Virus genome (UHGV): UHGV-1377764 | DNA from: a virus | Strand: one strand, 5' to 3' | DNA length: 43,062 nt | In this document: positions 1 to 43,062 of the stretch, in pieces | How positions within the stretch are numbered: position 1 is the stretch's first letter | Layout of the letters: each line of letters begins with the position of its first letter | Notes under the pieces: generated by a model | What the model was told of the DNA's origin: nothing | What the model saw: only the letters and a program-made list of their open reading frames with translations | Databases searched by the model: none | Translations under genes and position numbers: made by a program

Positions 1-13
1 GTTTTTTTTTTTT

Positions 14-199
14 TTACTCATAGTAAAAACTCACATACCTGTGCGCTTTCAGGTAATCTTCTTTTGAAATAATATTAAAACTATCTAACGCTTTTAAGTA
101 TCCATAACAATAATAAAAATATTTATCAGACACCTTCTGTGTTTGATTTTTTGGTGGTAATAGTTGGTCTAGTTTAGTTAGTAATTCATCGTAATTCAT
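14..199 (-). CDS. hypothetical protein (last gene of leftward replication operon in window)
   Basis: ORF 61 aa, ATGA overlap with upstream prim-pol gene; followed by A15 tract at window edge. Confidence 0.45.
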   Translation of the reverse strand: MNYDELLTKLDQLLPPKNQTQKVSDKYFYYCYGYLKALDSFNIISKEDYLKAHRYVSFYYE

Positions 200-939
200 T
201 GGTCTTCCTCCATTCTACGTATTTCACGCTTACGCACGCTCTCATATGTTTGCAGTACTTCATCCTCTGATAATGGTGGATTGCAGCCAATCTGGTTTAC
301 GTATAGAGACCATACCCTCACTTCATCGTGATTTAAACCAGTTGCGAATAATTTACCAATTTGAGTGGTGAGCCAGATATTTCTTCCTCCCTCTCCACTA
401 CCTGTAATTATATCACCTAATAAGTTGGCAGTCCATTTGCGTTCCCTCTTTTTGTTCTTTTTAGTAATTGATTTATCTGTGAACATCTCTAACCATTTTT
501 CAGGTAGTTCTGCCAGTTCTACGTCACGTACTACTTCATAATATTTACCATCAATTTGACTAGGTGGTGCAACAACGTAGCGGCCATGCACCTGAAAATC
601 AACCCCTTTTAGTTGGGGATGATTTTGAATAAACTGTGTGTCATTATATTTCTCATCAAGTTTAAAGTAGTAGTGTAATCCACCACTTGGAGTCTTAACT
701 ACTTTAGTCTTAGGTAACTTAATGTCATACATTTCTAAAAAATCTTTTAAGTTGCCAAGACCATCTACTCCATTGTGATTATCAATGTCAATGACTGCAA
801 TACCACTAGCTAATCCTGTAAGTGTGCCAACGTTACCTCCTTCTTGCACCCAGGCTTGAATTAAGTTAAACTCTTCTCCGTTAAACGCTCCCGCTACTAA
901 TGGTGCTTTACTGTTTTTCTTTAATCTTAATTGTTTCAT
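196..939 (-). CDS. bifunctional DNA primase/polymerase (prim-pol N-terminal domain + PriCT-type C-terminal domain)
   Basis: 247 aa; motifs GIAVIDIDNH, hGGLHYYF, VHGRYVVAPPS typical of Prim-Pol; C-terminal region resembles primase C-terminal (PriCT_1); RBS AAGAGGAGG; promoter TTGACA-N18-TATACT at 969-998. Confidence 0.7.
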   Translation of the reverse strand: MKQLRLKKNSKAPLVAGAFNGEEFNLIQAWVQEGGNVGTLTGLASGIAVIDIDNHNGVDGLGNLKDFLEMYDIKLPKTKVVKTPSGGLHYYFKLDEKYNDTQFIQNHPQLKGVDFQVHGRYVVAPPSQIDGKYYEVVRDVELAELPEKWLEMFTDKSITKKNKKRERKWTANLLGDIITGSGEGGRNIWLTTQIGKLFATGLNHDEVRVWSLYVNQIGCNPPLSEDEVLQTYESVRKREIRRMEEDQ

Positions 940-981
940 TTATTTATCCTCCTCTTATTTATGTACCAAGTATAGCATGAG

Positions 982-2271
982 TCAGCTATACTTGTCAACA
1001 CTTTCAATCATTTCATTTGTAAAATCTTTTCCATTTGTGACTGTTTCAAAAATCTTTTTCTCTATAGGTGTATCAGGCACAATATGGTAATACAATGGAG
1101 TTTTCTCTTGACCATGTCTGTCAGTACGTCCTTTTGCTTGTAAATACTCTGTAGAGCTTAGAGGGATGCTGTTGAAAACTGTCACGTTACTAATCACAAA
1201 GTCGTTTATCCCAGTTGAAGCGGATTTATATTGTGCTAGTACAACTCCATTTTCATTTTGTTTGAAGTTATTTAATTCCTTTATATTACCGTTATACACC
1301 CCATAGGGTCTTTTTAGTTTGTCTAGTAGCATTCTTAGCATTAAATACTCTGCCTTGTAATTATAGAAGATTACTACACGTTCGTTATTGTGTGTTTCAA
1401 GTATAGCTTCCAAACGTTCAAACGGCTCTTTTGATACTGGTTTAAGTACTCCTTCAAGAAAACCATGGCTTACTTGTCTGAGTCTGTTAAATAGATTACT
1501 AGCATTATCTAATTCAACAATATTACCATAGTCATCTTTGTAGATACGTTGTTTTTTCAACTTGTTGTACATTGCTGGTTTCTTAGTTGTGTAAACATAA
1601 TCTTGTGGTAAATAGCCTTTATCACGCTTATAGTTCACACTTGCTTGGTCAATCATTTGTTGAAGTAAATGTTCATTTTGATAACCCACAATATCCATGA
1701 ACCTCATTGAACCCATTTGTCTCATTTGTTTGATAATAAATAGTTGTTCAAACTCTTTCTTAGGCTTTCTAAAGACGTTTGCAATGTATAGTTGTGAGTA
1801 CCAGTTCTCCAGTTTTCCATTACTGATAGGCGTTGCTGTGCATAAATACGTGTATTTTGCTTTCTTACTAAGCTGCATGACAAACTTGGTAACTTTGGAT
1901 TTACTCACTCCCACTTTATGTGATTCGTCAATGATAATGAACGTGTCTTTGTCTACCCATTTTAGTAGTTCAGTTAAGCGCCAAGAGCTTTCAAAACTAA
2001 TTGCAATATTATCTACTGTTTCTAACAACTCTTTATTTTTCTTTGTGCCTTTGTTGAGTGCTGTGATATTAAGATTAAACGCATGTCCATCTTCCACAAA
2101 ATCTAGCACTTTAGGAGCTAAACAGATTACTAATAGTTTAGTACACTCACTTTTTACATATGAGCCTATACTCATATATGACTTTCCAGTTCCAACGTCT
2201 GACAGGTTGAGTGGTTTGTCCTTAAAGTGTTCAATAGCTTCTTGCTGATAGTCAAATAGTTTCACACCCAT
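982..2271 (-). CDS. SNF2-family DEAD/DEAH-box helicase
   Basis: 429 aa; Walker A GTGKS, DEAH-like box IIIDESHK, motif VI QAKGRTDRHGQ. Confidence 0.75.
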   Translation of the reverse strand: MGVKLFDYQQEAIEHFKDKPLNLSDVGTGKSYMSIGSYVKSECTKLLVICLAPKVLDFVEDGHAFNLNITALNKGTKKNKELLETVDNIAISFESSWRLTELLKWVDKDTFIIIDESHKVGVSKSKVTKFVMQLSKKAKYTYLCTATPISNGKLENWYSQLYIANVFRKPKKEFEQLFIIKQMRQMGSMRFMDIVGYQNEHLLQQMIDQASVNYKRDKGYLPQDYVYTTKKPAMYNKLKKQRIYKDDYGNIVELDNASNLFNRLRQVSHGFLEGVLKPVSKEPFERLEAILETHNNERVVIFYNYKAEYLMLRMLLDKLKRPYGVYNGNIKELNNFKQNENGVVLAQYKSASTGINDFVISNVTVFNSIPLSSTEYLQAKGRTDRHGQEKTPLYYHIVPDTPIEKKIFETVTNGKDFTNEMIESVDKYS

Positions 2272-2377
2272 TTTTCTAACTCCTTTTTCAACTCAAATAA
2301 TTTATGCCACATCTCCATATTCTGAGTAATGTTGTAATGGTATTTCATTTTCAAGCGTATATAGTAATAAAATAGTT

Positions 2378-2653
2378 TCATTTAATTTTCTCCACTTCCG
2401 TCATCACATCTCCAACTCTATCAAACGAAAAGACCACGCGACCTGGTTTCTGATCGTAATCTGTGATATATTTTATTCTAATGATTATCATAGTGTTAGT
2501 TACGCGATTTTTATCACTTTCAATTCTAGCATGTTTCAAACAAACATATTGTCCTACGTGAAAATTTTTATTTCTCTTTTCTCTTATCTCAAACGTTTTA
2601 TCCCCAGCAAGTATAGGTAATAGATATTTTTCTTTAATATTCAACGTTAACAT
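2378..2653 (-). CDS. ASCH/PUA-like domain protein
   Basis: ORF 2378..2671 trimmed to ATG (MLTLNIKEK) 10 nt after GGGAGG; sequence resembles ASCH domain. Confidence 0.45.
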   Translation of the reverse strand: MLTLNIKEKYLLPILAGDKTFEIREKRNKNFHVGQYVCLKHARIESDKNRVTNTMIIIRIKYITDYDQKPGRVVFSFDRVGDVMTEVEKIK

Positions 2654-2929
2654 TATTTTACAGCCTCCCATTTATACTGTATTTTACATATTAATAGTCA
2701 ATTAGTTCAATCATCGTGTGGTTCCCAAGTCCATATTATTATAAATACTGCCAGAAGTATCAATGCTGGTAACCCCACAAAACCTACGCCTAATATTAAT
2801 ATAATTATATTTTCAATCACGTTATAGCCTCCCATTTATATCGTATTTTTACGAAATGCATATATTCTTTAGTTGCTGCATATACTGATACTTGTTCTAT
2901 ATCTACTATTCTTGCTTCCATGATCCAAC

Positions 2930-3127
2930 TCATACTTCAAAAACCTCCTTGATATCTTGACAAGGTACTTTTAAGTTATTAATGGCATAGTTGATAGCTT
3001 CTACAATGTTCATTGCTGGTATATTTAGTTCGTGAATTGTTGTATCAATATATTGAAAGCTTGGGTTACTAGCATATACTTTTTCTCGTTTTTCTTCTTC
3101 ATAAATAATGCAATACTCTTTAATCAT
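2930..3127 (-). CDS. hypothetical protein
   Basis: ORF 2930..3196 trimmed to internal ATG (MIKEYCII) preceded by GGAGAAATTGAGT; avoids 77-nt overlap with VRR-NUC gene. Confidence 0.4.
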   Translation of the reverse strand: MIKEYCIIYEEEKREKVYASNPSFQYIDTTIHELNIPAMNIVEAINYAINNLKVPCQDIKEVFEV

Positions 3128-3470
3128 ACTCAATTTCTCCAATCTTAATTTCTGGCAACTCTGGTTGTTTGTATTGTCGTTCAATTCCATTGTCAATGCA
3201 AGATAATAAAACCATGAGTTCTTGAAGCGTGTCTCGTAGAATCAGCCCAAACCCTCCAGCGTCACGTACTTTTTGTAAGTAACTGATTTGTAAAGGATCT
3301 GGCTGATACTTACCTACCTTCAATTCTAAACTAATCCAATAACCTTTATAGCAGCACTCTACATCAGAACGCCCAACTTTGTCAAACATGTTGGCTGTGT
3401 TGACGTTAACTAGCGCACCTTTTTCTTTCAAATATTTAACTACTTGTTTACTGAACTGACTTTCTTTCAT
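3120..3470 (-). CDS. VRR-NUC domain nuclease
   Basis: 116 aa; PD-(D/E)xK-like core GRSDVECCYKGYWISLELK typical of VRR-NUC; sits downstream of SNF2 helicase as in many Gram-positive phages. Confidence 0.65.
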   Translation of the reverse strand: MKESQFSKQVVKYLKEKGALVNVNTANMFDKVGRSDVECCYKGYWISLELKVGKYQPDPLQISYLQKVRDAGGFGLILRDTLQELMVLLSCIDNGIERQYKQPELPEIKIGEIEYD

Positions 3471-3678
3471 GAATTTTACTCAATCCCTTCTTTTTACCTA
3501 AAACCTGATCTTCACAAGTTACTAATACATCATCAATTGTCAAATTGTTTTCTTTCATTAGTTGCAACAATCCACCATATGCAGCCCACAAGAATTTCTC
3601 TTCTTTTTCTCCAGTATTTGGCATTACTTCTGGTGCTAGTTCATCGCAGATTTCATCCCATTCTTTAAGTGTTAACAT
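3448..3678 (-). CDS. hypothetical protein
   Basis: ORF trimmed to MLTLKEWDE start after GGGAGG RBS. Confidence 0.4.
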   Translation of the reverse strand: MLTLKEWDEICDELAPEVMPNTGEKEEKFLWAAYGGLLQLMKENNLTIDDVLVTCEDQVLGKKKGLSKIHERKSVQ

Positions 3679-3893
3679 TATTCTTCCTCCCAATTCATAA
3701 TATGAGTTGTAATAGCGTCTTCTAAATAGCGCTTCACACGTTGTGCCTCTTTACGTGTTAGTGTTACAATGGCACAATCTTCTTCATCATCTGTTAATGT
3801 AATAAAAATACTATTATAATTATCATATGTTGCAACTCGTACTCGCTCATTAGTTTCTGTAGATAAATATTTTTCATAATTCAATTTTTCCAT
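3678..3893 (-). CDS. hypothetical protein
   Basis: ORF 3678..3965 trimmed to ATG (MEKLNYEKY) 5 nt after stop of upstream gene. Confidence 0.4.
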   Translation of the reverse strand: MEKLNYEKYLSTETNERVRVATYDNYNSIFITLTDDEEDCAIVTLTRKEAQRVKRYLEDAITTHIMNWEEE

Positions 3894-3898
3894 TTTGT

Positions 3899-4186
3899 TT
3901 AACCCCCAGTTATCATAAATACTAGAAAAGATATCACAATAAGAGAAAAAGAAATTACTATCCAATTTAAATATCTTGCTAGTGTTAACTCACGTTCTAA
4001 TTCGGTTATTCTGCTAGAAACTGGTGTAGCTTTAATTTCCGTAAAATGATAATAAATACTATCTATTTCGTGTGACCAGTCTTCCATTGCTTTCTCAATG
4101 GCATCCTGTTTGGTAGTTGCTATTACAGTATGACGATATTTGTTTTCATCTGACATTATGCCAGTTACTATATATTGTTGTTTCAT
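3899..4186 (-). CDS. hypothetical membrane-anchored protein
   Basis: 95 aa; C-terminal hydrophobic helix WIVISFSLIVISFLVFMI. Confidence 0.45.
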   Translation of the reverse strand: MKQQYIVTGIMSDENKYRHTVIATTKQDAIEKAMEDWSHEIDSIYYHFTEIKATPVSSRITELERELTLARYLNWIVISFSLIVISFLVFMITGG

Positions 4187-4543
4187 TACTCGTCCTCCTC
4201 TATATCTATCTCAACATCTCTGCCTTCTAAAATGTGTTGAGTATTAATGCCTTTTGTTTTCAATTTATGCATCTTACAACACCTTCACAATTCTAATTTG
4301 ATTGTTTGCATATCCTCTTTTGTTGTAGTAATTACATAATTTATTCAAACTATATAAATCTGTAGGGATATCATACATACCCAACTCCCACTCACCATCA
4401 GTTAATACTTCCATAGCATAAATATGATTTTTGTCTTTAAATCCAGTATGCATCTTAATATCCTCCTTCTTCTAACCAGTGAATAAGTACTCCAGCTCCG
4501 TAAATTACTGCTCCAATAAATAATAGCCCCATCATCATGAATG

Positions 4544-4777
4544 TCATTTTGTTTCCTCCTCTTTATATAGTTCAGTGTTGATAATATATACTGACTGAAT
4601 TAAAAAGTCACGTGTATCCTCTAACCTGTTTATAAGGTTGTTTACCCCAATACTTTTAAAATACTCTATCGTTCTACTTATGTCATTTATTTTACCTTCT
4701 AAGATACTCTTATGCTCAATTAATTCTTCATGTGTCATTTTAAGTCCTCCCTTATCTCTATGAATTAATAATACCAT
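4544..4777 (-). CDS. hypothetical protein
   Basis: 77 aa ORF, RBS AAGGGAGG. Confidence 0.45.
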   Translation of the reverse strand: MVLLIHRDKGGLKMTHEELIEHKSILEGKINDISRTIEYFKSIGVNNLINRLEDTRDFLIQSVYIINTELYKEEETK

Positions 4778-4789
4778 GATATAAAAAGA

Positions 4790-4822
4790 AAGTCAACTGC
4801 TTTAGTCAACTTTCTTTCAAAA
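4790..4822 (-). terminator. stem-loop (9-bp perfect stem AAAGAAAGT/ACTTTCTTT) followed by U-rich tract on minus-strand RNA; internal attenuator/terminator in early operon
   Basis: Read directly: aaagaaagtcaactgctttagtcaactttcttt; minus-strand transcript continues UUUUAUAU. Confidence 0.4.
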
Positions 4823-4825
4823 ATA

Positions 4826-5044
4826 TTAAACTTTTTCTGAGGTGGTGATTGACACAATGTTGTTCACAGTTAGAAGTACCTCGTATTTATATGTTCCCAT
4901 GCCAATTAATTCTTTTTTATGTTGAATATAGATTGATTCTTCTCCCAACTCTATTGCACGTTTAAATAGAGTAATTAGCTCTCTATCTGTTTCTACCAAA
5001 AATGGTTCTGTTGAATTGGTTGTGTAAATACTATATTTTTTCAT
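4826..5044 (-). CDS. hypothetical protein
   Basis: 72 aa ORF. Confidence 0.4.
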   Translation of the reverse strand: MKKYSIYTTNSTEPFLVETDRELITLFKRAIELGEESIYIQHKKELIGMGTYKYEVLLTVNNIVSITTSEKV

Positions 5045-5056
5045 GTTTATGGCCTC

Positions 5057-6643
5057 CTATTGTACATCATTGAAAATGTTTACATACTCTGTTCCTGCTA
5101 GTGCGTTCATCAAATATGGTTTAATTGATTCGTTATCTCCATTGCGTGCGATTTTTAGACCAGTGAGCACACGTGCTTTACTTGTACGTTTTTCTTCAAA
5201 CCCTTGCTTCAGCAGCAATTCTTTCATGGTACGCCAGTTCATTGATTTGTTTATATTGTTCTCTTTTGTGTACACATTAAAGATATTCTTCAATAACGTT
5301 AGGTTAACAGTACCTTCTGCATCTTCCACAATCACAGGTACTTCACTCAAAAACTCTTTAGATGGATCATTTGATTCAATATAAGCTTTTTTGAACGCAA
5401 TCATATCTGCTGTTTCTGTGAATGGGTTTTCACCATTTGTACCAGCGTCTAAAATCTTTTTGAATTGCTGAATACAGAACCATGCAAATTTACCCAGCTG
5501 CTCTTTTGACTCACGTTCCTCACGTTGTTTGTTAAACTCATTAATGCGTTCACGTGCTTCTGGTGTGTCTAAGTTTGTGTTAAAATTTAAAATCAAAATA
5601 CGTCTATACCATCCATTGGTGCGGTCATTAAAAGCTGGTAGTTCATTCATTGAAAACATCAACTTCGCATAGTTGGTAAAGCTAAATGCGTCCTTCCCCT
5701 TTTTCTCAGCATGAACGGCGTCAAGACCTCCTGAAAGCTTTTTCAGTGTTTCAGTACCTTTCACAAAATTGGCACTAGAATCAGCTTCAAAGTTCAATAA
5801 TTTATGGTGTAATGAAGCTTTGTCAAAACGATTGTTTTTATCTGCTAAGCTGTCTAGACCAACTGCTGAGCTGTTTTTGAAGCCAATTAATTTATTCATG
5901 ATAAAGCCACCCACATAAGATTTACCATTTGAACCATTACCTAAGAGGTATAATATTGATTGATATTTGTACTCTCTATAATACATATAACCAATATACT
6001 CATATAATGTCTGTGCTTGATCTTTCAGTAGATAATCAATCCATTGTTTAGCCAATAATTCATCTGTTTCATCTGTCTTAATTAATGGATATGGTAATTG
6101 CAGTGTGTGGTAATCTTCTAACCTGGTCTCACGTATATCATTGGTTTTAAAGTCATATGTCCCATTCTCAAACGCAATAATATTTGGATTAGGATTGTCA
6201 CCTAAGGGTGCATGTTCACCACGTGTCATGGAGCGATTAGCTAACTCAGGTGCTAGTTTCTTCATTTCTTTACGTATTTCATTCCCAAATTCTGGATTTC
6301 TGAATTGTGGTGTAAATTTTGGTGCTAAAATGTTCTCAAAGTACCAATCTGAATATTTGTAACTACCTAGATTTACTTCAGACCAGATACGTGTGTCTGC
6401 ATTGTACACATATGGAGCGTTTAAGTTAGGGTGTGCATACACATAGGCTAACTGATTAAATTTATCAATAAATAATTCTTGTTGGATTTCAAACTTTGGC
6501 TGTGTGCCGTCTTTACCTCCGTAGTACATTCGTCCTAGTTCTGAATTGAAGTCCACAAATTCCTCACTTGGAAAGTGTTTATTTGAAACAGGTAATAACT
6601 CTTCAACAGATGCTGAATAGTCTATTTTCGTTAATTCATTCAT
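5057..6643 (-). CDS. phage primase-helicase, D5/P4 (VirE-like) family with SF3 helicase domain
   Basis: 528 aa; Walker A LLGNGSNGKS, motif C FSMNELP, conserved WYRRILILNF; leader/promoter cassette at 6644-6705. Confidence 0.7.
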   Translation of the reverse strand: MNELTKIDYSASVEELLPVSNKHFPSEEFVDFNSELGRMYYGGKDGTQPKFEIQQELFIDKFNQLAYVYAHPNLNAPYVYNADTRIWSEVNLGSYKYSDWYFENILAPKFTPQFRNPEFGNEIRKEMKKLAPELANRSMTRGEHAPLGDNPNPNIIAFENGTYDFKTNDIRETRLEDYHTLQLPYPLIKTDETDELLAKQWIDYLLKDQAQTLYEYIGYMYYREYKYQSILYLLGNGSNGKSYVGGFIMNKLIGFKNSSAVGLDSLADKNNRFDKASLHHKLLNFEADSSANFVKGTETLKKLSGGLDAVHAEKKGKDAFSFTNYAKLMFSMNELPAFNDRTNGWYRRILILNFNTNLDTPEARERINEFNKQREERESKEQLGKFAWFCIQQFKKILDAGTNGENPFTETADMIAFKKAYIESNDPSKEFLSEVPVIVEDAEGTVNLTLLKNIFNVYTKENNINKSMNWRTMKELLLKQGFEEKRTSKARVLTGLKIARNGDNESIKPYLMNALAGTEYVNIFNDVQ

Positions 6644-6733
6644 TCCATTAAGTCCTCCCTCATATCTTATGCACTAAGTATAGCACAAACTTTTCATTTG
6701 TGCTATACCTTTTATCTAAAAATATTGATTAAT

Positions 6734-6898
6734 TTATTCCACTGAGTCTTTTACATCTAATTGGGTACCACCTAACAGTATGACAATAGTATATTCCCAC
6801 GCTTTACTGTGATAGAATGCTGCAATGTGATTGATGTTTACATATACTGTAGTTTCATCAATTCTTGTTAATGTGATTAGTTCGTTCATTTTATTCAT
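6734..6898 (-). CDS. hypothetical small protein (54 aa)
   Basis: Translated by hand: MNKMNELITLTRIDETTVYVNINHIAAFYHSKAWEYTIVILLGGTQLDVKDSVE; not in ORF track (<60 aa). Confidence 0.35.
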   Translation of the reverse strand: MNKMNELITLTRIDETTVYVNINHIAAFYHSKAWEYTIVILLGGTQLDVKDSVE

Positions 6899-6906
6899 TT
6901 TGACAC

Positions 6907-7083
6907 CTACCAATTCACTTCAAATTCTAAAACTTGGTCTTTTTGAATATATACAATACTACCAATCGGTTTATGCTCTAATATTAGATAGTCATCAGTA
7001 ATTTTATACTGATTCACATCTGTGTATAACATTGTTTCTATACCTTCACCAGCGTTGTATTTGGTTACTGCAATTGTAAACAT
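6907..7083 (-). CDS. hypothetical small protein (58 aa)
   Basis: Translated by hand: MFTIAVTKYNAGEGIETMLYTDVNQYKITDDYLILEHKPIGSIVYIQKDQVLEFEVNW; RBS AAAGGATGA. Confidence 0.35.
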   Translation of the reverse strand: MFTIAVTKYNAGEGIETMLYTDVNQYKITDDYLILEHKPIGSIVYIQKDQVLEFEVNW

Positions 7084-7085
7084 TA

Positions 7086-7496
7086 TTATATCATCCTTTC
7101 AATAAATTCATCCAATTCGTACTTTGCTACTTCTTTCTTTGCTAACTTCAAGTCAAGCTCTTTCTCTGCGAACTCCAAAGCTTGTTGTAAATCTATATAC
7201 TCTTTTAGTTGATAAACTGTTAGTTTGTTTAGGTCTAGTGATTTTTCTTTTTCATCTGGTAGTTCGTGCCTTGAAAACCAGTCGTAGTTGTTAAAGCTAG
7301 GCGTCTCTTTTAGTTTAAATTGACAGATATCGTACTTCAAAGAATCAAGGTACCAGCTATCACCATCATCATCAACTAAGCACAGTTTGCCATGATTGGT
7401 TGATACTGCTTTATACTCCTTTCCTCTCGTCCACCATGGTGTATCTGACTTTGTACAAATATAGGTTTGTCCTTCTTTTAAATGTAGTTTGTTCAT
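7086..7496 (-). CDS. hypothetical protein, N-terminal domain paralogous to adjacent gene
   Basis: ORF trimmed to MNKLHLKEGQTYIC start after AAAGGAGGAAAATAATA; N-terminal 50 aa ~55% identical to 7499..7696 product. Confidence 0.5.
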   Translation of the reverse strand: MNKLHLKEGQTYICTKSDTPWWTRGKEYKAVSTNHGKLCLVDDDGDSWYLDSLKYDICQFKLKETPSFNNYDWFSRHELPDEKEKSLDLNKLTVYQLKEYIDLQQALEFAEKELDLKLAKKEVAKYELDEFIERMI

Positions 7497-7498
7497 TA

Positions 7499-7696
7499 TT
7501 ATTTTCCTCCTTTTATTTTGTAAAAATATCCTTCTATTGGTTGAGGATTGAAGCACTTATCACCGTCATCATCTACTAGTGCTGGACTTCTGTATTTGTT
7601 CAATACAACCTCATATTCTTTACCTACTGTCCACCATCTATATTTTGTGTCTGTACAAATATATGTTTGTCCTTCTTTTAAATCTAAGTTGTTCAT
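7499..7696 (-). CDS. hypothetical protein (paralog of N-terminal domain of 7086..7496)
   Basis: 65 aa, MNNLDLKEGQTYICTD...VDDDGD shared motif; identical RBS context ttattattttcctcc. Confidence 0.5.
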   Translation of the reverse strand: MNNLDLKEGQTYICTDTKYRWWTVGKEYEVVLNKYRSPALVDDDGDKCFNPQPIEGYFYKIKGGK

Positions 7697-7793
7697 TATT
7701 ATTTTCCTCCTATTTATTTGTTTATATGTTTCTTTATTCTGAACTGAGCATCTTTGATTCCTATATAGATTAGTGTAAACAGACTCATTACTA

Positions 7794-7879
7794 GAAAACC
7801 AACGCAGAGTGTTCTAATCATGTATATAATTATTATATGTGGTAGATAGGTGAGACTGAACACTCTGCGTTGGTACTAG
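7794..7879. repeat. long inverted repeat: 16-bp perfect arms CCAACGCAGAGTGTTC / GAACACTCTGCGTTGG (extended by ACTAG/CTAGT) around a 44-nt AT-rich loop
   Basis: Read directly at 7799-7814 and 7859-7874. Confidence 0.7.
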
Positions 7880-8175
7880 TTTATACAATACATTTTTATT
7901 AGCTTTGAAGACTTTTAGTATGGACTTAGTATATCTCATTTTATTTCCTCCTCTGGTATGATTACACTACTAAGTGTACTGTTTGTTAGTTTACTTGTTA
8001 CTATCTATTATAATTAGTTGCTTCCTTACAATCAATAATTTTATACTTCTTTTTGGGATATGTCAAGCGAAACTTATCAATCGCTCCTCTCATTGTTTCA
8101 GCTAAGTAGCTTAATTGAATGGTTTGTGTGTTTCTTTTTGCTAGAATAATAAATGTATTCATTTTGTTTCCTCCT

Positions 8176-8607
8176 TTAGAAAAACCATGCTTTGTGTTGT
8201 AATTTTAGAACAAACTCATTGTCAATAGGTATTACACTTTTTACTTCCATATCTTTGAACTTTTCAATAAACTCAGTTTTTGTATATGTTTCTTTTTCAC
8301 CAAATACTTTAAATTTAGTATGTTCAAAGAATGGTTTTAGTACAAATGGCACAGTGTGAACAGTATAATCAAAATCATGTTTTATATCTCTTACTCTATC
8401 ATCAACAATCCACGCAATTTCTTGTTCAATCTTTTGGGCTTGTTCATCTGTTAAGTCATAATACATTCCTGTTGGTGATAGACAATCATCACATAGGTGG
8501 TTGTCTGAACGGTAGTATGCATTCCAATATTTTATACCTTTACATTTTCTGCATTGACCTTTTGTCCATTCAGTATAGTCTGTTATATAGATAATTTCAT
8601 TCTCCAT
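8176..8607 (-). CDS. hypothetical Zn-ribbon protein
   Basis: 143 aa; CRKCKG...CDDC cysteine pairs near N-terminus. Confidence 0.45.
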   Translation of the reverse strand: MENEIIYITDYTEWTKGQCRKCKGIKYWNAYYRSDNHLCDDCLSPTGMYYDLTDEQAQKIEQEIAWIVDDRVRDIKHDFDYTVHTVPFVLKPFFEHTKFKVFGEKETYTKTEFIEKFKDMEVKSVIPIDNEFVLKLQHKAWFF

Positions 8608-8618
8608 GTTTCTTCCTC

Positions 8619-8945
8619 CTATTTGTAAATATCCATCAGCTTTATAATTCTCTGAAGTAGTTCTTTGTCGTCTGTTAGAAATTCAAAGCGTTCTTGGTGT
8701 AAATTATTTAACCAGTGAAAGCGCTTTTCTAATTCGTTTAACTCTTCAATAATGATCCTCATTTCTTTTTCACATTGTTCAATTTTATTGTGTGTTTGCC
8801 AGTAGCGTTGTGTAGTGTGGTTTTGCATGTTGCCTGGTTCATTCATCTTCATTAACCGTTCAGTTGCCTTATCATGAGCCTTAGAGAGTCGCTTGAACTC
8901 TCTAAGTTGTATTTTCATGATTTCTGTGTAGTATTTTGCTAACAT
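8619..8945 (-). CDS. hypothetical coiled-coil protein
   Basis: 108 aa ORF. Confidence 0.4.
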   Translation of the reverse strand: MLAKYYTEIMKIQLREFKRLSKAHDKATERLMKMNEPGNMQNHTTQRYWQTHNKIEQCEKEMRIIIEELNELEKRFHWLNNLHQERFEFLTDDKELLQRIIKLMDIYK

Positions 8946-9169
8946 GCTAACATTCCTTTCAGTTTTGAGTAGTCAATGGCTAATTCAGCTAAAACTGTAC
9001 TGTCATTTGTGTCAACCCACTCTAAAATGGTTTCTATTTCGTTGTCTAACCAATTTGAAACTTTACTAAAATCTTCGTCACGTTCTTCAGCCTCTGCTGC
9101 TAAGTCAATAAAATCGCTGTAAAGCATGTCCATTTTCTTTTGTAGTTCGTCATATTTTTCGTGTGTCAT
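8939..9169 (-). CDS. small highly acidic protein, first gene of leftward early operon
   Basis: 76 aa, about 21 D/E versus 8 K/R/H; RBS AGAGGAGGAAA; directly downstream of TTGACA-N17-TATACT promoter. Confidence 0.5.
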   Translation of the reverse strand: MTHEKYDELQKKMDMLYSDFIDLAAEAEERDEDFSKVSNWLDNEIETILEWVDTNDSTVLAELAIDYSKLKGMLAC

Positions 9170-9200
9170 TGTTGTTTCCTCCTCTTTATCTTATGAACTA

Positions 9201-9229
9201 AGTATAGCATGTATGGAAACCAGTGTCAA
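9201..9229 (-). promoter_or_regulatory. sigma-A-type early promoter (TTGACA-N17-TATACT) for leftward operon
   Basis: Minus-strand reading: TTGACActggtttccatacatgcTATACTtagttcataagataaagaggagg ATG. Confidence 0.65.
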
Positions 9230-9248
9230 CTGAAAAGATTAAAAATGT

Positions 9249-9592
9249 CATTAATTTTGCGTTTTTGTCACTATATGACACTGAAATGACTTTTTTAAAA
9301 TCGCTCTATCCCTTGATACTCTAAGGATTAGACCAGTTTAGTGACAAAATGACAAAAAAAGTGCCATACTCTTTATATAATATATAATATATAATATATG
9401 CTAATACGCATATTATTTACTTTTTTAGTATTAACTATATAATATTTTGTCATTTTGTCATTATAAAAATAAGAATGTAGGTATATCAAGGGATACAGCG
9501 TTTTCAGGTGTCAAAATTAGTGACAAAACGATGACAAAAATAAGCAATCTAGTGACAAAATGACCATTTTAGGGTGACTTTTTGTCATTAAT
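9249..9592. repeat. control/origin-like region: at least 6 TGACAAAA(T)GACAAAA iteron sites in both orientations, 13-bp inverted repeat TATCCCTTGATAC, and central (TATAA)n AT-rich core
   Basis: Read directly: agtgacaaaatgacaaaaaaa (9340), attttgtcattttgtcatta (9445), agtgacaaaacgatgacaaaaat (9519), agtgacaaaatgacca (9551), tgactttttgtca (9579), tttttgtcac (9262); IR at 9308-9320 / 9484-9497; atataatatataatatataatatat at 9377-9401. Confidence 0.6.
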
Positions 9593-9627
9593 ACTTGGTT
9601 TACTTAACTTACACAGTATCCCTCATA

Positions 9628-9640
9628 TATGATATAATAG
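9628..9640 (+). promoter_or_regulatory. extended -10 promoter motif TATGATATAATAG for rightward operon
   Basis: TGnTATAAT at 9630-9638; weak -35 TTACAC; same 13-mer recurs upstream of many + strand genes. Confidence 0.5.
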
Positions 9641-9661
9641 AAGCAAAGAGGAGGAGATAGA

Positions 9662-9865
9662 ATGAAAGATAATCTTATTGATCTATTAACACTTGCACTT
9701 AGTATCTTACTACTTGTAATAAGTATCATTGGTTTCGGTTACATTGCTATCTATTTAGGCATGAAGTTACCATATGAATTATTCCAACAAGGAGATTGGG
9801 GTTTTGCAATCGCACAACTAGTTATCGTGTGGAGCTGGTTATTATTAGGAGGTAATGGTAAATGA
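9662..9865 (+). CDS. small membrane protein
   Basis: 67 aa, two hydrophobic helices; RBS AGAGGAGGAG. Confidence 0.5.
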   Translation: MKDNLIDLLTLALSILLLVISIIGFGYIAIYLGMKLPYELFQQGDWGFAIAQLVIVWSWLLLGGNGK

Positions 9866-10023
9866 AAAAGATTGAAATCACGTTAGATGAAGAAACTGGT
9901 ATGTATTGTATTGACGAAAAAGTTAATGATAGTTATCAACAAGGAATACGCACCTATGATATTGATGAAGCCTTACTATATCTTGGGAATAGGTTGGAGG
10001 AATTAACTAATGAAAACAGATAA
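9862..10023 (+). CDS. hypothetical small protein (53 aa)
   Basis: ATGA overlap with upstream gene; RBS GGAGGTAATGG; translated by hand MKKIEITLDEETGMYCIDEK... Confidence 0.4.
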   Translation: MKKIEITLDEETGMYCIDEKVNDSYQQGIRTYDIDEALLYLGNRLEELTNENR

Positions 10024-10192
10024 ACAATTATTAGCACTAAATAAAACAGAACTGTTAAAAGAGTATCGTGAGTTAGAAAGTAAACTACAAAACGTAGCAA
10101 CTAATACTAAAGAACCAACACTTGAAGAAGCAATTGAGATAGTAAAGAATCATGACATGATTGTACGTAATAAACAACACTATAACTTCTAG
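10010..10192 (+). CDS. hypothetical protein
   Basis: 60 aa ORF, RBS GGAGGAATTAACTA. Confidence 0.4.
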   Translation: MKTDKQLLALNKTELLKEYRELESKLQNVATNTKEPTLEEAIEIVKNHDMIVRNKQHYNF

Positions 10193-10245
10193 GAGTAATG
10201 AATGAGTTATATGATATCAATACTAAATTAAAGGAGGTGTTTCAT

Positions 10246-10446
10246 TTGCCATATATGTACTGCAATCAAGAAGGATGTAACGAAACAGTTAAGCTACCAG
10301 CACAATACTGTGCCAAACATAAACGCTTAAAGGTACCTGATCCATTACCAGAACCTGAGTCAGTCAAACCGTTACAAGACACAACTCACTTAGACTTATT
10401 AGATAAAGCTAACAAGAGTATGAACACAAAGAAGACTACTAAATAA
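10246..10446 (+). CDS. small Zn-finger protein sharing CxxC-x6-LP-x2-YC-x2-H motif with N-terminus of the HNH endonuclease
   Basis: ORF 10198..10446; probable TTG start 10 nt after AAAGGAGG; YCNQEGCNETVKLPAQYCAKH vs HNH KCAVASCRSYVTLPDHYCDAH. Confidence 0.4.
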   Translation: MPYMYCNQEGCNETVKLPAQYCAKHKRLKVPDPLPEPESVKPLQDTTHLDLLDKANKSMNTKKTTK

Positions 10447-10647
10447 TAGAAATGAGGGTAATTAATATGATTAAACATCACATCACTAAATATAGAACAG
10501 ACGGAGAACAAAGAGTAGTATCATGGTTACAACTAAACCTGTTCAATCGTCAATACTGTTTTTCAATTAAAGACCTAACTATGAATCAAAAGACTACTAA
10601 ATAATGGTAGTCTTTTCTTCTATATAATAGAAGGAAGGAGTAACGCA

Positions 10648-11040
10648 ATGAGACAGCGCAAGTGTGCAGTGGCTTCATGTCGCAGCTATGTAACGCTACC
10701 TGATCACTACTGTGACGCACATCAAGGTCACAACAACAGTCAATATAATAAGCATGTTAGATATAATGATGACAACAAGAAGTATAGTGAGTTCTATCAT
10801 AGTACTCAATGGAGGAATGCACGTAAAGCTAAGCTAATGGAGCAACCACTATGTGAGGTATGCTTAGCACAAGGCAAGTATACCAATGCTGACATGGTTC
10901 ACCATAAGATAGAATTAAGAAGTCCAAACGGATGGAAATATAGACTTGATTTAAATAACTTAGAATCAATATGTTACAAGTGTCACAACAAGGAAGAGCA
11001 TAGCTACAGTTGGAAAAATAGAGGTAGGGAACAGCGCTAA
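10648..11040 (+). CDS. HNH endonuclease (packaging-associated, adjacent to terminase module)
   Basis: 130 aa; HNH core HHKIELRSPNGWKYRLDLNNLESICYKCHNKEEH; position immediately upstream of terS region as in HNH-dependent cos phages. Confidence 0.8.
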   Translation: MRQRKCAVASCRSYVTLPDHYCDAHQGHNNSQYNKHVRYNDDNKKYSEFYHSTQWRNARKAKLMEQPLCEVCLAQGKYTNADMVHHKIELRSPNGWKYRLDLNNLESICYKCHNKEEHSYSWKNRGREQR

Positions 11041-11092
11041 ATCAACAACCACGCAGTCAAAATTATTTTTAGGGAGACCCAAAATGTTTTTA

Positions 11093-11302
11093 CCCGCCCG
11101 CCTTTTTATAACGAATTAATCGCTGCCCCCTCTTCTTCGCATGAAATTCTAAAAATGAACTTTCAAAAACGCCCTTTTCCCCTCGTAAACGTGATTTAAA
11201 CCTGGTTTCTTGTGTTGAAAATCAAGGATTCATACTATATATAGTATGTTATTTCGCTTATACGATTTTTCCCCCTATAAACATGATTGAATCCTGGTTT
11301 CT
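11093..11302. repeat. HNH-terS intergenic region: GC-rich decamer CCCGCCCGCC, second GC island, and two ~35-nt direct repeats (ttttcccctcgtaaacgtgatttaaacctggtttct / tttttccccctataaacatgattgaatcctggtttct); candidate cos / terminase recognition region
   Basis: Read directly; repeats at 11176-11210 and 11265-11302. Confidence 0.45.
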
Positions 11303-11389
11303 CTACACAGGGTTCTTTTTATATGATATAATAGAGCTATATAAGGGAGTTAGCCGTTAACTCAAAAATAAAATAAGGGAGGTTATACA

Positions 11390-11572
11390 ATGCCTGCACC
11401 AAAACCAGTGTACGTAAAAGATTTATCAACTGGGCAGACACGCAAATTCAAATCACAATTCGCAGCAGATGATTTCTATAATAAGAAGCGTGGCTACTTT
11501 AAGGATATTAAAACAAAATTAGGCGGACGCAATCGTCACTTTGAAATTACAGAAGCCCCAAAGGAGGGTTAA
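11390..11572 (+). CDS. hypothetical basic protein
   Basis: 60 aa, RBS AAGGGAGG. Confidence 0.4.
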   Translation: MPAPKPVYVKDLSTGQTRKFKSQFAADDFYNKKRGYFKDIKTKLGGRNRHFEITEAPKEG

Positions 11573-11574
11573 AC

Positions 11575-11868
11575 ATGATTTTATATTATAAGGAAGAGGG
11601 ATACACTTCACTACCTATTGAACAAGTGGAATATAAGCGTATTGAAAATAAAACATATGCTCCTGAGTTTGTTATTGATGGTAAAGAATATGGGGTAGTC
11701 AACCTTATGGAGAGCTATAAAACCTTTGGAGAAGAAGGACACCACCATATGTTAGTAGCTGATGTTGTGTCAGGAGATACAAATTATTTTGCACAATATG
11801 AATTAACTATTGATTATGATGCTAGAGTAATTGTAATTACATTCATCAAAGAAATTAAGGAGGATTAA
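11575..11868 (+). CDS. hypothetical protein
   Basis: 97 aa, RBS AAGGAGGG. Confidence 0.45.
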   Translation: MILYYKEEGYTSLPIEQVEYKRIENKTYAPEFVIDGKEYGVVNLMESYKTFGEEGHHHMLVADVVSGDTNYFAQYELTIDYDARVIVITFIKEIKED

Positions 11869-11870
11869 TT

Positions 11871-12086
11871 ATGGATTTAAGTTATGAAGCAATATCAATG
11901 CGCGTAGATAATATGCTAGATGTAAACACAGGTGGAGAACTCATTAGTAGAGTTACTTATGGCTATCTATGTGGATATTTAAAAGCGTTACTTGAAGCAG
12001 AGATATTAAATGAATATGAATTTTCAAAATTAAAAGAAAAAGTGAATAAACATAAATACACCAACCCGCACTTAAAGGAGGAGTGA
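11871..12086 (+). CDS. hypothetical protein
   Basis: 71 aa, RBS AAGGAGGA. Confidence 0.45.
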   Translation: MDLSYEAISMRVDNMLDVNTGGELISRVTYGYLCGYLKALLEAEILNEYEFSKLKEKVNKHKYTNPHLKEE

Positions 12087-12090
12087 TAAC

Positions 12091-12555
12091 ATGGCAAGAC
12101 CACGAAAATTATTAAACGCTCAGAGTGGTAACTTGACCACTCAGCAACGAGAAGAGCGTGAGAAGGAGGAAGAAGTACTTTATAACTACGAAAAGTTAGA
12201 CTTTAGTTTTTATCCACCAGGTTTATTACCACAAGCATTCAACGAGTGGGATCGCATAGGAGCGTATGTAGGTGATTTGCCTATTTCTGAGTTAGATGTG
12301 AATACAGTCATTAGATATTGCAACTATAATTATCTATACGCTGAAGCAGTAGAGAAGGTGGCTCAAATGGGCGCTATTGACCCTGAGACAGGCAAAGCGA
12401 ACCCTTGGGTTAATGCCATGAACTCCTATTCAAAAGAGCTAAAAACAGCAACCAACGACTTAGGGCTGACAATCAATTCAAGAATGAAAATTATTCTTCC
12501 AGCTGAGAAAGAGAAAGAAGTGATTGATCCATTTGCGAAAATGTTTGAGGGATAA
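12091..12555 (+). CDS. terS: terminase small subunit, P27 family
   Basis: 154 aa; typical P27-family TerS features; RBS AAGGAGGAG; 1 kb downstream of HNH. Confidence 0.7.
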   Translation: MARPRKLLNAQSGNLTTQQREEREKEEEVLYNYEKLDFSFYPPGLLPQAFNEWDRIGAYVGDLPISELDVNTVIRYCNYNYLYAEAVEKVAQMGAIDPETGKANPWVNAMNSYSKELKTATNDLGLTINSRMKIILPAEKEKEVIDPFAKMFEG

Positions 12556-12626
12556 CCTACACAAAACTAATATTGTGTGCTATACTATGTATAGCAAATG
12601 AGTGGTAATCATTAGATACACAATTA

Positions 12627-12654
12627 TCACAAAAGTCGGATTTTGTGATATAAT
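12627..12654 (+). promoter_or_regulatory. promoter with overlapping 8-bp inverted repeat TCACAAAA-N6-TTTTGTGA and extended -10 TGaTATAAT
   Basis: Read directly; would drive transcription into the GC-rich element. Confidence 0.45.
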
Positions 12655-12660
12655 AATTAA

Positions 12661-12990
12661 TAGGTGGCATCTAATACACCTCTCGTGACACCGCAAGCGA
12701 GAGTATGCTAAAACGCGCTCTAATGAGTAGCCATGTGAGAGTTGGAGACCTTAGCTCACAGCGGTAGATAGTGGTTCACCACACTCCACTATAAAAAGGG
12801 TTGCTGTTGGAAACTGAACAGTCGTGGACGGCGCACGTAAACGACCGCTCGCTACAGTGTCTAGCGAATGCGTGATAGTATGACCCTCTTTGACGACAAG
12901 CACGACAAAGCAGTTAGCCACATAACAGAGGGCGTGGAAACCTGCAGATACTACAATCTCCCTAGTCTAGCTAACTAGGGAGTCTTTTTT
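12661..12990 (+). ncRNA. candidate structured non-coding RNA between terS and terL (GC-rich island, no ORF, own promoter and terminator)
   Basis: ~330 nt with many local helices (CTCTCG..CGAGAG, GTGAG..CTCAC, CGTG..CACG) in a 34% GC genome; longest ORF 35 aa without SD; ends in perfect terminator. Confidence 0.4.
12958..12990 (+). terminator. rho-independent terminator (9-bp stem CTCCCTAGT/ACTAGGGAG + T6)
   Basis: Read directly; immediately followed by extended -10 TGTTATAATAG at 12992-13002 and terL RBS. Confidence 0.75.
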
Positions 12991-13022
12991 ATGTTATAAT
13001 AGTATAAAAGGAGGATACATAT

Positions 13023-14795
13023 ATGTTTGATCCAGTACAAGATTATATAGACCTAATTGAAAAAGGATATGTTGAAGGTAAAAAATACATTGTTGAAGAT
13101 GGTAAATATAAGACAATTAAAGTTGACATTCGTGTAGGTAAGAAAATACAAAAAGCGATTGAACGCCATCAAAGAGAAGTAGAATTATCTAAACAGCCAG
13201 ATTATCCATATATTTATAGACCTGATGAAGCATTACCAGTGATTAAATTTATGGAAATGCTTCCTGATCCAAAAAGTCGTAAACCAATGAAGTTAGCAAC
13301 CTTCCAAAAATTCATCATTGGTTTACTATATGGTTGGCGCAAAAAGCGAGATAATACTAGACGTTTTAGAAAGGCATATATATCCCTAGCACGTAAGAAT
13401 GGTAAGTCGTTAATTGTGGCAGGTATTGCACTATATGAGTTTTTGTTTGGTAAAAATCCAGCAGCAAGCCGTCAAGTAGTCGCGGCAGCTAACACAAAAG
13501 AGCAGGCAGGAATCGTTTTCAGAATGCTTAAATCTCAATTAATGGCACTACGCAGCGTATCAAAAGAAGTGAAGAAAAGAACCACTGTGCGTAGATATGA
13601 TATTGAAGCGAGTGATGAATCAACAGTCAAGCCATTATCCAGTGACGCAGACACACTAGATGGCTTAGATGTTTTGTGTGGTATTCTAGATGAGTATGGT
13701 GAAGCTAAAGATACAAGTATTATTGAAGTATTAGAATCATCACAAGCCCAACAAGTGGAAGGTCTAATTTTAATGATATCTACAGCTACAAAAAACTTAA
13801 ATGGTCCTATGTTCACAATAGATTACCAATTTGTTGATAAGCTACTCAATGAAGAAGTGAAAGCTGATGCCTATCTAGCACTATGTTGGGAGATGGATAA
13901 TCTATCAGAAGTAGATGATGAAGCAAACTGGATAAAAGCCAATCCATTATTAGAAATACCAGAGGCTTATGAGTCAATGATGGAGCATAAACGCAACTCA
14001 CTTGATGAATATAAAGGTAAAATGGATTTATCAGGATGGCTTACAAAAGAAGAAAATTTTTGGGTACAATCATCTAAAGATAGTTTTGTAACCAAAGAAG
14101 AGTGGGATTCCGTCAAAGCATCCAATCGTTATGATATTAAGGGTAGAAAAGTATATATTGGGATTGACTTAGCCAGAACATCAGACATGACAGCCGTTTC
14201 ATGGATCATCCCAATAGAAGAAGAACACAAACTATTACTAGATACACATGGTTTTGTATCTTCAGTTGGTGGCATAGACCATAAACAATCAATTGATAAA
14301 ATACCATATAGACAGTATGAGTCAATGAACCTCATTCATATCTCACAACGTGAGGATGGGTTAATAGACACAGAAGAAATGTGTGATTGGATACGTGATT
14401 TTATAGATTATAATGACTTACAACTGGTAGGTATCTACTATGATCCATTTATGATGGATAAAGCTTTAATTAATCTAAGTAAGACCTATCCCAAAAAACT
14501 AATTGAAGTACCACAGAAAATTAACTATTTATCTTCACCAACCAGAGCCCTGCGTGAGTTAATTCGTAGAGGTGAAGTAATACACACAAATAACCCTTTA
14601 TTGAATCGTGCAGCATACAATGCAATGATTAAAGAGTACAATGACAGCGTTGCAATTGATAAGCAAATCAACAGGAATAAAATTGACTCACTTGACGCTA
14701 TAATAAATGCCATGAGTGACGCTCAATATCACGATTATGATGCACCAACATTGCAAGATTTACTAGATAGCGGTGAGTTTGGTTTTGGATACTAA
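13023..14795 (+). CDS. terL: terminase large subunit
   Basis: 590 aa; Terminase_1-like N-terminal ATPase and C-terminal nuclease regions; RBS AAAGGAGGA. Confidence 0.85.
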   Translation: MFDPVQDYIDLIEKGYVEGKKYIVEDGKYKTIKVDIRVGKKIQKAIERHQREVELSKQPDYPYIYRPDEALPVIKFMEMLPDPKSRKPMKLATFQKFIIGLLYGWRKKRDNTRRFRKAYISLARKNGKSLIVAGIALYEFLFGKNPAASRQVVAAANTKEQAGIVFRMLKSQLMALRSVSKEVKKRTTVRRYDIEASDESTVKPLSSDADTLDGLDVLCGILDEYGEAKDTSIIEVLESSQAQQVEGLILMISTATKNLNGPMFTIDYQFVDKLLNEEVKADAYLALCWEMDNLSEVDDEANWIKANPLLEIPEAYESMMEHKRNSLDEYKGKMDLSGWLTKEENFWVQSSKDSFVTKEEWDSVKASNRYDIKGRKVYIGIDLARTSDMTAVSWIIPIEEEHKLLLDTHGFVSSVGGIDHKQSIDKIPYRQYESMNLIHISQREDGLIDTEEMCDWIRDFIDYNDLQLVGIYYDPFMMDKALINLSKTYPKKLIEVPQKINYLSSPTRALRELIRRGEVIHTNNPLLNRAAYNAMIKEYNDSVAIDKQINRNKIDSLDAIINAMSDAQYHDYDAPTLQDLLDSGEFGFGY

Positions 14796-14807
14796 TACAA
14801 CAACTGA

Positions 14808-14836
14808 GGGTATGTTTAAACAGCATACCCTTTTCG
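14808..14836 (+). terminator. hairpin GGGTATG..CATACCC followed by T-rich tract; then extended -10 TGTTAAAAT
   Basis: Read directly after terL stop. Confidence 0.5.
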
Positions 14837-14888
14837 TCTGTTTTGTGTTAAAATAGAGTTAGAAATATCGCAAAAGGAGCGTGAAAAC

Positions 14889-15065
14889 ATGAAATTTGTT
14901 GCGGTTATTGTAGCTGTTTTGTATATAATTAGCGCAGTATTTATCGCTTTATCAGCATTTTTAGTATCAAATATCATAGGTTTATTCATCTGTGGTATAT
15001 TATTCATGATTCCAACAATTGTTTTATATCATGAAGCCACTAATTCAGGAGAAGGGAGGTCATAA
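14889..15065 (+). CDS. small membrane protein (58 aa) between terL and portal
   Basis: Hand translation MKFVAVIVAVLYIISAVFIALSAFLVSNIIGLFICGILFMIPTIVLYHEATNSGEGRS; RBS AAAGGAGCG; its 3' end supplies GGGAGG RBS for portal. Confidence 0.5.
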   Translation: MKFVAVIVAVLYIISAVFIALSAFLVSNIIGLFICGILFMIPTIVLYHEATNSGEGRS

Positions 15066-15068
15066 TAA

Positions 15069-16274
15069 ATGGGATTATTCATAAACAACGGAAACCCAGT
15101 GACCGAGCAACAATTTATTGATTATATCAACACTGGAACAGCTTACACTACCAATTTCACAGGTCTCAAAGCGCTGACAAACTCAGATATTTATACTGGG
15201 GTTAACATTATAGCTGGGGATATTGCTCAGAGTCCATTTAAACCAGCAGCTACAACCTCAGTAGATGATAGTTTGTTATACTTATTAAATAAAGAGCCAA
15301 AGGAAAATCAATCCCACTATACAATGATGTATGCAGTGGTTTCAAACCTTATTTTAACAGGAAACGCATATGTTCTCCTTCATAGACACAATGATGGTAG
15401 TGTGAAAGAGTTAGAATTTGTAGAAACACAACAGGTTAACGTCATTAGAGACCTTGTTACAGGCTTATACAGATATGAAGTTAACATGCCATATGGCAAT
15501 ATTATGTATAAGTGTAACCCACGTGATATTTTACATTTCAAATTAAGTACCACAGATGGCTGGCTAGGACGCTCACCATTGTTATCATTGAATGACGAAA
15601 TATCATTACAAACTAATGGACTAAAAGTGCTAAATAATTTCTTTTCAAAAGGTGTCTTCTCTGGGGGCATTCTTAAGTTATTAAATGGTACAGTCAACAA
15701 CAGTGCTAAGAAACAAATTAGAGACGACTTTGAAGCAGTGAATGGAAACGGTGGAGTTATCGTGATAGATGACTCACAAGAGTTCACTGATAATAAAATC
15801 AATACAGAAGTACTAAAATTGATCCAAGCCAATAAATTTAGTACACAACAGATTGCCAAAGTATTAGGAATTCCAGTAAGTAGGTTTGGTCAAGAATTGG
15901 TCAACTCATCTGACACCAGTCAGAATGACATCTATATTGCAAGTACTATTGCGATGTATGAATCATCTATCTGTGACGAGTTGAATCTAAAATTAGGAGT
16001 AGAGTTAGAGTTAGATTTATCTAAACTACGTCAAGATACAAAAGAAGATAGACTGCGTAGAATTGCAGAAGGAAGAGTGAAGTCTGAATTTGCACAAGCC
16101 TTAACGGTAAATGACGCACGTGAGTATCTTGGTTTTACTGAGATTGAAGGAGGAGAAGCCCTACTTGGTCAAACACCAGAAACAAGTGAAAATAAAACAG
16201 AACAGGATGTGAATGTTAATGAAGAAGAACTTGGAGATCAGAGCCCTACAGACACTGGAGAAGACAGAGGATAA
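15069..16274 (+). CDS. portal protein (HK97-type)
   Basis: 401 aa, position after terL, acidic C-terminus; overall similarity to Phage_portal family. Confidence 0.75.
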   Translation: MGLFINNGNPVTEQQFIDYINTGTAYTTNFTGLKALTNSDIYTGVNIIAGDIAQSPFKPAATTSVDDSLLYLLNKEPKENQSHYTMMYAVVSNLILTGNAYVLLHRHNDGSVKELEFVETQQVNVIRDLVTGLYRYEVNMPYGNIMYKCNPRDILHFKLSTTDGWLGRSPLLSLNDEISLQTNGLKVLNNFFSKGVFSGGILKLLNGTVNNSAKKQIRDDFEAVNGNGGVIVIDDSQEFTDNKINTEVLKLIQANKFSTQQIAKVLGIPVSRFGQELVNSSDTSQNDIYIASTIAMYESSICDELNLKLGVELELDLSKLRQDTKEDRLRRIAEGRVKSEFAQALTVNDAREYLGFTEIEGGEALLGQTPETSENKTEQDVNVNEEELGDQSPTDTGEDRG

Positions 16275-16770
16275 TGTAGTAGAAGGATATGCACTAAAAT
16301 TTAATAAAGAATCACGTAATTTAGGTGGATTTGTGGAAACAATTTCACCAGAAGCATTAGAAGGGGTAGACTTAACAGACGTACGGTGTTTCATGGATCA
16401 TGATTCTAGTAAACTATTAGGACGCACCTCAAGTGGTACACTGGAACTGAACGTAGATGCCATTGGGTTACATTTTCGTTGTGTACTTCCTGACACAAGC
16501 AATGGACGTGACGCAATGGAACTTGTAAAACGTGGTGACCTTAACCAATGCTCATTTGGTTTCACAGTAGCTAAAGACAAATGGATAAAAGGTAAAGACA
16601 TTATGAAACGTTCAATCAACAAAATTGGTTCATTATTAGAAATTTCTCTAGTATCAATTCCAGCATATGATGACACTGATGTACGAGTTGCTACACGCTC
16701 ACTAGAGGAAGCGGTTAATGAATTAGAGAAACAACGATTAGAAGTTGAATTGGAGCTGTTGGGCTTGTAA
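16213..16770 (+). CDS. prohead maturation protease (HK97 family, Peptidase U35/S78)
   Basis: 185 aa; motifs FMDHD and SFGF; overlaps portal 3' end. Confidence 0.75.
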   Translation: MLMKKNLEIRALQTLEKTEDNVVEGYALKFNKESRNLGGFVETISPEALEGVDLTDVRCFMDHDSSKLLGRTSSGTLELNVDAIGLHFRCVLPDTSNGRDAMELVKRGDLNQCSFGFTVAKDKWIKGKDIMKRSINKIGSLLEISLVSIPAYDDTDVRVATRSLEEAVNELEKQRLEVELELLGL

Positions 16771-16839
16771 TTTAAAGCCCACAACTTCTAATATCTATGC
16801 TATAATTAAAACAGAAACCTAGTGAAGGAGTGAGATTGA

Positions 16840-18078
16840 TTGAATCGTGAAGAGCAAATCAAAAAGGCACATGATTTATTATCAGAAGGCAAATTCGAAG
16901 AAGCACGTAGTTTAGTTGAAGCAATTAAAAAACAAGATGCAGAAGAGTTAGAAAAAAAAGCTTCTGACAAAAAGCCTGACGAAGATAAAACCGTTGAAGA
17001 AACAAAAGATGAAGAAAAAGAAGAACCAAAAGAGCAAGAACAAGAAAAAAAAGAAGAAAAAGAACCAGAGAAAAAACAAAAAGATGAAGAAAAACGCTCA
17101 TTAGAGCAAAAAGGAGAAGAAAAAAATATGGAAAAAGTAGTGTTAGATGGAAAAGAAATCTCTCAACCAGAAACAGAAGTTCGTGGATTTTTAAATTATG
17201 TACGTTCTCATAACCCTAAAATGGACTTGCGAGCGCTTCCAGAAGGTGTAAAATCAACTGATGTTGGTGCTATTATCCCTCAAGATATTGTTACAAAAAC
17301 AAAAATGTTACCTGAAACAGTTGTGGATTTACGAAATCTAGTTCAAACAGTGAAAGTAAGCACACCTACAGGTAAATACCCAATTTTGAAGTCAACAGAG
17401 GCTGTAATGCACACAGTAGAAGAATTGGAAGCAAATCCAGATTTGGATAAACCACAATTTGAAAATGTATTGTATGATGTTGATACTTATCGTGGACAAA
17501 TTCCAGTTTCTCGTGAATCTTTAGATGATTCAGATGAGGACTTAGGAGCATTGATTGGACGTCATGTTCAACGCATTGCATTAAACACAGCAAATTCTAA
17601 AATTGTTGAAAACTTGAAAACAGCAACACCTAAAACAGTTAAGAATTTGGATGAAATCAAAACAATCATCAATACTGAATTTGACCCAGCATACAACTTG
17701 CAATTTGTAGTTTCTCAATCATTCTATAATGAAGTAGACTTAATGAAAGATAATGAAGGACGTTACCTATTACAACCTTCAATTACAGCTCAATCTGGTA
17801 AATCTTTACTTGGTTTGAATGTAACTGTACTTTCTGATAAATTGTTAGCTGGATCAGAAGCTCCTAATAAAAAAGTAGCATTCTTAGGTGATCCTGCTGG
17901 ATTTACATCATTCTTTGACCGTAATGAAATGGCAGTTCGTTGGCAAGAACATCAACACTATGGAGAAATTCTAGCCGCAGCTATGCGTTTTGACGTTAAA
18001 AAAGTAGACGCAGCAGCTGGTAAATTCTTAACTCTTGATACAGCGGCTGCAGCAGCTTCAGAAGGTCTAGGAGCATAA
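16840..18078 (+). CDS. major capsid protein (HK97 fold) with ~100-aa Glu/Lys-rich N-terminal scaffold-like (delta) domain
   Basis: 412 aa; TTG start 6 nt after GAAGGAGTG; N-terminal KEEK low-complexity followed by Phage_capsid-like region; no separate scaffold gene. Confidence 0.8.
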   Translation: MNREEQIKKAHDLLSEGKFEEARSLVEAIKKQDAEELEKKASDKKPDEDKTVEETKDEEKEEPKEQEQEKKEEKEPEKKQKDEEKRSLEQKGEEKNMEKVVLDGKEISQPETEVRGFLNYVRSHNPKMDLRALPEGVKSTDVGAIIPQDIVTKTKMLPETVVDLRNLVQTVKVSTPTGKYPILKSTEAVMHTVEELEANPDLDKPQFENVLYDVDTYRGQIPVSRESLDDSDEDLGALIGRHVQRIALNTANSKIVENLKTATPKTVKNLDEIKTIINTEFDPAYNLQFVVSQSFYNEVDLMKDNEGRYLLQPSITAQSGKSLLGLNVTVLSDKLLAGSEAPNKKVAFLGDPAGFTSFFDRNEMAVRWQEHQHYGEILAAAMRFDVKKVDAAAGKFLTLDTAAAAASEGLGA

Positions 18079-18154
18079 TATAAACAGCCACGAAGAGGGG
18101 TGGGGCTCATGCCTCATCTCTCTTTTATTATATGATAAAGGAGTGATAAAGTCA

Positions 18155-18493
18155 ATGTTAACAGTAGAAGAAATTAAAAATAATTTACGTATTGACTATG
18201 ATGAGGATGACACCTACTTAGAAATGTTACTTGGAGCAGCACAACTCTATATTTTAGGGAGTATTGAGGTGACGGTATTACCAGATGACCCAAAAACAAA
18301 CACACTAGTATTCATGCTTGTGTCATTGTGGTATGAAAACCGTGTACCAGTTACAAACGCATTACAACAACAAGTACCATTCACTATTACAGCAATGATC
18401 CATCAATTGAGGGGGTTAACTCATGGCGAATATCAAAACATCCAAGCTGAATCAGCGGATTACACTACTAGTGAAGACACGCTCACGAAATGA
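18155..18493 (+). CDS. head-tail connector (gp6-like) protein
   Basis: ORF from GTG 18143 trimmed to ATG (MLTVEEIKNNLRIDY) after AAAGGAGTG; typical gp6-like N-terminus. Confidence 0.6.
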   Translation: MLTVEEIKNNLRIDYDEDDTYLEMLLGAAQLYILGSIEVTVLPDDPKTNTLVFMLVSLWYENRVPVTNALQQQVPFTITAMIHQLRGLTHGEYQNIQAESADYTTSEDTLTK

Positions 18494-18758
18494 GTTCTTT
18501 GAGTGGATTGAAACATGGAATCCAGATAGGAAAATATGGTGTTCCGTCAAACAGCAGTATTTTAAAGACTATCAAGATACTTATGGAACAACGCTCGCTA
18601 ATACAACAAACTTTATTATTAGATATGATACAGGACACCTGGTTTCAAAATCTAATCGTATTGAGTTCAAAGGTAAACAATACAGAATAGAAGACATTCT
18701 GGAAGGTTCATTTGATAGAGACTTTACTACATTAGTATGCAAACAAGTGGAGGATTAA
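18423..18758 (+). CDS. head-tail adaptor / head closure protein
   Basis: 111 aa, strong RBS GAGGGGG; 71-nt overlap with upstream gene. Confidence 0.55.
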   Translation: MANIKTSKLNQRITLLVKTRSRNEFFEWIETWNPDRKIWCSVKQQYFKDYQDTYGTTLANTTNFIIRYDTGHLVSKSNRIEFKGKQYRIEDILEGSFDRDFTTLVCKQVED

Positions 18759-18760
18759 CC

Positions 18761-19135
18761 ATGAAAAAGAATTATGTGGATTTTAGCTCAGCTTATAAAG
18801 CTATAGGAAAAACAGAAAAAGAACTTGAGAAAGCAATGATTAAGTCTGTAGAAGTAGCTGGAGAATATGCGTCAAAACAGCTGAAGACTCAGACTCCAAT
18901 TGATTATGACACGAAAACACACATGAAAGACCACGTAGTGTACAGTAAACCTACTTCAAAAAAACCAGTGTCAGAAGTTGGATTTGATAAAAAAGTAGCA
19001 TGGCGCGCGCATTTTGTAGAATTTGGAACAATTAAACAAGACCCACAAGCCTTTATACAAAAAACATTACAAGATATAGAGAGTAAAGTTGCAGATATTA
19101 TTCAAAGTGAAATGATGAGGAGGATGAAACAATGA
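18761..19135 (+). CDS. tail component, HK97 gp10-like
   Basis: ORF 18737..19135 trimmed to MKKNYVDF after GGAGGATTAACC; motif GFDKKVAWRAHFVEFGT typical of HK97-gp10 family. Confidence 0.6.
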   Translation: MKKNYVDFSSAYKAIGKTEKELEKAMIKSVEVAGEYASKQLKTQTPIDYDTKTHMKDHVVYSKPTSKKPVSEVGFDKKVAWRAHFVEFGTIKQDPQAFIQKTLQDIESKVADIIQSEMMRRMKQ

Positions 19136-19497
19136 AATTACCAATTCTAATGATTGCGGAAATATTGGAAGAATCCATTCCAGAAATAAATTGGTTTGTC
19201 AATCAGATAGAAGAAGAGAAACAAGTAAACCCACCTTATCCACTAGGACGTATCGTAGAGTTGTCTGGTGACTATGTAGATTATGCCTCAGAGCAACCTA
19301 ATTATCTAACAACAATAGTTCAAGTGGATGTGTGGGTACGTGATGTACAAGAATCAAACAAGTATTACTTTTTACTTGATAAAGTTATGAGAGAGCAAGG
19401 CATTCAATGCTCATACACAGAAGACACGCAAGATCAAGATTTGAAAGAAGGACGTAGAATTATTAAGCGATATGTATTGTCACAACGTGTGTTGTGA
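19132..19497 (+). CDS. tail terminator / tail completion protein
   Basis: 121 aa, ATGA overlap, position upstream of major tail protein. Confidence 0.5.
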   Translation: MKLPILMIAEILEESIPEINWFVNQIEEEKQVNPPYPLGRIVELSGDYVDYASEQPNYLTTIVQVDVWVRDVQESNKYYFLLDKVMREQGIQCSYTEDTQDQDLKEGRRIIKRYVLSQRVL

Positions 19498-19568
19498 TCA
19501 AACACAAAGCGTTGATAATATGCTATAATTAACCTAGTAAGAAAATAAAAATAAAAGGAGTTTTTAGT

Positions 19569-20135
19569 ATGGCATTAGTAGGGTTTGAAAAAGCCATTAT
19601 CTCTGTACCTAACGCAGGCGGTACTGGCGTGGAACAATTAGTAATTGATAAGACAGGCGGAGGTACCATTGAAGCAAGTATCTCAGGCATTTCACCAGAT
19701 CAAACAACAGTATACGCTTCAAATGTACCAATTTGGGTATCCGCAAAAGGTGTGGGTGAGTTAACAGCTTCATTAAATGTATTTGATCTTTACAAAAACG
19801 GTGTATATGAAAAAATCATGGGTATTACACGTGACTCAGATGGAGTTGCTATGGTAGGACAAGATACTGAAGCACCTTATGTATCAGTAGTCTTTGTATC
19901 AAGCACAGCAGATGGGAAGAAGATGCTTCTTGGTTTAACCAAAGGACGCTTCTCACACCCTGAATTAGCATTGAATACTACAGAATCTGGTGGAACAGAA
20001 CCAAATACAGAAACGATTGAAGGTTCATTTGTAACGGACTCGCGTGGTATTGCTTACATGAGTGGTGTGGAAGATGGTACTAAGTTAACACTAGAAAAAT
20101 TTATTAACAAAGTTAATAATGTATCAGAAGGTTAA
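19569..20135 (+). CDS. major tail protein
   Basis: 188 aa, Gly/Thr/Ser-rich, followed by terminator; extended -10 TGCTATAAT upstream. Confidence 0.75.
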   Translation: MALVGFEKAIISVPNAGGTGVEQLVIDKTGGGTIEASISGISPDQTTVYASNVPIWVSAKGVGELTASLNVFDLYKNGVYEKIMGITRDSDGVAMVGQDTEAPYVSVVFVSSTADGKKMLLGLTKGRFSHPELALNTTESGGTEPNTETIEGSFVTDSRGIAYMSGVEDGTKLTLEKFINKVNNVSEG

Positions 20136-20147
20136 CCCTTAAACCTA

Positions 20148-20175
20148 GTCTTAATTGGCTAGGTTTTTTATTTAC
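20148..20175 (+). terminator. terminator hairpin after major tail gene (CCTAGTCTTAATTGGCTAGG + T6)
   Basis: Read directly. Confidence 0.55.
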
Positions 20176-20239
20176 ACACTTGAGGGATTATATGATATAA
20201 TGAAGTAGTAAAGATAAATAAAACATTGGAGGAACTAAA

Positions 20240-20569
20240 ATGATTACACTAAAATTAGAAATTGACGGAAAAACAAAAGAGTTTAAACAAAAATCAGTTA
20301 AAGTGCGTTCAATGCGTGAAATGATGAAGTTTCAAGCACGTATGGAAAAGGTACAATCTGGAGAGGAAGAAATGTCACCATTAGAACAAATTGACGCGAT
20401 GGTAATGTTAGTGGCGGATGTATTTGACAATCCAGAAGTAAACTTTGAAAACATTATTGATGGAGTTGAAGCAGATAAACTAGAAGAAGTACTTGGTGGC
20501 GTATTTGACGCTATTGGTGGTGGACAAGCAGCACCAGCAAAAAAGGAGAAAAAGACCTCTCAGAAATAA
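20240..20569 (+). CDS. tail assembly chaperone (gpG-like)
   Basis: 109 aa, acidic, immediately upstream of tape measure; carries slippery site near 3' end. Confidence 0.75.
   Translation: MITLKLEIDGKTKEFKQKSVKVRSMREMMKFQARMEKVQSGEEEMSPLEQIDAMVMLVADVFDNPEVNFENIIDGVEADKLEEVLGGVFDAIGGGQAAPAKKEKKTSQK
20539..20545 (+). promoter_or_regulatory. -1 programmed ribosomal frameshift slippery heptamer A_AAA_AAG (G to G-T fusion)
   Basis: gcA AAA AAG in G frame; -1 frame continues KKGEKDLSEISWEEHLEAMDKMYTDLL... to stop at 20799, matching frame of ORF 20593..20799. Confidence 0.75.
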
Positions 20570-20799
20570 GCTGGGAGGAACATCTTGAAGCAATGGATAA
20601 GATGTACACTGACCTTCTATCCAGTGAGTCTGGAACATGGTCTCTATCAGAAATTAACAACGCAGACTATAATTTACTAATGGAACTATTTACAAAAGAC
20701 AATAAACCTAAAAAAGAAAAACTGCAAGACCCAATAGATTTCTTTGGTACATTTATGAGTCCACAAGATATAGCAAAAGTAAAAGGTGAGACACTTTAG
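20545..20799 (+). CDS. T-extension of tail assembly chaperone (G-T frameshift product C-terminal portion)
   Basis: Frame analysis: G frame = pos mod 3 = 2, ORF 20593 frame = 1, -1 shift links them. Confidence 0.65.
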   Translation, partial: GEKDLSEISWEEHLEAMDKMYTDLLSSESGTWSLSEINNADYNLLMELFTKDNKPKKEKLQDPIDFFGTFMSPQDIAKVKGETL

Positions 20800-20823
20800 C
20801 ACACAGCTAGAGTGTCTCTTTTT
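20788..20823 (+). terminator. rho-independent terminator (GAGACACT..AGTGTCTC + T5) followed by extended -10 TGTTATAATAG
   Basis: Read directly. Confidence 0.65.
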
Positions 20824-20866
20824 ATGTTATAATAGATTAAGAAAGCAAGCAAAAGGAGTGAAATGC

Positions 20867-23800
20867 ATGGCACAAGATAGACCTATAGGAAATATGAAAT
20901 TTGGCATTGGTTTTGATGGGTTTGATGAGTCTTTAAATACATTAGATAAATTAAACAAAGCCTTAAAACAATCAGAGTCAAGTATGAAGGCAACGATGTC
21001 AACATTTGATAAGGCTGGAGCCTCTGCTGAAGACTTATCACGCAAACAACAAGGATTAATTGATACTACAGAATTACAATCAAAGAAAATACAATTGTTG
21101 GAAAAACGTAGAGAGGAATATATTCAAACCTACGGAAAAGAATCCAAACAAGTGGCTAATGTTACAACTCAAATAAACACAGCTACTGTTAAATACAATA
21201 AGTTATCAAAAGAGCTTGACTCAACTAAACAAGCTTACATTCTAGCTAGTGCTGGCGTGGATAAATACGCTTCAGCAATCAAAGACAATGAAAAAGCAAT
21301 GAATGATGAAATTAAAGCATTCAAAGAAGCTGGAGATAAAGCTGGAGAGCTTGAAGCAAAGCAACGTGGACTAACAAAACAAGCAGAGTTAACAGAGCAA
21401 GCCATTGAATCACAAAAACAAGCAATAAACAAAATGGCGCAAGAGTTTGGTGAATCATCAACCCAAGTAGCACAAGCACAAGCTAAATTAGAAGACTTCA
21501 AACGTTCAGCAAAAAATACAGATACACGATTAGATGGTGTAACTAATGCACTATCTGAGTTAAAAAGAGAAGCTTCTAATGTAGACGATAAAGTAGATAA
21601 AGCTGGAGACGCACTTGAAGAAGCAGGTAAACAAGGTAATAAAGCGGAAGCTGGTTTTAAAAACGCAGCCAAAGAATTTAGTGCCTTAGCTACAGGTCTA
21701 GCAGTTGCCATATCAACAAAAGCTCTAGATATGGCAACTGAGGCAGCAGACGCTCTGAAAGAATCATTCAATGAAGTAGTGGAAGCCTCTAATAGATTTC
21801 AGGGCAAAATGGGAATTACGAAAGGTGAATCTAAGCAGTTCCTAAATTTTGCCAATGAGTTAGTAAAATCAGGAATGGTAGACTCATTGGAAGAAGCCCA
21901 AGAGGCTATTACACAAGTCTATCAAACAGCTGGTAAAAAAGTTACACCAGAAGGATTGAAACAATTAACTAAATACGCAATATCATTCAGTAAAACATTT
22001 GATACAGATGTAAATGAGACCATGCGTGGTGCGTCACGTATGATGGAAAACTTTGGGATTAGTGCTGAAGAAGCTTTTGACTTACTTACAGCAGGTGCAC
22101 AAAATGGACTGAATCAATCAAACGAGTTAGCAGATAACATGGCGGAATACTCTCAATTATTTGGTCAAATGGGGTTTACAGCAGAGGAAACATTTAGTTT
22201 ACTTGAAGCTGGTCTAGACGGTGGAGCATATAACTTAGACAAAGTAAATGATTTAATCAAAGAGATGGGGATATCATTAACAGACGGACGTTTTGAAGAA
22301 AACGCAGATATGTTCAGTGAATCAACAAGAAACCTGTTTAATGAGTGGAAAAACGGTAAAGCAACTCAGGGTGCAGTAGTTAAGAGTATGATGAATGACT
22401 TTTCCAATATGGAAGGAGGATATGCTTCTCTAAATAAAGCGAGTACAGTCTGGTCTGCCTTAGGAGAAGACAACTCACTTAAAGTCATCAAAGCAATGGC
22501 AGGAGCTAGTAATTCCTTTGGAGAAACTAAAGGAAGCGCAGAAGATCTGAATAACACTATGACTAACACTACAGCATGGGATGCTTTCACCAACGGAGTG
22601 AAAGGTACGGTCAATTCAATTGCTATCTGGGCACAAGAGTTTACTGGTGGGATGACACAACCAATTGAAAATTTCTTCAATAAAACATTGCCTAATGCCA
22701 TGAAAACCCTTGATTTCTTTTTCTTTTATGTTGAAAACTTCATCTCAAACTTAAAAGATATTATTGGTAAAATGTGGAGCGGAAAAGATACAATAAATGA
22801 CCAACATATTTTAAATATGATGGGATTCAGCTGGGAAAGTATCTGGGCTCTAGATGATTTCATCACACAGGTTAAAGAGAAAGGTGAAGTATTAACTCAG
22901 TATATTAAAGGTTTCTGGCAACTGTTTACTGGTGATGAAGCTACTCAAATGCAAGGATACTCCTTACTACGTTCATTAGGGATGAGTCAAGAAGACATAG
23001 AAGTATTAGAAACAGCTAAAGAAAATGTTAAGACTGCTCTTGATTCTGTTAAAGAAACTATTGTAAGACTTCTTGAAGACGGCTTGGACAAAATGATTCA
23101 AGCATGGAAAGACTTAGTTAAGATTTGGGAGGAGGTAATTGCACCTGATTTATTACCTCTGTTTGAACAGTTTGCTGGATGGCTCAGTCGTATCACAGGT
23201 TACTTAGCAGACATTAGTGGCGCACTAGATAACTTTGGTGGATCAGGAAAACGCAACAGTGACATTCTTATTAATGCATTCACTATATTATGGGAAACAC
23301 TGAAAATAAAACTTGGGCTCATCATGGCAACAATAGAAACAACCATGATTATCATTTCTAGTACAATCAAGATTTGGAGTGATATTTTCAAAGGTGATTG
23401 GGAAGGCGCTTGGAATGGTATTAAAGGTATGTATGATCGCATATCTGATTCAATCAAAACCAATTTGAAAAACACATTCTTAGGTGATATGATTAAAAGT
23501 ATTGAAGACTGGAATATTAGAACAACAAAGGCGTTCACTGGTTGGATTACTGATATATCTATTAAGTTTGGTACATGGCTAACCAACATGAAGACGTGGT
23601 TCAAAAACTTACCAGGAGAATTAGCTGAGAAGTTTAAATCAGGAGGAAGTACATTAGCAAACGCCTTTAAATCTGTATTTAATGGAGCGCTTAAAGCGAT
23701 AGGTAAACCAGTGAATGGTATTATCAAGGGGGCTTCATGGGTACTTGAAAAATTGGGCGCAGAACCTCTGCAAGAATGGGACGTACCGCAATACGCCACA

Positions 23801-25351
23801 GGTACTCCAAAAGGTGGACATCCAATCAATGGGCCAATGATGGTTAATGATGGACGTGGAGCAGAAACAGTTATCACACCAGATGGTAGAGCCTTCATAC
23901 CTAAAGGACGCAACGTTGTTCTAAACGCACCAAAAGGCACACATGTCTTGACAGCAGAAGAAACAGCACAACTTCAAGGTTCAAAAGCGCCTCGTTATCG
24001 TTACAAAAAAGGTACTAACTTCTTTGGTAACATGTGGGACAGTGTGAAAAATGTTGCTGGTAATGTAGGAAACACACTTAAAAATGTAGTAGGTGACGTG
24101 TGGGATTTCATTTCAGACCCTGGGGCGTTAGCTAGGAAAGTACTTGGTGGTTTAGATGTGTTAGGTGGATTGACAAAATATCCATTAGAAGTAGGTAAAG
24201 GCATACTATCTAAAGCCACAAGCGCACTTACTGAAAAAATCACTGGGTTGTTCTCATCAGGTAACTTGGATACATCTATAGGAACAAATGGTGTCTATAA
24301 ATATTTAGCAGATGTTGCTAAGTCTGTGATGAAGAAATTCCCAGGTTTCATGGTAACTAGTGGGTATAGACCAGGTGACCAGTATTCACATGGTAAACGT
24401 AATGCCATTGATATTGCATTGCCAGGTGTCACAGGAGGCTCACCTAGATACACAGAAGCAGCCAACTATGCGTTTGACAAATTCGCTTCCAAGATTGGTT
24501 ACGTAATCACTAATGGTAAGGTTCGTGACCGTTCAGGACAATCAGGTCAACCAGCAACTGGTGCATGGGAGCCATGGCCCCCTGGAGACCACTACGACCA
24601 CGTGCATTTGAACGGTATAAAAGACCCACAAAACACGCAAATATCAGGCGATAGCGTGGGAGGCAGTGGTGTAGAAAGATGGCGTAATGTAGCCATTAGA
24701 GCATTGAAAATGACTGGTCAATACAGCGCAGGAAATCTAAATGCGTTACTAAATCAAATGCGTACAGAGTCAAATGGTAATCCTAAAGCGATTAACTTGT
24801 GGGATCCAAACGCTATGAAGGGTACACCATCAAAAGGATTAATGCAGGTTATTGACCCAACCTTTAGACAATACGCAATGCCAGGGTTCAATAGTAATAT
24901 CTATGACCCATTATCTAACATTCTAGCATCAATCAGATACGCACTGGCAACCTATGGTTCATTAGGAAATGCATATCGTGGGGTTGGCTATGAAAATGGT
25001 GGAATCATCACCAAAGAACACTTTGCAAGACTTGGAGAAGGTAACAAGGAAGAAGTAGTCATTCCACTAACTGGCTCTGGTTTAAAACGTTCAAGAGCTA
25101 TGCAACTACTGGCATATGCCAATGAGAAACTTGGTAAAAACAATGATACACCTACACCATTGAGTGGTAATAATTCTAATCAAGACTTAACCATCTTGAT
25201 TAATTTGATGCAACAACAAAATGAACTCTTAATGGCGTTACTTGATAAGTCAGCTACGATTGAACTTGATGGACGTAAGGTAAGTAAAGAAATTACAAAG
25301 TATCAAGAATCAGAAACACGTAATAGAAATAGACAAATGGGATTAATATAA
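20867..25351 (+). CDS. tape measure protein with C-terminal M15-like peptidase and SLT lytic transglycosylase domains
   Basis: ORF 20786..25351 trimmed to ATG (MAQDRPIGN) 6 nt after AAGGAGTG; coiled-coil N-half; YSHGKRNAIDI...DHYDHVH (LAS/M15-like Zn motif) and ESNGNPKAI...GLMQV (SLT motif). Confidence 0.8.
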   Translation: MAQDRPIGNMKFGIGFDGFDESLNTLDKLNKALKQSESSMKATMSTFDKAGASAEDLSRKQQGLIDTTELQSKKIQLLEKRREEYIQTYGKESKQVANVTTQINTATVKYNKLSKELDSTKQAYILASAGVDKYASAIKDNEKAMNDEIKAFKEAGDKAGELEAKQRGLTKQAELTEQAIESQKQAINKMAQEFGESSTQVAQAQAKLEDFKRSAKNTDTRLDGVTNALSELKREASNVDDKVDKAGDALEEAGKQGNKAEAGFKNAAKEFSALATGLAVAISTKALDMATEAADALKESFNEVVEASNRFQGKMGITKGESKQFLNFANELVKSGMVDSLEEAQEAITQVYQTAGKKVTPEGLKQLTKYAISFSKTFDTDVNETMRGASRMMENFGISAEEAFDLLTAGAQNGLNQSNELADNMAEYSQLFGQMGFTAEETFSLLEAGLDGGAYNLDKVNDLIKEMGISLTDGRFEENADMFSESTRNLFNEWKNGKATQGAVVKSMMNDFSNMEGGYASLNKASTVWSALGEDNSLKVIKAMAGASNSFGETKGSAEDLNNTMTNTTAWDAFTNGVKGTVNSIAIWAQEFTGGMTQPIENFFNKTLPNAMKTLDFFFFYVENFISNLKDIIGKMWSGKDTINDQHILNMMGFSWESIWALDDFITQVKEKGEVLTQYIKGFWQLFTGDEATQMQGYSLLRSLGMSQEDIEVLETAKENVKTALDSVKETIVRLLEDGLDKMIQAWKDLVKIWEEVIAPDLLPLFEQFAGWLSRITGYLADISGALDNFGGSGKRNSDILINAFTILWETLKIKLGLIMATIETTMIIISSTIKIWSDIFKGDWEGAWNGIKGMYDRISDSIKTNLKNTFLGDMIKSIEDWNIRTTKAFTGWITDISIKFGTWLTNMKTWFKNLPGELAEKFKSGGSTLANAFKSVFNGALKAIGKPVNGIIKGASWVLEKLGAEPLQEWDVPQYATGTPKGGHPINGPMMVNDGRGAETVITPDGRAFIPKGRNVVLNAPKGTHVLTAEETAQLQGSKAPRYRYKKGTNFFGNMWDSVKNVAGNVGNTLKNVVGDVWDFISDPGALARKVLGGLDVLGGLTKYPLEVGKGILSKATSALTEKITGLFSSGNLDTSIGTNGVYKYLADVAKSVMKKFPGFMVTSGYRPGDQYSHGKRNAIDIALPGVTGGSPRYTEAANYAFDKFASKIGYVITNGKVRDRSGQSGQPATGAWEPWPPGDHYDHVHLNGIKDPQNTQISGDSVGGSGVERWRNVAIRALKMTGQYSAGNLNALLNQMRTESNGNPKAINLWDPNAMKGTPSKGLMQVIDPTFRQYAMPGFNSNIYDPLSNILASIRYALATYGSLGNAYRGVGYENGGIITKEHFARLGEGNKEEVVIPLTGSGLKRSRAMQLLAYANEKLGKNNDTPTPLSGNNSNQDLTILINLMQQQNELLMALLDKSATIELDGRKVSKEITKYQESETRNRNRQMGLI

Positions 25352-25369
25352 ATAATTAGGAGTGATTAC

Positions 25370-27460
25370 ATGGAGTATGCATTTTTAAAAAACTTTAGCT
25401 TTGATGGTAAAGAAACATCTCATTTATTTCAGATAGCTAAGGTTACAATACCATTTCTATCAAAACAAAATGAACTCTTACAAGTAGGCAATAGTAATGG
25501 TTCAACATTTTTAAACACACGTAGAACAACGAACACCATTCAAATTGATGGTTTCATGATTAAAGATAACTCAGGTATGAATATTTATGACACTAAAGAT
25601 GAATTAGTAAGAATACTAAACACTAATGAACCCAAGCAGTTAGTTTTTGATATGTTCCCAAACAGATATTTCAATGCGATTTTCAGTGGTACGCAAGAAT
25701 ATGATGCTACTGACTCTAAGTACACACCGTTAACTTTAACATTTGATGTTCCTGATGGGTTAGCACATAACATAAACCCATCATCATACACGAACGTTTA
25801 TACAACTAGTAAAAACTTGGTGTTGGATAGTGAATATAAGCATATTGGTAAGTATTTGAAACCATGGGTTTACTTAGTTGATGATAAATATAATGGTAGT
25901 AATATAGTATCAGCTGACTTCACGGATGGGCTACCACTAAATTTTGAACGACCAGATGACTGGGATACTGAGCGTTGGTATAATCTTAGTCCAATGAGTA
26001 TGCGTAGACTTCCAGATTTAACTAAAGGTACGTCTATATTCTACAGCATAAGTGCTAAGGTTAAATCGATAGATAATGATGATTCTGGAGAATATTCAGG
26101 TCAAGTTGTTCTTGAGGAATGGGATACTAAGAACTCAAGGTTGTTGTATAGACATCCACTATATATCAGCAAAGAAGTCACTTCTGATTTCACCAGAATA
26201 TCAAACATTGTTACTATTCAAGATGAAAGAACTAATGGATTATTACTAAACTATGGATTCTATGGAAAAAACATTATTGAATTTTCACAACCTATGGTTT
26301 CATTTAGTAATACGGAAGAAACTTATATTGCAAGTACTGCTGGGTACTCTGATATAATTGAAATAGAGAACAATGGAACTGCTGAAACATATCCTCAATT
26401 CACATTTACAATGAATGGAGAAAATGGATTAGTTGGTTTGCTACATGAAGATGGATCTATACTACAATTCGGAAATCCTGAAAACGTAGATGGTAAAGAT
26501 ACTACTAAATCACTTGAATTAGGTGTAAACCAATCGTTTTGGGGAAACACATTAAACCCAGAAATCGCAGTGAACAGTGGGTTTAAATCGGTTTGGAATC
26601 CAACACCACCAAATGAGGTAAGAGGTTCTTGGGATATGGCAACCAACGTGAATAGTGTAACGCCTCACTATGCAGGGGTTGGTGATATTGGCGTTTGGCA
26701 TGGGCCCACTATGATGATGGATATCAAGCCGCCATATAACAACGATAGAAACAACGAAGTAGAAGCACGGATGGCGTTTATGTTTGATAATGATGTTAAG
26801 TATAGACGTGGGCGCTATGAATTTAGTGTTTTTGATGAAAATGGAAATCCAATCATGACGACAATTCTTAGTGATGCAAATGCAGTTTCTAATACTATTC
26901 AATTTGAATTATGGTATAAAGGTAGTAAGCTTGGAGAAGTTAGTCTTAATAAATCACGATTTAGTGGTAGAGAATATGAAATTGTAATGCTGCGTAGAGG
27001 GAATAAACTACAATGGAATTTTATTAAAGTGCACACCACCAATCGTGCTAAATATGAAGGCACAACATATGCACAAGTTATTGCAGACACTGTAGAGTCA
27101 TTTAATTGGACACTTGAAGAGAAGGATTCAACGAAGTGGATGCGTGTAGGAGTGTGGGCGCAACGATATTCAAATCAACCTGTAGCAATTCAAGTAATCA
27201 GACACATACAAGTCAGATGGTTGAATACATCATATTATCAAGACATTAGAAACTACTTTCAAGATGGAGATATTGTAGAAATAGATGTGGCAAGTAGAAG
27301 TTTATTTGTAAATGGCGTTATCAATAATGAATTAAATGTAGTAGGTAATCAGTGGGAAAGTTTCATCTTACCTGTTGGTAAAACAGTTATACAACCTGTA
27401 CTATCAACATGGGCTAATAATCCTGACGTGGTTTGTGGTGTTCGTGATTCATGGAATTAA
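25370..27460 (+). CDS. distal tail protein (Dit), extended form
   Basis: 696 aa directly after tape measure; Sipho_tail-like N-terminus; large C-terminal extension. Confidence 0.65.
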   Translation: MEYAFLKNFSFDGKETSHLFQIAKVTIPFLSKQNELLQVGNSNGSTFLNTRRTTNTIQIDGFMIKDNSGMNIYDTKDELVRILNTNEPKQLVFDMFPNRYFNAIFSGTQEYDATDSKYTPLTLTFDVPDGLAHNINPSSYTNVYTTSKNLVLDSEYKHIGKYLKPWVYLVDDKYNGSNIVSADFTDGLPLNFERPDDWDTERWYNLSPMSMRRLPDLTKGTSIFYSISAKVKSIDNDDSGEYSGQVVLEEWDTKNSRLLYRHPLYISKEVTSDFTRISNIVTIQDERTNGLLLNYGFYGKNIIEFSQPMVSFSNTEETYIASTAGYSDIIEIENNGTAETYPQFTFTMNGENGLVGLLHEDGSILQFGNPENVDGKDTTKSLELGVNQSFWGNTLNPEIAVNSGFKSVWNPTPPNEVRGSWDMATNVNSVTPHYAGVGDIGVWHGPTMMMDIKPPYNNDRNNEVEARMAFMFDNDVKYRRGRYEFSVFDENGNPIMTTILSDANAVSNTIQFELWYKGSKLGEVSLNKSRFSGREYEIVMLRRGNKLQWNFIKVHTTNRAKYEGTTYAQVIADTVESFNWTLEEKDSTKWMRVGVWAQRYSNQPVAIQVIRHIQVRWLNTSYYQDIRNYFQDGDIVEIDVASRSLFVNGVINNELNVVGNQWESFILPVGKTVIQPVLSTWANNPDVVCGVRDSWN

Positions 27461-27463
27461 AAG

Positions 27464-27494
27464 AATATTAGGGGGTTGTACACCCCCTAATATT
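27464..27494 (+). repeat. perfect 12-bp-arm palindrome AATATTAGGGGG-TTGTACA-CCCCCTAATATT followed by extended -10 TGTTATAAT
   Basis: Read directly; no T-tract, so a stabilising stem-loop or protein site rather than a strong terminator. Confidence 0.6.
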
Positions 27495-27526
27495 GTGTTA
27501 TAATAGTAACTAGGAGGTGTATACTA

Positions 27527-28933
27527 TTGACTGAATTTTATGTAACAGACCGTAATTTTAATCTACAGACTATCATATCAACAAATGGAAATACACGTTA
27601 TCATCTTAGCAAAGCACATGAAACAACAACTCTAAGCACAAGCTCAAAAACCTTACAATTAGATGTGCGTTTTTCAAAAAATGATTCTTTGGAATTAAGC
27701 AAACAGTGTGCTGTTGGTAACTATATTTTATATAAAGATTCTAAAAATAAAACAAGTGTCATGGTTATTATGAAAGCTAGTCATAACCCAGTAACTGGTA
27801 TCCGTAGTATGGAACTAGAGAGTGGATCACTTGACTTGCTAAATGAAACGACTGGCCCATATGATCCAAAAACTCAAAGAACAATTGCTGAGTATATAAA
27901 CTACTTCATCTATGATAGTGGATTTGAAATTGGTATAAATGAAATACCTAATAGTAAACGTGCGTTAAGTTGGGATGGTAACGCAACAACACTAGAAAGG
28001 GTGCTGTCAGTAGCTACTCAATTTGAAGTTGAGTTGGAGTTCAGATTTGAATTAACTGGTAATAATGTAACACGTTGGTTTATTGATATACGAAAAAAAG
28101 TGGGTGATGATACCTCTCATAAATTATATGTAGACAAAGATATCCATTCTATTACAACGGAAACAGATTTATATCAGATGTACAATGCAAGTAAAGCAGA
28201 AGGCAGTGTTATTGAGGGACATGATAAACCACTAACGTTAAAAGGCTATAAATGGACAGATCCTGATGGAAGATTTTACTTAGATGAAACCACAGGTATT
28301 ATACATGACAAAGCCAATATAACACACTGGCGTAGACCAAACTCAAACAATGGGTATTATCTTCAACTAAAAACATACACTGCTAATACACAAAAAACAT
28401 TATTAGACTCAGCTATTGCAGATCTTAAAAAATATTCTACACCTATCGTTAATTACATTGTAGATGTTGCCAATGTTCCTTTTTCTTTAAATGTTGGAGA
28501 TACATTATATATTGTAGATGAAAACGAAAAACTATTTTTAAATAGTAGAGTACAAATCATTGAATATGATTTTTTAACAAAAGAAACAGTTTTGACATTA
28601 GGAGATTTTGTTCAAGTACCAAGTGGACTTAGTGACATTATGCGTGACTGGGCAAATGAGTTTAATAATAAAATAAAAGAAAATGTACCTTATACTGTAA
28701 ATATCACACAATCAGAACCATTTTTCGTTAATGGAGAGGGTACAATAACGTTAACCGCTACTATTTTGCAAGGTAATTTGGATGTAACGTCATCGTTTCA
28801 TGATTTTAAATGGATACGATATAAATTAGATGGTACGCTAGACAGTGATTTCACTGAATCAGGAATATCTATAACTGTAACTGCTGGCTCTGAATTGCGT
28901 TATACGTATGAAGTTTCAGCTAATAATGATTAG
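27527..28933 (+). CDS. tail-associated lysin / baseplate hub (Tal)
   Basis: 468 aa, TTG start after AGGAGGTG, position after Dit. Confidence 0.6.
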   Translation: MTEFYVTDRNFNLQTIISTNGNTRYHLSKAHETTTLSTSSKTLQLDVRFSKNDSLELSKQCAVGNYILYKDSKNKTSVMVIMKASHNPVTGIRSMELESGSLDLLNETTGPYDPKTQRTIAEYINYFIYDSGFEIGINEIPNSKRALSWDGNATTLERVLSVATQFEVELEFRFELTGNNVTRWFIDIRKKVGDDTSHKLYVDKDIHSITTETDLYQMYNASKAEGSVIEGHDKPLTLKGYKWTDPDGRFYLDETTGIIHDKANITHWRRPNSNNGYYLQLKTYTANTQKTLLDSAIADLKKYSTPIVNYIVDVANVPFSLNVGDTLYIVDENEKLFLNSRVQIIEYDFLTKETVLTLGDFVQVPSGLSDIMRDWANEFNNKIKENVPYTVNITQSEPFFVNGEGTITLTATILQGNLDVTSSFHDFKWIRYKLDGTLDSDFTESGISITVTAGSELRYTYEVSANND

Positions 28934-28943
28934 GAGGTACACA

Positions 28944-29888
28944 ATGGCAATTGTTAATGGAAAAACAGTATTAAACAATATGATAATTGAAACATCTACA
29001 GGAACAGTTTTTATGCAGGAGGAGGAACCGCCAACATTTAAAGATGGTGACGTATGGTTCAAGTTAGTTAATGGTAAAGCTACAAATGCGTATAGTGCTG
29101 AAAATGGACAATGGGTGGAAGTCGCATTTGATAGTAACATTATTGCAGAAAATATCGTTGGTAAAATCATCACAGGTGGGGAAATCAACGGAACAACTAT
29201 CAATGGTTCTGAATTTACTAACGCCTTTAACAATGTTGTTGCAGGAATTAATGTTGTGAGTGATGGTAAAACATCTATTTCAAAAGGTGCGTTATCTGAA
29301 ATAGCCTCTTATTATCTGGTAAACACAGAAGGCGAACGCTTATATTTATTCGCAGACAATGAAGCATACTTGACTAGAGGGTCTCTGGAAGTTAGACAAA
29401 AACTATACAATGAAGCAGGTACTATAACGAGTGAGAGTAGCGCAAAACTTTCTGGTGGATTACTACAATTGAACTTAAGTGATAGCACTGGTACGTATAA
29501 TGGCGTTTTAGATGCTAAGTTATTAGAGTCAATGAGTGGTATTAAGCAACGGATTGTAACACTTCCAAATACAACAAACTACGCTAACGGTCGTATTGAG
29601 TATAGACGTTTTGGACAAATAGTGACAGCTGCTATTAAGTTTGACAGATTAACCGCAAACGGATGGGTCACATTATCAAACATTCCTAACGGGTATAGAC
29701 CATATAGTTATATTGATTCCTCAACCTATCTAGCTTCAACGGGTAATCGTGGTTCATTTGTTTCGTTATATACTGATCCTTCGTTCAACTTTATTTATAT
29801 TCCATCAGTACCTGGAGGGTCAACAAGTACTGAGAGCTATCAAGGATCAGTAACTTATTTTACTAATCAAGCTTGGGCTTTAGCATAA
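28944..29888 (+). CDS. putative tail fibre / receptor-binding protein
   Basis: ORF 28908..29888 trimmed to MAIVNGKTV after TAGGAGGT; Gly/Asn/Thr-rich. Confidence 0.45.
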   Translation: MAIVNGKTVLNNMIIETSTGTVFMQEEEPPTFKDGDVWFKLVNGKATNAYSAENGQWVEVAFDSNIIAENIVGKIITGGEINGTTINGSEFTNAFNNVVAGINVVSDGKTSISKGALSEIASYYLVNTEGERLYLFADNEAYLTRGSLEVRQKLYNEAGTITSESSAKLSGGLLQLNLSDSTGTYNGVLDAKLLESMSGIKQRIVTLPNTTNYANGRIEYRRFGQIVTAAIKFDRLTANGWVTLSNIPNGYRPYSYIDSSTYLASTGNRGSFVSLYTDPSFNFIYIPSVPGGSTSTESYQGSVTYFTNQAWALA

Positions 29889-29906
29889 TAAAAAGGAGAG
29901 ATATTA

Positions 29907-30152
29907 ATGATTGAAATTTATGAAACTTTAGACAATATGAATGAAGAAGGTAAATATTATAATGTTTATATTGTACCAGAAAGCTTGCCAGTTAGTTCTC
30001 CATTCACAAGATTAAAGCCAGCCTCTTCACTAATTAATCCAAGATTTGATTGGTTAAAAGGAGAATGGGTTAGTGACGAAGTTAGCGTTCTTAATAAGCG
30101 TATTACAGACTTAGAAAAAAGAATTAACGAACTAGAAGAACTCTCTAAATGA
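29907..30152 (+). CDS. small tail-fibre-associated protein with C-terminal coiled coil
   Basis: 81 aa, RBS AAAGGAGAG. Confidence 0.4.
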   Translation: MIEIYETLDNMNEEGKYYNVYIVPESLPVSSPFTRLKPASSLINPRFDWLKGEWVSDEVSVLNKRITDLEKRINELEELSK

Positions 30153-30197
30153 GAGTTCTTTATTTGCTTTTAAACGCATAACTACCCAACTATCAAA

Positions 30198-30231
30198 ATT
30201 TAAAGTGCTTAGAATGCTCGTGAGAGACACA
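30198..30231. repeat. 34-bp direct repeat copy A (atttaaagtgcttagaatgctcgtgagagacaca) upstream of lysis cassette
   Basis: Identical except 1 nt to 31987-32020. Confidence 0.8.
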
Positions 30232-30307
30232 CTATTTCGCTTATATAGATGTTATAATGATTACAGACCTAGGAAACGAGGTGATAAATGAATAGGAGTG
30301 TTTTGCT

Positions 30308-30586
30308 ATGAACTTAAACGATAAGGAGTTTGTTTCATTAAAGGAACAGTTAGCAAGAATTGAGGTTAAACTTGATGATATACCTGAGATTAAAGCTGAC
30401 TTAAAAGAGTATGGAAGCCGCTTAGAACGTCAATCTGAAAAAGCAGATAAGGCATACAGCATGTCCATGCAGAATAGAGAAGCATTAGCTGATCTTAAAA
30501 ACAGCTACACATGGTTAACACGCACAACTGTTGGCGCAGTTATTGGAGCATTAATTAGTATTGGTTTATCCTTATTTATGAAATAG
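30308..30586 (+). CDS. XhlA-like holin-associated membrane protein
   Basis: 92 aa, N-terminal coiled coil, C-terminal TM helix VGAVIGALISIGLSLF; precedes holin and amidase as in xhlA-xhlB-xlyA. Confidence 0.55.
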   Translation: MNLNDKEFVSLKEQLARIEVKLDDIPEIKADLKEYGSRLERQSEKADKAYSMSMQNREALADLKNSYTWLTRTTVGAVIGALISIGLSLFMK

Positions 30587-30598
30587 GAGTGATGTAGA

Positions 30599-30880
30599 AT
30601 GAAAAAAATAAACTGGAAAGTTCGTTTTAGCAAAGACAACCTAACATTTATCTTGCGTTTTATTGGCGCATTAGCAGTACCTATCCTAGCATACTTTGGT
30701 TTGAAGTTTGAGGATATAACATCCTTTGACACATTATTGGATGTATTAGTCAGAGCAGTAAGTAACCCTTACGTATTAGGTTTAACTGTAATTAATGCAT
30801 TAAATATGATTCCAGACCCAACAACTAAAGGTATTACAGATAGTGAAAAAGCATTAAACTATACAGAACCAAAGAAATAA
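30599..30880 (+). CDS. holin (SPP1/phi-LC3 Phage_holin_1-like)
   Basis: 93 aa, MKKINWKVRF N-terminus and two hydrophobic segments. Confidence 0.6.
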   Translation: MKKINWKVRFSKDNLTFILRFIGALAVPILAYFGLKFEDITSFDTLLDVLVRAVSNPYVLGLTVINALNMIPDPTTKGITDSEKALNYTEPKK

Positions 30881-30896
30881 GAAAGAGAGTGATATT

Positions 30897-31922
30897 ATGG
30901 TGGAGATTATCAACAAAACAGTCACACGTGGTGTGGCTGGACGTAGACCAGGTTCAGTAAAAGGTGTAGTATTCCATAATACATGGGGTAACTCAACAGC
31001 TAAACAAGAGGCTAATCGTTTAGCAGCAATGAACAACAATCAGTTAGCTGCTGGATTTGCGCATTACTATATTGACAAGAATACAATCTGGCGTACAGAA
31101 GACACCTATAATGCCGCTTGGCATACCGCAAACAGTGACGGAAATACAAACTATATTGGCTATGAAGTGTGTGGTAACGATCAAACACCACTAAAAGACT
31201 TCTTGCAAGCTGAAGAAAATACATTCTGGCAAATTGCACAAGATTTGAAATACTATGGATTACCTGTAAATCGCAACACTGTGCGCTTACATCATGAGTT
31301 TTCAGCCACGCAATGCCCTAAACGTTCATTAATCATTCACACTGGTTTCAACTCAACACAGGCACAGCCAGCTAATGTAACTAATGCAATGAAGGACTAT
31401 GTGATTAAAAACGTTCTTAAGTATTACAATAACACTAGTTTAAAACCAGATGGTAAAGCACCATCCACTGGTGGACAAACACCTCCAAGTGGTGCTAACG
31501 TAACACCTTCAACACCTAGCCAACATGATAAAGCCGTTGCTAATACAAAACCTAAACATCAAGGTAATGCATGGGGTAAACTTGACTACTTCAATGGTCA
31601 TGGTAAAGATCAGATTCGTGTAGCTGGTTGGTTAGTTCCTGATAAGCCACAAGGTCCTATTGGAGGATATGCATATGTTATCTTCATGCAACATGGAACA
31701 AACAAAGAGTTAACACGTGTTCAATCAGCTGGTATTAAACGCCCAGACGTGAAGAAAGCATATGGCTATCAAGGTGGACAAGAGCTTGGTTTTGATGTAA
31801 CTGTTAAGAAAGCTCAGTTCAAAGGTAAAAAAGTAGATGTTATCTTGCGTAGAGCTAATAAAGCTAACGGCGAAGGTGCAGTAAATGATGTGCGAATTGA
31901 TAGTATCTATTTAAGTCTATAA
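30897..31922 (+). CDS. endolysin: N-acetylmuramoyl-L-alanine amidase (Amidase_2/PGRP-like) with C-terminal cell-wall-binding domain
   Basis: 341 aa; N-terminal amidase_2-like region, Pro/Thr/Ser linker, C-terminal binding domain. Confidence 0.7.
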   Translation: MVEIINKTVTRGVAGRRPGSVKGVVFHNTWGNSTAKQEANRLAAMNNNQLAAGFAHYYIDKNTIWRTEDTYNAAWHTANSDGNTNYIGYEVCGNDQTPLKDFLQAEENTFWQIAQDLKYYGLPVNRNTVRLHHEFSATQCPKRSLIIHTGFNSTQAQPANVTNAMKDYVIKNVLKYYNNTSLKPDGKAPSTGGQTPPSGANVTPSTPSQHDKAVANTKPKHQGNAWGKLDYFNGHGKDQIRVAGWLVPDKPQGPIGGYAYVIFMQHGTNKELTRVQSAGIKRPDVKKAYGYQGGQELGFDVTVKKAQFKGKKVDVILRRANKANGEGAVNDVRIDSIYLSL

Positions 31923-31924
31923 TA

Positions 31925-31956
31925 AAAAACCACTGGTTAGACCAGTGGTTTTTTGC
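31925..31956. terminator. bidirectional rho-independent terminator (13-bp stem AAAAACCACTGGT / ACCAGTGGTTTTT, 3-nt loop) where the two gene blocks converge
   Basis: Read directly; A-run on one side and T-run on the other. Confidence 0.85.
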
Positions 31957-31986
31957 TTTTAAATGGGTAATCACCTTGTTTGATTT

Positions 31987-32020
31987 ATTTAAAGTACTTA
32001 GAATGCTCGTGAGAGACACA
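31987..32020. repeat. 34-bp direct repeat copy B overlapping the last 7 codons of the deoxynucleoside kinase gene
   Basis: atttaaagtacttagaatgctcgtgagagacaca. Confidence 0.8.
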
Positions 32021-32693
32021 GCTTTTTAGAAAAATAGGTCTGTTCTTCACCGCTAATGGCTCCCACATGAAATAAATCATTCAGTATCATCATTAGTACT
32101 TTCATACGATGTTCTTGATTATTAACATAGTCAAGAGATGTCACATCTATGATTAATTTAGGGAAGCCTAAATCTTTATTCATCCAGTCTTGATAATTAG
32201 CATGATGGTTCCTAAAGTATTCATATAATTCAGTGCCTTCTTCAACCTTCTCAAATTCTCTTGCTCGTTTATTAATGCGCTTGATTTCTTCTTCAAAACT
32301 ACAATTTAAAACAATCATCAAATCTGGTGATTTCTTAGGTAAAGGTTCTAATTCTTTTAACATGCGATTTAATAATTTTGTATACACATCTAACTCTAAT
32401 TTATCTACAGCACCTTCATCATATAACTGCTTCAAAAATATTGAATCTTCATAAATTGAGCGATCAAGGATTCCATTTTTAACACTCATAGCCTCCTGAA
32501 TAAGTTCAAAACGTTTTGATAACATGTCAATCTGAAATAGAAAGCCATATTTTTTCTTGTCTGCGTAGAACTTTTCCAGTAGGGGGTTATCCTCCACTGG
32601 CTCATAAACAGCCTTGGTTTCTAATAATTCGCTTAATAATTTTGTCATTGAGGATTCACCTACCCCAATAACTCCTGCTAATGTGATCAACAC
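31998..32693 (-). CDS. deoxynucleoside kinase (dNK family)
   Basis: ORF as given (start may be TTG/GTG at 32693/32696 after AGGAGGAAG); DRS motif LDRSIYED and lid RINKRAR; P-loop reads GVIGVGESSMT (Glu where Lys expected). Confidence 0.65.
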   Translation of the reverse strand: MLITLAGVIGVGESSMTKLLSELLETKAVYEPVEDNPLLEKFYADKKKYGFLFQIDMLSKRFELIQEAMSVKNGILDRSIYEDSIFLKQLYDEGAVDKLELDVYTKLLNRMLKELEPLPKKSPDLMIVLNCSFEEEIKRINKRAREFEKVEEGTELYEYFRNHHANYQDWMNKDLGFPKLIIDVTSLDYVNNQEHRMKVLMMILNDLFHVGAISGEEQTYFSKKLCLSRAF

Positions 32694-32705
32694 TAATCTT
32701 CCTCC

Positions 32706-32927
32706 CTATTTAAATTCTTCCCATTTGTTTGGTGCAAATCCCATACTTACAAGCTCACCATCTTTAAACACTACAGGTAGTGTTCTTAGGTTCATAGTAA
32801 GTAATTCATTTAAACCTTCTAGATTATCATCCACATTAACCTCAGTAAAGGTGTGTCCTTTTCCTTTAAACCAGTTCTTTGTCATTTTACAAGGCATGCA
32901 ATTATTTTTAGTATAAATTTTAATCAT
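32706..32927 (-). CDS. nrdH: NrdH-like glutaredoxin
   Basis: ORF trimmed to MIKIYTKNNCMPCK (CxxC) with RBS AAAGGAGGAAATTAAA; start overlaps stop of upstream MTase C-terminal frame. Confidence 0.65.
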   Translation of the reverse strand: MIKIYTKNNCMPCKMTKNWFKGKGHTFTEVNVDDNLEGLNELLTMNLRTLPVVFKDGELVSMGFAPNKWEEFK

Positions 32928-32928
32928 T

Positions 32929-33661
32929 TTAATTTCCTCCTTTAACTTTAAATAATTTTTCAACTCGTTGTTTATTTTTTATATCTCCTTGATTTGTAAT
33001 AGATACCTTTGTGTCTTTACTCCATATACATTCAAATTTATCTTCTGGCATTTGGTATTCACTAATTAATACTGTATTGTTTTTAGCTAATTCAATAGCC
33101 CACTTATCAAAGTCCGCATATGGAAAGTTTCCAGTTGAATAAGATAATGTTTTTCTATATGGTGGGTCTAGATAAAAGACACAGTTTTTATAATCAGTTG
33201 GGTTATAATCAGTAAATGATTTACATTCAAATGTAACATCTTTAAACAGTGTTGATTGTTTTTTTTAAATTTTTGATAGCACCAGCTGACCACTCACCGC
33301 TATCGTCTCCTTTTTTGTTTCTAGCGTATCCACCAAAATACTTAGCTCCAAACGAACCACAAAATCCCACTAAACCAACATACCAGGGTTCGTAGCTATC
33401 TCTATTTGCTTTTACACGATTGTATTCTTCTTCTGAAATTCTTGAAGGTATTAAAGATGAATCATCTCTAGTATAGTTTAATAATGCAATTAATTCTTTG
33501 TGTACATCACTACCTATTTTATTATGATGGTTTATTTTATCAATCATATTAGCTCCACCTACAAATGGTTCAATATATGCTACTGTCTCATCTGTAATGT
33601 AACTTTGAATGATTGGTGCTAATTCTTTACTAAGTCTGTTTTTACTTCCTACGTATCTCAT
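32929..33661 (-). pseudogene. Dam-like N6-adenine DNA methyltransferase, copy 2, split by +1 frameshift at A8 tract
   Basis: N-terminal ORF 33242..33661 (MRYVGSKNRL..EPFVGGANM motif I) stops just after A8 (plus T8 33259-33266); C-terminal 93 codons incl. FYLDPPY motif IV intact in +1 frame to 32929; ~90-95% nt identity to 36045..36773 at both ends. Confidence 0.7.
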
Positions 33662-33694
33662 GTTCTTTACTTCCTCCTCTTAACTTATGAATTA

Positions 33695-33723
33695 AGTATA
33701 ACACCTCAGTTAAGAGGTGTCAA
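33695..33723 (-). promoter_or_regulatory. early promoter TTGACA-N17-TATACT with spacer palindrome ACACCTC-TTAAC-TGAGGTGT, conserved leader
   Basis: Read directly. Confidence 0.55.
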
Positions 33724-33727
33724 GTGT

Positions 33728-36007
33728 TTAATCAATATAATTTTTAACTTCTGGAAATTCTTTCATTTGACTATGTGCTTGTTCAATCCGTTCTTTCCAG
33801 CTAGTACCAAACCATAGTACTAGCAGGTCTTCCACTTGGTTTATATAGTACTCTTTGTCAATATCATCAATAGTTATCCATCCTTCACCAATTGCTTCAT
33901 TGTCAATGGCATAGTACTCAGGCGCATTAGGCAAGCCTTTAGTGTAAGAATCATCACCAATAATTGTAGTACCTTCCTCTTCAACAACAGCTCCACGTTT
34001 TACTTTGAATATTTCAACAGATTTGTTAGGGTCTTTTATTGCAAATGTACGATTCACTTTTTGTGCTTTTCGTTCATTACCATAAACATCACGTACTACA
34101 GTATCGTCAAAAGTCCATCCAGTTTTGGTAATCATTTGGAATTGACGTAGTTCATCAGATTCATTGATAAACTCTTTGTAATCTTTACCACTAACAACAT
34201 AATTAATGAACGCATTTGAAACAATCGCTTTAGAGACTTTCAATCCCTTTGTTAGACCAATTGCTCCTTTGACTTTAACTTTACCTTTAGCAGTCACAGC
34301 TAAATAATTATTGACGTCCTTCTGGAAAATAGCTATAAATGGATCATCATCTAATGTGTACCCTGTTCGTTTCATCCAATCATCTGCGATATCATCAATG
34401 GCTTTTTCATCTTCTGCACTAAATGGAATGTAATAGTGAGCATCTGTGTTTGATTGAATAATGGTGGCATGGTCTTCAATCTTTTCTAGTAAATCCCACA
34501 TTGCCATCTGACCAGTAATACACACTAATAACCGCATGCGTGGGTCATACAATTTGTTAAACTCAGCTCCCATTGCACCATATTTAGTATTTAGAGGTAG
34601 TTTATAACCATCAATTAACAACTCAGTTGGAATCTGAATGCCTTTAATTTCAGTAAACTCTTTATTGGAATACTTGGCTTCCATACGTTCATCTAATAGC
34701 ATTTGATAAATATGACGCTTGTCTTCTGGAATGTTTCTTGATAAGTAGTCAAATAAAACCATTGTATTTGGATAAAGTGAACCAACGTCGCGTGCGTGGA
34801 AGTTACCTACATGAATAAATGACTCTTTAGCACCATGTATACCACCTACCCCTAAAACCTCTGTGACGTCTCTACGTGGTACATCTAATGAAATACTGGC
34901 ATGTCCTTTATCATTAGCTTCAAATTCCTCTGTCATAAACGCCTGACGAATGGTCTCTGACTCAATTTCAAATCCTTCTGGTAGTTCATACTTATCTAAC
35001 TCATCACCTCTATCAGGTGTTTTCTCAGCCCCTAATAGTTCAGCTGTTAAATTTGCGTTAGTCATTGATAGTGCCATTTTATCTAAACCAAAGTATAAGG
35101 CAATTGCAGCTTTAGCTACTAACATACCTATGTTTTGTTCAAAGCGTTTTTCCGTAGCTAACACGTCATTTTTACAATATAGTTCGTTCAATACTTGTTC
35201 TTCTTCAGTTAGTTCTCTATCTAAATCAAAGTCTACTTCAGTTTCTTTAATATTAATACCCATGAAAGCACTATGTTCTTTCAAACTAAACCCTCTATTG
35301 TCTTGATACAAATCCATTCCAAAAAGGGGTGTTTTCTTAGTATCAAACATTTTATATGCTAATGCTCTATCATCACTTTCAATGATTGCTTTTGACACAT
35401 GAAACGGGTTTTTACCCTGTAAATATGCACGCATGACATTGGAGTCATATGAGTGTGAGTTATAACCTACAAACAATGAATCTCTATTCGCAAGATAGAA
35501 CTTGCGTAAAGCGTCTAAATCATTATGAATGACTGTCCATTCTTTAGTGAAGTAATCTCTGAAAACAAATAAATTATCTTTTTTAAATACTTCAATATCA
35601 TAAATATAAATTGTTTGTTTTGTTAGTGCCTCGTTTGGTTTATCAGGTAAGTTTTCAACAACCCCTCCTTCTTGGTTAATGGTTACATTTGGAAAACCAT
35701 TGTTGTATTTTAGAGTAATATTCAACTCCTGACCTACTTGGATATCTTCCCATGTTTTCCAATCTTGTTTACGAAACTTCATGATATAAAATGTAGCATC
35801 ACGCCCATCGTTTGTGCTACGTACTTTAATTTCCTTCATCTCTTTACCTTTAGCGCTTAATCGTTCCTCAGCTTTAAGCACTACAACTTGATGAACTCCT
35901 TCCGTCATTGGATCAAAGCTTTTTCCATTACCTGCTAATGCAGAAAATATTTCCAATAGTTTAGATGCTAGTTTTTCAGCACCTTGAAATTCTGCTATGT
36001 TTTTCAT
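33728..36007 (-). CDS. family B DNA polymerase with 3'-5' exonuclease domain
   Basis: 759 aa; Exo I YIYDIE, Exo II YNSHSYD, Exo III YCKND; Pol motif A DVGSLYPN, motif B KLPLNTKYG, motif C-like SNTDAHY. Confidence 0.65.
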   Translation of the reverse strand: MKNIAEFQGAEKLASKLLEIFSALAGNGKSFDPMTEGVHQVVVLKAEERLSAKGKEMKEIKVRSTNDGRDATFYIMKFRKQDWKTWEDIQVGQELNITLKYNNGFPNVTINQEGGVVENLPDKPNEALTKQTIYIYDIEVFKKDNLFVFRDYFTKEWTVIHNDLDALRKFYLANRDSLFVGYNSHSYDSNVMRAYLQGKNPFHVSKAIIESDDRALAYKMFDTKKTPLFGMDLYQDNRGFSLKEHSAFMGINIKETEVDFDLDRELTEEEQVLNELYCKNDVLATEKRFEQNIGMLVAKAAIALYFGLDKMALSMTNANLTAELLGAEKTPDRGDELDKYELPEGFEIESETIRQAFMTEEFEANDKGHASISLDVPRRDVTEVLGVGGIHGAKESFIHVGNFHARDVGSLYPNTMVLFDYLSRNIPEDKRHIYQMLLDERMEAKYSNKEFTEIKGIQIPTELLIDGYKLPLNTKYGAMGAEFNKLYDPRMRLLVCITGQMAMWDLLEKIEDHATIIQSNTDAHYYIPFSAEDEKAIDDIADDWMKRTGYTLDDDPFIAIFQKDVNNYLAVTAKGKVKVKGAIGLTKGLKVSKAIVSNAFINYVVSGKDYKEFINESDELRQFQMITKTGWTFDDTVVRDVYGNERKAQKVNRTFAIKDPNKSVEIFKVKRGAVVEEEGTTIIGDDSYTKGLPNAPEYYAIDNEAIGEGWITIDDIDKEYYINQVEDLLVLWFGTSWKERIEQAHSQMKEFPEVKNYID

Positions 36008-36044
36008 ATATTTACTTCCTCTCTCGTTTGAATATACTATTATA

Positions 36045-36773
36045 TTATCTTACTTTGAATAGTTTTTCAACTCTTTTTTTATTTTTTATATCTCCTTGAC
36101 TGCTAATTCCAACCTTAACCTCTTTGCTCCAGATACATTTAAATTTATCTTCTGGCATTGCATATTCACTAATTAGTACAGTATTGTTTTTAGCTAACTC
36201 TATAGCCCATTTATCAAACTCTTTGTATGGAAAGTTTCCAGTTGAATAAGATAATGTTTTTCTATATGGTGGGTCTAGATAAAAGACACAGTTTTTATAA
36301 TCAGTTGGGTTATAATCTAAAAATGACTTACATTCAAAAGTAACACCTTGTAAGTTTGGTGCTTGCTGTTGTAAGTTTAGTATTGCTTCATTTGGATAGT
36401 CACGTGGTGTGATACCATCAGCTTTATAACCTCTAGCATATCCACCAAAGTATTTGGCACTAAATGACGCACAAAACCAAACTAAACCAATATACCAATC
36501 TTCGTAATAATCCTTGTTGTTTTTTACATGAGTGTACTCATCTTCAGATATTGTTTTTGGCAAAAAGTTAGAATTATTTTTATTATAGTTGTGTAATGCG
36601 ATTAATTCTTTGTGTAAATCACTACCAATTTTATTATCATGTTTAATTTTATCAATCATATTAGCCCCACCTACAAATGGTTCTATATATGCTACTGTGT
36701 CATCTGTAATATAACTTTGAATGATTGGTGCTAATTCTTTACTAAGTCTGTTTTTACTTCCTACGTATTGCAT
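36045..36773 (-). CDS. Dam-like N6-adenine DNA methyltransferase, copy 1 (intact)
   Basis: 242 aa; motif I EPFVGGANM, motif IV DPPY; 5' UTR (tattcaaacgagagaggaagtaa) duplicated in front of the polymerase gene. Confidence 0.7.
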   Translation of the reverse strand: MQYVGSKNRLSKELAPIIQSYITDDTVAYIEPFVGGANMIDKIKHDNKIGSDLHKELIALHNYNKNNSNFLPKTISEDEYTHVKNNKDYYEDWYIGLVWFCASFSAKYFGGYARGYKADGITPRDYPNEAILNLQQQAPNLQGVTFECKSFLDYNPTDYKNCVFYLDPPYRKTLSYSTGNFPYKEFDKWAIELAKNNTVLISEYAMPEDKFKCIWSKEVKVGISSQGDIKNKKRVEKLFKVR

Positions 36774-36875
36774 ATAGTTACTTCCTCTCTCGTTTGAATA
36801 TAATATAGTATATCACATCTATTATTAGTACACAAGTACAAAGTATAAACTCTATGAAGCTCTCAATTGTGTATC

Positions 36876-37082
36876 TCATTGGAAGAGTCTAAACTGTCTT
36901 GGATGCCCTTGTGTTTGCATATATAATACATTATCTAACTTATAAACAGCAATAGTATTCTTCTTGTTTGCAATCATCATTTGCGTTGGATCAATCTTTA
37001 TATACACCTCATTAAAATGTCTATTGATAATGACACCATCTTCATCTTTGACTGTTAAAATTAAGTTGTCTACTAACATCAT
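36876..37082 (-). CDS. hypothetical protein
   Basis: 68 aa ORF. Confidence 0.4.
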   Translation of the reverse strand: MMLVDNLILTVKDEDGVIINRHFNEVYIKIDPTQMMIANKKNTIAVYKLDNVLYMQTQGHPRQFRLFQ

Positions 37083-37096
37083 TTTAAATTTCCTCC

Positions 37097-37429
37097 TTAT
37101 TTGAAATCATCTTTATTCATCAATGCACCAATAATATTGAATAGTGAAATAATTGTAGGAATACCTGTCCAACAGAACACTAGTTTAATAAGTCCTTTTA
37201 CTGGTTTTCCAACGTAGAAATCATGGGCACCAATTCCTCCTAAGAATAGTGCTAGCAATAAATAAACAGTCAAACTTGGTTTATTAGAATTCTCTTTCAT
37301 GCTTTTAAGTTGTGTTAATTGTTCCTTTAAAATTTCGTTTTGTAATTGCTCGTTGGTCATTTCATTTTCCTCCTCTTGTGTGTGGTTCATTTTCTTCAAC
37401 GTTTCTAATACTGGGTTTTGTTTAGCCAT
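37097..37429 (-). CDS. TM2-domain membrane protein
   Basis: 110 aa; LLLALFLGGIGAHDFYVGKPVKGLIKL matches TM2 domain signature. Confidence 0.55.
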   Translation of the reverse strand: MAKQNPVLETLKKMNHTQEEENEMTNEQLQNEILKEQLTQLKSMKENSNKPSLTVYLLLALFLGGIGAHDFYVGKPVKGLIKLVFCWTGIPTIISLFNIIGALMNKDDFK

Positions 37430-37460
37430 TTTAATCTTCCTCTCTTTATCTTATGAATTA

Positions 37461-37489
37461 AGTTTACCATGCAATGCTTACCTTGTCAA
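37461..37489 (-). promoter_or_regulatory. early promoter TTGACA-N17-TAAACT with conserved leader
   Basis: Read directly. Confidence 0.55.
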
Positions 37490-37682
37490 TGTGTTTAACT
37501 GCTAATTTTAAATCTTTTTCGTCAAACCCTTCGGTTGAGCCTTTGTATAACTTAACCATGTACTCGTATCCATCTACAGGTTTGTACATCTTGTACAGCA
37601 ATACACCTTTATCGCCTTTGTTACCAACACCGTTTTGATTATCTCGTTTTAATTCAACTACGTTTCCAATATTCATTGTCAT
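37464..37682 (-). CDS. hypothetical protein
   Basis: 72 aa ORF. Confidence 0.4.
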   Translation of the reverse strand: MTMNIGNVVELKRDNQNGVGNKGDKGVLLYKMYKPVDGYEYMVKLYKGSTEGFDEKDLKLAVKHIDKVSIAW

Positions 37683-37697
37683 TATTTATTCTCTCCT

Positions 37698-38222
37698 TTA
37701 TTTATATTTGAAGGTATATCCTCCAGTTTGTTTACGTCTACCTTTTAAAACGTCTGTAATATGTGCTTGATTTAACCCTAATTGTCTAGCGCATTCACTA
37801 ATTCCATAGAATTCTCTAAATTCACCAGTTTTTATATTAGTTGCAATGATTGGAATACTTTGCGTTTTAGCCATTCTTTCAGTACGTGTTCCATGATTGA
37901 GGTTCTCTTTTCTAGTAGACCATTCTAGATTGTTAACATTGTTGTTAGTCTTATTTTCGTCTATGTGATTAACCTCTGGTTTATTTTCTGGGTTTGGGAT
38001 AAACGCTTGGGCTACTACACGGTGGGTTTTATGATTTTTATGCTTACCGTTTTTACATAAAGTAACTAGTAAATAACCCTGTGGGTGTCTATGTGGTTTT
38101 AAAACTCTACCTTTACGTATTCTACCTAACTTATCTGTAGTATCAAAACTCTTAACTCTTCCTAAATTACTCACCTGATATAATCCTTCAAAGCCTTCAA
38201 TATCTTTCCAAATTTCTTTCAT
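37698..38222 (-). CDS. free-standing HNH homing endonuclease (NUMOD4 + HNH_3 + C-terminal NUMOD1/IENR DNA-binding)
   Basis: 174 aa; WKDIEGFEGLYQVSNLGRVKS, VNHIDENKTNNNVNNLEWST, GISECARQLGLNQAHITDVLKG; own promoter TTGACT-N17-TAAAAT at 38253-38281. Confidence 0.75.
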   Translation of the reverse strand: MKEIWKDIEGFEGLYQVSNLGRVKSFDTTDKLGRIRKGRVLKPHRHPQGYLLVTLCKNGKHKNHKTHRVVAQAFIPNPENKPEVNHIDENKTNNNVNNLEWSTRKENLNHGTRTERMAKTQSIPIIATNIKTGEFREFYGISECARQLGLNQAHITDVLKGRRKQTGGYTFKYK

Positions 38223-38311
38223 TCTATTTCCTCCTCTTTATCTTACAAGTTAATTTTAGCATGATAAAAGAAAAGAGTCAACCGTTTAGGCTAACTCTTT
38301 TTTAATTTATT

Positions 38312-39004
38312 TTAGAATGGCAACTCTTCTTCTGTCACTACCTCTTTCTGATCGTCAGGATCAAGAGGTTGTGCTTCTAACCATCCATACGGTGATTTAG
38401 GGTCTAACATGTTTTTATTAACGGTGCAATCCACAACCATTCCAATCGCCATTTCTGCAGTATCCCATGTTACATTTACATCTTCAAACAATTCATTGAA
38501 GCGTGCTTTTGCTTTTGCAAGTTTTGCTTGATTTGGAATAAACTTGTTTAGTTTCTCAATATAAACTCCTGAGTTGAAGTTGAATGAGTAGTATTTACCT
38601 TCGTGTTCTACCACAACGGCACGTCCTTTGGCACTGTCTTTGATTTCAACAATTGGTACTTGCTTCAAGCGTTTTAGTGAGATCAGTGGTTTCTCAATCT
38701 TTTTAAAGGAACTTCCTTCTTCAAAGTAGGCTTTACCTGTTTCTTCGTCTACGTACATTTCTAATTCTTTATCCTCAAGGTTATAAAACGACCCACCTAA
38801 CATTTCTAAGGCTTTAGCTAATCGTTCGTTACCTTTTGTATCTTCGTCTGTGAAGTCACTCCATGTTTTAGATTCTTTATCATATGTTTTTTTGAATACT
38901 GCAGCTTCATAGATAGCGCTGTAATCTTCGTTGGCTACCTGTAATTTCACACTAATATCATCTTCCTCTGCACTAACAATAATTACTTTTTTCAATTCTG
39001 ACAT
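38312..39004 (-). CDS. putative ssDNA-binding/annealing protein with T7 gp2.5-like acidic C-terminal tail ending in Phe
   Basis: 230 aa ending DPDDQKEVVTEEELPF; no canonical OB-fold SSB elsewhere in window. Confidence 0.3.
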   Translation of the reverse strand: MSELKKVIIVSAEEDDISVKLQVANEDYSAIYEAAVFKKTYDKESKTWSDFTDEDTKGNERLAKALEMLGGSFYNLEDKELEMYVDEETGKAYFEEGSSFKKIEKPLISLKRLKQVPIVEIKDSAKGRAVVVEHEGKYYSFNFNSGVYIEKLNKFIPNQAKLAKAKARFNELFEDVNVTWDTAEMAIGMVVDCTVNKNMLDPKSPYGWLEAQPLDPDDQKEVVTEEELPF

Positions 39005-39067
39005 TTTAATTCCTCCAATTAAGTTGTTTTATTCTCGCTTACAAAATCTATTATATCATATATTCCC

Positions 39068-39286
39068 TTACTTGTGTAAGTTATTTACACATGATTCAAG
39101 TATTTCGTCAACGGTTGCCTGATTAAGTTTAATTAGACCCAATAATACAATTATACTGCTAGTGTTATACTCTTCTAGGTCACTATGATTCAGGCCTGTA
39201 TATCTAACAATATTTTCCTCAAACTCCACTGCTTTTGAATCATACTCTTCTACCAATTTAATCAGTTCCTCAGTTGTTAAATTCAT
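39068..39286 (-). CDS. hypothetical protein
   Basis: 72 aa ORF. Confidence 0.4.
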   Translation of the reverse strand: MNLTTEELIKLVEEYDSKAVEFEENIVRYTGLNHSDLEEYNTSSIIVLLGLIKLNQATVDEILESCVNNLHK

Positions 39287-40092
39287 TTTACCACATCATA
39301 CTCAATTTTAAGTTTCTTCAAGTCTTCTTTCTTAACCTTAATTGTCACATATTCAACTGGTTTAGGAGCTTCCTGTTTTTGCTCGTTTCCAGTAATAATG
39401 ATAATGTCAGGTACTTTGGTTTCTTTTACTCTAGCCTGTTCTTTTTCAAGACGTTCTTTCTCCGCAATCATGTTCGCATAGTCAATGATAGCTTCTTGCA
39501 TATTAAAGCCATTTTTAGAGTAAGCAATCAAAATCGCTGAACGATCATCTTTGTCAGGGTAGGTTTGTTTCAATTGTTCGTAATCATTCTTAAAGGTGTC
39601 AAAATACGAAACTACTGCTTCACGTATCTTTTTGGCACTCGTAGCCTTGTTAGTTATAAGAGTTGGGTTCTTTGCTAAAAACTTATCAAAAGTAAGCCAT
39701 TGTGGAGCGTTGTATGACTTCTGATATTTCTTAAATAAGTCTTTGATTTGTAACTTACGCTCATCTTGTTCTCGTAGTGTAATCTGTTTAATTTGGGCAT
39801 TAATATGCTCTTCTCCTTCACCCAGGACTTCCTTTAATAATTTAATCTTTTCATTCAATTCATCATAAGGGGTCATGATTTCACGCTTAACCGCTAATCT
39901 TTCTGAATCTAATTTTTTAATTTCTTTACGAATTTCAGCAAGAAGTTTTTTATTCTCTATAATATTTTCCTCATTTACTTCTTGCTCTTTCATTCGTTCA
40001 GCTAACCTCCTTACGTCTTCAAGTGTTTTTTCGTAACCAATGAACTGTATTTCATGTTTACCTGTAGCTTGTATTGATAGTTCAAATGCCAT
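39283..40092 (-). CDS. DUF1351-like coiled-coil protein of phage replication/recombination modules
   Basis: ORF trimmed to MAFELSIQ start 8 nt after AGAGGA; long Lys/Glu coiled coil. Confidence 0.4.
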   Translation of the reverse strand: MAFELSIQATGKHEIQFIGYEKTLEDVRRLAERMKEQEVNEENIIENKKLLAEIRKEIKKLDSERLAVKREIMTPYDELNEKIKLLKEVLGEGEEHINAQIKQITLREQDERKLQIKDLFKKYQKSYNAPQWLTFDKFLAKNPTLITNKATSAKKIREAVVSYFDTFKNDYEQLKQTYPDKDDRSAILIAYSKNGFNMQEAIIDYANMIAEKERLEKEQARVKETKVPDIIIITGNEQKQEAPKPVEYVTIKVKKEDLKKLKIEYDVVK

Positions 40093-40249
40093 GAGTTTCA
40101 TCCTCTAACTTGAGACGTTTGTATTCTACAGCAAAGATTTCATCAATCGTGTAATTTACTTTGAATAGCCATTTGTATTTTTCAATTACATCAAACAACT
40201 GGTTTTCAGTGTAGCCATAGTCTAATTTTAAAAGTGTTTTATAGTTCAT
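40082..40249 (-). CDS. hypothetical small protein (55 aa)
   Basis: Hand translation MNYKTLLKLDYGYTENQLFDVIEKYKWLFKVNYTIDEIFAVEYKRLKLEDETHGI; ATGA coupling with upstream gene. Confidence 0.35.
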   Translation of the reverse strand: MNYKTLLKLDYGYTENQLFDVIEKYKWLFKVNYTIDEIFAVEYKRLKLEDETHGI

Positions 40250-40470
40250 TTTCTATCACCTTCCAATTCAATAGTCATTCCTTCATCTCCATATCCTGGT
40301 GTTTGTGTAATCCATGTAACCACTCGTTCTCCATACTTACCAACAAGCTCATCTATTGTATATCTAGGTGTGTCATAATAAAACCTCTTATCATTTCCAA
40401 ATATAACTTCTATTAACCCATTATCCTCTAGTAGATGTGCTACATCATTCACTGTAAGTTTCTTAGTCAT
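40246..40470 (-). CDS. hypothetical protein
   Basis: 74 aa ORF. Confidence 0.4.
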   Translation of the reverse strand: MTKKLTVNDVAHLLEDNGLIEVIFGNDKRFYYDTPRYTIDELVGKYGERVVTWITQTPGYGDEGMTIELEGDRK

Positions 40471-40471
40471 T

Positions 40472-40699
40472 TTATAACTCCTCCTTCAGTAACTCTAAAT
40501 CTTCATCACTCAAGCGGTCAATCAGTTCAATATCCTCTTCACGTACTTCTTCAAAGCATGCTGCAAAATCTCCTGTTTCAACCAAGACAAGAATGTTTCC
40601 AAACTTGTCTACATGTTGTACTGTACCATCGTCGCCCTGTGCTGCGTGCATTCCATAATTGTTTGTGAATCTAACTAAATCTCCATATTGATATTTCAT
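40472..40699 (-). CDS. hypothetical acidic protein
   Basis: 75 aa ORF, acidic C-terminus. Confidence 0.4.
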   Translation of the reverse strand: MKYQYGDLVRFTNNYGMHAAQGDDGTVQHVDKFGNILVLVETGDFAACFEEVREEDIELIDRLSDEDLELLKEEL

Positions 40700-40701
40700 T
40701 A

Positions 40702-40974
40702 TTATTCCTCCTCAAATCTAATGCCAACATAATTTTCAACGCCGTTAGCTTCGTGGCGTTTTGCGTAACTACTAGCATCTACTTCTAAACGCTCACCTGT
40801 TGCAATATTAATCAGTTTAAAAGTGTATGGTTTTTCTGATAAATCGATAAGTGTAGCTGATTTACCCCAACCAATCTTTACTTCTTTGGTAGGTTTAACT
40901 TCCATACCTATTATGAAATACTTATTCCGTCCAGTCTTACCACTCTCACATAATCCATTTCCAATATATCTCAT
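40702..40974 (-). CDS. hypothetical protein
   Basis: 90 aa ORF. Confidence 0.4.
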   Translation of the reverse strand: MRYIGNGLCESGKTGRNKYFIIGMEVKPTKEVKIGWGKSATLIDLSEKPYTFKLINIATGERLEVDASSYAKRHEANGVENYVGIRFEEE

Positions 40975-41003
40975 TATTATTCCTCCTCTATATATTAACT
41001 ATA

Positions 41004-41759
41004 TCATCTCTTTAAATAATTGTCAACATCTGTTTGAGTAATTTTTCCTTTTTCTAGTCTAATTAATCCTTCAAAACTACGATAACGTTCTGAAATGTGA
41101 AGCTCAACATCTACTGCACCTGGCTTCTTGAATTTAGTAACAAACTCCTCTCTGTCTACAGTACTCAAGTGACGATATGATCCGTTGTTAAAGGTGTCAT
41201 ATCCACTATGAATTTTCATATATTCTGATAACCCAATGACTTTGGGATCATAATTAGCCTCTAAAAGAATAATATCAAGTTTTAACTCATTTGTTAATAG
41301 ATAAGTTTCATAATCTATTAAAGTACTCAAATCAGTGGCATAGATTAAGTTTTGCGAAGGACTCTCTAGGATAAAACCATGTGTTTCTGTGTAGTCTTCA
41401 GCTGCACCATGATAATTTTGAAGTGTTGTAAATTTTACATCTCCAATTTGAAACTGGAAATCATCTTTGAATGTTATGTCTACACTACTAAGTTTGCGTT
41501 TTATTAGTTCATTGTTAACAGTTTCGTTAGATAATATTTTAATGTGTGGAAAGTTTTCTCTAATTTTTTTGTATGTTGTATATACAAGGTGGTCTTGGTG
41601 CTTATGCGTAATAAATACAAATTGTTTATCATATAAATATGGCTCAATGTATTTGTATGGCTTTCCAATATCAATTAGGAAACCAACGTTCTCATAATAA
41701 ATTGAAACACTGTTACCCTTACTCCCTGTGTAATGTACATCAAATTCAAATTCTGACAT
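41004..41759 (-). CDS. metallo-beta-lactamase-fold hydrolase
   Basis: 251 aa; HxHxDH motif ITHKHQDH. Confidence 0.65.
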   Translation of the reverse strand: MSEFEFDVHYTGSKGNSVSIYYENVGFLIDIGKPYKYIEPYLYDKQFVFITHKHQDHLVYTTYKKIRENFPHIKILSNETVNNELIKRKLSSVDITFKDDFQFQIGDVKFTTLQNYHGAAEDYTETHGFILESPSQNLIYATDLSTLIDYETYLLTNELKLDIILLEANYDPKVIGLSEYMKIHSGYDTFNNGSYRHLSTVDREEFVTKFKKPGAVDVELHISERYRSFEGLIRLEKGKITQTDVDNYLKR

Positions 41760-41773
41760 TTGCTTGCCTCCAA

Positions 41774-42244
41774 CTATACTAATTTATTTCTGTCTGCGTA
41801 TTTTGCTCCTTCTAATTCCCAAAGCTCTCTACCTAATCTATTGGCTTCTTTCCAATTTTGTTGCTCACATGCATCTCCAATGGCTACAATTAACGCATGC
41901 CGTTTTGGCTCTACTTTCTTTCTGAATGGACGTGCCACACGTTCTAGTCCTTCTTTTGGATTAATTGCGTAACCAATGTTGGTGTAGTGACTGTTTTGTA
42001 TATTACCATCTTTAAAATATAAATATCCTAAGTTGTGTTCATTTTTAACAAACATTTCTGCTACTAATTGAGAGACGTAGAACTTACGTGACTTCGTATG
42101 TGAACCTTCAAGTACTACATACATTTTTCCATTCTTTGGATCAACTAGTTCAGTTTCGTATCGTTCTTTGTCTAAATGAAACACATGACCTTCATCCGTT
42201 ATGGCATACATATCGTAAGGCTCATTTAATGGTTCAAATCTCAT
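41774..42244 (-). CDS. degenerate HNH_3/NUMOD4-like protein (catalytic His replaced)
   Basis: 156 aa; GKMYVVLEGSHTKSRKFYVSQLVAEMFVKNEHN aligns with GYLLVTLCKNGKHKNHKTHRVVAQAFIPNPEN of 37698..38222 product, but HNH segment reads LYFKDGNIQNSHYTNIGY. Confidence 0.4.
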   Translation of the reverse strand: MRFEPLNEPYDMYAITDEGHVFHLDKERYETELVDPKNGKMYVVLEGSHTKSRKFYVSQLVAEMFVKNEHNLGYLYFKDGNIQNSHYTNIGYAINPKEGLERVARPFRKKVEPKRHALIVAIGDACEQQNWKEANRLGRELWELEGAKYADRNKLV

Positions 42245-42533
42245 TGTGTTTTTCCTCCAGTTTGATTAATTGATCTACATAAACTTTCACTTTTTTCAAG
42301 TCTTGAATTCCATTCTTTTGTTTGTATCTATGTGTATATTTGTATATGTTTGCTTTGTAGAAACCACGTAATTCGTCATAGGTTAATAACTCATCTTCTA
42401 ATACATCAAAGAGTTGTTTTCCTGAACTGGTTTTGTAACGTGTTGTATTTTGTAGTTCTTCAGATTCAATTACACTGCCAGTAATATGTGAACCTTGAAT
42501 TGGGTTACCAATTAAATCTTTAAATGTAGTCAT
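42234..42533 (-). CDS. DUF3310-like phage protein
   Basis: 99 aa; ...YKANIYKYTHRYKQKNGIQDLKKVKVYVDQLI resembles DUF3310 signature; own promoter TTGACA-N17-TATTAT at 42565-42593. Confidence 0.4.
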   Translation of the reverse strand: MTTFKDLIGNPIQGSHITGSVIESEELQNTTRYKTSSGKQLFDVLEDELLTYDELRGFYKANIYKYTHRYKQKNGIQDLKKVKVYVDQLIKLEEKHNEI

Positions 42534-42651
42534 TCTATCAAATCCTCTCTTTGTTTATATATTTATAATATCATATAGTATCTTACTTGTCAACACAAAA
42601 CTTTTAGTTTATGCTATAATAAATTATAGGGATTCCTCCTCCCTCCTCTCG

Positions 42652-42673
42652 TTAAGACTAGCCAATTGGCTAG
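42652..42673. other. perfect hairpin AGACTAGCC-AATT-GGCTAGTCT, T5 on plus side; related in sequence to terminator at 20148-20175
   Basis: Read directly. Confidence 0.5.
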
Positions 42674-42873
42674 TCTTTTTGTTTATAGTTTTGAATATCT
42701 GATAAATATCCAAAAACCTCGCGCGCTGTATGAAAATCAACTCTATGAGTATCTTGTGGTTCGTTAACATGAAAAACCTCTACATAATATTTTAACTCAA
42801 ATCTTGATTGACTGAATACTGTCGCGCAGTATCCATTTGTAAACTCTGTGCTAAATAATCGCTTATCCATCAT
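42670..42873 (-). CDS. hypothetical protein
   Basis: 67 aa ORF. Confidence 0.4.
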   Translation of the reverse strand: MMDKRLFSTEFTNGYCATVFSQSRFELKYYVEVFHVNEPQDTHRVDFHTAREVFGYLSDIQNYKQKD

Positions 42874-43045
42874 GTTCCTCCGTAATTACCCAGTCTATCA
42901 TGATTTTTATGCTACCTCCAAATAGTATATATATTAGAATACTTCCAGTGATCGTTAAAAAACCTTCATTTGAAGCATATACTATTGTTGCTCCTACCAA
43001 TAACACATATAACATGGTGAACATAGTTTTTATAAATAGCTTCAT
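42863..43045 (-). CDS. small membrane protein
   Basis: 60 aa, hydrophobic; RBS AGGAGGAA lies at the window end. Confidence 0.45.
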   Translation of the reverse strand: MKLFIKTMFTMLYVLLVGATIVYASNEGFLTITGSILIYILFGGSIKIMIDWVITEEHDG

Positions 43046-43062
43046 TATTATTCCTCCTTGCT

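Follow-up and report, generated by a model that had tools for sequence, protein, structure and literature searches.

A repeated cassette of predicted host-type promoter and ribosome-binding leader in an Enterococcus faecium siphophage

As read from its sequence, the phage described here opens each of its early transcription units with the same compact host-type promoter, joined to a short ribosome-binding leader. The window, that is the whole analysed stretch of 43,062 nucleotides (UHGV-1377764), has the look of a complete genome, from an E. faecium siphophage in the IME-EFm1/EFm5 group; nine copies in total head its leftward replication and early gene groups. To judge by its text, the unit is a phage regulatory cassette of an already known kind, whose core is common to unrelated Enterococcus phages. 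The copies are probably class I early promoters that the host sigma-A RNA polymerase reads, with a very short leader fused to each.

Nine cassettes before leftward gene groups

The first-pass annotation had listed seven copies of a near-identical module of about 60 nt, and all seven sites are present on the minus strand, each upstream of its named start codon. The repetition is real, and six of the seven copies are robust; the copy before the gene ending at 42533 is weak. Near-identity holds for about 30 nt, from the -10 to the SD, in three to four copies (those of the genes ending at 9169, 37429, 38222 and 33661), and not for the rest: an alignment of the copies gives a full-length identity of only 54–56%, which is as low as about 55% because the spacers between -35 and -10 are unrelated. 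Two extra copies, at 4796–4739 and 41026–40975, had been overlooked. An nhmmer profile of the cassette finds seven copies in the window (E 3.6e-12 to 2.2e-7), on the minus strand only, and leaves the 42533 copy unmatched. The exact 19-mer TCATAAGATAAAGAGGAGG has three matches at up to 3 mismatches, compared with 0.01 expected.

All cassettes lie on the minus strand. The one before the primase-polymerase gene (196–939), at 940–998, reads TTGACA-N18-TGCTATACT TGGTACATAAATAAGAGGAGG, and a 10-bp stem-loop at 967–994 takes in its -10. The first of the two extra copies, at 4739–4796, reads TTGACT-N17-TGGTATTAT TAATTCATAGAGATAAGGGAGG and precedes a 64-aa ORF whose true ATG is at 4738, the predicted ORF 4544–4777 being too long; here a 15-bp stem-loop (4784–4818) takes in the -35. 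At 6644–6705, before the DNA primase gene (5057–6643), a consensus -35 is lacking. A TTGAC element had been claimed for every copy; this one reads TAGCAC, with the extended -10 TGCTATACT followed by TAGTGCATAAGATATGAGGGAGG, and a 15-bp stem-loop at 6676–6710 includes the -10. Closest to the consensus is the first leftward cassette, at 9170–9229 before a 76-aa ORF (8939–9169), which has neither a stem-loop nor a co-oriented gene upstream.

Further along, the cassette at 33662–33723 follows the DNA polymerase gene and precedes a disrupted Dam-like MTase copy. The palindrome reported in its spacer at 33695–33723 is real (7–9 bp, 33699–33722), and strong promoter-overlapping stem-loops exist in four other copies as well. 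The cassette at 37430–37489, before a TM2-domain gene (37097–37429), contains the text ACTTAATTCATAAGATAAAGAGAGGAAG, identical to copies in Enterococcus Herelleviridae. At 38223–38301, before an inserted HNH/NUMOD endonuclease gene (37698–38222), the -35 is contained in a 13-bp terminator-like stem (38271–38301) whose T-tract is the spacer. The second extra copy, at 40975–41026, is weaker and has a short leader (TTGACA-N17-TGATATAGT TAATATATAGAGGAGG); it precedes a 90-aa ORFan (40702–40974). The seventh claimed copy, at 42534–42593, is a promoter with an SD before a DUF3310 gene (42234–42533). It shares with the module only TTGACA, the TG-extended -10 and the SD, its text after the -10, AAATATATAAAC, is not the conserved block; it stands back to back with a promoter of a second class (class II, described below), which its own -10 resembles. 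The genes that start at 9169, 4738 and 40974 have no Pfam matches and the last has no phage homologue; other cassettes precede the primase, prim-pol and TM2-domain genes.

A promoter-overlapping stem-loop is thus found in five of the nine copies (9–15 bp, z -2.7 to -5.8) and lacking in four, and all five sit right after the preceding gene. Only 38271–38301 passes a terminator scan on the correct strand, and a proper T-tract lies behind only one or two of the stem-loops, which makes a terminator function uncertain for the remaining ones. In the stem of spacer type B, pairing is kept at 100%, with C:G, U:A and U:G at one pair (one compensatory pair). Where a stem-loop overlaps, we infer that the units act as composites of terminator or attenuator, promoter and SD.

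Gene insertion and exchange at the cassettes

The cassettes had been proposed to spread together with the HNH endonuclease and MTase genes. Mostly, the comparison with relatives speaks against this: homology breakpoints lie at the SD/ATG edge, so that genes seem to have been swapped or inserted behind resident cassettes. Across seven genomes, only about 3 of some 31 endonuclease genes have a cassette in front. In comparisons with six relatives, HSP ends are concentrated at cassettes: on average 3.9 relatives have one per gene start there, compared with 2.2 (Mann-Whitney p = 0.012), with breakpoints at 33671, 38218, 4736, 37427, 42531, 40966–95 and 959/977–1004. The enrichment is modest, and in these phages gene boundaries are in any case frequent sites of breakpoints.

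Duplicated leaders mark two insertions. The 18-nt SD-to-ATG repeat GAGGAGGAATAATAATGA occurs on the minus strand at 40971–40988 and again at 40696–40713, and its two copies flank the inserted ORFan 40702–40974. Along the same lines, the 25-nt leader TATATTCAAACGAGAGAGGAAGTAA before the polymerase gene (36012–36036, minus strand) has a second copy on the same strand at 36778–36802, before the intact MTase gene (36045–36773), so that the insertion of the MTase is flanked by two copies. The MTase ORF has moved between two loci with its junction at the leader, the homology between the loci beginning at the SD.

What stands of the proposal is that cassettes themselves have been exchanged or converted. 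Spacer types are common to non-orthologous loci: type D occurs at 38281 and at 4796, and type B, here after the polymerase gene, is found in relatives before the prim-pol or MTase gene. The prim-pol gene in turn has a type F promoter in some phages and type B in others. A secondary role of the cassettes, partly shown by these patterns, may be that islands of 20–60 bp identity provide places for recombinational gene insertion, swap and relocation.

Predicted promoter and leader, and the conserved block after the -10

The reading as promoter plus leader holds up in silico: near-consensus -35 elements, 17-nt spacers and TG-extended -10 elements lie in intergenic DNA and head leftward groups. Eight of the nine copies have TTGACA or TTGACT, a 17–18 nt spacer and a TG-extended -10; the 6643 copy has the extended -10 only. 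Intergenic minus-strand sites that match at least 10 of the 12 hexamer positions and carry the TG are all cassettes, except 39078–39050, which is class II. Each of six relatives has the module 6–8 times, with few exceptions on the early strand, and such sites are annotated as predicted promoters in related records; the promoters found in the literature on the phage and its genus are predictions only. Host transcription start maps show tgnTAtaaT at 96–98% of starts and a canonical -35 at just ~4% (PMC7724050), which places the cassettes at the strong end.

An SD and a start codon form the 3' end of the unit in nine of nine copies. After TGnTATACT the text continues as TA(A/G)TTCATAAG, then as an A/G-rich stretch into GAGGAGG, with the ATG 5–9 nt on. 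In TA(A/G)TTCATAAG, an AT-rich discriminator would lead to a start at C(-1)A(+1)T, 7 nt past the -10, and on into the first bases of the transcript. With this predicted start, from which +1 and all leader lengths are inferred, the SD falls at +9 to +11 in eight of nine copies, and mRNA leaders of 17–27 nt (typically ~25) are predicted, with the SD about 10 nt from the 5' end. The predicted leaders are unstructured (dG 0 to -5 kcal/mol, z at least -0.2) and Rfam has zero matches in the window at gathering score, which speaks against a structured regulatory leader such as a riboswitch, an attenuator or a known RNA family.

The cassette core reaches well outside the genus. The 31-mer TATACTTAATTCATAAGATAAAGAGAGGAAG, the variant found before the gene ending at 37429, is 100% identical in Enterococcus Herelleviridae, at up to 14 places per genome, with near-identical copies in Saphexavirus and Minhovirus and similar text in Weissella, Staphylococcus, Lactobacillus, Bacillus and S. 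thermophilus phages. The core has no match in the Enterococcus chromosomes searched, and in the enterococcal plasmids searched none except one probable phage record. The 28–31 nt that are identical between unrelated Enterococcus phage families cover positions variable within the genus; such verbatim identity exceeds functional need and points to horizontal transfer or a sequence-specific factor. For the verbatim 31-mer in Enterococcus Herelleviridae, horizontal transfer of the cassette could be the explanation instead.

Two side observations are a second promoter class and a candidate anti-SD small RNA. Class I promoters (TTGACA ... TATACT TAATTCATAAG) all point leftward; class II promoters, (A/T)ACACA-N11-TATGNTATAAT and then AGA/GAA, are mostly rightward, and both classes are conserved at orthologous sites in six of six relatives. 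The conserved candidate small RNA lies at 42626–42684 on the plus strand, predicted to be driven by a class II promoter, in a small-transcript unit with an invariant UUCCUCC loop and covarying stems. The duplexes it is predicted to form with cassette leaders (-16.9 kcal/mol) are stronger than those with translation initiation regions elsewhere (about -12 kcal/mol; p = 0.002). The advantage is the same in kind for a plain 16S anti-SD used as control, and hence reflects SD strength and not cassette specificity.

Why is the text after the -10 conserved at all? The conserved parts are TTGACA, TGnTATACT, the following 11 nt (TARTTCATAAG) and a strong SD, and the block from the -10 through the predicted initial transcribed region is repeated across copies. 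One might see nothing here beyond generic -35, -10 and SD consensus, as expected of any strong promoters and RBSs in AT-rich DNA; the 42533 copy fits this, and loose searches with the leader alone (up to 2–3 mismatches) give genome-wide matches that are not above chance, so that the signal lies in the fixed position behind promoters. In that position, however, the 11 nt directly after the -10 hexamer share 62–70% pairwise identity among paralogous copies, against 27% for random picks (z 13–15), and the positions between -10 and SD are nearly invariant (base frequencies in 50 copies: T48 A43 R47 T43 T36 C40 A47 T49 A49 A43). Class II promoters, with the same boxes, continue in other downstream text. 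The earlier claim that the conservation exceeds a generic consensus is borne out, and the generic reading, contradicted by these numbers and by the identity across unrelated spacers given next, is hardly credible. It is also quite unlikely that the similarity is mainly shared descent. In that reading, recombination or gene conversion would have spread one cassette through the genome and among co-infecting Enterococcus phages, and the sequence of the post -10 text would matter only as part of a promoter and RBS that work. Spacer types D and B at non-orthologous loci, the swapped prim-pol promoter, the leader duplications around inserted genes and the 28–31 nt strings identical across phage families argue for such copying. 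Yet the 11-nt block keeps 73% identity among cassettes whose spacers are unrelated, like the -35 (74%), where spacer (37%) and upstream DNA (41%) are at background, which requires selection, and descent is implausible for very similar text in T5 and in phages of other genera.

Less improbable, although still doubtful, is that discriminator, start and leader are a class-specific regulatory target, read on DNA or RNA by a phage or host factor that would switch the early class off, or keep it on, at the shift to the second promoter class. Candidates would be an RNAP-binding protein, a DNA-binding protein, an endoribonuclease or the anti-SD small RNA. The two clearly distinct promoter classes conserved in six relatives, the class II-driven small-transcript unit and its stronger predicted duplexes with cassette leaders are in line with this, as is the block being phage-specific, with no match in the host chromosomes and plasmids searched; in T5 it is mainly the discriminator that sets early promoters apart from late ones, and an RNAP-binding phage protein affects discriminator contacts (PMC7472727). 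Against it, the block lacks a consistent dyad symmetry and has no assigned binding protein, the duplex advantage is one of SD strength, the same block occurs in T5 and in phage families without obvious common regulator genes, and the full small RNA is restricted to a subclade of 19 records, the cassette being far wider. Such a target could coexist with host-type early promoters fused to short leaders, the explanation we prefer. There, the post -10 block would be retained as tuned to the host machinery: it may help the polymerase to select its start site efficiently and to leave the promoter from an A start, the 5'-proximal SD would permit immediate ribosome loading, and the ribosome-covered 5' end would resist 5'-dependent decay, a 5'-proximal SD being a reviewed stabiliser in Bacilli (PMC3997798). 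A host-tuned block is consistent with T5 early promoters and other Firmicutes phages having reached nearly the same text. This argument does not explain the absence of the block from host genes, for which a transcription start study reports no downstream motif (PMC7724050).

Resemblance to known phage and host elements

Since five of nine cassettes overlap a stem-loop, they resemble terminator-promoter-SD cassettes, namely the promoter-early stem-loop (PeSL) cassettes of T4-like phages (Arbiol et al. 2010, PMC2839356; Comeau et al. 2014, PMC4122927), and T5 repeat "c". Like PeSLs, they are repeated intergenic units in which a strong host-type early promoter is followed, at the 3' edge, by an SD with its start codon, and indel or replacement breakpoints of close relatives fall at them. 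The PeSL stem-loop between or over -35 and -10 and the frequent position before ORFans have a counterpart in part of the copies. In contrast to PeSLs, they belong to a 43-kb siphophage of a Gram-positive host, number about 9 per genome rather than about 50, have a stem-loop in only five of nine copies, few with a T-tract, and in several cases precede core replication genes. No such strongly conserved text of discriminator, start and leader has been described for PeSLs. The PeSL likeness is one of sequence; promoter and terminator activity and mini-circles belong to the PeSL criteria.

T5 PN25 carries TATAATAGATTCATAAATTTGAGAGAGGAG, annotated as an early promoter and as 'repeat c' (AY587007), and the annotation of 'repeat c copy 6' spans the -10-to-leader stretch. 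Both phages repeat a block that extends from the -10 across the first bases of the transcript to a purine-rich SD: TATAAT AGATTCATAAATTTGAGAGAGGAG in T5 and TATACT TAATTCATAAGATAAAGAGAGGAAG here (consensus) are identical at 17 of 24 positions after the -10. A class-specific discriminator is common to T5 early promoters (PMC7472727). T5 differs in being an unrelated phage of E. coli, with a non-consensus -35 and A-rich upstream elements, and the likeness is probably a resemblance by convergence.

Among the 5' mRNA stabilisers of Bacilli (SP82 polypurine element, cryIIIA STAB-SD, hbs), a ribosome bound at the stabiliser site blocks RNase J1 in B. subtilis and stabilises the transcript (PMC3997798). 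Given the predicted start, the cassettes would share with STAB-SD a polypurine SD within ~10 nt of the mRNA 5' end; unlike there, the SD here serves the first gene as its working RBS, and the stabilising effect would follow from a 5' end that is itself predicted. As with morons, single inserted genes (ORFan, MTase, HNH endonuclease) separate a promoter from the resident gene. Unlike morons, they use or duplicate the resident leader and bring no promoter and terminator of their own, with a possible moron-like exception in the HNH gene in the tail block of BUCT630.

Copies of the early cassette and their anatomy

The genome shares 85-92% identity over most of its length with Enterococcus faecium siphophages of the IME-EFm1, IME-EFm5 and BUCT630 group. 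Leftward genes (1-9169 and 31998-43062, minus strand) cover replication, nucleotide metabolism and small unknown genes, and the rightward genes (9662-31922, plus strand) cover packaging, head, tail and lysis. For the promoters of the IME-EFm1/EFm5 group, the literature and published records we searched hold only software predictions.

A first-pass annotation had described a near-identical early promoter plus leader of about 60 nt at seven sites among the leftward genes. Each of the seven sites is present, and each lies on the minus strand. A profile made from the copies gives seven matches across the window, likewise confined to the minus strand, with E values from 3.6e-12 to 2.2e-7, and a regular expression for the -35 and -10 boxes adds two copies that had been overlooked, 4796-4739 and 41026-40975, the former serving an ATG at 4738 that is internal to a longer ORF call. 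The conserved module stands, but near-identity was an overstatement: full cassettes are only 54-56% identical, because their spacers differ. The copy before the 6643 gene is present but has no -35 box, and that before the 42533 gene is present but lacks the motif after the -10 box and is missed by the profile. The similarity is not limited to a generic consensus, which had been named as one refuting outcome, since the 11 nt past the -10 hexamer (hereafter the 11-nt block) are 62-70% pairwise identical between paralogous copies and random picks reach 27% (z 13-15). Searches with leader-only patterns, allowing 2-3 mismatches, gave counts at chance level; the signal therefore requires the promoter anchor. 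As a whole, the set of cassettes is genuine, exceeds chance and makes biological sense; it belongs to a known kind of feature and had been described somewhat too generously.

We compared 50 copies, taken from the window and from six relatives. Directly behind the -10 box their ten-base consensus is TARTTCATAA, with agreement at successive positions in 48, 43, 47, 43, 36, 40, 47, 49, 49 and 43 copies. An A/G-rich run comes next, and GGAG or GAGG starts 14-18 nt past the -10. Assuming a transcription start 7 nt past the -10, the mRNA would begin with AUAAG and carry a leader of 17-27 nt, with the Shine-Dalgarno (SD) sequence at +9 to +11 in eight of the nine copies of the window. A riboswitch or other structured leader was rejected, because folding predicts unstructured leaders (dG 0 to -5.2 kcal/mol, z at least -0.2) and the whole window is free of Rfam matches. 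A dyad about the start, CTTA-N5-TAAG, was likewise discarded, as inspection showed that the copies do not share it.

What keeps the block alike

Can the block be explained by copying alone? Between pairs of cassettes from different spacer clusters, upstream DNA is 41% and the spacer 37% identical, with 74% for the -35, 82% for the -10 and 73% for the 11-nt block. Since the block is retained at this level across unrelated spacers, it acts like a promoter element, and these comparisons argue that it is kept by selection and not by copying alone.

The block extends far beyond the genus. The 31-mer TATACTTAATTCATAAGATAAAGAGAGGAAG occurs with 100% identity in Enterococcus Herelleviridae (14 places in phiEF24C-P2, 11 in A155) and at an identity of at least 99% in 109 records. 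Full cassettes are evident in phiEF24C-P2, one Saphexavirus and one Minhovirus, and a -10-to-SD block of about 30 nt is common to four Enterococcus phage families. Closely similar text after the -10 is seen in phages of Weissella, Staphylococcus, Lactobacillus, Bacillus and S. thermophilus. Promoter PN25 of T5 contains TATAATAGATTCATAAATTTGAGAGAGGAG, and the T5 record lists an early promoter whose -10-to-leader stretch is termed 'repeat c'. Literature searches for the motif text returned nothing relevant, and finding one -10-to-SD block in unrelated Enterococcus phages goes beyond routine annotation. The block could be used directly to drive strong expression in engineered Enterococcus, and would be a useful early-gene marker.

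Mimicry of a host signal was considered and set aside. An exact-pattern scan of species-representative genomes found the block in no Enterococcus chromosome; its 19 matches all lie elsewhere, about 4-5 of them promoter-like and in other Firmicutes. The search of enterococcal plasmids gave noise and one probable phage record. Although listed among plasmids, that record (PLSDB LR962011.1, E. faecalis, 40,825 bp) contains the core of the cassette and matches an Efquatrovirus genome in size, and is probably a phage genome. VPE25, considered as a possible relative with RNA-seq data, has an 86-kb genome and proved unrelated; its first 50 kb contain no class I cassette. It has repeated promoters of its own, GTTTACA-N15-TTGATATAAT ATAAA, at 9919, 13666, 14774, 19712, 36865, 40802 and 48902 (+), which suggests that such repeats of a promoter plus downstream text, each specific to one phage family, are common among Enterococcus phages.

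The question posed by the block is whether it represents an optimum for the host machinery, a cassette that moves horizontally, or the target of class-specific regulation. A functional optimum is favoured, since the block recurs in T5 and in many phages of Firmicutes, and the best-supported reading is that the cassettes would be class I early promoters for the host sigma-A RNA polymerase, each joined to a minimal leader that loads ribosomes. Text identical letter for letter in different phage families is more than function requires, however, so the cassettes probably also spread horizontally. They may in addition be acted on by a regulator specific to their class: in T5 the discriminator is the main difference between early and late promoters, and a phage RNA polymerase-binding protein affects that contact (PMC7472727).

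On the reading as sigma-A promoters, the conserved block would comprise the discriminator, a start site reading C-A(+1)-T and the initial transcribed stretch, with a predicted +1 at the A of TTCATAAG. Start-site maps of the host show tgnTAtaaT at 96-98% of starts and a canonical -35 at about 4%, and report no downstream motif (PMC7724050). In Bacilli, an SD near the 5' end lets the ribosome shield that end from RNase J1, and B. subtilis RppH prefers G at position 2 (review PMC3997798). If this carries over to Enterococcus, a ribosome bound at an SD no more than about 10 nt from the 5' end would protect that end from RNase J1; position 2 of the predicted cassette mRNA is U in 49 of the 50 copies. 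The result is a concrete and testable map of predicted early transcription units for these E. faecium phages, whose group is used in therapy work.

A second promoter class and a candidate small RNA

Another promoter type, class II, reads (A/T)ACACA-N11-TATGNTATAAT, also written (A/T)ACACA-N11-TATG(A/C/T)TATAAT and usually followed by AGA or GAA. It is found on the plus strand at 9610-9638, 11304-11332, 19501-19529, 20173-20201 and 42592-42620, on the minus strand at 39050-39078, and possibly at 16796-16806 (+). The motif ATATGATATAATAGA has six matches where 0.6 are expected. These sites lie mostly on the rightward, structural strand, are conserved orthologously in all six relatives and probably form a middle or late class. 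In the divergent intergenic region 9230-9600 we also observed nine of the 12 exact TGACAAAA octamers of the window, often as TAGTGACAAAATGAC, in both orientations around an AT-rich core of TATAA repeats, together with a 21-nt inverted repeat (9298-9318 / 9484-9504). The region resembles an iteron or operator array and is possibly an origin or switch region.

The class II promoter at 42592-42620 precedes a candidate anti-SD small RNA of about 58 nt (42626-42684, plus strand), antisense to the early strand. Its predicted fold has a 5' hairpin with the loop UUCCUCC, a linker CCUCUCG and an intrinsic terminator (42654-42677; dG -21.1, z -6.0); no Rfam family reaches threshold. The 5' stem varies by phage (AGGGA/UCCCU, GGAAGU/ACUUCC, AUGCUG/CAGCAU) and the loop (U)UCCUCC is present in all, so that Bp29 and vB_EfaS-271, with the latter two stems, have replaced the stem and kept the CU-rich anti-SD loop. 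Could the purine-rich early leader be the common target of this RNA? It is predicted to pair more strongly with cassette leaders, but a control with the 16S anti-SD ranks the gene groups alike, and pairing with SD regions is therefore not cassette-specific. We regard such targeting as improbable. If true, promoter class at the DNA level and leader text at the RNA level would jointly time early-gene shut-off, and the leader, being common to unrelated Enterococcus phages, would let them cross-regulate or exchange genes during co-infection.

Cassettes at mosaic junctions

Homology blocks shared with six relatives (BLAST) end at the SD/ATG edge of cassettes at 33671, 38218, 4736, 37427, 42531 and 40966-95, and one ends at the -35 of the first promoter (9229). 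On average, 3.9 relatives have a breakpoint at cassette-led gene starts vs 2.2 at other starts (p = 0.012). On either side of a 90-aa ORFan (40702-40974, minus strand), inserted between promoter and resident gene, lies one copy of an 18-nt direct repeat spanning SD to ATG; the next gene follows this promoter directly in BUCT630 and DELF1. The ORFan has no Pfam domain and no tblastn match in 50,697 phage records. Two copies of a 25-nt stretch of the polymerase leader bracket an intact Dam-like methyltransferase (MTase) gene (36045-36773), a disrupted second copy of the gene stands behind the cassette that follows the polymerase gene, and the mutual homology of the two loci begins at the SD. These MethyltransfD12 genes, 36045-36773(-) and 32706-33661(-), are about 80% identical in DNA; the intact one precedes the polymerase gene, the broken one (short ORFs) follows it, and relatives carry the gene at one site or the other.

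Promoters are exchanged as well as genes. Phage 9184 carries an unrelated MTase behind a type B cassette (the spacer group with a palindrome) at another locus, where the shared DNA is the 60-nt cassette only. The prim-pol promoter is of spacer type F in the window, BUCT630 and KEN21, and of palindromic type B in IME-EFm1 and DELF1. No repeats flank the inserted HNH gene that lies behind cassette 38281. A proposed tie to homing endonuclease genes fails as a rule, with about 3 of about 31 cassette-led in seven genomes. In the tail-gene block of BUCT630, an early-type promoter-leader (TGTTATAAT TAATACATAAAACAATGAGGAGG; 17251-17305, minus strand) precedes an inserted HNH endonuclease gene, the sole cassette-like match within a late operon.

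A strong stem-loop overlaps the promoter in five of the nine copies. It takes in the -10 at g939 (10 bp) and g6643 (15 bp) and the -35 at g4738 (15 bp) and g38222 (13 bp, its T-tract being the spacer), and lies within the spacer at g33661 (9 bp). The first leftward promoter, at g9169, has neither a stem-loop nor a co-oriented upstream gene. Relatives keep 100% pairing in the type B stem, one position being C:G, U:A or U:G; this covariation is suggestive only, as 75 of 500 shuffles reach it. Comparing the primase-promoter hairpin (6676-6710) with its counterparts in comparison phages L002 (40257) and L005 (22803), the stem AGCACAAA/TTTGTGCT is kept and the loop is inverted (TGAAAAG vs CTTTTCA), so that the palindrome looks flipped.

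In T4-like phages, a promoter-early stem-loop (PeSL) joins three parts: a strong promoter of the early type, a stem-loop that lies between its boxes or overlaps them, and an SD with start codon on the 3' side (PMC2839356). In the literature searched, PeSLs are reported from T4-like phages, cyanophages and Vibrio phages only, and a PeSL-like composite structure in a Gram-positive siphophage goes beyond routine annotation. The cassettes, five of nine with a stem-loop, resemble T4-like PeSLs (PMC2839356) in architecture, and the view that composite terminator-promoter-SD cassettes act as recombination points would thereby reach beyond T4-like phages to a siphophage of Gram-positive bacteria.

Follow-up and report, generated by a model that had tools for sequence, protein, structure and literature searches.

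The window, i.e., the whole stretch of 43,062 nt analyzed here, is an approximately 43-kb Enterococcus faecium siphophage of the IME-EFm5 group (Efemquintavirus), with a virulent lifestyle and a genome G+C content of 34.6%. Its rightward strand carries the packaging, structural, and lysis genes, and only about 7% of this block is intergenic. A first-pass annotation had reported a recurring extended -10 element in the block. We confirmed that its motif coordinates were correct within 1 to 2 nt and that the element is real, enriched relative to dinucleotide-preserving shuffles, and kept at orthologous junctions (Table 1).

Motif copies and hairpins in the window

The motif TRTGNTAWAAT, i.e., T(A/G)TGnTA(T/A)AAT, has 14 matches in the window against 1.7 expected, and TGNTATAAT has 18 against 4.8. 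TGWTATAATAG has 6 exact matches (9630, 11324, 12992, 20825, and 27496 on the plus strand and 39058 on the minus strand) against 0.19 expected and none in 100 shuffles; the observed counts were never reached by dinucleotide-preserving shuffles. All 10 copies of the rightward block are intergenic, are oriented like the downstream gene, and lie 22 to 57 nt upstream of start codons with SD sequences. The earlier 13-mer stands as an extended -10 core, whereas its trailing AG is phage specific and not conserved. Besides, that annotation lacked the members at 12576 and 12644 (terS-terL gap), 39050-39060 (minus strand), and 42610-42620 (plus strand), as well as the terminator-only sites at 10588-10616, 18092-18125, and 31923-31955.

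Table 1. Promoter-like elements and terminators (full 11-mers, folding energies in kcal/mol, and z scores in parentheses)
Feature	Position	Strand	Elements	Context
P9630, class-B promoter	9610..9638	+	TACACA-17-TATGATATAAT (9628-9638)	First rightward promoter, divergent control region; downstream, small ORFs and HNH gene
Intrinsic terminator	10588..10616	+	Hairpin (z -6.1)	5' of HNH gene
P11324	11289..11332	+	Hairpin 11289-11315 (-12.1, z -3.8), T-tract, TATGATATAAT (11322-11332)	
Two class-B promoters	12558..12654	+	TACACA-17-TGTGCTATACT (12558-12586); TGTGATATAAT (12644-12654)	Directly 3' of terS, start of noncoding terS-terL gap
P12992	12958..13000	+	Terminator 12958-12982 (-13.7, z -4.3), TCTTTTTTA, TATGTTATAAT (12990-13000)	5' of terL
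P14846	14806..14854	+	Terminator 14806-14832 (-14.2, z -3.8), U-rich tail, TGTGTTAAAAT (14844-14854)	Downstream, 58-aa membrane gene, portal, protease
P16798	16757..16806	+	Hairpin 16757-16783 (-11.9, z -3.8, without U-tract), CCCACA (-35), TATGCTATAAT (16796-16806)	5' of major capsid gene
Strong terminator	18092..18125	+	Hairpin (-24.3, z -5.1)	3' of major capsid gene; no promoter behind
P19521	19501..19529	+	AACACA-17-TATGCTATAAT (19519-19529)	5' of major tail gene; no conserved hairpin
P20193	20141..20201	+	Terminator 20141-20166 (-13.5, z -5.5; end 24 nt 5' of motif), TACACA-17-TATGATATAAT (20191-20201)	Between major tail gene and tail chaperone genes
P20825	20788..20833	+	Terminator 20788-20818 (-21.2, z -6.2), TTTTTA, TATGTTATAAT (20823-20833)	5' of tape measure gene
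P27496	27464..27504	+	Hairpin 27464-27494 (-19.8, z -4.7) abutting TGTGTTATAAT (27494-27504)	5' of 468-aa minor tail gene
P30250	30135..30258	+	Terminator 30135-30161, conserved 50-nt region, GATGTTATAAT (30248-30258)	5' of holin genes
Terminator	31923..31955	+		3' of endolysin gene, closing rightward block
Class-B promoter	39050..39078	-	TACACA-17-TATGATATAATAG	Downstream gene 38312-39004 (230 aa, phrog_6479, no assigned function)
Class-B promoter and candidate ~57-nt sRNA	42610..42685	+	TATGCTATAAT (42610-42620); hairpin 42628-42644, loop UUCCUCC; terminator 42654-42677, then U5	Within leftward block

The hairpins beside motif sites have z scores from -3.8 to -6.2, and a consensus terminator scan flags them as terminators; a simple terminator scan overall gave 13 hits versus 9.0 in shuffles (SD 3.0), which is not significantly higher. 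The first-pass annotation placed the element usually directly behind a hairpin, and this holds for most sites, which follow stable hairpins by 0 to 12 nt, but not for three of them: 9630 has no adjacent hairpin, 19521 has no stable one (19470-19519, z -0.9), and the terminator nearest to 30250 lies about 90 nt upstream. Given these three exceptions and the missing U-tract of the 16757 hairpin, the description as a terminator-promoter pair fits only 6 to 7 of the 10 sites, at which the sequence supports a reading as putative terminator-promoter cassettes. Likewise, the reported lack of a good -35 box applies to about half of the sites, whereas the rest carry a partial box (nnCACA): TACACA lies exactly 17 bp upstream of the motif at 9610, 11304, and 20173, with AACACA at 19501 and CCCACA at 16778. 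A conserved nnCACA occupies the -35 position in about 55% of the phage sites.

P11324 is the first promoter to the right of a probable cos site. Its TACACA (11304-11309) lies within the hairpin loop and 3' arm, and distant relatives keep the -35-like ACACA but not the hairpin; a 36-nt direct repeat (11175-11210 and 11267-11302) is found upstream. The terS-terL gap also holds a candidate structured RNA, and the candidate sRNA with the UUCCUCC loop is conserved.

Conservation of the layout and two promoter classes

We compared orthologous junctions in 8 complete relatives and 42 IMG/VR metagenomic loci, counting each unique sequence once. The extended -10 was present upstream of the major tail gene in 43 of 43 sequences, the chaperone gene in 28 of 28, the small membrane gene in 20 of 20, the capsid gene in 19 of 19, and terL in 20 of 22, and at P11324 in 32 of 33; at P30250 the -10 reads TATACT in the three most distant relatives. 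It was absent from three control junctions (0/18, 0/36, and 0/37). The strong terminator behind the capsid gene therefore serves as a negative control, with the motif in none of 37 unique orthologous sequences, and the site at 10588-10616 is regarded as a terminator only, because the following TATATAAT (10621-10628) is not kept in relatives. In the GenBank record of phage 9184, terminators are already annotated at the same junctions.

The hairpins behaved differently from the promoters. In most orthologues, a hairpin is followed by 5 to 9 T. At P12992, it occurs in 19 of 19 relatives in 11 distinct versions; at P20825, both sides of the stem changed in 7 of 13 pairs, a covariation that none of 500 shuffles matched; and some relatives have unrelated replacement hairpins with the T-tract still leading into TRTG. 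The TMP-Dit junction carries a hairpin, a T-tract, and T(G/A)TGnTATAAT in 36 of 40 unique relatives, with at least eight unrelated hairpin sequences, whereas the window lacks this cassette, apparently through a deletion between ATATAA repeats at the junction. Because the hairpins covary or give way to unrelated ones, the layout itself is under selection. Together with the conserved -10, this supports the pairing of terminator and promoter suggested earlier.

The two strands use different promoters: TTGACA-N14-TGnTATACT precedes the leftward genes, presumed to be early, and the extended -10 is the only promoter type found on the rightward strand. Across nine genomes and AUEF3, TRTGnTAWAAT occurs 10 to 15 times on the late strand versus 0 to 2 times on the other, and TTGAC[AT]-N13-15-TGnTAnnnT occurs 7 to 15 times on the early strand and never on the late strand, except for 2 matches in the partial EF36P3 record. 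In the leftward promoters the -35 is perfect but the -10 is poor (TATAAT in 1 of 95), whereas the rightward ones have a perfect -10 and none has five or more of six matches to TTGACA.

Possible function of the cassettes

TRTG at -17 to -14 is the Gram-positive consensus (PMC2613000), and mapped transcription start sites (TSS) of E. faecium show tgnTAtaaT at 98% but a canonical -35 at only about 4% (PMC7724050); the phage motif is thus of the ordinary host sigma-A type. The rightward sites are probably host-type extended -10 promoters placed behind terminators, which split the late genes into small units. The element (TRTG, then TATAAT) would be read by the host sigma-A polymerase with no need for a -35, and at most junctions it is joined to the intrinsic terminator that ends the unit before it. 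The cassettes upstream of terL, the portal unit, the tape measure, and the tail gene are the most compact; here the -35 position is taken up by the terminator's 3' arm, and the DNA of the U-tract makes up the promoter spacer and leads directly into TRTG, so that the upstream transcript would end about 20 to 25 nt before the next start. We infer that initiation and termination take place at these sites in vivo, so that the late genes form a chain of short insulated transcription units and not a single long operon. Each unit's output would be set by its own promoter (with or without the conserved nnCACA), readthrough at the front terminator, and the rear terminator. It is plausible that this layout sets the ratios of structural proteins: the capsid and major tail genes end in strong terminators, a partial -35 marks the promoters in front of the genes of abundant proteins, and terminator-backed promoters without a -35 lie ahead of terL, the portal unit, the tape measure, and the tail-tip genes.

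Plain constitutive sigma-A promoters would have lysis and structural genes transcribed as soon as infection begins. That the classes are strictly divided by strand suggests an extra switch, beyond what recognition by sigma-A supplies, and by analogy with the TSS-mapped Listeria phage CKA15 the rightward sites would be late or delayed. The first-pass annotation proposed a possible activator from the missing -35, an argument that is not supported given that the host's normal promoter lacks this box and about half of the sites keep nnCACA. In a broader form, the sites may be late promoters requiring a phage-altered RNA polymerase, which we regard as rather unlikely. Either a small early protein would disable sigma region 4, like T4 AsiA, Thermus P23-45 gp39, and Staphylococcus G1 gp67, turning off the TTGACA-dependent leftward promoters and freeing polymerase for -35-independent ones, or a dedicated activator or sigma factor would be at work. 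The mutually exclusive classes in 10 genomes are consistent with this, since a perfect -35 with a poor -10 versus a perfect -10 with no close match to TTGACA is the contrast used by sigma-4-directed factors (PMC3950348; PMC2613000). CKA15 times the same two motifs early and late, with an anti-sigma factor proposed (PMC12282133), and the conserved nnCACA and the direct repeat upstream of P11324 are possible binding sites. However, the hairpin-type sites have no conserved upstream sequence for an activator to bind, and the search for a late sigma factor or activator that the first-pass annotation had suggested yielded none: no sigma, anti-sigma (AsiA/gp39/gp67), or ArpU/RinA/Ltr homologue was found among 38 small ORFs (PHROGs and Pfam) or in PDB sequence searches. 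Indeed, no such factor is needed for recognition, because the motif is an ordinary host promoter.

It is distinctly unlikely that the cassettes are mainly portable recombination modules, i.e., crossover points for gene insertion, deletion, or swapping in the manner of the T4-type PeSLs, which by definition combine a stem-loop terminator with a sigma-70-type promoter and mediate modular shuffling (PMC2839356; PMC4122927). Whole cassettes are cleanly gained or lost, as at TMP-Dit; at a given junction the promoter can be identical while the hairpin joined to it differs; some relatives have HNH genes in the terS-terL gap; and in KEN22 a homing-endonuclease gene with its own terminator sits exactly between the P20825 hairpin and the T-tract and promoter. 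On the other hand, no case was found of a gene inserted between two homologous copies of a cassette, the KEN22 insert included, the shared sequence is only about 15 to 25 nt, and most cassettes lie between core structural genes of fixed order rather than in hyperplastic regions.

Hairpins at mRNA 3' ends stabilize transcripts in Firmicutes, and the U-tracts of the hairpins at 16757 and 27464 are weak or missing. Still, it is very improbable that the hairpins serve RNA stability or processing (3'-end protection or RNase sites) in one long late transcript with minor or silent TATAAT boxes, as most orthologues have the 5 to 9 T, the hairpin-only junction after the capsid gene lacks the motif, and a silent promoter is at odds with an 11-nt motif that is almost always kept while the hairpin sequence turns over. 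TATAAT-like strings are common in this genome, and the two internal TGNTATAAT matches (25976 and 26350) and one antisense TRTG match (5576) do look accidental. As a general explanation, however, chance matches in AT-rich intergenic DNA were rejected as having next to no probability on the basis of the shuffles, the strand bias in ten genomes, the near-complete conservation at orthologous junctions, and the absence from control junctions.

Comparison with known systems

The terminator-promoter layout is of a kind already known from other phages. Like the window cassettes, the PeSLs (promoter-early stem-loops) of T4-type phages (Arbiol 2010, PMC2839356; Comeau 2014, PMC4122927) are small intergenic composite cassettes with a stem-loop terminator or attenuator, a host sigma-70-family promoter, and the SD of the next gene, present in many copies per genome, insulating neighboring units, and associated with indels. 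PeSLs, however, contain full early promoters (AT-rich UP, -35, and -10) and occur in hyperplastic regions around ORFans of Gram-negative myoviruses, whereas the window has extended -10 promoters with an absent or partial -35, terminators overlapping the -35 and spacer positions, and cassettes set among the core packaging and structural genes of a small Gram-positive siphovirus.

Listeria phage CKA15 (P100-like), in which promoter classes were mapped by ONT-cappable-seq, has early promoters with TTGACTT and ATGxTATACTTAA and late promoters with TDTGCTATATTA and no -35 (PMC12282133). CKA15 and the window share a nearly identical dichotomy, in which early promoters pair TTGAC(T/A) with (A)TGnTATACTTAA and late ones have a T(D)TGCTATA(T/A)T extended -10 without a -35, with host sigma-A polymerase throughout. 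CKA15 differs in being a myovirus of the 130-kb class, in its predicted sigma and anti-sigma genes, and in its experimental timing data, whereas in the window the classes are split by strand, the late class is fused to terminators, and no recognizable regulator was found.

The extended -10 middle/late promoters of Thermus phage P23-45 with gp39 (PMC3950348), and T4 with AsiA (PMC2613000), offer another parallel: phage late genes use -35-independent extended -10 promoters, and -35-dependent promoters can be silenced by a factor binding sigma region 4; no gp39 or AsiA homologue was detected in the window. As the extended -10 is the major and not a minor host class in Enterococcus, a gp39-like factor would silence early promoters of the phage itself and not most genes of the host. 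Temperate Gram-positive phages with Ltr-type (RinA/ArpU/LtrA-C) late operons share the host group and the gene order from terS and terL to lysis, but rely on a single activator-dependent promoter in front of terS that drives one long operon, with an ltr gene immediately before it (PMC3753634). The window phage, which is virulent, has at least 10 internal promoters and lacks an Ltr homologue.

The promoter itself matches the Gram-positive "-16 region" TRTGn and the E. faecium consensus, with the same T-R-T-G-n-TATAAT and a usually absent -35 (PMC2613000; PMC7724050). The promoter does not differ from those of the host; what is phage specific is its systematic fusion to terminators and its restriction to one strand.

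Predicted terminator-promoter cassettes in the rightward block

We built the gene map from the ORF map and the annotation of relatives. Megablast with 9000-21000 matched 69 Enterococcus phage records; EF36P3 was the best match (~91% identity over 89% of the query), and IME-EFm1 and IME-EFm5, the latter being the type of the genus Efemquintavirus, were among the relatives. The sign of the GC skew flips at the same borders as the rightward and leftward gene blocks. No tRNA or tmRNA was found in the window by ARAGORN, and no Rfam family matched anywhere in the window at the gathering threshold.

The extended -10 element was strongly overrepresented, whether counted as TGWTATAATAG (6 observed versus 0.19 expected), as TGNTATAAT (18 versus 4.8) or in the Gram-positive form TRTGNTAWAAT (14 versus 1.7), and no shuffle reached any of these counts. 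The coordinates of all elements were re-read from the sequence. The rightward block holds 10 TRTG matches (nine TRTGnTATAAT and one TRTGnTAAAAT), all of them intergenic and oriented toward the next gene, in a block of which intergenic DNA makes up ~7%; P30250, an eleventh site, has GATG in place of TRTG. Across nine genomes, the TATAAT hexamer is present in 100 of 111 rightward TRTG promoters. Start codons lie 22 to 57 nt past the end of the -10, with the spacing kept at each junction. Twelve gaps in this block exceed 40 nt; 10 of them carry the conserved element, and the remaining two (10605-10647 and 18079-18142) carry a terminator only. The sites have the features of Firmicutes sigma-A extended -10 promoters, namely, TG at -15/-14, preferably within TRTG at -17 to -14, followed by a TATAAT-like hexamer, in an upstream and co-oriented position with room for a 5' UTR containing an SD.

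Three further candidates were rejected. The site at 10621 (TATATAAT) is not kept in relatives, and the 13-mer TATTTCGCTTATA, shared by the gaps 11041-11389 and 30153-30307, needs no explanation beyond chance, since 43 kb of sequence should contain one exact repeat of that length. CTGGTTTM (16 observed versus 3.3 expected in the window) was considered as an operator upstream of P9630 and P11324; 13 of its 16 copies are coding, and it stands at no fixed distance from the -10 (-28, -33, and -38). Besides, TGTGTTAAAAT occurs at 5576-5586 (+) within the leftward primase gene, where it could be a chance match or an antisense promoter.

The first-pass annotation had placed stem-loops or terminators just upstream of most of these elements, and the hairpins it named were borne out, with energies of -12 to -21 kcal/mol and z scores of -3.8 to -6.2 against dinucleotide shuffles; no significant fold was found upstream of 19521. 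An automated count of T residues after MFE hairpins was confounded by RNAfold, which folds the U-tract onto A-runs lying upstream, and it was set aside in favor of a consensus scan and sequence inspection. Hairpins followed by a U-tract, as in intrinsic terminators, were identified at 10588, 12958, 14806, 18092, 20141, 20788, 30135, and 31923. The hairpin at 16757 has no U-tract and was not classed as a terminator, and that at 27464 has a weak one (tail, UAAUAUUGUG). After the capsid and major tail genes, strong predicted terminators are found with the following promoter absent or spaced. The GenBank record of phage 9184 annotates terminators, and not promoters, at the cassette junctions.

In the P20825 hairpin, 7 of 13 pairs are changed on both sides with 91.5% of cells paired, a value reached by 0 of 500 shuffles; compensatory change of this kind is the pattern of intrinsic terminators. 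Similarly, the P12992 arms CTCCCTAGT/ACTAGGGAG alternate with CCCACTAGT/ACTAGTGGG and CTCACTAGT/ACTAGTGAG among relatives, and EF36P3 has an unrelated hairpin at that position. Judged by these substitutions, the cassette hairpins behave as RNA structures selected for shape and not for sequence.

Conservation was assessed in eight complete relatives (77 to 92% terL identity) and 42 IMG/VR loci recovered via the major tail protein, with junctions anchored on the downstream gene. Counted as unique orthologous sequences from close kin, and therefore as non-independent events, the extended -10 was found upstream of the major tail gene in 43/43, at P11324 in 32/33, and upstream of the chaperones in 28/28, the small membrane gene in 20/20 (always TGTGTTAAAAT), the capsid gene in 19/19, and terL in 20/22. 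At control junctions the motif was absent: upstream of portal (0/18), after the capsid gene (0/36 and 0/37 in two runs), and at two tail junctions.

At the tape-measure/Dit junction, 36 of 40 unique relatives carry a hairpin, a T-tract, and T(G/A)TGnTATAAT, the hairpins being of at least eight unrelated sequences. The same junction in the window (25352-25369) is 18 nt long and has no cassette (compare, among others, L005, L004, and L011); alignment of the junction with that of IME-EFm1 suggests that a deletion between two ATATAA repeats removed the cassette. The same cassette layout is present in AUEF3, an Enterococcus faecalis phage of the genus Efquatrovirus. Replaced hairpins and the gain or loss of whole cassettes carry the most weight in the conservation evidence.

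Coordinates of genes, terminators, promoters, and candidate RNAs in the window
Feature	Coordinates	Strand	Details
Rightward block	9662-31922	+	Small ORFs, HNH endonuclease, packaging, structural, and lysis genes
Leftward blocks	1-9169; 31998-43062	-	Replication and nucleotide-metabolism genes
terS	12091-12555	+	
terS-terL gap	12556-13022	+	467 nt
terL	13023-14795	+	
58-aa membrane protein, portal, protease		+	After terL
Major capsid	16840-18078	+	
Strong terminator	18092-18125	+	After capsid gene; -24.3 kcal/mol
Connector genes		+	After capsid
Major tail	19569-20135	+	
Terminator	20141-20166	+	After major tail gene
Chaperones		+	After major tail
Tape measure	~20860-25351	+	
Tail genes, two holins, endolysin		+	After tape measure
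Class A promoters (-35 starts)	42593, 41026, 38281, 37489, 33723, 9229, 4796, 998	-	Shared leader TAATTCATAAGATAAAGAGGAGGAA
Candidate sRNA unit	42610-42685	+	Predicted RNA of ~57 nt (42626-42685); counterpart in AUEF3 (locus L176), 18698-18790 (+)
sRNA 5' hairpin	42628-42644	+	Loop UUCCUCC
sRNA terminator	42654-42677, then U5	+	After linker CCUCUCG

Promoter classes and the search for a regulator

The first-pass annotation took the missing -35 as a possible sign of dependence on an activator. This does not follow, because the class B motif (the extended -10 described here) is the ordinary sigma-A promoter of the host, as indicated by Enterococcus faecium start-site maps and by the TRTG consensus. 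Single-nucleotide maps find tgnTAtaaT at 96% (E. faecalis) and 98% (E. faecium) of start sites and a canonical -35 at only ~4% (PMC7724050), and TRTG at -17 to -14 is a recognized Gram-positive extension (PMC2613000). By analogy with mapped promoters (PMC7724050, PMC12282133), transcription from class B sites would start 6 to 9 nt downstream and would require the host sigma-A holoenzyme alone.

Nor did the proposed late sigma factor or activator among the early genes come to light, as no homologue was found in 38 distinct small ORFs of both strands (PHROGs on 29 and Pfam on 20). These ORFs, together with eight proteins compared with PDB sequences by phmmer, gave no match to sigma, anti-sigma, ArpU/RinA/Ltr, or Alt-like proteins; the matches were confined to DUF1140, DUF1351, TM2, HNH, methyltransferase, and kinase-like families. 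The ORFs in 9662-12086 matched HNH or unknown-function families and no known regulator family (Pfam E ≤ 0.01, PHROGs).

Leftward genes are served by a different cassette (class A), TTGAC(A/T)-N14-TGnTA(T/A)(A/T)(C/G)T followed by TAATTCATAAnnTAAnnGGAGGAA. TTGAC[AT]-N13-15-TGnTAnnnT occurs leftward 7 to 15 times per genome in nine genomes and rightward not at all, except for two matches in the partial EF36P3 record; AUEF3 has 12 leftward versus 0 rightward. Conversely, class B promoters number 10 to 15 per genome on the late strand versus 0 to 2 on the early strand (10 genomes). Of 95 class A -10 hexamers, a single one reads TATAAT, and TATACT is the commonest form. At two class A promoters (38281 and 4796), a terminator hairpin is superimposed on the promoter so that the -35 falls within its 3' arm. 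A late-type promoter is also found on the leftward strand at 39050-39078 (-); it reads TACACA-17-TATGATATAATAG, is near-identical to P9630 and P20193, and precedes the gene at 38312-39004, whose 230-aa product belongs to phrog_6479, a family of unknown function.

Listeria phage CKA15, mapped by ONT-cappable-seq with RNA-seq timing, has the same motif pair: its early promoters contain TTGACTT and ATGxTATACTTAA, and its late promoters contain TDTGCTATATTA without a -35 (PMC12282133). The analogy makes late or delayed activity probable for the rightward promoters.

The promoters are thus split into -35-dependent and -35-independent classes, as sigma appropriation would require, and this contrast is the one exploited by T4 AsiA (PMC2613000) and Thermus phage gp39 (PMC3950348). 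A factor of the AsiA/gp39/gp67 type might switch the polymerase between the two classes in this phage, a tentative explanation that we consider somewhat unlikely. No sequence homologue of a sigma region 4 or beta-flap binder was found among the searched ORFs, and such proteins are small and fast-diverging.

Class B sites are themselves of two kinds. In 61 of the 111 rightward TRTG promoters of nine genomes, a partial -35 of the form nnCACA (AACACA, TACACA, CCCACA, TGCACA, CACACA, or ATCACA) lies exactly 17 bp upstream; none of the 111 has five or more of six matches to TTGACA. In the window, CACA-type sites serve the small-ORF units (9630 and 11324), capsid (16798), major tail (19521), and chaperones (20193). 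In the other kind, the 3' arm of the terminator occupies the -35 position; these sites precede terL (12992), the portal unit (14846), the tape measure (20825), and a tail gene (27496), and also Dit in relatives. Together with the strong terminators after the capsid and major tail genes, this distribution is what one would expect if, as the stoichiometric role first suggested for the cassettes would imply, abundant proteins were given the stronger promoters and insulated from low-copy neighbors, a reading that we infer from sequence.

Candidate RNAs, ribosome-binding sites, and a possible early-to-late switch

The terS-terL gap contains no plus-strand ORF of 40 aa or more, and its core has 49.5% G+C versus 34.6% for the genome. 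It opens with TRTG promoters at 12558-12586 and 12644-12654, present in one or two copies among homologues and with the first kept in nine of nine genomes, and it ends at the terminator 12958-12982. The homologues form compensatory stems with 95% of cells paired, seven pairs changed on both sides, and 0 of 500 shuffles reaching this, figures that are somewhat inflated because the alignment tested also served to derive the structure. A PreQ1 match in 12540-13030 (Rfam E ≤ 1) was dismissed as sub-threshold (17 bits versus 39), and the candidate RNA belongs to no Rfam family. On this evidence, the gap appears to hold a gene for a structured noncoding RNA of ~300 to 400 nt (about 12590-12990, + strand). 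Some relatives have an HNH gene in this gap.

Two further regions lie upstream of terS. The divergent region 9170-9660 contains six copies of an iteron, TAGTGACAAAATGAC, in both orientations (9245-9591), and IME-EFm1 has a different repeat, TTTTGTGTACC, at this position, a difference suggesting that an operator or origin module can be exchanged here together with the protein that binds it. Many IMG/VR contigs, like the IME-EFm1 record, have their first base ~190 nt upstream of P11324; therefore, a cos site is probable near 11130, within the 349-nt gap that follows the HNH gene. In this gap (~11085-11310) there is also a stretch rich in G+C, as well as a direct repeat of 36 nt (copies at 11175-11210 and 11267-11302) ending in CCTGGTTTCT.

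Inside a leftward block, a late-type TRTG promoter, TATGCTATAAT, at 42610-42620 (+) stands back-to-back with the leftward TTGACA promoter whose -35 starts at 42593, and it heads a candidate sRNA unit. The predicted fold, consisting of a 5' hairpin, a linker, and a terminator, has an energy of -21.1 kcal/mol (z = -5.5), and the unit has no Rfam match. It is found in 20 distinct versions in two phage genera, with six different fully paired, covarying stems (AGGGA/UCCCU, GGGGA/UCCCU, GGAAGU/ACUUCC, AAGGUG/CACCUU, AUGCUG/CAGCAU, and AGGGUA/UACCCU) and at least four unrelated terminators, while the 3' end of every loop reads (U/C)UCCUCC, with UCCUCC invariant. An IMG/VR scan for TCCTCC..CCTCCTCTCG gave, among the matches listed, mostly unrelated chance ones.

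The loop sequence UUCCUCC is the exact complement of GGAGGAA, the SD typical of leftward genes. Compared by strand over the whole window, relatives L001 to L008, and AUEF3 (L176), SD types before start codons differ: in nine genomes, GGAGGAA occurs 188 times leftward versus 32 rightward, GAGGAGGAA 66 versus 1, and GGAGTG 5 versus 47, and AUEF3 has GGAGGAA 28 times leftward versus 2 rightward. A crude comparison of sRNA duplex energy between early and late leaders of all genes was not significant (p = 0.37, and 0.03 after subtracting 16S pairing). The SD-type counts are the stronger evidence for a selective anti-SD role of the candidate sRNA, which is a hypothesis.

These observations could be combined in one scheme, in which the early-to-late switch of Efemquintavirus and Efquatrovirus would rest on two matched sequence codes, promoter and SD, without a phage sigma factor. 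Leftward, presumed early genes would be marked by TTGACA, TGn, and a weak -10 together with GGAGGAA; rightward, presumed late genes would be marked by TRTGnTATAAT without a -35 together with GGAG(G)TG. The sRNA, made from its late-type promoter, would mask or destabilize early mRNAs selectively through its UUCCUCC loop, and the polymerase would meanwhile be redirected to the terminator-fused late cassettes. We offer this scheme as speculative and judge it unlikely.

Significance and relation to known systems

This phage group is under development for therapy against vancomycin-resistant E. faecium, and the searched literature holds no transcript data for it; initiation, termination, and timing at the cassettes are predicted from sequence, conservation, and analogy. 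A reliable map of promoters and terminators would indicate where genes can be inserted or deleted while sparing neighboring units, and the cassettes offer compact terminator-promoter parts of ~50 bp for Enterococcus engineering. The strict split into two promoter classes also raises the question of whether, in small siphophages that lack a sigma factor, gene timing depends on a polymerase switch between -35-dependent and extended -10 promoters.

Late transcription in temperate Gram-positive phages depends on one promoter upstream of terS, which an Ltr-family protein activates (PMC3753634). This late-operon architecture is absent here: the Ltr protein is small, basic, and encoded just upstream of terS, where Pfam and PHROGs gave no counterpart, and one late promoter drives packaging, morphogenesis, and lysis in those phages, whereas this phage has at least 10 conserved internal promoters and at least eight internal terminators.

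Among named systems, the PeSL of T4-type phages comes closest; in it, a stem-loop terminator, a sigma-70 promoter, and an SD form a unit that is repeated intergenically and involved in modular shuffling (PMC2839356, PMC4122927). The cassettes likewise combine a terminator with a sigma-70-type promoter and are repeated between genes (six or seven in the window and more in relatives). They are also linked with indels, as in the missing tape-measure/Dit cassette and an insertion in phage KEN22, and their presence or absence is polymorphic among relatives. In KEN22 (L004, 13467-14241), a homing-endonuclease gene splits the tape-measure cassette P20825 precisely where the hairpin meets the T-tract/promoter; the insert supplies a second terminator hairpin, and it is this one that adjoins the unchanged TATGTTATAAT. 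PeSL-style duplicates flanking this insert were looked for and are not present, and no insert flanked by two homologous cassettes was seen. Furthermore, PeSLs carry a full early promoter with an AT-rich UP element and a -35, whereas the -35 of the cassettes is absent or partial; PeSLs lie in hyperplastic regions beside ORFans, whereas the cassettes lie between core structural genes; and in the cassettes, the terminator overlaps the -35 and spacer positions. The cassettes are real, conserved, useful, and not surprising, and they overturn nothing, the promoter type being the normal one of the host and composite terminator-promoter cassettes being already known in T4-type phages.

Follow-up and report, generated by a model that had tools for sequence, protein, structure and literature searches.

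We find that the non-coding DNA at positions 11041-11389 of the virus genome UHGV-1377764 is, to judge from its homologs, the cos region of a siphophage of Enterococcus faecium that resembles IME-EFm1 (positions refer to the whole 43,062-nucleotide stretch analyzed, from here on the window). That a cos site lies here confirms what was already known for this group of phages, and with the cut placed by homology we hold the site and its position with high confidence. We also consider it quite probable that the region as a whole combines a core cos with an add-on, a pair of direct repeats that we name R1 and R2. We found no account in the searchable literature of the C-run or the A-tract block, nor of the R1 and R2 repeats or of ORF60, the first gene after cos.

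Megablast matches are to Enterococcus phages only (84-96% identity), and the relatives have in common the gene order HNH, spacer, small ORF, a variable slot, terS, and terL. In the window, a packaging-type HNH endonuclease of 130 aa (10648-11040, plus strand; Pfam HNH PF01844, E = 5e-9; phrog_144, E = 2e-32) lies directly upstream of cos, a position that is unchanged in all relatives. Among solved structures, the nearest in sequence is 5h0m (E = 7.5e-13), which carries the deposited name "HNH endonuclease". On the other side of cos we find the small terminase subunit (TerS) of the P27 family (12091-12555, plus strand; Pfam Terminase_4, E = 5e-14; phrog_83), and the large terminase subunit (13023-14795, plus strand; Pfam TerL_ATPase and TerL_nuclease, E = 1e-40 to 1e-43). 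An HNH gene that adjoins cos on one side, with terS and terL on the other, is the arrangement of HNH-dependent, HK97-like packaging. The initial annotation had described a non-coding stretch of about 350 bp following the HNH gene, and 11041-11389 is indeed free of any ORF of at least 40 aa. It had also called this stretch the HNH-to-terS intergenic region, and of that description the non-coding part stands, but the stretch is not a plain spacer between the two genes, as three small ORFs (11390-11572, 11575-11868, and 11871-12086) intervene. No known RNA family matches anywhere in 10500-13100, even at E ≤ 1.

The position of the cut comes from the ends of the relatives. The phages IME-EFm1 and IME-EF4 have a described cos (Zhang et al. 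2015, BMC Genomics 16:414, PMC4445525), with DNA homologous to ours and the same neighboring genes; the window is a different isolate or contig, whose ends we place by homology. For IME-EFm1, a 9-nt tail, GGGTCAGCG, lies between the high-frequency terminal reads CTCTTCTTCGCACGAAATTC and ATTAATTCGTTATAAAAAGG (PMC4445525), and its reverse complement is CGCTGACCC. These reads align to the window from 11130 onward and from 11120 backward, and what lies in between is CGCTGCCCC (11121-11129, plus strand), also of 9 nt and one base apart from CGCTGACCC. The left flank, which ends in AAT, and the right flank, CTCTTCTTCG, are identical to those of IME-EFm1. The GenBank records of IME-EFm1, Aramis, and dArtagnan all begin at the base matching 11130, and the last two, with termini predicted by PhageTerm (PMC11210271), end in CGCTGCCCC and start with CTCTTCTTCG. 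The overhang of the IME-EF4 type, CGGTGATGA, occupies the same alignment columns as CGCTGCCCC.

Metagenomic contigs add to the same picture. Among 16 IMG/VR loci found via ORF60, two contigs start at the base matching 11130 (L034 and L038), and two further ones start 4 and 12 nt inside it. A scan of IMG/VR for the repeat pattern CTGGTTTCT-N76-90-CTGGTTTCT produced 127 chance matches vs. 23 true family members and, because the pattern matches are mostly chance, we used them only after a full-motif filter; for the 23 family members, we observe 10 contig ends at most 100 nt upstream of R1, 3 of them exactly at the nick. The initial annotation had proposed a cos downstream of the packaging-type HNH gene, to be checked against the cos sites of related phages, and that comparison bears it out: IME-EFm1 termini, Aramis and dArtagnan record ends, and metagenomic contig ends all align to 11120-11130.

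From this alignment we infer a cosN at 11121-11129 with a 3′ overhang, in which the top strand would be nicked between 11129 and 11130, and the bottom strand between 11120 and 11121. Experiments on IME-EF4 showed the 3′ polarity, and for IME-EFm1 it was deduced from reads; the IME-EFm1 termini come from read frequencies only, the wet-lab confirmation having been carried out on IME-EF4 (PMC4445525). As we picture it, the HNH and terminase proteins would introduce staggered nicks in concatemeric DNA on both sides of CGCTGCCCC, generating cohesive ends with 9-nt 3′ overhangs, and 11130 would be the first base of the mature genome.

In phages with an HNH protein and a P27 TerS, cohesive ends are, according to the initial annotation, typically GC-rich, and two GC islands had been singled out as candidates. 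Both are present, the second being CGCTGCCCCCTCTTCTTCGC at 11121-11140, and it is the CGCTGCCCC in this second island that aligns with the cohesive ends, not the more GC-rich CCCGCCCGCC. Besides the decamer CCCGCCCGCC, at 11093-11102 as had been reported, no 10-mer of the 43-kb window is all G/C. Chance alone would give about 1.0 such 10-mer, and the composition of CCCGCCCGCC by itself is therefore uninformative. We reject CCCGCCCGCC as a cohesive end: the ends align 19-28 bp downstream of it, and it is not kept in the relatives, which carry CCCCCCTACC or CCCGCCTACC instead or, in the virulent phage LG62, a G-run. What is conserved of the decamer is only its C-run character.

The decamer is part of a larger T-run/C-run block, AAAATGTTTTTACCCGCCCGCCTTTTT (11083-11107, plus strand), which has a mean majority fraction of 0.91 and 9 invariant columns in 24 phages. 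By its position, this block is a candidate left-side element of cos, at a place resembling that of cosQ; for IME-EFm1 and IME-EF4, cosQ and cosB have been invoked only generically (PMC4445525). Four temperate-type relatives (L160-L163) have a C-run similarly far upstream of AATCG, and a G-run takes its place in two other loci (L159 and L164), as it does in LG62. A role of the C-run as a terminator for the HNH gene can be rejected, as it does not form a stable hairpin (MFE -6.8 kcal/mol, z = +0.93), and we found no terminator-like sites in the spacer.

To the right of the cut, the flank CTCTTCTTCG is followed by an A-tract block (11141-11174, +12 to +45 from the nick). Together they make up 11130-11174 (plus strand), a candidate core site for the small terminase. 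The alignment of this segment with two virulent Efquatrovirus phages and five temperate-type relatives is gap-free, and its TTC, A, and TT columns are invariant. Within the block, 14 of the 34 columns are invariant in 24 virulent phages. The elements that align gap-free across virulent and temperate relatives are AATCG, one G within the overhang, and the A-tract block. In the temperate relatives the common core cos consists of the C-run, AAT/CGNNG (the slash marks the nick), and the A-tract block at +12 to +45. Putting these together, we propose a core cos of about 90 bp which would comprise the C-run (11093-11102), the invariant AAT/CG at the bottom-strand nick, the pyrimidine-rich right flank, and the A-tract block.

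A guide to how this core may work is HK97, whose packaging proteins are the HNH protein gp74, TerS gp1, and the large terminase gp2. HK97 has a 10-nt 3′ overhang, gp74 stimulates the cut, and the binding site of TerS, at +15 to +29, adjoins an A-tract that TerS also reads (PMC11331095). By homology, the overhang here would also be 3′ and of 9 nt, the HNH gene sits beside cos in the circular or concatemeric form, and where HK97 has a TerS site with an A-tract 15-29 bp downstream of the cut, we find the conserved A-tract block at +12 to +45. A short, conserved site with an A-tract some 15-30 bp downstream of the cut is what a TerS recognition site of the HK97 type should show, and the gap-free block at 11141-11174 is a candidate for one. 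A paper on the HNH protein of Skunavirus offered no cos layout for comparison. The A-tract block is the likeliest candidate for the TerS site, an assignment by analogy which we give about an even chance of being right. The small terminase would anchor at this block in the fashion of HK97, and packaging would then proceed rightward, towards terS and terL.

The analogy has its differences. In HK97 terS starts 50 bp from the end, whereas here it lies about 960 bp from the cut, beyond the repeats, a promoter, and the three small ORFs. The TerS sequence has no detectable relation to HK97 gp1 (BLASTP E = 6.5), gp1 itself has no match to Pfam Terminase_4, and a search of the TerS sequence against the PDB returned no match. 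An AlphaFold2 model of TerS, of moderate quality (pLDDT 71), has helices as its sole regular secondary structure and no evident N-terminal helix-turn-helix domain. Its matches to the fold of HK97 TerS (6z6e and 8pop) are recurrent but non-significant (TM 0.57-0.61 target-normalised, E > 2).

Directly after the core come the repeats. The initial annotation had noticed two direct repeats of about 35 nt spaced about 92 bp apart, and we recover them as 36-nt repeats, 30/36 identical (83%), with a start-to-start distance of 92: R1, TTTTCCCCTCGTAAACGTGATTTAAACCTGGTTTCT (11175-11210, plus strand), at +46 from the nick, and R2, TTTTCCCCCTATAAACATGATTGAATCCTGGTTTCT (11267-11302, plus strand), at +138. 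When the 349-bp region was shuffled 2000 times with dinucleotides preserved, the best match over 36 nt had a mean of 20.9 and a maximum of at most 26, compared to the 30 observed. The 36-nt consensus has no further copy in the window at up to 3 mismatches.

The repeats are under evident conservation in virulent phages. In every phage in which nick and core could both be located, and in both virulent lineages, the distance from the top-strand nick to the start of the R1 core, TGGTTTCT, is 73 bp (74 in two loci); the C preceding the core is replaced by A in a few phages. In R2, CCTGGTTTCT is the best-conserved block of the spacer (majority fraction 0.98, 8/10 columns invariant), and CTGGTTTCT is invariant among the 24 aligned virulent phages. 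The core-to-core spacing of R1 and R2 is 89-93 bp. On the other hand, R1 and R2 are absent from temperate relatives that have a homologous cut site and a P27-type TerS (54-59% identical). The repeats are thus not required by such a terminase, which weakens the case for a cosB role.

R2 is followed by a promoter. The extended -10 element that had been proposed is there, with TATAAT at 11327-11332 and a TG upstream of it. The full promoter (11304-11332, plus strand; 10/12 in a consensus scan) has a -35-like TACACA at 11304-11309, which contains ACACA at 11305-11309, a 17-nt spacer to TATAAT, and TGATATAAT at 11324-11332. Both virulent lineages retain the TGnTATAAT element. The window has seven sites of the type ACACA-N14-TGNTATAMT, including this one, where 0.04 are expected. 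None of the other six promoters of this class in the window has R1/R2-type repeats upstream. An activator-dependent late promoter, the alternative use that had been suggested for the repeats, should have an upstream site that recurs across the regulon, and here just one of the seven promoters carries the repeats.

The first gene after cos and this promoter, ORF60 (11390-11572, plus strand; phrog_10805, E = 3e-33), encodes a conserved basic protein of 60 aa. Its identity to the orthologue in MSF2 is 70%, compared to 61% for TerS and 52% for HNH. ORF60 has no match in Pfam, it is absent from the temperate relatives, and a search through 185,579 species, each represented by one genome, returned only one spurious match, in a gammaproteobacterial MAG, which we discarded as an out-of-frame artefact within an 848-aa ORF on the opposite strand. 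The AlphaFold2 model (pLDDT 85.8) has a beta-beta-alpha-alpha-beta topology, and its best fold match in the PDB by Foldseek is the homing endonuclease I-HmuI (1u3e; TM 0.72 over 54 columns, rmsd 2.2 Å, with a weak E = 0.059). ORF60 also shares the motif P-[IV]-x-[IV]...TG...F with the C-terminal domains of I-HmuI-type endonucleases encoded alongside it in relatives, although a comparison with those domains by hhalign gives a probability of only 44% (E = 2e-4, 27 columns). The predicted fold of the ORF60 product may resemble the DNA-binding module of a homing endonuclease. Unlike the I-HmuI type, ORF60 is a stand-alone protein without a nuclease domain, and its presence does not depend on a homing endonuclease gene coming after it.

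How could these pieces fit together? In the relatives sampled, R1 and R2 are found only together with the adjacent promoter and ORF60, and only in the virulent lineages, for which reason the three look like a lineage-specific module. The repeats are probably binding sites for the ORF60 product or for the terminase, in packaging or in the control of the promoter. In the scheme we propose, R1 and R2 would be sequence-specific protein-binding sites, with ORF60 as the likeliest binder and TerS as the other candidate, and, as cosB does in lambda, they would lengthen the side of cos on which the terminase anchors. That the repeats act in packaging we hold at somewhat short of an even chance, and the assignment of ORF60 as their binder is a tentative one. 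A further step would be to see in ORF60 the DNA-binding domain of a homing endonuclease, domesticated and free of the nuclease. Bound to R1/R2 next to the cut site, it would be either a third, lineage-specific recognition component of packaging or a switch by which packaging is coupled to the expression of the terminase operon. This we regard as unlikely. If it were true, virulent Enterococcus phages would have added ORF60 to a core cos of the HK97 kind, which in temperate relatives functions in its absence. We also note that the co-occurrence of ORF60 and the repeats may reflect a single evolutionary event.

The alternative that survives best leaves the cos site in place and takes R1 and R2 as operators, by which ORF60 or some other regulator controls the 11304-11332 promoter, for instance by autoregulation with looping across the 92 bp. 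R2 stops two bases before the ACACA element, a placement that suits regulation just as well, the sampled relatives have either all of the repeats, the promoter, and ORF60 or none of them, and ORF60, with its predicted DNA-binding fold, is the first gene that the promoter serves; repeats at one promoter of the seven in its class are also what one expects of a gene-specific operator. But the distance from R2 to the -10 shifts by 5 bp between the virulent lineages (32 vs. 27), while that from the nick to R1 stays at 73. A shift of half a helical turn is awkward for a fixed operator-promoter geometry. In addition, R1 directly abuts the core cos. On balance we find the operator explanation rather unlikely, and we favor the scheme of a core cos extended by the repeats. 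As for the constant 73 bp between nick and R1, it may simply reflect the constrained block that lies in between.

A different possibility is that R1 and R2 are R sites of the lambda type, read by the small terminase, with ORF60 having an unrelated function. Lambda has 12-nt 5′ overhangs as cohesive ends. Its cos is laid out as cosQ-cosN-I2-R3-I1-R2-R1, with an AT-rich I2 at bp 18-50, R3 at about bp 50, and the remaining R sites further towards Nu1 (PMC4856287). The order of elements here is alike: an upstream element, the nick site, an AT-rich segment with A-tracts, and then repeats on the terminase-gene side. Repeats between the nick and the terminase genes are the layout of a lambda-type cosB; here they occur towards terS from the cut, at +46 and +138, have no other copies in the genome, and are strongly conserved. 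The likeness is one of layout, with no sequence similarity between the two cos sites. Moreover, lambda uses the host IHF and no HNH protein, and its TerS, gpNu1, binds by a winged helix-turn-helix, whereas the TerS here matches Pfam Terminase_4 only and is of the P27 and not the gpNu1 type, with no evident N-terminal helix-turn-helix in the model. Since the homologous TerS of the temperate relatives works without the repeats, we consider the lambda-type explanation quite improbable.

That the repeats are a functionless, neutral remnant of a local duplication is very improbable: that there are two copies only speaks for it, but both are kept in more than 40 loci (GenBank and metagenomic) of two lineages in spacers otherwise 65-70% identical. 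Moreover, the alignment of 24 virulent phages shows CTGGTTTCT of R2 to be invariant, in contrast to the diverged stretch that separates the copies.

Finally, it is hardly credible that the physical ends are elsewhere, for instance in the GC-rich element at 12.6-13.0 kb, or that packaging is headful with the spacer a mere promoter region: an early paper from the same laboratory did interpret the IME-EFm1 data in terms of direct terminal repeats of 265 bp (PMC3896407), but the 2015 paper revised that reading with two terminal reads 9 nt apart (PMC4445525), three curated records and several independent metagenomic contigs share one end base, and PhageTerm reports 3′ cohesive ends with HK97-like packaging for the E. 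faecalis phage phiNASRA1 (PMC7246028). The 12.6-13.0 kb element, which had been named as the place where the termini might lie instead, finds no support in that role. Ef6.1 and Ef6.4 lack it, with 45-93 bp between terS and terL, and it has compensatory base-pair changes typical of RNA. It looks like a structured RNA gene.

With the exact position of cos, the genome can be written in its true linear form. The minimal DNA that a plasmid or a satellite would need for its own packaging is roughly 11083-11174, possibly extending to 11302, which is of relevance for cosmid-like delivery vectors and for the transduction risk of therapeutic phages used against vancomycin-resistant E. faecium. The comparison of virulent and temperate phages splits the common core cos from the lineage-specific repeats, promoter, and ORF60, and it bears on whether a small protein, similar to the DNA-binding part of a homing endonuclease, has been recruited to packaging or to its regulation.

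Several other features of the spacer were considered. Further copies of the repeat core in the window (at 2442, 1574, and others) we treat as chance, since they are located within or next to long ORFs, without the remainder of the motif. An inverted third copy of the repeat, or a stem, formed by 11211-11232 and 11288-11309 (82% complementary; DNA fold z = -1.9) is unsupported: the arms do not co-vary in IME-EFm5, and they are unrecognisable in the E. faecalis phage group. Between R1 and R2 there is also a perfect 18-bp palindrome, CATACTATATATAGTATG (11231-11248), read from the sequence, which is not kept in the E. faecalis group and is partly kept in the E. faecium phage group.

By sequence comparison, the window is the genome of an Enterococcus siphophage of the IME-EFm1/IME-EFm5 group, and in a megablast search the region 10600-13100 matched only Enterococcus phages, with 84-96% identity across the spacer (11041-11389). 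This spacer is a 349-bp ORF-free stretch that follows the HNH endonuclease gene (10648-11040) and precedes ORF60, an ORF of 60 amino acids (11390-11572). Downstream are two more small ORFs (ORF97, 11575-11868, and ORF71, 11871-12086), the P27-family (Terminase_4) small terminase gene terS (12091-12555), a 467-bp GC-rich non-coding element (12556-13022), and the large terminase gene (13023-14795). The initial annotation took the spacer for an HNH-to-terS intergenic region. It is indeed non-coding, but its 3′ gene is a small conserved ORF, and terS lies ~960 bp on. Homology to relatives with mapped ends supports the spacer as the cos site, with a 9-nt overhang at 11121-11129.

The evidence for the position comes from the ends of related phage genomes. 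The GenBank records of IME-EFm1, Aramis, and dArtagnan start with CTCTTCTTCG, which aligns to window position 11130. The Aramis and dArtagnan records end with ...AATTAATCGCTGCCCC, aligned to 11129, and the IME-EFm1 record ends with ...AATTAAT, aligned to 11120. For IME-EFm1, the terminal reads CTCTTCTTCGCACGAAATTC and ATTAATTCGTTATAAAAAGG are each more than 240-fold over-represented, between them lies a 9-nt tail GGGTCAGCG (reverse complement CGCTGACCC), and the published verdict is 9-nt 3′ cohesive ends (Zhang et al. 2015, PMC4445525). The homologous nonamer in the window is CGCTGCCCC (11121-11129), and the IME-EF4-type overhang CGGTGATGA, present in Ef6.1, occupies identical alignment columns. 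Among 16 IMG/VR loci retrieved via ORF60, the contig begins precisely at the homologous base in two, and 4 and 12 nt inside it in another two; two others carry Nextera adapter remnants at the cos-side end. A pattern scan based on the repeats described below has 23 true family members among its matches, and in 10 of these the contig ends at most 100 nt upstream of the first repeat, three of them exactly at the nick. The record ends and the IMG/VR contig ends thus support physical ends at 11120/11130. Because relatives' record ends, terminal reads, and contig ends all align there, we place the putative nicks at 11129/11130 on the top strand and 11120/11121 on the bottom strand; the 3′ polarity of the predicted overhang is taken from PMC4445525. 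As for the suggestion that a GC-rich island forms the cohesive end, the second island contains it and the first does not; the first, CCCGCCCGCC (11093-11102), is the sole all-G/C decamer of the window, where one is expected by chance.

The laboratory that published the IME-EFm1 cohesive ends had first interpreted the same data as 265-bp direct terminal repeats (2014, PMC3896407), a reading contradicted by the 2015 paper (PMC4445525) and by the independent record ends. The ORF60 start codon lies almost exactly 265 bp from the nick. The termini in the Aramis and dArtagnan paper were predicted with PhageTerm (PMC11210271). For another E. faecalis phage, phiNASRA1, 3′ cos ends and HK97-like packaging have been reported (PMC7246028). 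The two adapter-bearing loci (L028 and L036, IMG/VR sample 3300045988) have in their first 10-50 bases a Nextera transposase adapter (…AGATGTGTATAAGAGACAG) joined to phage sequence just inside the cos end; in both public contigs, adapters left untrimmed mark genuine DNA ends.

Every feature that the initial annotation had named is found where it was placed. Its direct repeat is real, with 36-nt copies R1 (11175-11210) and R2 (11267-11302) that are identical at 30 of 36 positions and spaced 92 bp apart; when the spacer was shuffled 2000 times with dinucleotides preserved, no 36-nt match exceeded 26. There are no further copies of the consensus in the 43-kb window, allowing up to 3 mismatches. 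The extended -10 promoter is also present (TACACA, 17 nt, TATAAT, with TG upstream). Midway between R1 and R2 there is a perfect 18-bp palindrome, CATACTATATATAGTATG (11231-11248), partly retained within the E. faecium phage group, though not in Efquatrovirus; it may serve as an operator or as a site of DNA bending.

We aligned 24 non-identical virulent relatives from two lineages, the E. faecium-type group and the E. faecalis Efquatrovirus group. The best-conserved blocks are the T-run/C-run at 11083-11107, TAATCG at the bottom-strand nick, an A-tract-rich segment (11141-11174), the 5′ TTTTC of R1 together with its core TGGTTTCT, CCTGGTTTCT of R2 (8 of 10 columns invariant, the maximum in the spacer), TGnTATAAT, and the ribosome-binding site. 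Among relatives, the overhang drifts in its 3′ half (CCCC, ACCC, ATGA, ATTC), and therefore recognition must rest largely on the flanks, which differ from each other, the left one being AT-rich and the right one pyrimidine-rich. For HK97, it has been suggested that TerL and the HNH protein cut one strand each (PMC11331095); by analogy, such a division would fit the asymmetric flanks here.

How much of this region is cos proper can be judged from temperate relatives. A protein search with TerS finds P27-family homologues with 54-59% identity in Enterococcus assemblies, in one case on a 760-kb contig as part of a likely prophage, and in metagenomic contigs. HNH lies upstream of terS in five of six temperate-type loci, with a gap of only 90-170 bp in four of those. 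Their spacers carry a C-run in 4/6 cases (L160-L163; a G-run instead in L159 and L164) and AAT|CG(A/G)(T/A)G... in all six; in most of them the flank that comes next is pyrimidine-rich, such as CTCTTCT. They also carry an A-tract block, AAAATTCCCTTTAGAAAATTTGTAAAA, which aligns without gaps to window 11141-11170. The TGGTTTCT repeats and the ORF60 gene are absent from all six loci, and we therefore delimit a core cos of ~90 bp, roughly 11083-11174. In L159 (993-1096; Enterococcus sp. AZ102 contig, likely prophage), eight in-register 9-bp tandem repeats (AAAGAAGTA) fall within a small ORF 3′ of the HNH gene.

The A-tract block sits where HK97 TerS binds (+15 to +29, beside an A-tract; PMC11331095) and corresponds in position to the AT-rich I2 segment of lambda (PMC4856287), and by this analogy it is the likeliest candidate for the small-terminase anchor. 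No sequence similarity is detected between HK97 TerS and the TerS of this phage. The AlphaFold2 model of the latter (pLDDT 71) has helices as its only regular secondary structure, and HK97 TerS recurs among its top fold matches, below significance.

R1, R2, the promoter, and ORF60 are either all present or all absent in the sampled relatives, and this co-occurrence suggests a single lineage-specific module. A general activator site is not what the repeats are, since the promoter class ACACA-N14-TGNTATAMT has 7 members in the window (0.04 expected; 9611-9638, 11305-11332, 12559-12586, 19502-19529, 20174-20201, 39050-39077 on the minus strand, and 42593-42620) and the other six have no R1/R2-type repeats; the class is therefore independent of them. 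With TGNTATAAT alone occurring 18 times versus 4.8 expected, these counts suggest that the phage has a promoter class of its own, in which the -35-like element is an unusual ACACA. The repeats may be operators of the cos-proximal promoter: R2 ends 2 bases upstream of the ACACA element, and the gene transcribed from this promoter is part of the module. The spacings favour a link to packaging: R1 directly abuts the core block, and the distance from the nick to its core is 73 bp (74 in two loci) in every phage of both lineages with both locatable, while R1-R2 spacing varies (89-93 bp), as does the gap between R2 and the -10 element (32 bp in one lineage, 27 in the other). That the repeats serve as a cosB-like extension of the anchoring site is a tentative reading, which we hold at somewhat below even chances; the operator reading is only slightly less probable.

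Judging from its predicted structure, ORF60 is the strongest candidate for a protein that reads R1 and R2. The AlphaFold2 model of this small, basic protein is confident (pLDDT 85.8; beta-beta-alpha-alpha-beta), its best PDB match is the DNA-bound homing endonuclease I-HmuI (1u3e; TM 0.72, rmsd 2.2 Å, E=0.059), and it has a weak profile match (probability 44%, E=2e-4) to the C-terminal DNA-binding domains of adjacent I-HmuI-like enzymes in relatives. Because of these matches, ORF60 is plausibly a sequence-specific DNA-binding protein, and it may be a stand-alone DNA-binding domain of homing-endonuclease origin. It is 70% identical between the two virulent lineages, versus 61% for TerS and 52% for HNH. 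It turned up only in metagenomic collections of proteins and viral contigs and in records of related Enterococcus phages, with no genuine match in bacteria or archaea (185,579 species, one genome each).

In the working we propose, the small terminase would anchor on the +12 to +45 block and set TerL and HNH on the cut site, packaging would proceed rightward, and R1/R2 would bind ORF60 and/or TerS. The published cos sites of IME-EFm1 and IME-EF4 are homologous to this one, HK97 shares the type of working (HNH-assisted, 3′ overhang), and lambda is alike in layout only. We found no description, in searchable papers, of a shared core plus a virulent-lineage module of two repeats and a small putative DNA-binding protein. 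The core/module split is thus a modest addition; the cos site itself is a homologue of published sites.

Some observations concern the surrounding genes. A terminator-like hairpin (10588-10616) is directly followed by TATAAT (10622-10627) and the HNH ribosome-binding site, so the HNH gene seems to head a separate transcription unit; on circular or concatemeric DNA, this unit would continue across cos. Between ORF60 and terS, the slot at 11575-12086 (compared in L003, L005, L009, L011-L015, and L018) is hypervariable: here it holds two ORFs without assigned function, in many relatives HNH or I-HmuI-like homing endonucleases of 109-217 amino acids, and in IME-EFm1, RG1, and IME-EFm5 it is empty. 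It looks like a homing-endonuclease insertion hotspot beside cos.

Rather than cos, the element between terS and terL (12556-13022) seems to be a structured RNA gene of an undescribed kind. A search of Rfam gave no match to it, even with E values up to 1 admitted. Its GC content is 0.49, versus 0.35 overall, and it contains promoter-like sites (12559-12586 and 12626-12654) and a terminator (12958-12982). A comparison of seven phages of the E. faecium group shows compensatory double changes at 7 of the 42 predicted base pairs. The element is modular among relatives, being missing in Ef6.1 and Ef6.4, where the terS-terL gap is 45-93 bp.

Follow-up and report, generated by a model that had tools for sequence, protein, structure and literature searches.

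The terminase genes of the Enterococcus phage UHGV-1377764 are separated by a gap of 467 bp without a conserved ORF, located at 12556-13022 of the 43,062-nt stretch that was analysed as a whole and is termed the window here. On one side lies terS (12091-12555, + strand; Pfam Terminase_4, phrog_83) and on the other terL (13023-14795, + strand; TerL_ATPase and TerL_nuclease), both complete, each with its own stop, RBS and start, and gene calls together with domain matches bear out the separation given in an earlier note on this DNA. The gap had been described there as GC-rich, which agrees with 48.9% GC at 12662-12990 against a window mean of 34.6%, the highest value among 4274 windows of 329 nt (sd 3.5%). 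It had also been described as devoid of any credible ORF with a maximum of 35 aa; the former holds, whereas the longest ORF on the + strand has 36 aa. On the - strand an ORF with a GTG start reaches 56 aa, and neither of the two is conserved as an ORF among the relatives. In GenBank records such gaps are now either blank or filled with spurious 30-aa ORFs, and ORFs of this size have been called in the gap of the relative KEN21 by some annotators. No direct-repeat families were found in the gap beyond promoter copies, nor any tandem repeats by TRF; a type III toxin-antitoxin antitoxin RNA or a CRISPR-like array is not a match for a gap that is free of tandem repeats and has terS and terL as neighbours.

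Two promoters of the same type were recognized by promoter scan upstream of the GC-rich part. P1 (12558..12586, + strand), which was not listed in the earlier note, begins 3 nt past the terS stop and reads TACACA-17 nt-TATACT with the extended -10 TGTGCTATACT (TGTG), being also found as repeat family D1/D2. Its position is kept in all aligned relatives and in E. faecalis-type phages, a wider conservation than that of P2, and transcription from it is predicted to start near 12593 and to yield an RNA of ~397 nt. P2 (12626..12654, + strand; ATCACA-17 nt-TATAAT with TGTGATATAAT) confirms the extended -10 promoter that had been placed at the 5′ end of the element, and its predicted start near 12662 would be the first base of the folded RNA, then ~329 nt long. 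Sites that match TRTGNTATAAT exactly are enriched in the window (36 vs 18 +/- 4 in shuffles), and such sites also lie upstream of the capsid and tail genes. An inverted repeat noticed earlier at P2 is present but longer than the 8 bp reported, forming a perfect 10-bp palindrome with an N6 spacer (12625..12650; TATCACAAAA-GTCGGA-TTTTGTGATA) that overlaps the -35 and the extended -10. One compensatory change distinguishes it from its counterpart in dArtagnan and KEN21 (TAACACAAAA/TTTTGTGTTA). The palindrome falls on the -35-like ACACAA and on the TGTG of the extended -10 of P2, and CACAA..TTGTG pairs resembling it are also present at 6684-6702 and at P1; it may be an operator, or it may simply reflect the promoter sequence.

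At its 3′ end the element is closed by the perfect intrinsic terminator that had been reported (12958..12990, + strand), with a 9-bp stem and T6, CTCCCTAGT-N7-ACTAGGGAG then TCTTTTTT, or as RNA CUCCCUAGU-CUAGCUA-ACUAGGGAG then UCUUUUUU, and this is one of just two terminator-like sites in 6 kb. The stem is 100% paired with two covarying base pairs at its base, whereas the inner stem and loop CUAGUCUAGCUAACUAG are near-invariant (two single-base variants among 25 sequences), and the loop carries the self-complementary hexamer UAGCUA. Between terS and 12958 there is no other terminator, so that this one probably also ends the transcripts of the terS operon. Directly after it, as the earlier note had proposed for the restart of terL, lies the extended -10 promoter P3 (TATGTTATAAT at 12990-13000, in the region 12990..13022, + strand), followed by the RBS AAGGAGG at 13008-14 and the terL ATG at 13023. 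Both TATGCTATAAT and the RBS are kept downstream of the terminator in E. faecium-type and E. faecalis-type relatives. An own promoter and a Rho-independent terminator, the hallmarks of an independent sRNA gene, are thus found here as consensus matches that relatives keep, which is evidence at the level of sequence.

Between P2 and the end of the terminator, the ncRNA body (12662..12990, ~329 nt) consists of a 5′ domain, a middle domain, a 3′ pseudoknot module and the terminator, and the alignments show that the predicted fold of this + strand RNA is a chain of separately conserved units. Helices were drawn by hand and then scored on alignments against shifted controls. In the first part of the 5′ domain (12666..12709), helix P1h (GGCAU 12666-70 / AUGCU 12705-09) encloses hairpin H2 (CUCUCG 12680-85 / CGAGAG 12698-703), whose 12-nt loop UGACACCGCAAG is invariant. 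H2 is 96.9% paired with two covarying pairs in alignment A3. P1h is 80.3% paired and has no both-sided change in the tool count, a low score explained by one-base shifts of some rows in the MAFFT alignment; read by eye, the relatives carry GGCGU/ACGCU, GGUGU/ACACC and GGCAU/AUGCC. The variable hairpin H3 (12717..12731) has a CUC/GAG core here, and its site in relatives is occupied by other hairpins of 5-7 bp or by a longer insert; by eye, the hairpin is kept as the sequence changes (GUGUGAG-UACG-CUUACAC, GUAUGAC-UAAG-GUUAUAC, UUACUC-UGAC-GAGUAA). H4 (12734..12760) has the stem UGUGAG/CUCACA and a 15-nt loop, AGUUGGAGACCUUAG, that is invariant across relatives as AGUUGGAAACCUUAR. It is 100% paired, with three pairs altered on both sides in 7 of 16 sequences, and its stem comes in three types (GUGAG, GACGG and AGGAG).

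The middle domain (12770..12848, + strand) is composed of H5 (AGUGG 12770-74 / CCACU 12786-90), an A-rich linker AUAAAAAGGGUUG (12791-803), H6 (CUGUU 12804-08 / AACAG 12817-21), H7 (CGUG 12823-26 / CACG 12834-37) and, at its 3′ end, the conserved ACGACCGC (12841-48). Support for these three helices comes from few independent events found by reading the alignments rather than by formal count: H5 is GAGG/CCUC in the alternative module of KEN18, H6 is CGGUU/AACCG in L105, with apical extensions that vary and with the helix missing from some relatives, and H7 is CGUU/AACG in a single relative, L055. The inverted repeats that had been pointed out from the sequence, CTCTCG/CGAGAG, GTGAG/CTCAC (12735-39/12755-59) and CGTG/CACG, all exist; the first two hold up in the test on alignment A3, and for the third the evidence is the reading of L055.

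The 3′ module (12849..12953, + strand, ~105 nt) holds five helices, termed P-a to P-e. P-a (UCGCUA 12849-54 / UAGCGA 12862-67) shows three double-change pairs, P-d (CGUG 12871-74 / CACG 12901-04) one, P-b (CCCUCU 12884-89 / AGAGGG 12927-32) two, and P-c (GCAGUUAGCCAC 12910-21 / GUGGAAACCUGC 12934-45) six, whereas P-e (AGUAU 12877-81 / AUACU 12948-52) is invariant and so without covariation. Since the 6-bp P-b is crossed by the 12-bp P-c, a pseudoknot is a well-supported prediction for this module, and P-d crosses P-e as well as P-b. The module ends 5 nt 5′ of the terminator. Candidate long-range pairings link ACCGC in the H2 loop, GCGGU at 12761-65 and ACCGC at 12844-48, as well as AACCUU in the H4 loop with AGGGUU; all of them are invariant and therefore outside the reach of a covariation test.

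Scored in this way, 94% of cells in the 3′ module are paired compared to 25-48% in shifted controls, and 14 pairs have changes on both sides compared to one or two; its covariation score was reached by none of 500 shuffles, which ignore the kinship of the sequences. In the 5′ domain, 94% are paired against 30-43% in controls, with five pairs altered on both sides. Because the sequences represent few haplotypes, the independent compensatory events are fewer than the cell counts suggest. RNAalifold independently returned four helices, namely P-a, P-d, P-c and the terminator, with nine compensatory pairs, and model R1 scored 158 bits at 12848-12989. Across related terS-terL spacers, the comparison proposed in the earlier note, compensatory changes thus stand well above the shifted controls (0-2 pairs), and the candidate structured ncRNA put forward there is supported by conservation and covariation in predicted helices with no coding signal. 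Folding stability is unremarkable, since the MFE z-scores of -1.5 (+ strand) and -1.9 (- strand) are not significantly better than shuffles, so that it is the comparative evidence, and not energy, that carries the case for structure. G·U pairs outnumber A·C pairs (32 vs 10, and 11 vs 2), which identifies the + strand as the folding strand.

A place next to the terminase genes, in a highly mosaic region with clear recombination breakpoints, could also suggest an element that works as DNA, such as a cos or pac site, a terminase-binding site or a recombination hotspot with DNA palindromes, and genome ends mapping into the gap had been named as a reason to abandon the RNA. The cos cleavage site is found instead at 11123-11131, ~1.5 kb upstream: the genome termini of phage IME-EFm1 have been experimentally mapped (PMC4445525) and fall in the homologue of this position, where of the flanks CCTTTTTATAACGAATTAAT is identical and CTCTTCTTCGCATGAAATTC differs by one base. 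These termini exclude the gap as the cos site and largely refute the DNA-level explanation, which further conflicts with the strand-specific excess of G·U pairs, with the covariation of long-range and pseudoknotted pairings, and with the promoter and terminator that bracket the element, so that we give it very little credence. Equally improbable is a decayed protein gene, a small-protein gene or the remnant of a self-splicing intron. One may cite for it the 56-aa (-) and 36-aa (+) ORFs, the annotated 30-aa ORFs of KEN21 and an HNH gene within the gap of DELF1, yet the frame and length of the ORFs vary, their fragmentation differing between relatives, and substitutions are spread evenly over codon positions (e.g., 5/8/7 and 10/10/12), with indels of 1, 4 and 5 nt inside the element. 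A protein encoded here had been the other outcome feared in the earlier note, and these patterns speak against it. Both terS and terL are whole, and no group I or group II intron match was obtained even at E<=10.

The gap element was matched in 26 E. faecium-type phage records and in further metagenomic contigs. E. faecalis-type phages have an alike cassette layout with different modules, the cassette matching 109 records, and the 26 and the 109 records are all from Enterococcus. Among relatives the gap ranges from 173 to 1927 bp. The minimal gap of L190 (173 bp) contains one hairpin and the terminator only, modules are duplicated in KEN21 and L024 (in KEN21 the 3′ pseudoknot module), L105 is without the 3′ module and EF36P1 without the 5′ domain. 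Genes have also entered on either side of the RNA: L024 has a methyltransferase-like ORF placed between it and terS, DELF1 an HNH gene, and EF36P1 a small ORF. In several relatives the module is set apart from the terminator or from terL by a further hairpin, by another copy of the module or by entire ORFs. The only parts found in every relative, L190 included, are the terminator and P3. In outgroups the terS-terL spacing is -8, +2, 85 or 151 nt, some genes overlapping, and relatives from Staphylococcus, Streptococcus and Latilactobacillus have no such gap at the homologous junction. The comparison shows the predicted RNA to be a mosaic of hairpin modules that relatives have shuffled, duplicated or deleted.

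That terminator and P3 alone are common to every relative, even to the 173-bp gap of L190, would fit an element that insulates the terS operon and serves as its structured 3′ UTR. Having no function of its own, such an RNA would shield the terS message against 3′ exonucleases and make terS transcription independent of that of terL, setting subunit ratios. As no terminator lies between terS and the element, terS transcripts must enter it in any case. We find this explanation quite improbable, because the RNA is preceded, past the terS stop, by one or two dedicated promoters, its invariant loops and covarying pseudoknot go far beyond what 3′-end protection needs, L024 shows that a gene can come to lie between it and terS, and outgroup phages function with overlapping terS and terL.

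Another explanation is control in cis of the late operon, which we regard as unlikely. In lambda, the '6S' leader of PR′-tR′ with Q antitermination is made from a constitutive promoter as a short terminated transcript before the late genes, and the put RNA of HK022, which is folded, acts on the very polymerase that makes it. The Enterococcus element resembles them in having a promoter and a short terminated transcript directly 5′ of late genes: promoter, structured RNA and strong terminator follow each other on one strand up to terL, a palindrome lies over P2, and the compact pseudoknot module is placed 5 nt before the terminator. Polymerase from P1 or P2 might then either terminate at 12990 or continue into terL and the co-oriented structural genes (~19 kb), with the RNA working as a PR′-tR′-like terminated leader or as a put- or EAR-like polymerase-modifying RNA. 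It differs, however, in the conserved promoter past the terminator, since P3 with a short leader is kept between terminator and terL in both phage clades, which would make terL independent of read-through, and in RNA content that varies between relatives. No module is universal, which is a poor fit to one specific polymerase-modifying structure, and on reading the sequences the 5′ arm of the terminator showed no conserved alternative pairing with the module. The same reading rejected switching of the riboswitch or attenuator kind, against which there are also the independent promoter ahead of terL and the variable insert or second module copy that several relatives place between module and terminator; such inserts and copies, together with whole ORFs, separate the module from terminator or terL and likewise weigh against control in cis.

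The RNA gene matches no catalogued RNA family in Rfam 15. No family had been recognized by eye in the earlier note, and the Rfam 15 search, which takes in pRNA, GOLLD, ROOL, HEARO, OLE, raiA, riboswitches, small ribozymes, group I/II introns, 6S, tmRNA and RNase P, gave no match at gathering score anywhere in the window. With the cutoff relaxed to E<=10, just four weak matches of 14-17 bits (E 0.8-6.3) fall in the region, compared to gathering scores of 39-66. One of these, a preQ1-like match at 12770-12797 (17 bits, E 0.8; gathering score 39), was rejected as it spans only H5 and the A-run. A hammerhead was also rejected: CUGAUGAG occurs at H3 in some relatives but is unconserved, the window having CUAAUGAG and dArtagnan CUGCGGAG, and on reading no fitting arrangement of GAAA and stem II was seen. 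Neither a tRNA nor a tmRNA gene was detected in the window by ARAGORN. As to an antisense target in the phage, matches are at chance level (best 20 nt, 90% identity, E 0.69); the H4 loop motif has a single exact occurrence in the window, where model R1 finds one copy plus a weak match at the 31924-31955 terminator. A search of 185,579 representative genomes with the exact 3′ module pattern gave 19 matches, none of them in Enterococcus and none with a second motif of the RNA beyond the searched pattern, and so this genome search with one exact pattern found no host homologue. The H4-loop 15-mer has more than 120 matches in IMG/VR, most being coding-sequence coincidences in other phages, and BLAST returned no plasmid match to the element. 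In the literature, no description of an RNA in the Enterococcus terS-terL gap was found.

The explanation we favor, with a probability of about 60%, is that the gap would be the gene of an independently transcribed, accessory, trans-acting and modular structured ncRNA. Host sigma-A RNA polymerase would start at the extended -10 promoters P1 (~12593) and P2 (~12662) and halt at 12958-12990, giving RNAs of ~397 and ~329 nt and ending the terS operon there too, and terL transcription would restart from P3. The modules of the RNA would then act in trans during infection as stable protein-binding or decoy RNAs, serving host takeover or the conflict with host defences. Module turnover and the missing cassette in outgroups point to an accessory, moron-like RNA locus rather than packaging machinery, and from this turnover and the genomic context we infer the decoy role; transcription, transcript ends, stability, action in trans and any target are likewise inferences.

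A bolder reading, and in our estimate an improbable one, takes the gap as a fast-evolving array of moron-like RNA cassettes, or alternatively as the source of a terminase- or capsid-associated cofactor or self-assembling RNA. As an array, each module may neutralize or titrate a different host factor or defence sensor, and the ~105-nt pseudoknot may be a new fold among modules gained, duplicated and swapped in Enterococcus cos-type siphoviruses. For self-assembly, the near-invariant, self-complementary UAGCUA in the terminator loop would make kissing dimers possible.

Among known systems, the phi29 pRNA (RF00044) is likewise a phage-encoded structured RNA with its own promoter, and if the Enterococcus RNA served packaging, pRNA-like loop-loop contacts and protein binding would be expected. 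pRNA belongs to protein-primed podoviruses without terS, whereas the Enterococcus phage has a complete HNH-terS-terL cos system and no RF00044 match; most of the RNA is missing from close relatives, and all of it from outgroups that have the same terminase. GOLLD and ROOL, of about 600-800 nt, are much larger, fixed in architecture and present in Rfam, in contrast to this variable chain of small modules with no match. What they have in common with it is being large, complex, GC-rich ncRNAs of Firmicutes phages and prophages recognized by covariation (PMC12286853).

The closest parallel in locus is cabRNA (CBASS-activating bacteriophage RNA), a ~400 nt RNA that staphylococcal phages produce from their terS-terL junction (Banh et al., 2023; PMC10686824). 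It too is a structured, hairpin-rich viral RNA from this junction of a Gram-positive siphovirus, with a sequence that is unconserved between phages. However, cabRNA stems from within the coding sequences of terS and terL, without a promoter or terminator of its own, and owes its definition to a function, the binding and activation of the CdnE cyclase (a CD-NTase) during infection, whereas the Enterococcus RNA comes from a dedicated ORF-free cassette, is under selection for structure and has no sequence similarity to it; the locus alone is shared. If the self-assembly or cofactor version were true, the element would be a dedicated-gene counterpart of the terS-terL RNAs sensed by staphylococcal CBASS. 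Given that the junction is shared and that this RNA could be deleted without coding damage, a phage role of terS-terL RNAs is directly testable here. An IMG/VR survey reports 14 computationally predicted, candidate structured RNAs whose consistent position is 5′ of a putative large terminase gene (Fremin et al., 2023; PMC10690425), and the Enterococcus element could be among them; the text of that paper names no Enterococcus phage motif and describes neither function nor modular architecture.

The candidate described here has ~330 nt and a covariation-supported pseudoknot and is not in Rfam 15. Large, intricate bacterial and phage RNAs are rare, and earlier examples are ribozymes, RNP scaffolds or still-unsolved classes. 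Modular gain and loss is unusual for a structured RNA and recalls how accessory host-interaction loci turn over. When its E. faecalis-type counterparts are counted in, the element occurs in well over 100 sequenced Enterococcus phages. According to the record descriptions, many such phages were obtained from sewage with clinical-type hosts, E. faecium and E. faecalis among them.

The window is the genome, complete or nearly so, of a lytic Enterococcus siphovirus, and its nearest records (EF36P3, vB_GEC_Ef_S_9, RG1, BUCT630, IME-EFm5 and IME-EFm1) are 85-90% identical over the packaging and head region. Both terminase genes were confirmed, terS (12091-12555) as a member of the Terminase_4/P27 family and terL (13023-14795) by its ATPase and nuclease domains, and their coordinates bear out the 467 bp that the earlier note had placed between them. 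The GC-rich centre and the lack of a credible ORF in this gap likewise stood: 12662-12990 has 48.9% GC, the top value among all 329-nt windows of the 43 kb (mean 34.6%, sd 3.5%), the profile runs at 44-52% over 12650-12950 versus 27-37% on either side, and the longest ORFs are 36 aa (+ strand) and 56 aa (- strand). A second GC peak (~48%, 24331-24750) falls inside a 1521-aa ORF (20786-25351) whose length and place suggest the tape-measure gene, and is thus coding, unlike the peak between terS and terL.

In the close relative IME-EFm1, the genome termini were mapped experimentally and carry a 9-nt 3' overhang (PMC4445525). Their counterparts in the window are CCTTTTTATAACGAATTAAT (11103-11122), identical to the mapped terminus, and CTCTTCTTCGCATGAAATTC (11132-11151), where a T replaces the C of IME-EFm1 as the only difference; the 9-mer CGCTGCCCC (11123-11131) separates the two. 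This match places cos between a 130-aa HNH gene (10648-11040) and terS, ~1.5 kb upstream of the element, which is therefore ruled out as the cos site. Upstream of that intact HNH gene, an 82-aa ORF (10198-10446) matches an HNH endonuclease over part of its length (phrog_144, residues 11-44) and resembles a fragment of such a gene. Beyond cos, the gene series opens with a very basic 60-aa ORF (11390-11572; phrog_10805, function unknown) kept in all relatives, which may encode a nucleic-acid-binding protein.

The cassette is bracketed by promoters and a terminator. Ahead of the RNA, a promoter scan located two TG-extended sites of the sigma-70 type, P1 (TACACA-17-TATACT, 12558-12586) and P2 (TATAAT 17 nt after ATCACA, 12626-12654), which together represent a 28-nt unit present twice. 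The inverted repeat described as an 8-bp palindrome overlapping the promoter is present, its length being 10 bp (12625-12650). The scan recovered the predicted terminator (12958-12982, followed by TCTTTTTT) and just one other terminator-like site within 6 kb. As proposed, terL does have its own extended -10, a third site termed P3 (TATGTTATAAT, 12990-13000) located after the terminator and ahead of the terL RBS. With 36 sites in the window versus 18 +/- 4 in shuffles, the motif TRTGNTATAAT is overrepresented, and exact copies also precede the capsid and tail genes, so the RNA uses the ordinary strong promoter type of the phage. This promoter class, a TACACA-like -35 with a TRTG extended -10, is two-fold over shuffles and precedes the post-cos operon, capsid and tail genes; one member lies at 11304-11332, and exact TRTGNTATAAT sites lie at 9628, 16796, 19519, 20191, 20823, 27494 and 42610. 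Transcription from P1 and P2 would give RNAs of ~397 and ~329 nt, and the terminator may also close the terS operon; a pure 3'-UTR and insulator role for the element is unlikely, more so than cis control of the late operon.

The 3' module (12849-12953) consists of a hairpin, P-a, and the helices P-b (CCCUCU/AGAGGG), P-c (GCAGUUAGCCAC/GUGGAAACCUGC), P-d (CGUG/CACG) and, as a candidate, P-e (AGUAU/AUACU), where P-b and P-c form a pseudoknot because the 5' strand of P-c lies within the loop closed by P-b. A covariation analysis of terS-terL spacers, of the kind suggested in the earlier note, supports this fold. Across A2, an alignment of 25 distinct sequences of the 3' part in which these five helices and the terminator were tested, standard pairs fill 94.0% of 1075 cells versus 25-48% in controls with the 3' partners displaced by 1-3 columns, and 14 pairs change on both sides versus 1-2 in those controls, these sequences being a handful of haplotypes with fewer independent compensatory events than the cell counts. 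The observed covariation score was reached by none of 500 shuffles. P-c, which occurs in at least four sequence versions (for example GUGGAUAUGCAC/GUGUAUAUUCGC, GCUAGUACAC/GUGUACUAGC and GCUAGUAUCCAC/GUGGAUACUAGC) and has six covarying pairs, is the best supported helix, followed by P-a (three covarying pairs), P-b and the terminator (two each) and P-d (one), while P-e is invariant save one G·U pair. RNAalifold, blind to the hand drawing and unable to predict the pseudoknotted P-b, gives P-a, P-d, P-c and the terminator with nine compensatory pairs.

The 5' domain was aligned separately (A3, 16 sequences), and its overall pairing is 94% versus 30-43% in shifted controls, reaching 97% in H2 and 100% in H4, the latter with double changes at three pairs in 7 of the 16 sequences. 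A second version, the 'type B' 5' domain, has equivalent helices and a third H4 stem type (AGGAG/CUCCU), and the loops of H2 (UGACACCGCAAG) and H4 (AGUUGGAAACCUUAR) are invariant. The first helix, P1h, was counted by the tool as only 80% paired, owing to a one-base shift by MAFFT in some rows; read directly, GGCAU/AUGCU is replaced by GGCGU/ACGCU, GGUGU/ACACC or GGCAU/AUGCC. The H3 hairpin varies in both sequence and length. In the middle domain, compensatory changes seen by eye in a few events include H5 (GUGG/CCAC to GAGG/CCUC in an alternative module), H6 (CUGUU/AACAG to CGGUU/AACCG in locus L105, with apical extensions varying in length) and H7 (CGUG/CACG to CGUU/AACG in locus L055).

G·U cells are commoner than A·C cells in the helices tested (32 versus 10 and 11 versus 2), the pattern expected if the + strand folds, and selection acts on this strand to keep a defined, partly pseudoknotted fold. 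Folding energy alone is undistinctive (z of -1.5 on the + strand and -1.9 on the - strand). A conserved protein, which the earlier note had named as one competing explanation, was ruled out: substitutions in the 56-aa - strand ORF are spread evenly over codon positions against seven relatives (e.g., 5/8/7, 10/10/12 and 12/12/11), its alignments contain indels of 1, 4 and 5 nt, and ORFs of relatives differ in frame and length. The cassette is thus non-coding for protein, and we consider it a selected structured RNA element with a probability of about 0.9.

As for known families, Rfam 15 gave no match, ARAGORN found no tRNA or tmRNA, and no tandem repeats were detected; by the membership test of each class, the element is not a pRNA, riboswitch, cos site, intron or repeat-array antitoxin. 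R1, a covariance model built on the 3' module, detects 12848-12989 at 158 bits as the sole copy in the window; it has no match in E. faecalis-type loci or outgroup phages, nor in the 19 bacterial loci that fit an 18-base module pattern. Where the late (+) and early (-) gene blocks converge, a bidirectional terminator (AAAAAACCACTGGT-TAGA-CCAGTGGTTTTTT, 31924-31955) gives a weak R1 match (21 bits) through the terminator part of the model. The plasmid search gave no match, no significant complementarity to the remaining phage genome was seen, and full-text literature searches returned no description of the RNA. A large IMG/VR survey reports 14 candidate RNAs, left unnamed, that precede large terminases (Fremin et al., 2023; PMC10690425), and the element may overlap one of these.

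Conservation in related phages was found in 26 records, all Enterococcus phages (BLAST against 50,697 phage records), and further members were collected from IMG/VR and metagenomes by pattern scans; the cassette is confined to a single Enterococcus phage clade. Most of the 26 records carry no annotation over the region; phage 9184 has only a 'terminator' and an 'RBS', and KEN21 has six 30-aa 'hypothetical proteins'. The terS-terL gap spans 173 to 1927 bp among relatives with patchy pairwise matches, and the region is a mosaic of blocks, the cassette consisting of exchangeable units, none universal. KEN21 holds two diverged 3' modules in tandem, 78% identical (L003 1199-1983), and in the L024/L183 contig the RNA modules add up to ~840 nt and include three H4 hairpins (L024 1-860, - strand), a DPPY-motif methyltransferase-like ORF being inserted between terS and the RNA in L024. 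The 3' module is missing from loci L105 and L191, where the 5' and middle domains are present, and EF36P1 and L019 have a different 5' module ahead of the 3' module. In the close relative L190 (IMGVR_UViG_3300045988_052888, 1599-1773), terS is 97% identical and the gap of just 173 bp holds nothing beyond P1, a single hairpin ('Ma', loop GCGCCUCUUAAUAAUGCG), terminator and P3. Aramis (L013 1387-1508) shows a perfect 61-bp tandem duplication taking in the P3 region.

EF4-like phages of E. faecalis (L196-L203: phiSHEF4, IME-EF4, EfaCPT1 and others; 109 records), with terS 55-67% identical, have an analogous cassette of the same layout, in which hairpin modules without ORFs (320-600 nt) lie between a promoter right after terS and a terminator, with TATGCTATAAT, RBS and terL beyond (e.g., phiSHEF4 34799-35401). 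Only the first (Ma-type) module is common to this and the E. faecium group, and compensatory changes occur here also (UUAAGUGUUGU...ACAACACUUAA versus UUAACUGUUGU...ACAACAGUUAA). Some GenBank records have the terL or terS annotation stretched over the cassette. More distant phages have a homologous HNH-terS-terL arrangement without such a gap, with terS and terL overlapping by 8 nt in Staphylococcus IME1367_01 and spaced by 2 nt in phi13, 85 nt in Streptococcus Javan220 and 151 nt in a Latilactobacillus phage.

Absence of the cassette from same-terminase outgroups, together with losable modules and genes insertable on either side, argues against an essential packaging role and against a simple terL leader; the main rival, a cis-acting control element for the late operon, we regard as unlikely. 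The same features fit a fast-turnover accessory locus of the kind phages use for host interaction, and on this ground we favour a stable protein-binding or decoy RNA, which would act in trans. An independent trans-acting RNA gene is somewhat probable, and any particular target much less so. By location, the closest parallel is cabRNA of staphylococcal phages, a terS-terL RNA sensed by CBASS (PMC10686824); the shared feature is the locus. cabRNA has a functional definition and lies over coding sequence. GOLLD and ROOL, large phage-associated RNAs of unknown function, are alike in kind, but the element belongs to neither family. We regard it as a new family of phage-encoded structured ncRNA, a broad kind already known, in which a modular cassette is an unusual organisation. 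Across all relatives, the terminator has a nearly invariant inner stem and loop (CTAGTCTAGCTAACTAG, 12958-12982; L014 2501-2553), conservation that is unusual for a terminator loop; the loop contains the self-complementary hexamer UAGCUA, and the same stem-loop recurs in 72-kb phages of E. hirae (EH93P1 and others), which are unrelated.

Follow-up and report, generated by a model that had tools for sequence, protein, structure and literature searches.

A conserved non-coding unit of about 75 bp brackets the lysis cassette in a clade of virulent Enterococcus siphophages

Conserved boundary sequences in phage genomes

In the mosaic genomes of lambdoid phages, conserved sequences at gene boundaries ('linkers') have been proposed as crossover points. 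Such short border sequences give homology for swapping unrelated modules. A report on lambda Red provides measurements of homeologous recombination between diverged sequences (PMC2327257). The concept closest to the locus described here is that of the PeSL (promoter-early stem-loop) terminator/promoter cassettes of T4-type phages (Arbiol et al. 2010, PMC2839356; Comeau et al. 2014, PMC4122927). These are short conserved non-coding cassettes with a stem-loop terminator and a promoter-like sequence, repeated in the genome and flanking genes that differ between close relatives, where homologous exchange leads to indels and replacements. Large myoviruses that infect Gram-negative bacteria carry them in many copies, dispersed over hyperplastic regions, and the promoter in them is the T4 early promoter. 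A third comparison is offered by target-site duplications, in which direct repeats surround a discrete gene block.

The window analysed here is the whole 43,062-nt stretch of the virus genome UHGV-1377764, and it carries two copies of a unit that resembles each of these systems in part. Like PeSLs, the units flank indels and gene replacements between close relatives. They may also combine a stem-loop with a promoter: terminators T1 and T2 are predicted, and a promoter-like sequence, TTGTTT/TTACTT-17-TAGAAT, is conserved in copy 2 only. Unlike PeSLs, they are present in two copies (at most three in the relatives, namely 9184 and Vaquero), whose syntenic positions around the lysis cassette are fixed, in Enterococcus siphophages of about 42 kb; their sequence is unrelated to PeSL or T4 promoters, and their promoter is only putative, copy 1 having no -35 element. 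As with the lambdoid linkers, the unit edges coincide with homology breakpoints. However, the linkers do not form a duplicated pair within one genome, and the unit exceeds them in length, its internal layout is fixed, and its conservation goes well past what a crossover role alone needs. In contrast to a target-site duplication, the units come with neither an empty site nor a mobility gene, their similarity is graded over about 75 bp, and they flank non-orthologous cassettes in more than 100 phages. No paper on this repeat was found in the literature.

Architecture and distribution of the unit

The initial annotation reported a 34-bp direct repeat, which was borne out at 30198-30231 and 31987-32020 on the plus strand, with 33 of 34 positions identical and a G/A difference at position 10; no match turned up in 100 dinucleotide-preserving shuffles even when 3 mismatches were allowed, and none is thus expected by chance. 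The weaker segment TTGCTTTTAAA upstream of both copies is likewise present (30165-30175 and 31954-31964, repeat families D1 and D6), and the alignable stretch around the two loci extends over about 75 bp, from 30157-30231 against 31946-32020, at a distance of 1789 bp that stays constant throughout. Conservation within this non-coding unit of about 75 bp is highest in the 34-mer. The unit is placed after a rightward intrinsic terminator and consists of the terminator T-tract TTTGCNTTTAAAYG, block A TAATCACC, N21, CTTAGAATGCTC, N7 and ACAC. The internal spacings (21 nt from block A to the core and 7 nt within the core) are invariant in every copy of every lineage examined. No copy beyond these two was found in the window with an nhmmer profile built from 32 copies, and, by inspection of the aligned copies, the lineages share neither a dyad symmetry nor a repeat within the unit.

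From left to right, terminator T1 (30135-30161, plus strand), an 11-bp stem with a T-run, ends the tail/RBP genes. Its counterparts in the relatives have other stems with compensatory pairing (GAACTCTC/GAGAGTTC, GCCCTC/GAGGGC and CACCTC/GAGGTG). The stop codon of the ORF at 29907-30152 falls inside the T1 loop. Unit copy 1 (30157-30231, plus strand) is composed of the T-tract/TTTGCTTTTAAACG, block A TAACTACC at 30179-30186, the 21-nt spacer and the core CTTAGAATGCTC-GTGAGAG-ACAC at 30208-30230. It is followed by the predicted lysis promoter, read from the sequence as an extended -10 element TGTTATAAT at 30250-30258 on the plus strand, and by the lysis cassette (30308-31922, plus strand), which contains only the genes for an XhlA-like protein (30308-30586), a holin (30599-30880) and an Amidase_2 endolysin (30897-31922; PF10779, PF04531 and PF01510, respectively) and no mobility gene. 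Terminator T2 (31923-31955, plus strand), with an A-run before and a T-run after its stem (I19), lies at the convergence point of the late (plus) and early (minus) arms and looks bidirectional. Unit copy 2 (31946-32020, plus strand) comprises the T-tract/TTTTGCTTTTAAATG, block A TAATCACC at 31968-31975, a -35-like TTGTTT at 31976-31981, a -10-like TAGAAT at 31999-32004 and the core at 31997-32019. On the plus strand the T-tract of an intrinsic terminator, T1 or T2, is at the same time the start of each copy, a feature that had been missed in the initial annotation.

The same-orientation pair brackets the lysis cassette across this clade of virulent Enterococcus siphophages, in more than 100 phages. 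The window, each of the 16 close relatives and the two Efquatrovirus loci examined contain copy 1, with 37 unique copy-1 sequences overall; the window copy 1 matches 23 phage records, the Efquatrovirus copy 2 matches 115 records in 155 places, mostly across the annotated end of a glutaredoxin gene, and 29 IMG/VR loci have a match. Both Efquatrovirus and the group of E. faecium siphophages show the two-copy layout, also in phages that have no deoxynucleoside kinase (dNK) gene, and the 12-mer CTTAGAATGCTC is invariant in about 70 unique copies. EF36P1-3, DELF1 and EhiS_268 are viable without copy 2, which is dispensable; it is missing only through deletions or in DELF1-type phages, and never along with the cassette. 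Two pattern scans for a host or prophage origin gave 0 matches in 185,579 bacterial and archaeal species genomes. The exact 26-nt core is also present in an unrelated 72-kb phage contig (L045), where TGCTATATA follows after 20 nt. In that contig the core sits within a long, repeat-rich intergenic region. A strongly conserved, clade-wide non-coding element is hereby pinpointed in Enterococcus phages that are under development for therapy.

Conservation, promoter context and proposed function

Between the window and TexasRanger, the DNA alignment of the lysis region is limited to the units and the promoter region, at 74-84% identity, whereas the proteins of the same interval share only 38% (XhlA), 33% (holin) and 52% (NrdH) identity and the endolysins are unrelated (E=1.1). 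The fact that the units stay similar while the adjacent proteins diverge implies that purifying selection acts on both copies. Furthermore, the copies evolve in concert within a lineage: N7 matches between the copies of each lineage, being GTGAGAG in the E. faecium group, CTATGAA in Efquatrovirus and GTGAGGT in 9184, and the copy-specific flanks, CCCACCT versus CCTTRYTT, are nevertheless common to different groups. The repeat reaches 34 bp in the window because copy 1 there has the GTG of the copy-2 type instead of the usual CGC.

The extended -10 element TGTTATAAT is conserved across all copy-1 loci and is of the TGnTATAAT type, like the phage's other promoter-like sites, which read TACACA-17-TGATATAAT or TTGACA-17-TGnTATACT. 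The GACACA that ends the core resembles their TACACA -35 element, but at copy 1 it lies 21 nt, not 17 nt, upstream of TATAAT. For copy 2, an outward promoter had been proposed, and TTGTTT, a 17-nt spacer and TAGAAT are indeed present; they match the sigma-A consensus at 3/6 and 5/6 positions for the two hexamers and are kept in the relatives with TTGTTT or TTACTT. At copy 1 of the E. faecium group, CAACTA (as in the window) or CACCTA occupies the -35 position relative to TAGAAT, so that TAGAAT cannot be a good promoter there. The TAGAAT of the unit also differs from the extended -10 promoters in that TG is not properly placed. A consensus promoter scan of the window flagged neither unit, and comparison by eye with DnaA, cre, sigma-54 and SPO1 late promoter boxes gave no convincing match in the unit. 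The manually curated genome annotation of Aramis contains no phage sigma factor or annotated regulator, and a literature search found no transcriptome paper for this phage group.

Taking these observations together, we consider it probable, with some reservation, that the unit, placed as it is after the terminator at either side of the lysis cassette, is a cis-regulatory DNA element and serves, in addition, as a homology block for module shuffling. It would work at the DNA level, with copy 1 forming the upstream region (-65 to -32) of the lysis-cassette promoter; since this promoter has an extended -10 but no in-register -35 element, the core probably modulates or activates it. At copy 2, the sigma-A-like promoter (TTGTTT-17-TAGAAT) would drive transcription to the right, into the end of the leftward-read NrdH/dNK sub-operon, where no terminator is predicted within the next ~3 kb. 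Such a transcript would be antisense to the early genes, and what purpose it might serve is speculative. The similarity that the units retain from phage to phage may also let them provide the homology by which the RBP module, the lysis genes and the cargo slot are exchanged. Should their regulatory role prove true, it would be the first handle on the control of lysis-gene expression in Efquatrovirus-like phages.

A more specific proposal, to which we give a low probability, is that the units are paired operators for a phage-encoded DNA-binding protein, which would time lysis transcription from the out-of-register promoter at copy 1, control the rightward antisense promoter at copy 2 toward the end of the early replication/nucleotide-metabolism operon, and possibly loop out the 1.8-kb cassette. 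In that case N7 would co-evolve with the binding protein, hence the joint change of N7 in both copies of each lineage; gene conversion alone could also explain this concerted pattern, without any common binding factor.

It is unlikely that the unit acts instead at the RNA level, for example as a site where late transcripts that have read through are processed by RNase or stabilised, or as part of a small RNA. In the first case, cleavage past T1 and T2 would free the lysis mRNA and the upstream fragments would be capped by the terminator hairpins. A hairpin does directly precede each unit on the strand of the late transcripts, and in the phage L043 an inserted HNH gene uses the minus-strand complement of block A as its ribosome-binding site, which points to minus-strand transcription there. 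However, the fold z-scores of both units and the xhlA leader range from -0.40 to +1.04 on either strand, and no Rfam family reaches its threshold, the matches being far below the gathering scores and centred on terminator T2. A structured RNA was rejected on these near-zero z-scores and sub-threshold matches. In addition, little RNA should include units that are located downstream of strong terminators, and the fixed distance to the downstream -10 at copy 1 and in L045 better suits the DNA element preferred here.

Recombination at the unit edges and the dNK gene

Comparison with the relatives agreed with the initial annotation in that the repeats do mark module borders, with RBP replacement on the left and cargo differences on the right. 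In nine of the 16 close relatives, similarity to the window at the DNA level sets in at 30136-30189, and the tail/RBP module upstream of this is a different one. Further breakpoints are at 31973, 32029 and 32055-57; the homology of LG62, for example, ends at 32029, with another gene to its right. The slot right of copy 2 is occupied by dNK, by dNK plus PnuC, by a GH13 gene or by nothing, and deletions terminate at or close to the unit edges. Moreover, the terminator and unit are duplicated in tandem in Vaquero, the third copy in 9184 lies at the border of a gene insertion, and the HNH gene of L043 abuts block A. The outer unit edges are thus places where modules have repeatedly been replaced, cargo genes inserted and stretches deleted. 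In the laboratory, a recombinant of Aramis and dArtagnan swapped the Dit-Tal-RBP region, with one end within the lysis module (PMC11210271). Lysis genes, accessory cargo and the modules for host range (RBP) are exchanged exactly where the element is located. It could account for recombination in Appelmans-type training and may offer natural homology arms for engineering.

These junctions might also be read as those of a neutral recombination scar or homology arm, in which functionless units are regenerated by gene conversion and inter-phage recombination; the concerted evolution, the tandem duplication, the mosaic junctions at the unit edges and the dispensability of copy 2 are all in line with it. 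We nevertheless regard it as improbable, since 75-84% identity and exact spacings are kept where the adjacent proteins are 33-52% identical or unrelated, CTTAGAATGCTC does not vary among its ~70 unique copies, and the core recurs in the unrelated 72-kb contig; conversion homogenises two copies, yet it cannot prevent their joint drift. To the same slight degree, one may suppose that a free-standing HNH/homing endonuclease of the phage recognises the unit, or that the unit is a recombination hotspot of another kind, with cleavage and repair driving conversion and gene turnover. The clustering of junctions at the unit edges and the concerted evolution of the copies would fit, and several HNH genes exist in these genomes (five are annotated in Aramis), adjoining the cargo slot in KEN22, SSBHU, TexasRanger and L043. 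However, no endonuclease is linked consistently to the units, none of the window, Aramis and BUCT630 has an HNH gene adjacent to either copy, and homing sites are usually single and within conserved genes; the position after terminators and the link to the lysis promoter would also be left unexplained.

A role in packaging (pac/cos or a terminal repeat) or as a replication origin, which might be suggested by a conserved two-copy non-coding element and by the surroundings of the L045 copy, is highly improbable, since the published termini of IME-EFm1, which are fixed and have a 265-bp direct terminal repeat at the record ends (PMC3896407), are ~20 kb from the units and neither iterons nor an AT-rich unwinding region occur around them. 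For packaging, the rejection rested on these termini and on the absence from the window of a 9-nt cos sequence.

Equally hard to credit is the initial proposal that insertion or exchange of the lysis module took place at the dNK 3' end, leaving the upstream copy as a relic and the pair as a target-like duplication. Several observations speak for it: the module of 1.75 kb between the repeats is compact, copy 2 overlaps the dNK stop and, as had been claimed, encodes the last six codons of the minus-strand ORF at 31998-32693 (...CLSRAF, stop at 31998-32000), and the minus strand of copy 1 also reads CLSRAF*, with a stop before it. However, no unoccupied site with a single repeat was present among the 16 close relatives and the Efquatrovirus loci, where copy 1 always precedes a lysis cassette, and the pair holds the same two positions around non-orthologous cassettes, with NrdH abutting copy 2 in Efquatrovirus. 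The repeat is also not short and sharp: it has a diverged spacer and graded homology over ~75 bp starting from the terminator T-tracts, and the cassette lacks any mobility gene, all of which argue against a target-like duplication.

The direction of the relic claim has to be reversed as well. The closest dNK homologs outside this phage group are 265-278 aa long and lack the CLSRAF tail, as is the case for those of EH802P1, the Schiekvirus A2, nattely and L031, and copy 1 occurs in DELF1, EhiS_268 and Efquatrovirus, which have no dNK anywhere in the genome. The window dNK retains an intact domain (PF01712, E=9.7e-39, residues 3-205 of 231, profile positions 1-199 of 203), parts company with the phage homologs from residue ~225 and is without their C-terminal extension of ~40 aa, so that the gene is C-terminally truncated. 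In the IMG/VR relative L031, the order is copy 2, a PnuC-like gene (PF04973), a full-length 267-aa dNK and NrdH, the PnuC-like gene thus separating dNK from copy 2. Since L031 keeps both genes next to copy 2, a deletion has fused codon 225 of the window dNK to the element, whose core supplies CLSRAF*. Lost with it were the PnuC-like gene and the original end of dNK, and translation now enters the element and ends at its TAA. Both copies, as judged from these comparisons, predate the position of dNK and are independent of it. An ORF end that matches an intergenic repeat therefore need not be the source of that repeat. Other genes point in the same direction: the NrdH-like glutaredoxin gene of Efquatrovirus also ends in the core, with a TAG from N7 in a frame different from that of the dNK TAA, and the GH13 gene of LG62 ends exactly at the core edge. 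The neighbouring genes have run into the element and did not donate it.

The repeated unit around the lysis cassette

The window comes from a virulent siphophage of Enterococcus faecium, ~43 kb long, that belongs to the IME-EFm1 / IME-EFm5 / Aramis group. Its late arm runs rightward from ~10.6 to 31.9 kb, ending with the genes for XhlA, holin and the Amidase_2 endolysin, and the early/replication arm runs leftward and meets it at a predicted terminator, T2. The first 17 nt of the window, a G followed by 16 T, may be a record-end or assembly artefact. The 34-bp direct repeat reported in the initial annotation was confirmed, since ATTTAAAGT(G/A)CTTAGAATGCTCGTGAGAGACACA occurs on the plus strand at 30198-30231 and 31987-32020 with 33 of 34 positions identical, has only these two matches in the window with up to three mismatches, and gave none in 100 dinucleotide-preserving shuffles. 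The weaker shared segment TTGCTTTTAAA was also found, and the two loci (copy 1, 30157-30231; copy 2, 31946-32020) can be aligned over ~75 bp at a constant offset of 1789 bp. The initial annotation had missed that both copies begin at the T-run of a predicted plus-strand intrinsic terminator, T1 (30135-30161) and T2 (31923-31955), respectively.

The unit was defined from an alignment of both intergenic regions of 16 GenBank relatives, to which Efquatrovirus phages and 29 IMG/VR loci were added. It consists of the terminator T-tract (TTTGCNTTTAAAYG), block A (TAATCACC), a spacer of exactly 21 nt, the 12-mer CTTAGAATGCTC, a 7-nt segment (N7) and ACAC; the last three parts form the core. The spacings are constant throughout the aligned copies, and the 12-mer is almost invariant across ~70 unique copies. 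The 34-mer corresponds to the core plus 10 nt of spacer. Exact identity extends over only ~24 nt in most relatives, since copy 1 there has AAACGCC and copy 2 AAAGTGC. Copy 1 of the window has GTG as in copy 2, which resembles the trace of a short gene conversion.

Conservation, concerted change and recombination

When the window was compared with TexasRanger (Efquatrovirus), the only DNA similarity in this region was in the units and in the promoter that immediately follows copy 1 (74–84%); over the same interval, the proteins were 38% (XhlA-like), 33% (holin) and 52% (NrdH) identical and the endolysins were unrelated (E=1.1). As neutral non-coding DNA would be unrecognisable at this distance, the comparison argues that both copies are under selection. 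Copy 2 is missing from some viable phages, in which it is dispensable. The unit was not found in bacterial and archaeal genomes (one-genome-per-species sets) and its occurrences were restricted to phages. One of these is a viral contig of 72 kb from IMG/VR that is otherwise unrelated, where a ~900-bp non-coding region (4380-5240) carries the exact 26-nt core GTGCTTAGAATGCTCGTGAGAGACAC, then TGCTATATA and two copies of GAAAAAATTTTCTCATTTTTTATT.

N7 changes in both copies together, lineage by lineage, being GTGAGAG in the E. faecium group and DELF1, CTATGAA in Efquatrovirus and GTGAGGT in phage 9184, yet the copy-specific flanks after block A, CCCACCT in copy 1 and CCTT(G/A)(T/C)TT in copy 2, are shared between the groups. 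In TexasRanger and Vaquero, a unit of the copy-2 type, along with its terminator, has taken the place of the entire copy 1, and the two copies are 93–95% identical. In Vaquero, moreover, 77 bp comprising the T1 3' half and the complete unit are tandemly duplicated ahead of the lysis genes (2640-2790 of its locus), with the junction directly after the core ACAC, at CAC microhomology. A third copy occurs in phage 9184 (~5569-5618; ~23/26 identical over the core, spacer included, as counted by eye), where the B-family DNA polymerase gene is split by an inserted ABC-ATPase/GNAT gene pair (5292-6733). The polymerase frame stops after ...YKVK and is followed by the gene for an ABC-type ATPase (214 aa); the GNAT-domain ORF is then fused in frame to the last ~70 polymerase residues, and the linker between them is the translated third unit copy (spacer and core).

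The idea that the repeat marks module boundaries was borne out in part. Homology to the window breaks at 30136-30189 in nine of the 16 relatives, which differ in the tail/RBP module, and at 32029 in LG62, and deletions have breakpoints at 31973 and 32055-57; those at 30900 and 31506 delimit a swap of the endolysin catalytic domain. In this endolysin mosaic, the Amidase_2 N-terminal domain (341 aa, MVEIINK...) is common to the window, IME-EFm1, BUCT630 and 9184, an unrelated one (325 aa, MAYKVER...) is found in Aramis, dArtagnan, LG62, KEN18, KEN20 and KEN22, and the C-terminal region from ~31506 is the same in both types. It has been reported that a laboratory cross of Aramis and dArtagnan gave a hybrid with ~3 kb exchanged; the segment began within the tail module, took in the Dit, Tal and RBP genes, and reached into the lysis module (PMC11210271).

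The dNK end and the slot right of copy 2

Copy 2 does overlap the end of the minus-strand deoxynucleoside kinase (dNK) gene (31998-32693), which terminates in ...KKLCLSRAF. The origin and polarity that the initial annotation drew from this were not upheld; on module boundaries and the promoter-like site it was partly right. A target-like duplication left by insertion of the lysis module was rejected, as the unit failed the tests for target-site duplication. Copy 1 as a relic of the dNK 3' end was likewise rejected, since dNK homologs are without CLSRAF and copy 1 is present in dNK-less phages. The unit does not stem from dNK; instead, the dNK gene extends into it. Outside the phage group, the nearest dNK homologs are those of E. 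hirae phage EH802P1, Schiekvirus A2 and nattely (265–278 aa). They match the window protein no further than about residue 225 and lack the CLSRAF tail, and the Pfam dNK domain of the window protein ends at residue 205. The IMG/VR locus L031 has, in order, the endolysin gene, T2 and copy 2, and then, on the minus strand, genes for a PnuC-like NMN transporter (233 aa, PF04973), a full-length dNK (267 aa) and NrdH, these three lying at 240-2015. It follows that both the transporter gene and the final ~40 dNK codons are gone from the window lineage, and that codon 225 is thereby fused to the core at its right edge, from which dNK takes six codons and TAA. The dNK-then-transporter order is shared by L031 and Schiekvirus A2, suggesting that the cassette moved between Enterococcus phage groups that are not related.

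Other genes also end at the unit. In LG62, the slot holds a GH13 alpha-amylase-family gene with its stop exactly at the core edge; in Efquatrovirus, dNK is absent and an NrdH-like glutaredoxin gene ends within the core, its stop being TAG from N7, with frame and stop different from those of dNK. DELF1 and EhiS_268 have copy 1 and lack both dNK and copy 2. IME-EFm1, KEN18, KEN20 and KEN21, which have no dNK, arose by deletion: copy 2 and ~35 nt from the dNK 3' end remain, and the junction is at CACTAAT microhomology, and EF36P1 has a larger deletion starting from block A, at AATCA microhomology. In another IMG/VR record (UViG_2974598095), an ORF on the minus strand that begins MKEHWRDIKDYEGL and by eye looks HNH/NUMOD-like is inserted between the endolysin gene and copy 2; its start codon adjoins block A, and the ORF appears to use the reverse complement of block A (AAGGTGG) as ribosome-binding site.

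Relatives also vary in a second slot, between NrdH and DNA polymerase (window 33242-33661 and 32941-33671), where a full DNA methylase, an HNH endonuclease, a Mom-like protein or small ORFs are encoded. In the window this slot is reduced to one ORF of 139 aa, which may be a truncated methylase because methylase genes are annotated in the same slot in IME-EFm5 (945 nt) and RG1 (720 nt).

Putative promoters and known systems

A genome terminus at the units was rejected, since the termini are elsewhere, and no RNA structure or Rfam family fitting the unit was found. The recognisable promoter-like sites of the phage are of two types, TTGACA-17-TGnTATACT in the leftward early arm, and TACACA-17-TGATATAAT on the plus strand at 9610, 11304, 12558, 12626, 19502, 20174 and 42593 and on the minus strand at 39077; further minus-strand sites of the two classes together are at 33723, 9229 and 995. 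Several directly follow terminator hairpins (e.g. 20140-20200), so it seems that intergenic regions in this phage are usually laid out as terminator-promoter composites. Next to the polymerase gene, on its downstream side (33676-33723), the spacer of the leftward promoter TTGACA-17-TGTTATACT is overlapped by an inverted repeat (CCTCTTAACT.../...AGTTAAGAGG), and terminator hairpin and promoter seem superimposed.

An extended -10 like that of the phage's other promoter-like sites precedes the lysis cassette (TG at 30250-1, TATAAT at 30253-8). The nearest ACACA is the core end, 21 nt upstream rather than 17, an offset conserved in Efquatrovirus, so that the copy 1 core would occupy -65 to -32 of a promoter without an in-register -35, the position of an activator or modulator site. 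At copy 2, the downstream -10 is absent and TTGTTT or TTACTT is kept exactly 17 nt before TAGAAT, a putative rightward sigma-A-type promoter of moderate strength. It would point into the 3' end of a sub-operon that is transcribed leftward from 33723-33695, and no plus-strand terminator was predicted in the ~3 kb beyond copy 2.

Our best reading is that the unit would be a DNA-level regulatory element whose two copies double as homology blocks. No paper describing it was found in the literature search. Among described concepts, the PeSLs of T4-type phages come closest; these are small cassettes, composed of a terminator and a promoter, through which indels and gene replacements arise (PMC2839356, PMC4122927). 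The unit resembles them in its composite nature and its role at junctions; however, it differs in copy number (two to three), in its fixed, syntenic position around the lysis cassette, in host and phage type, in sequence, and in that its promoter activity is putative. In a clade of therapeutic relevance, the unit matters chiefly for the evolution of the phages and for engineering them.

Between copy 1 and the lysis genes, a 7-codon mini-ORF (MNRSVLL; 30288-30311) has its own GAGGTG ribosome-binding site, and its TGA overlaps the start codon of xhlA (ATGA). The E. faecium group conserves this mini-ORF, but it has no ATG in DELF1 and EhiS_268.
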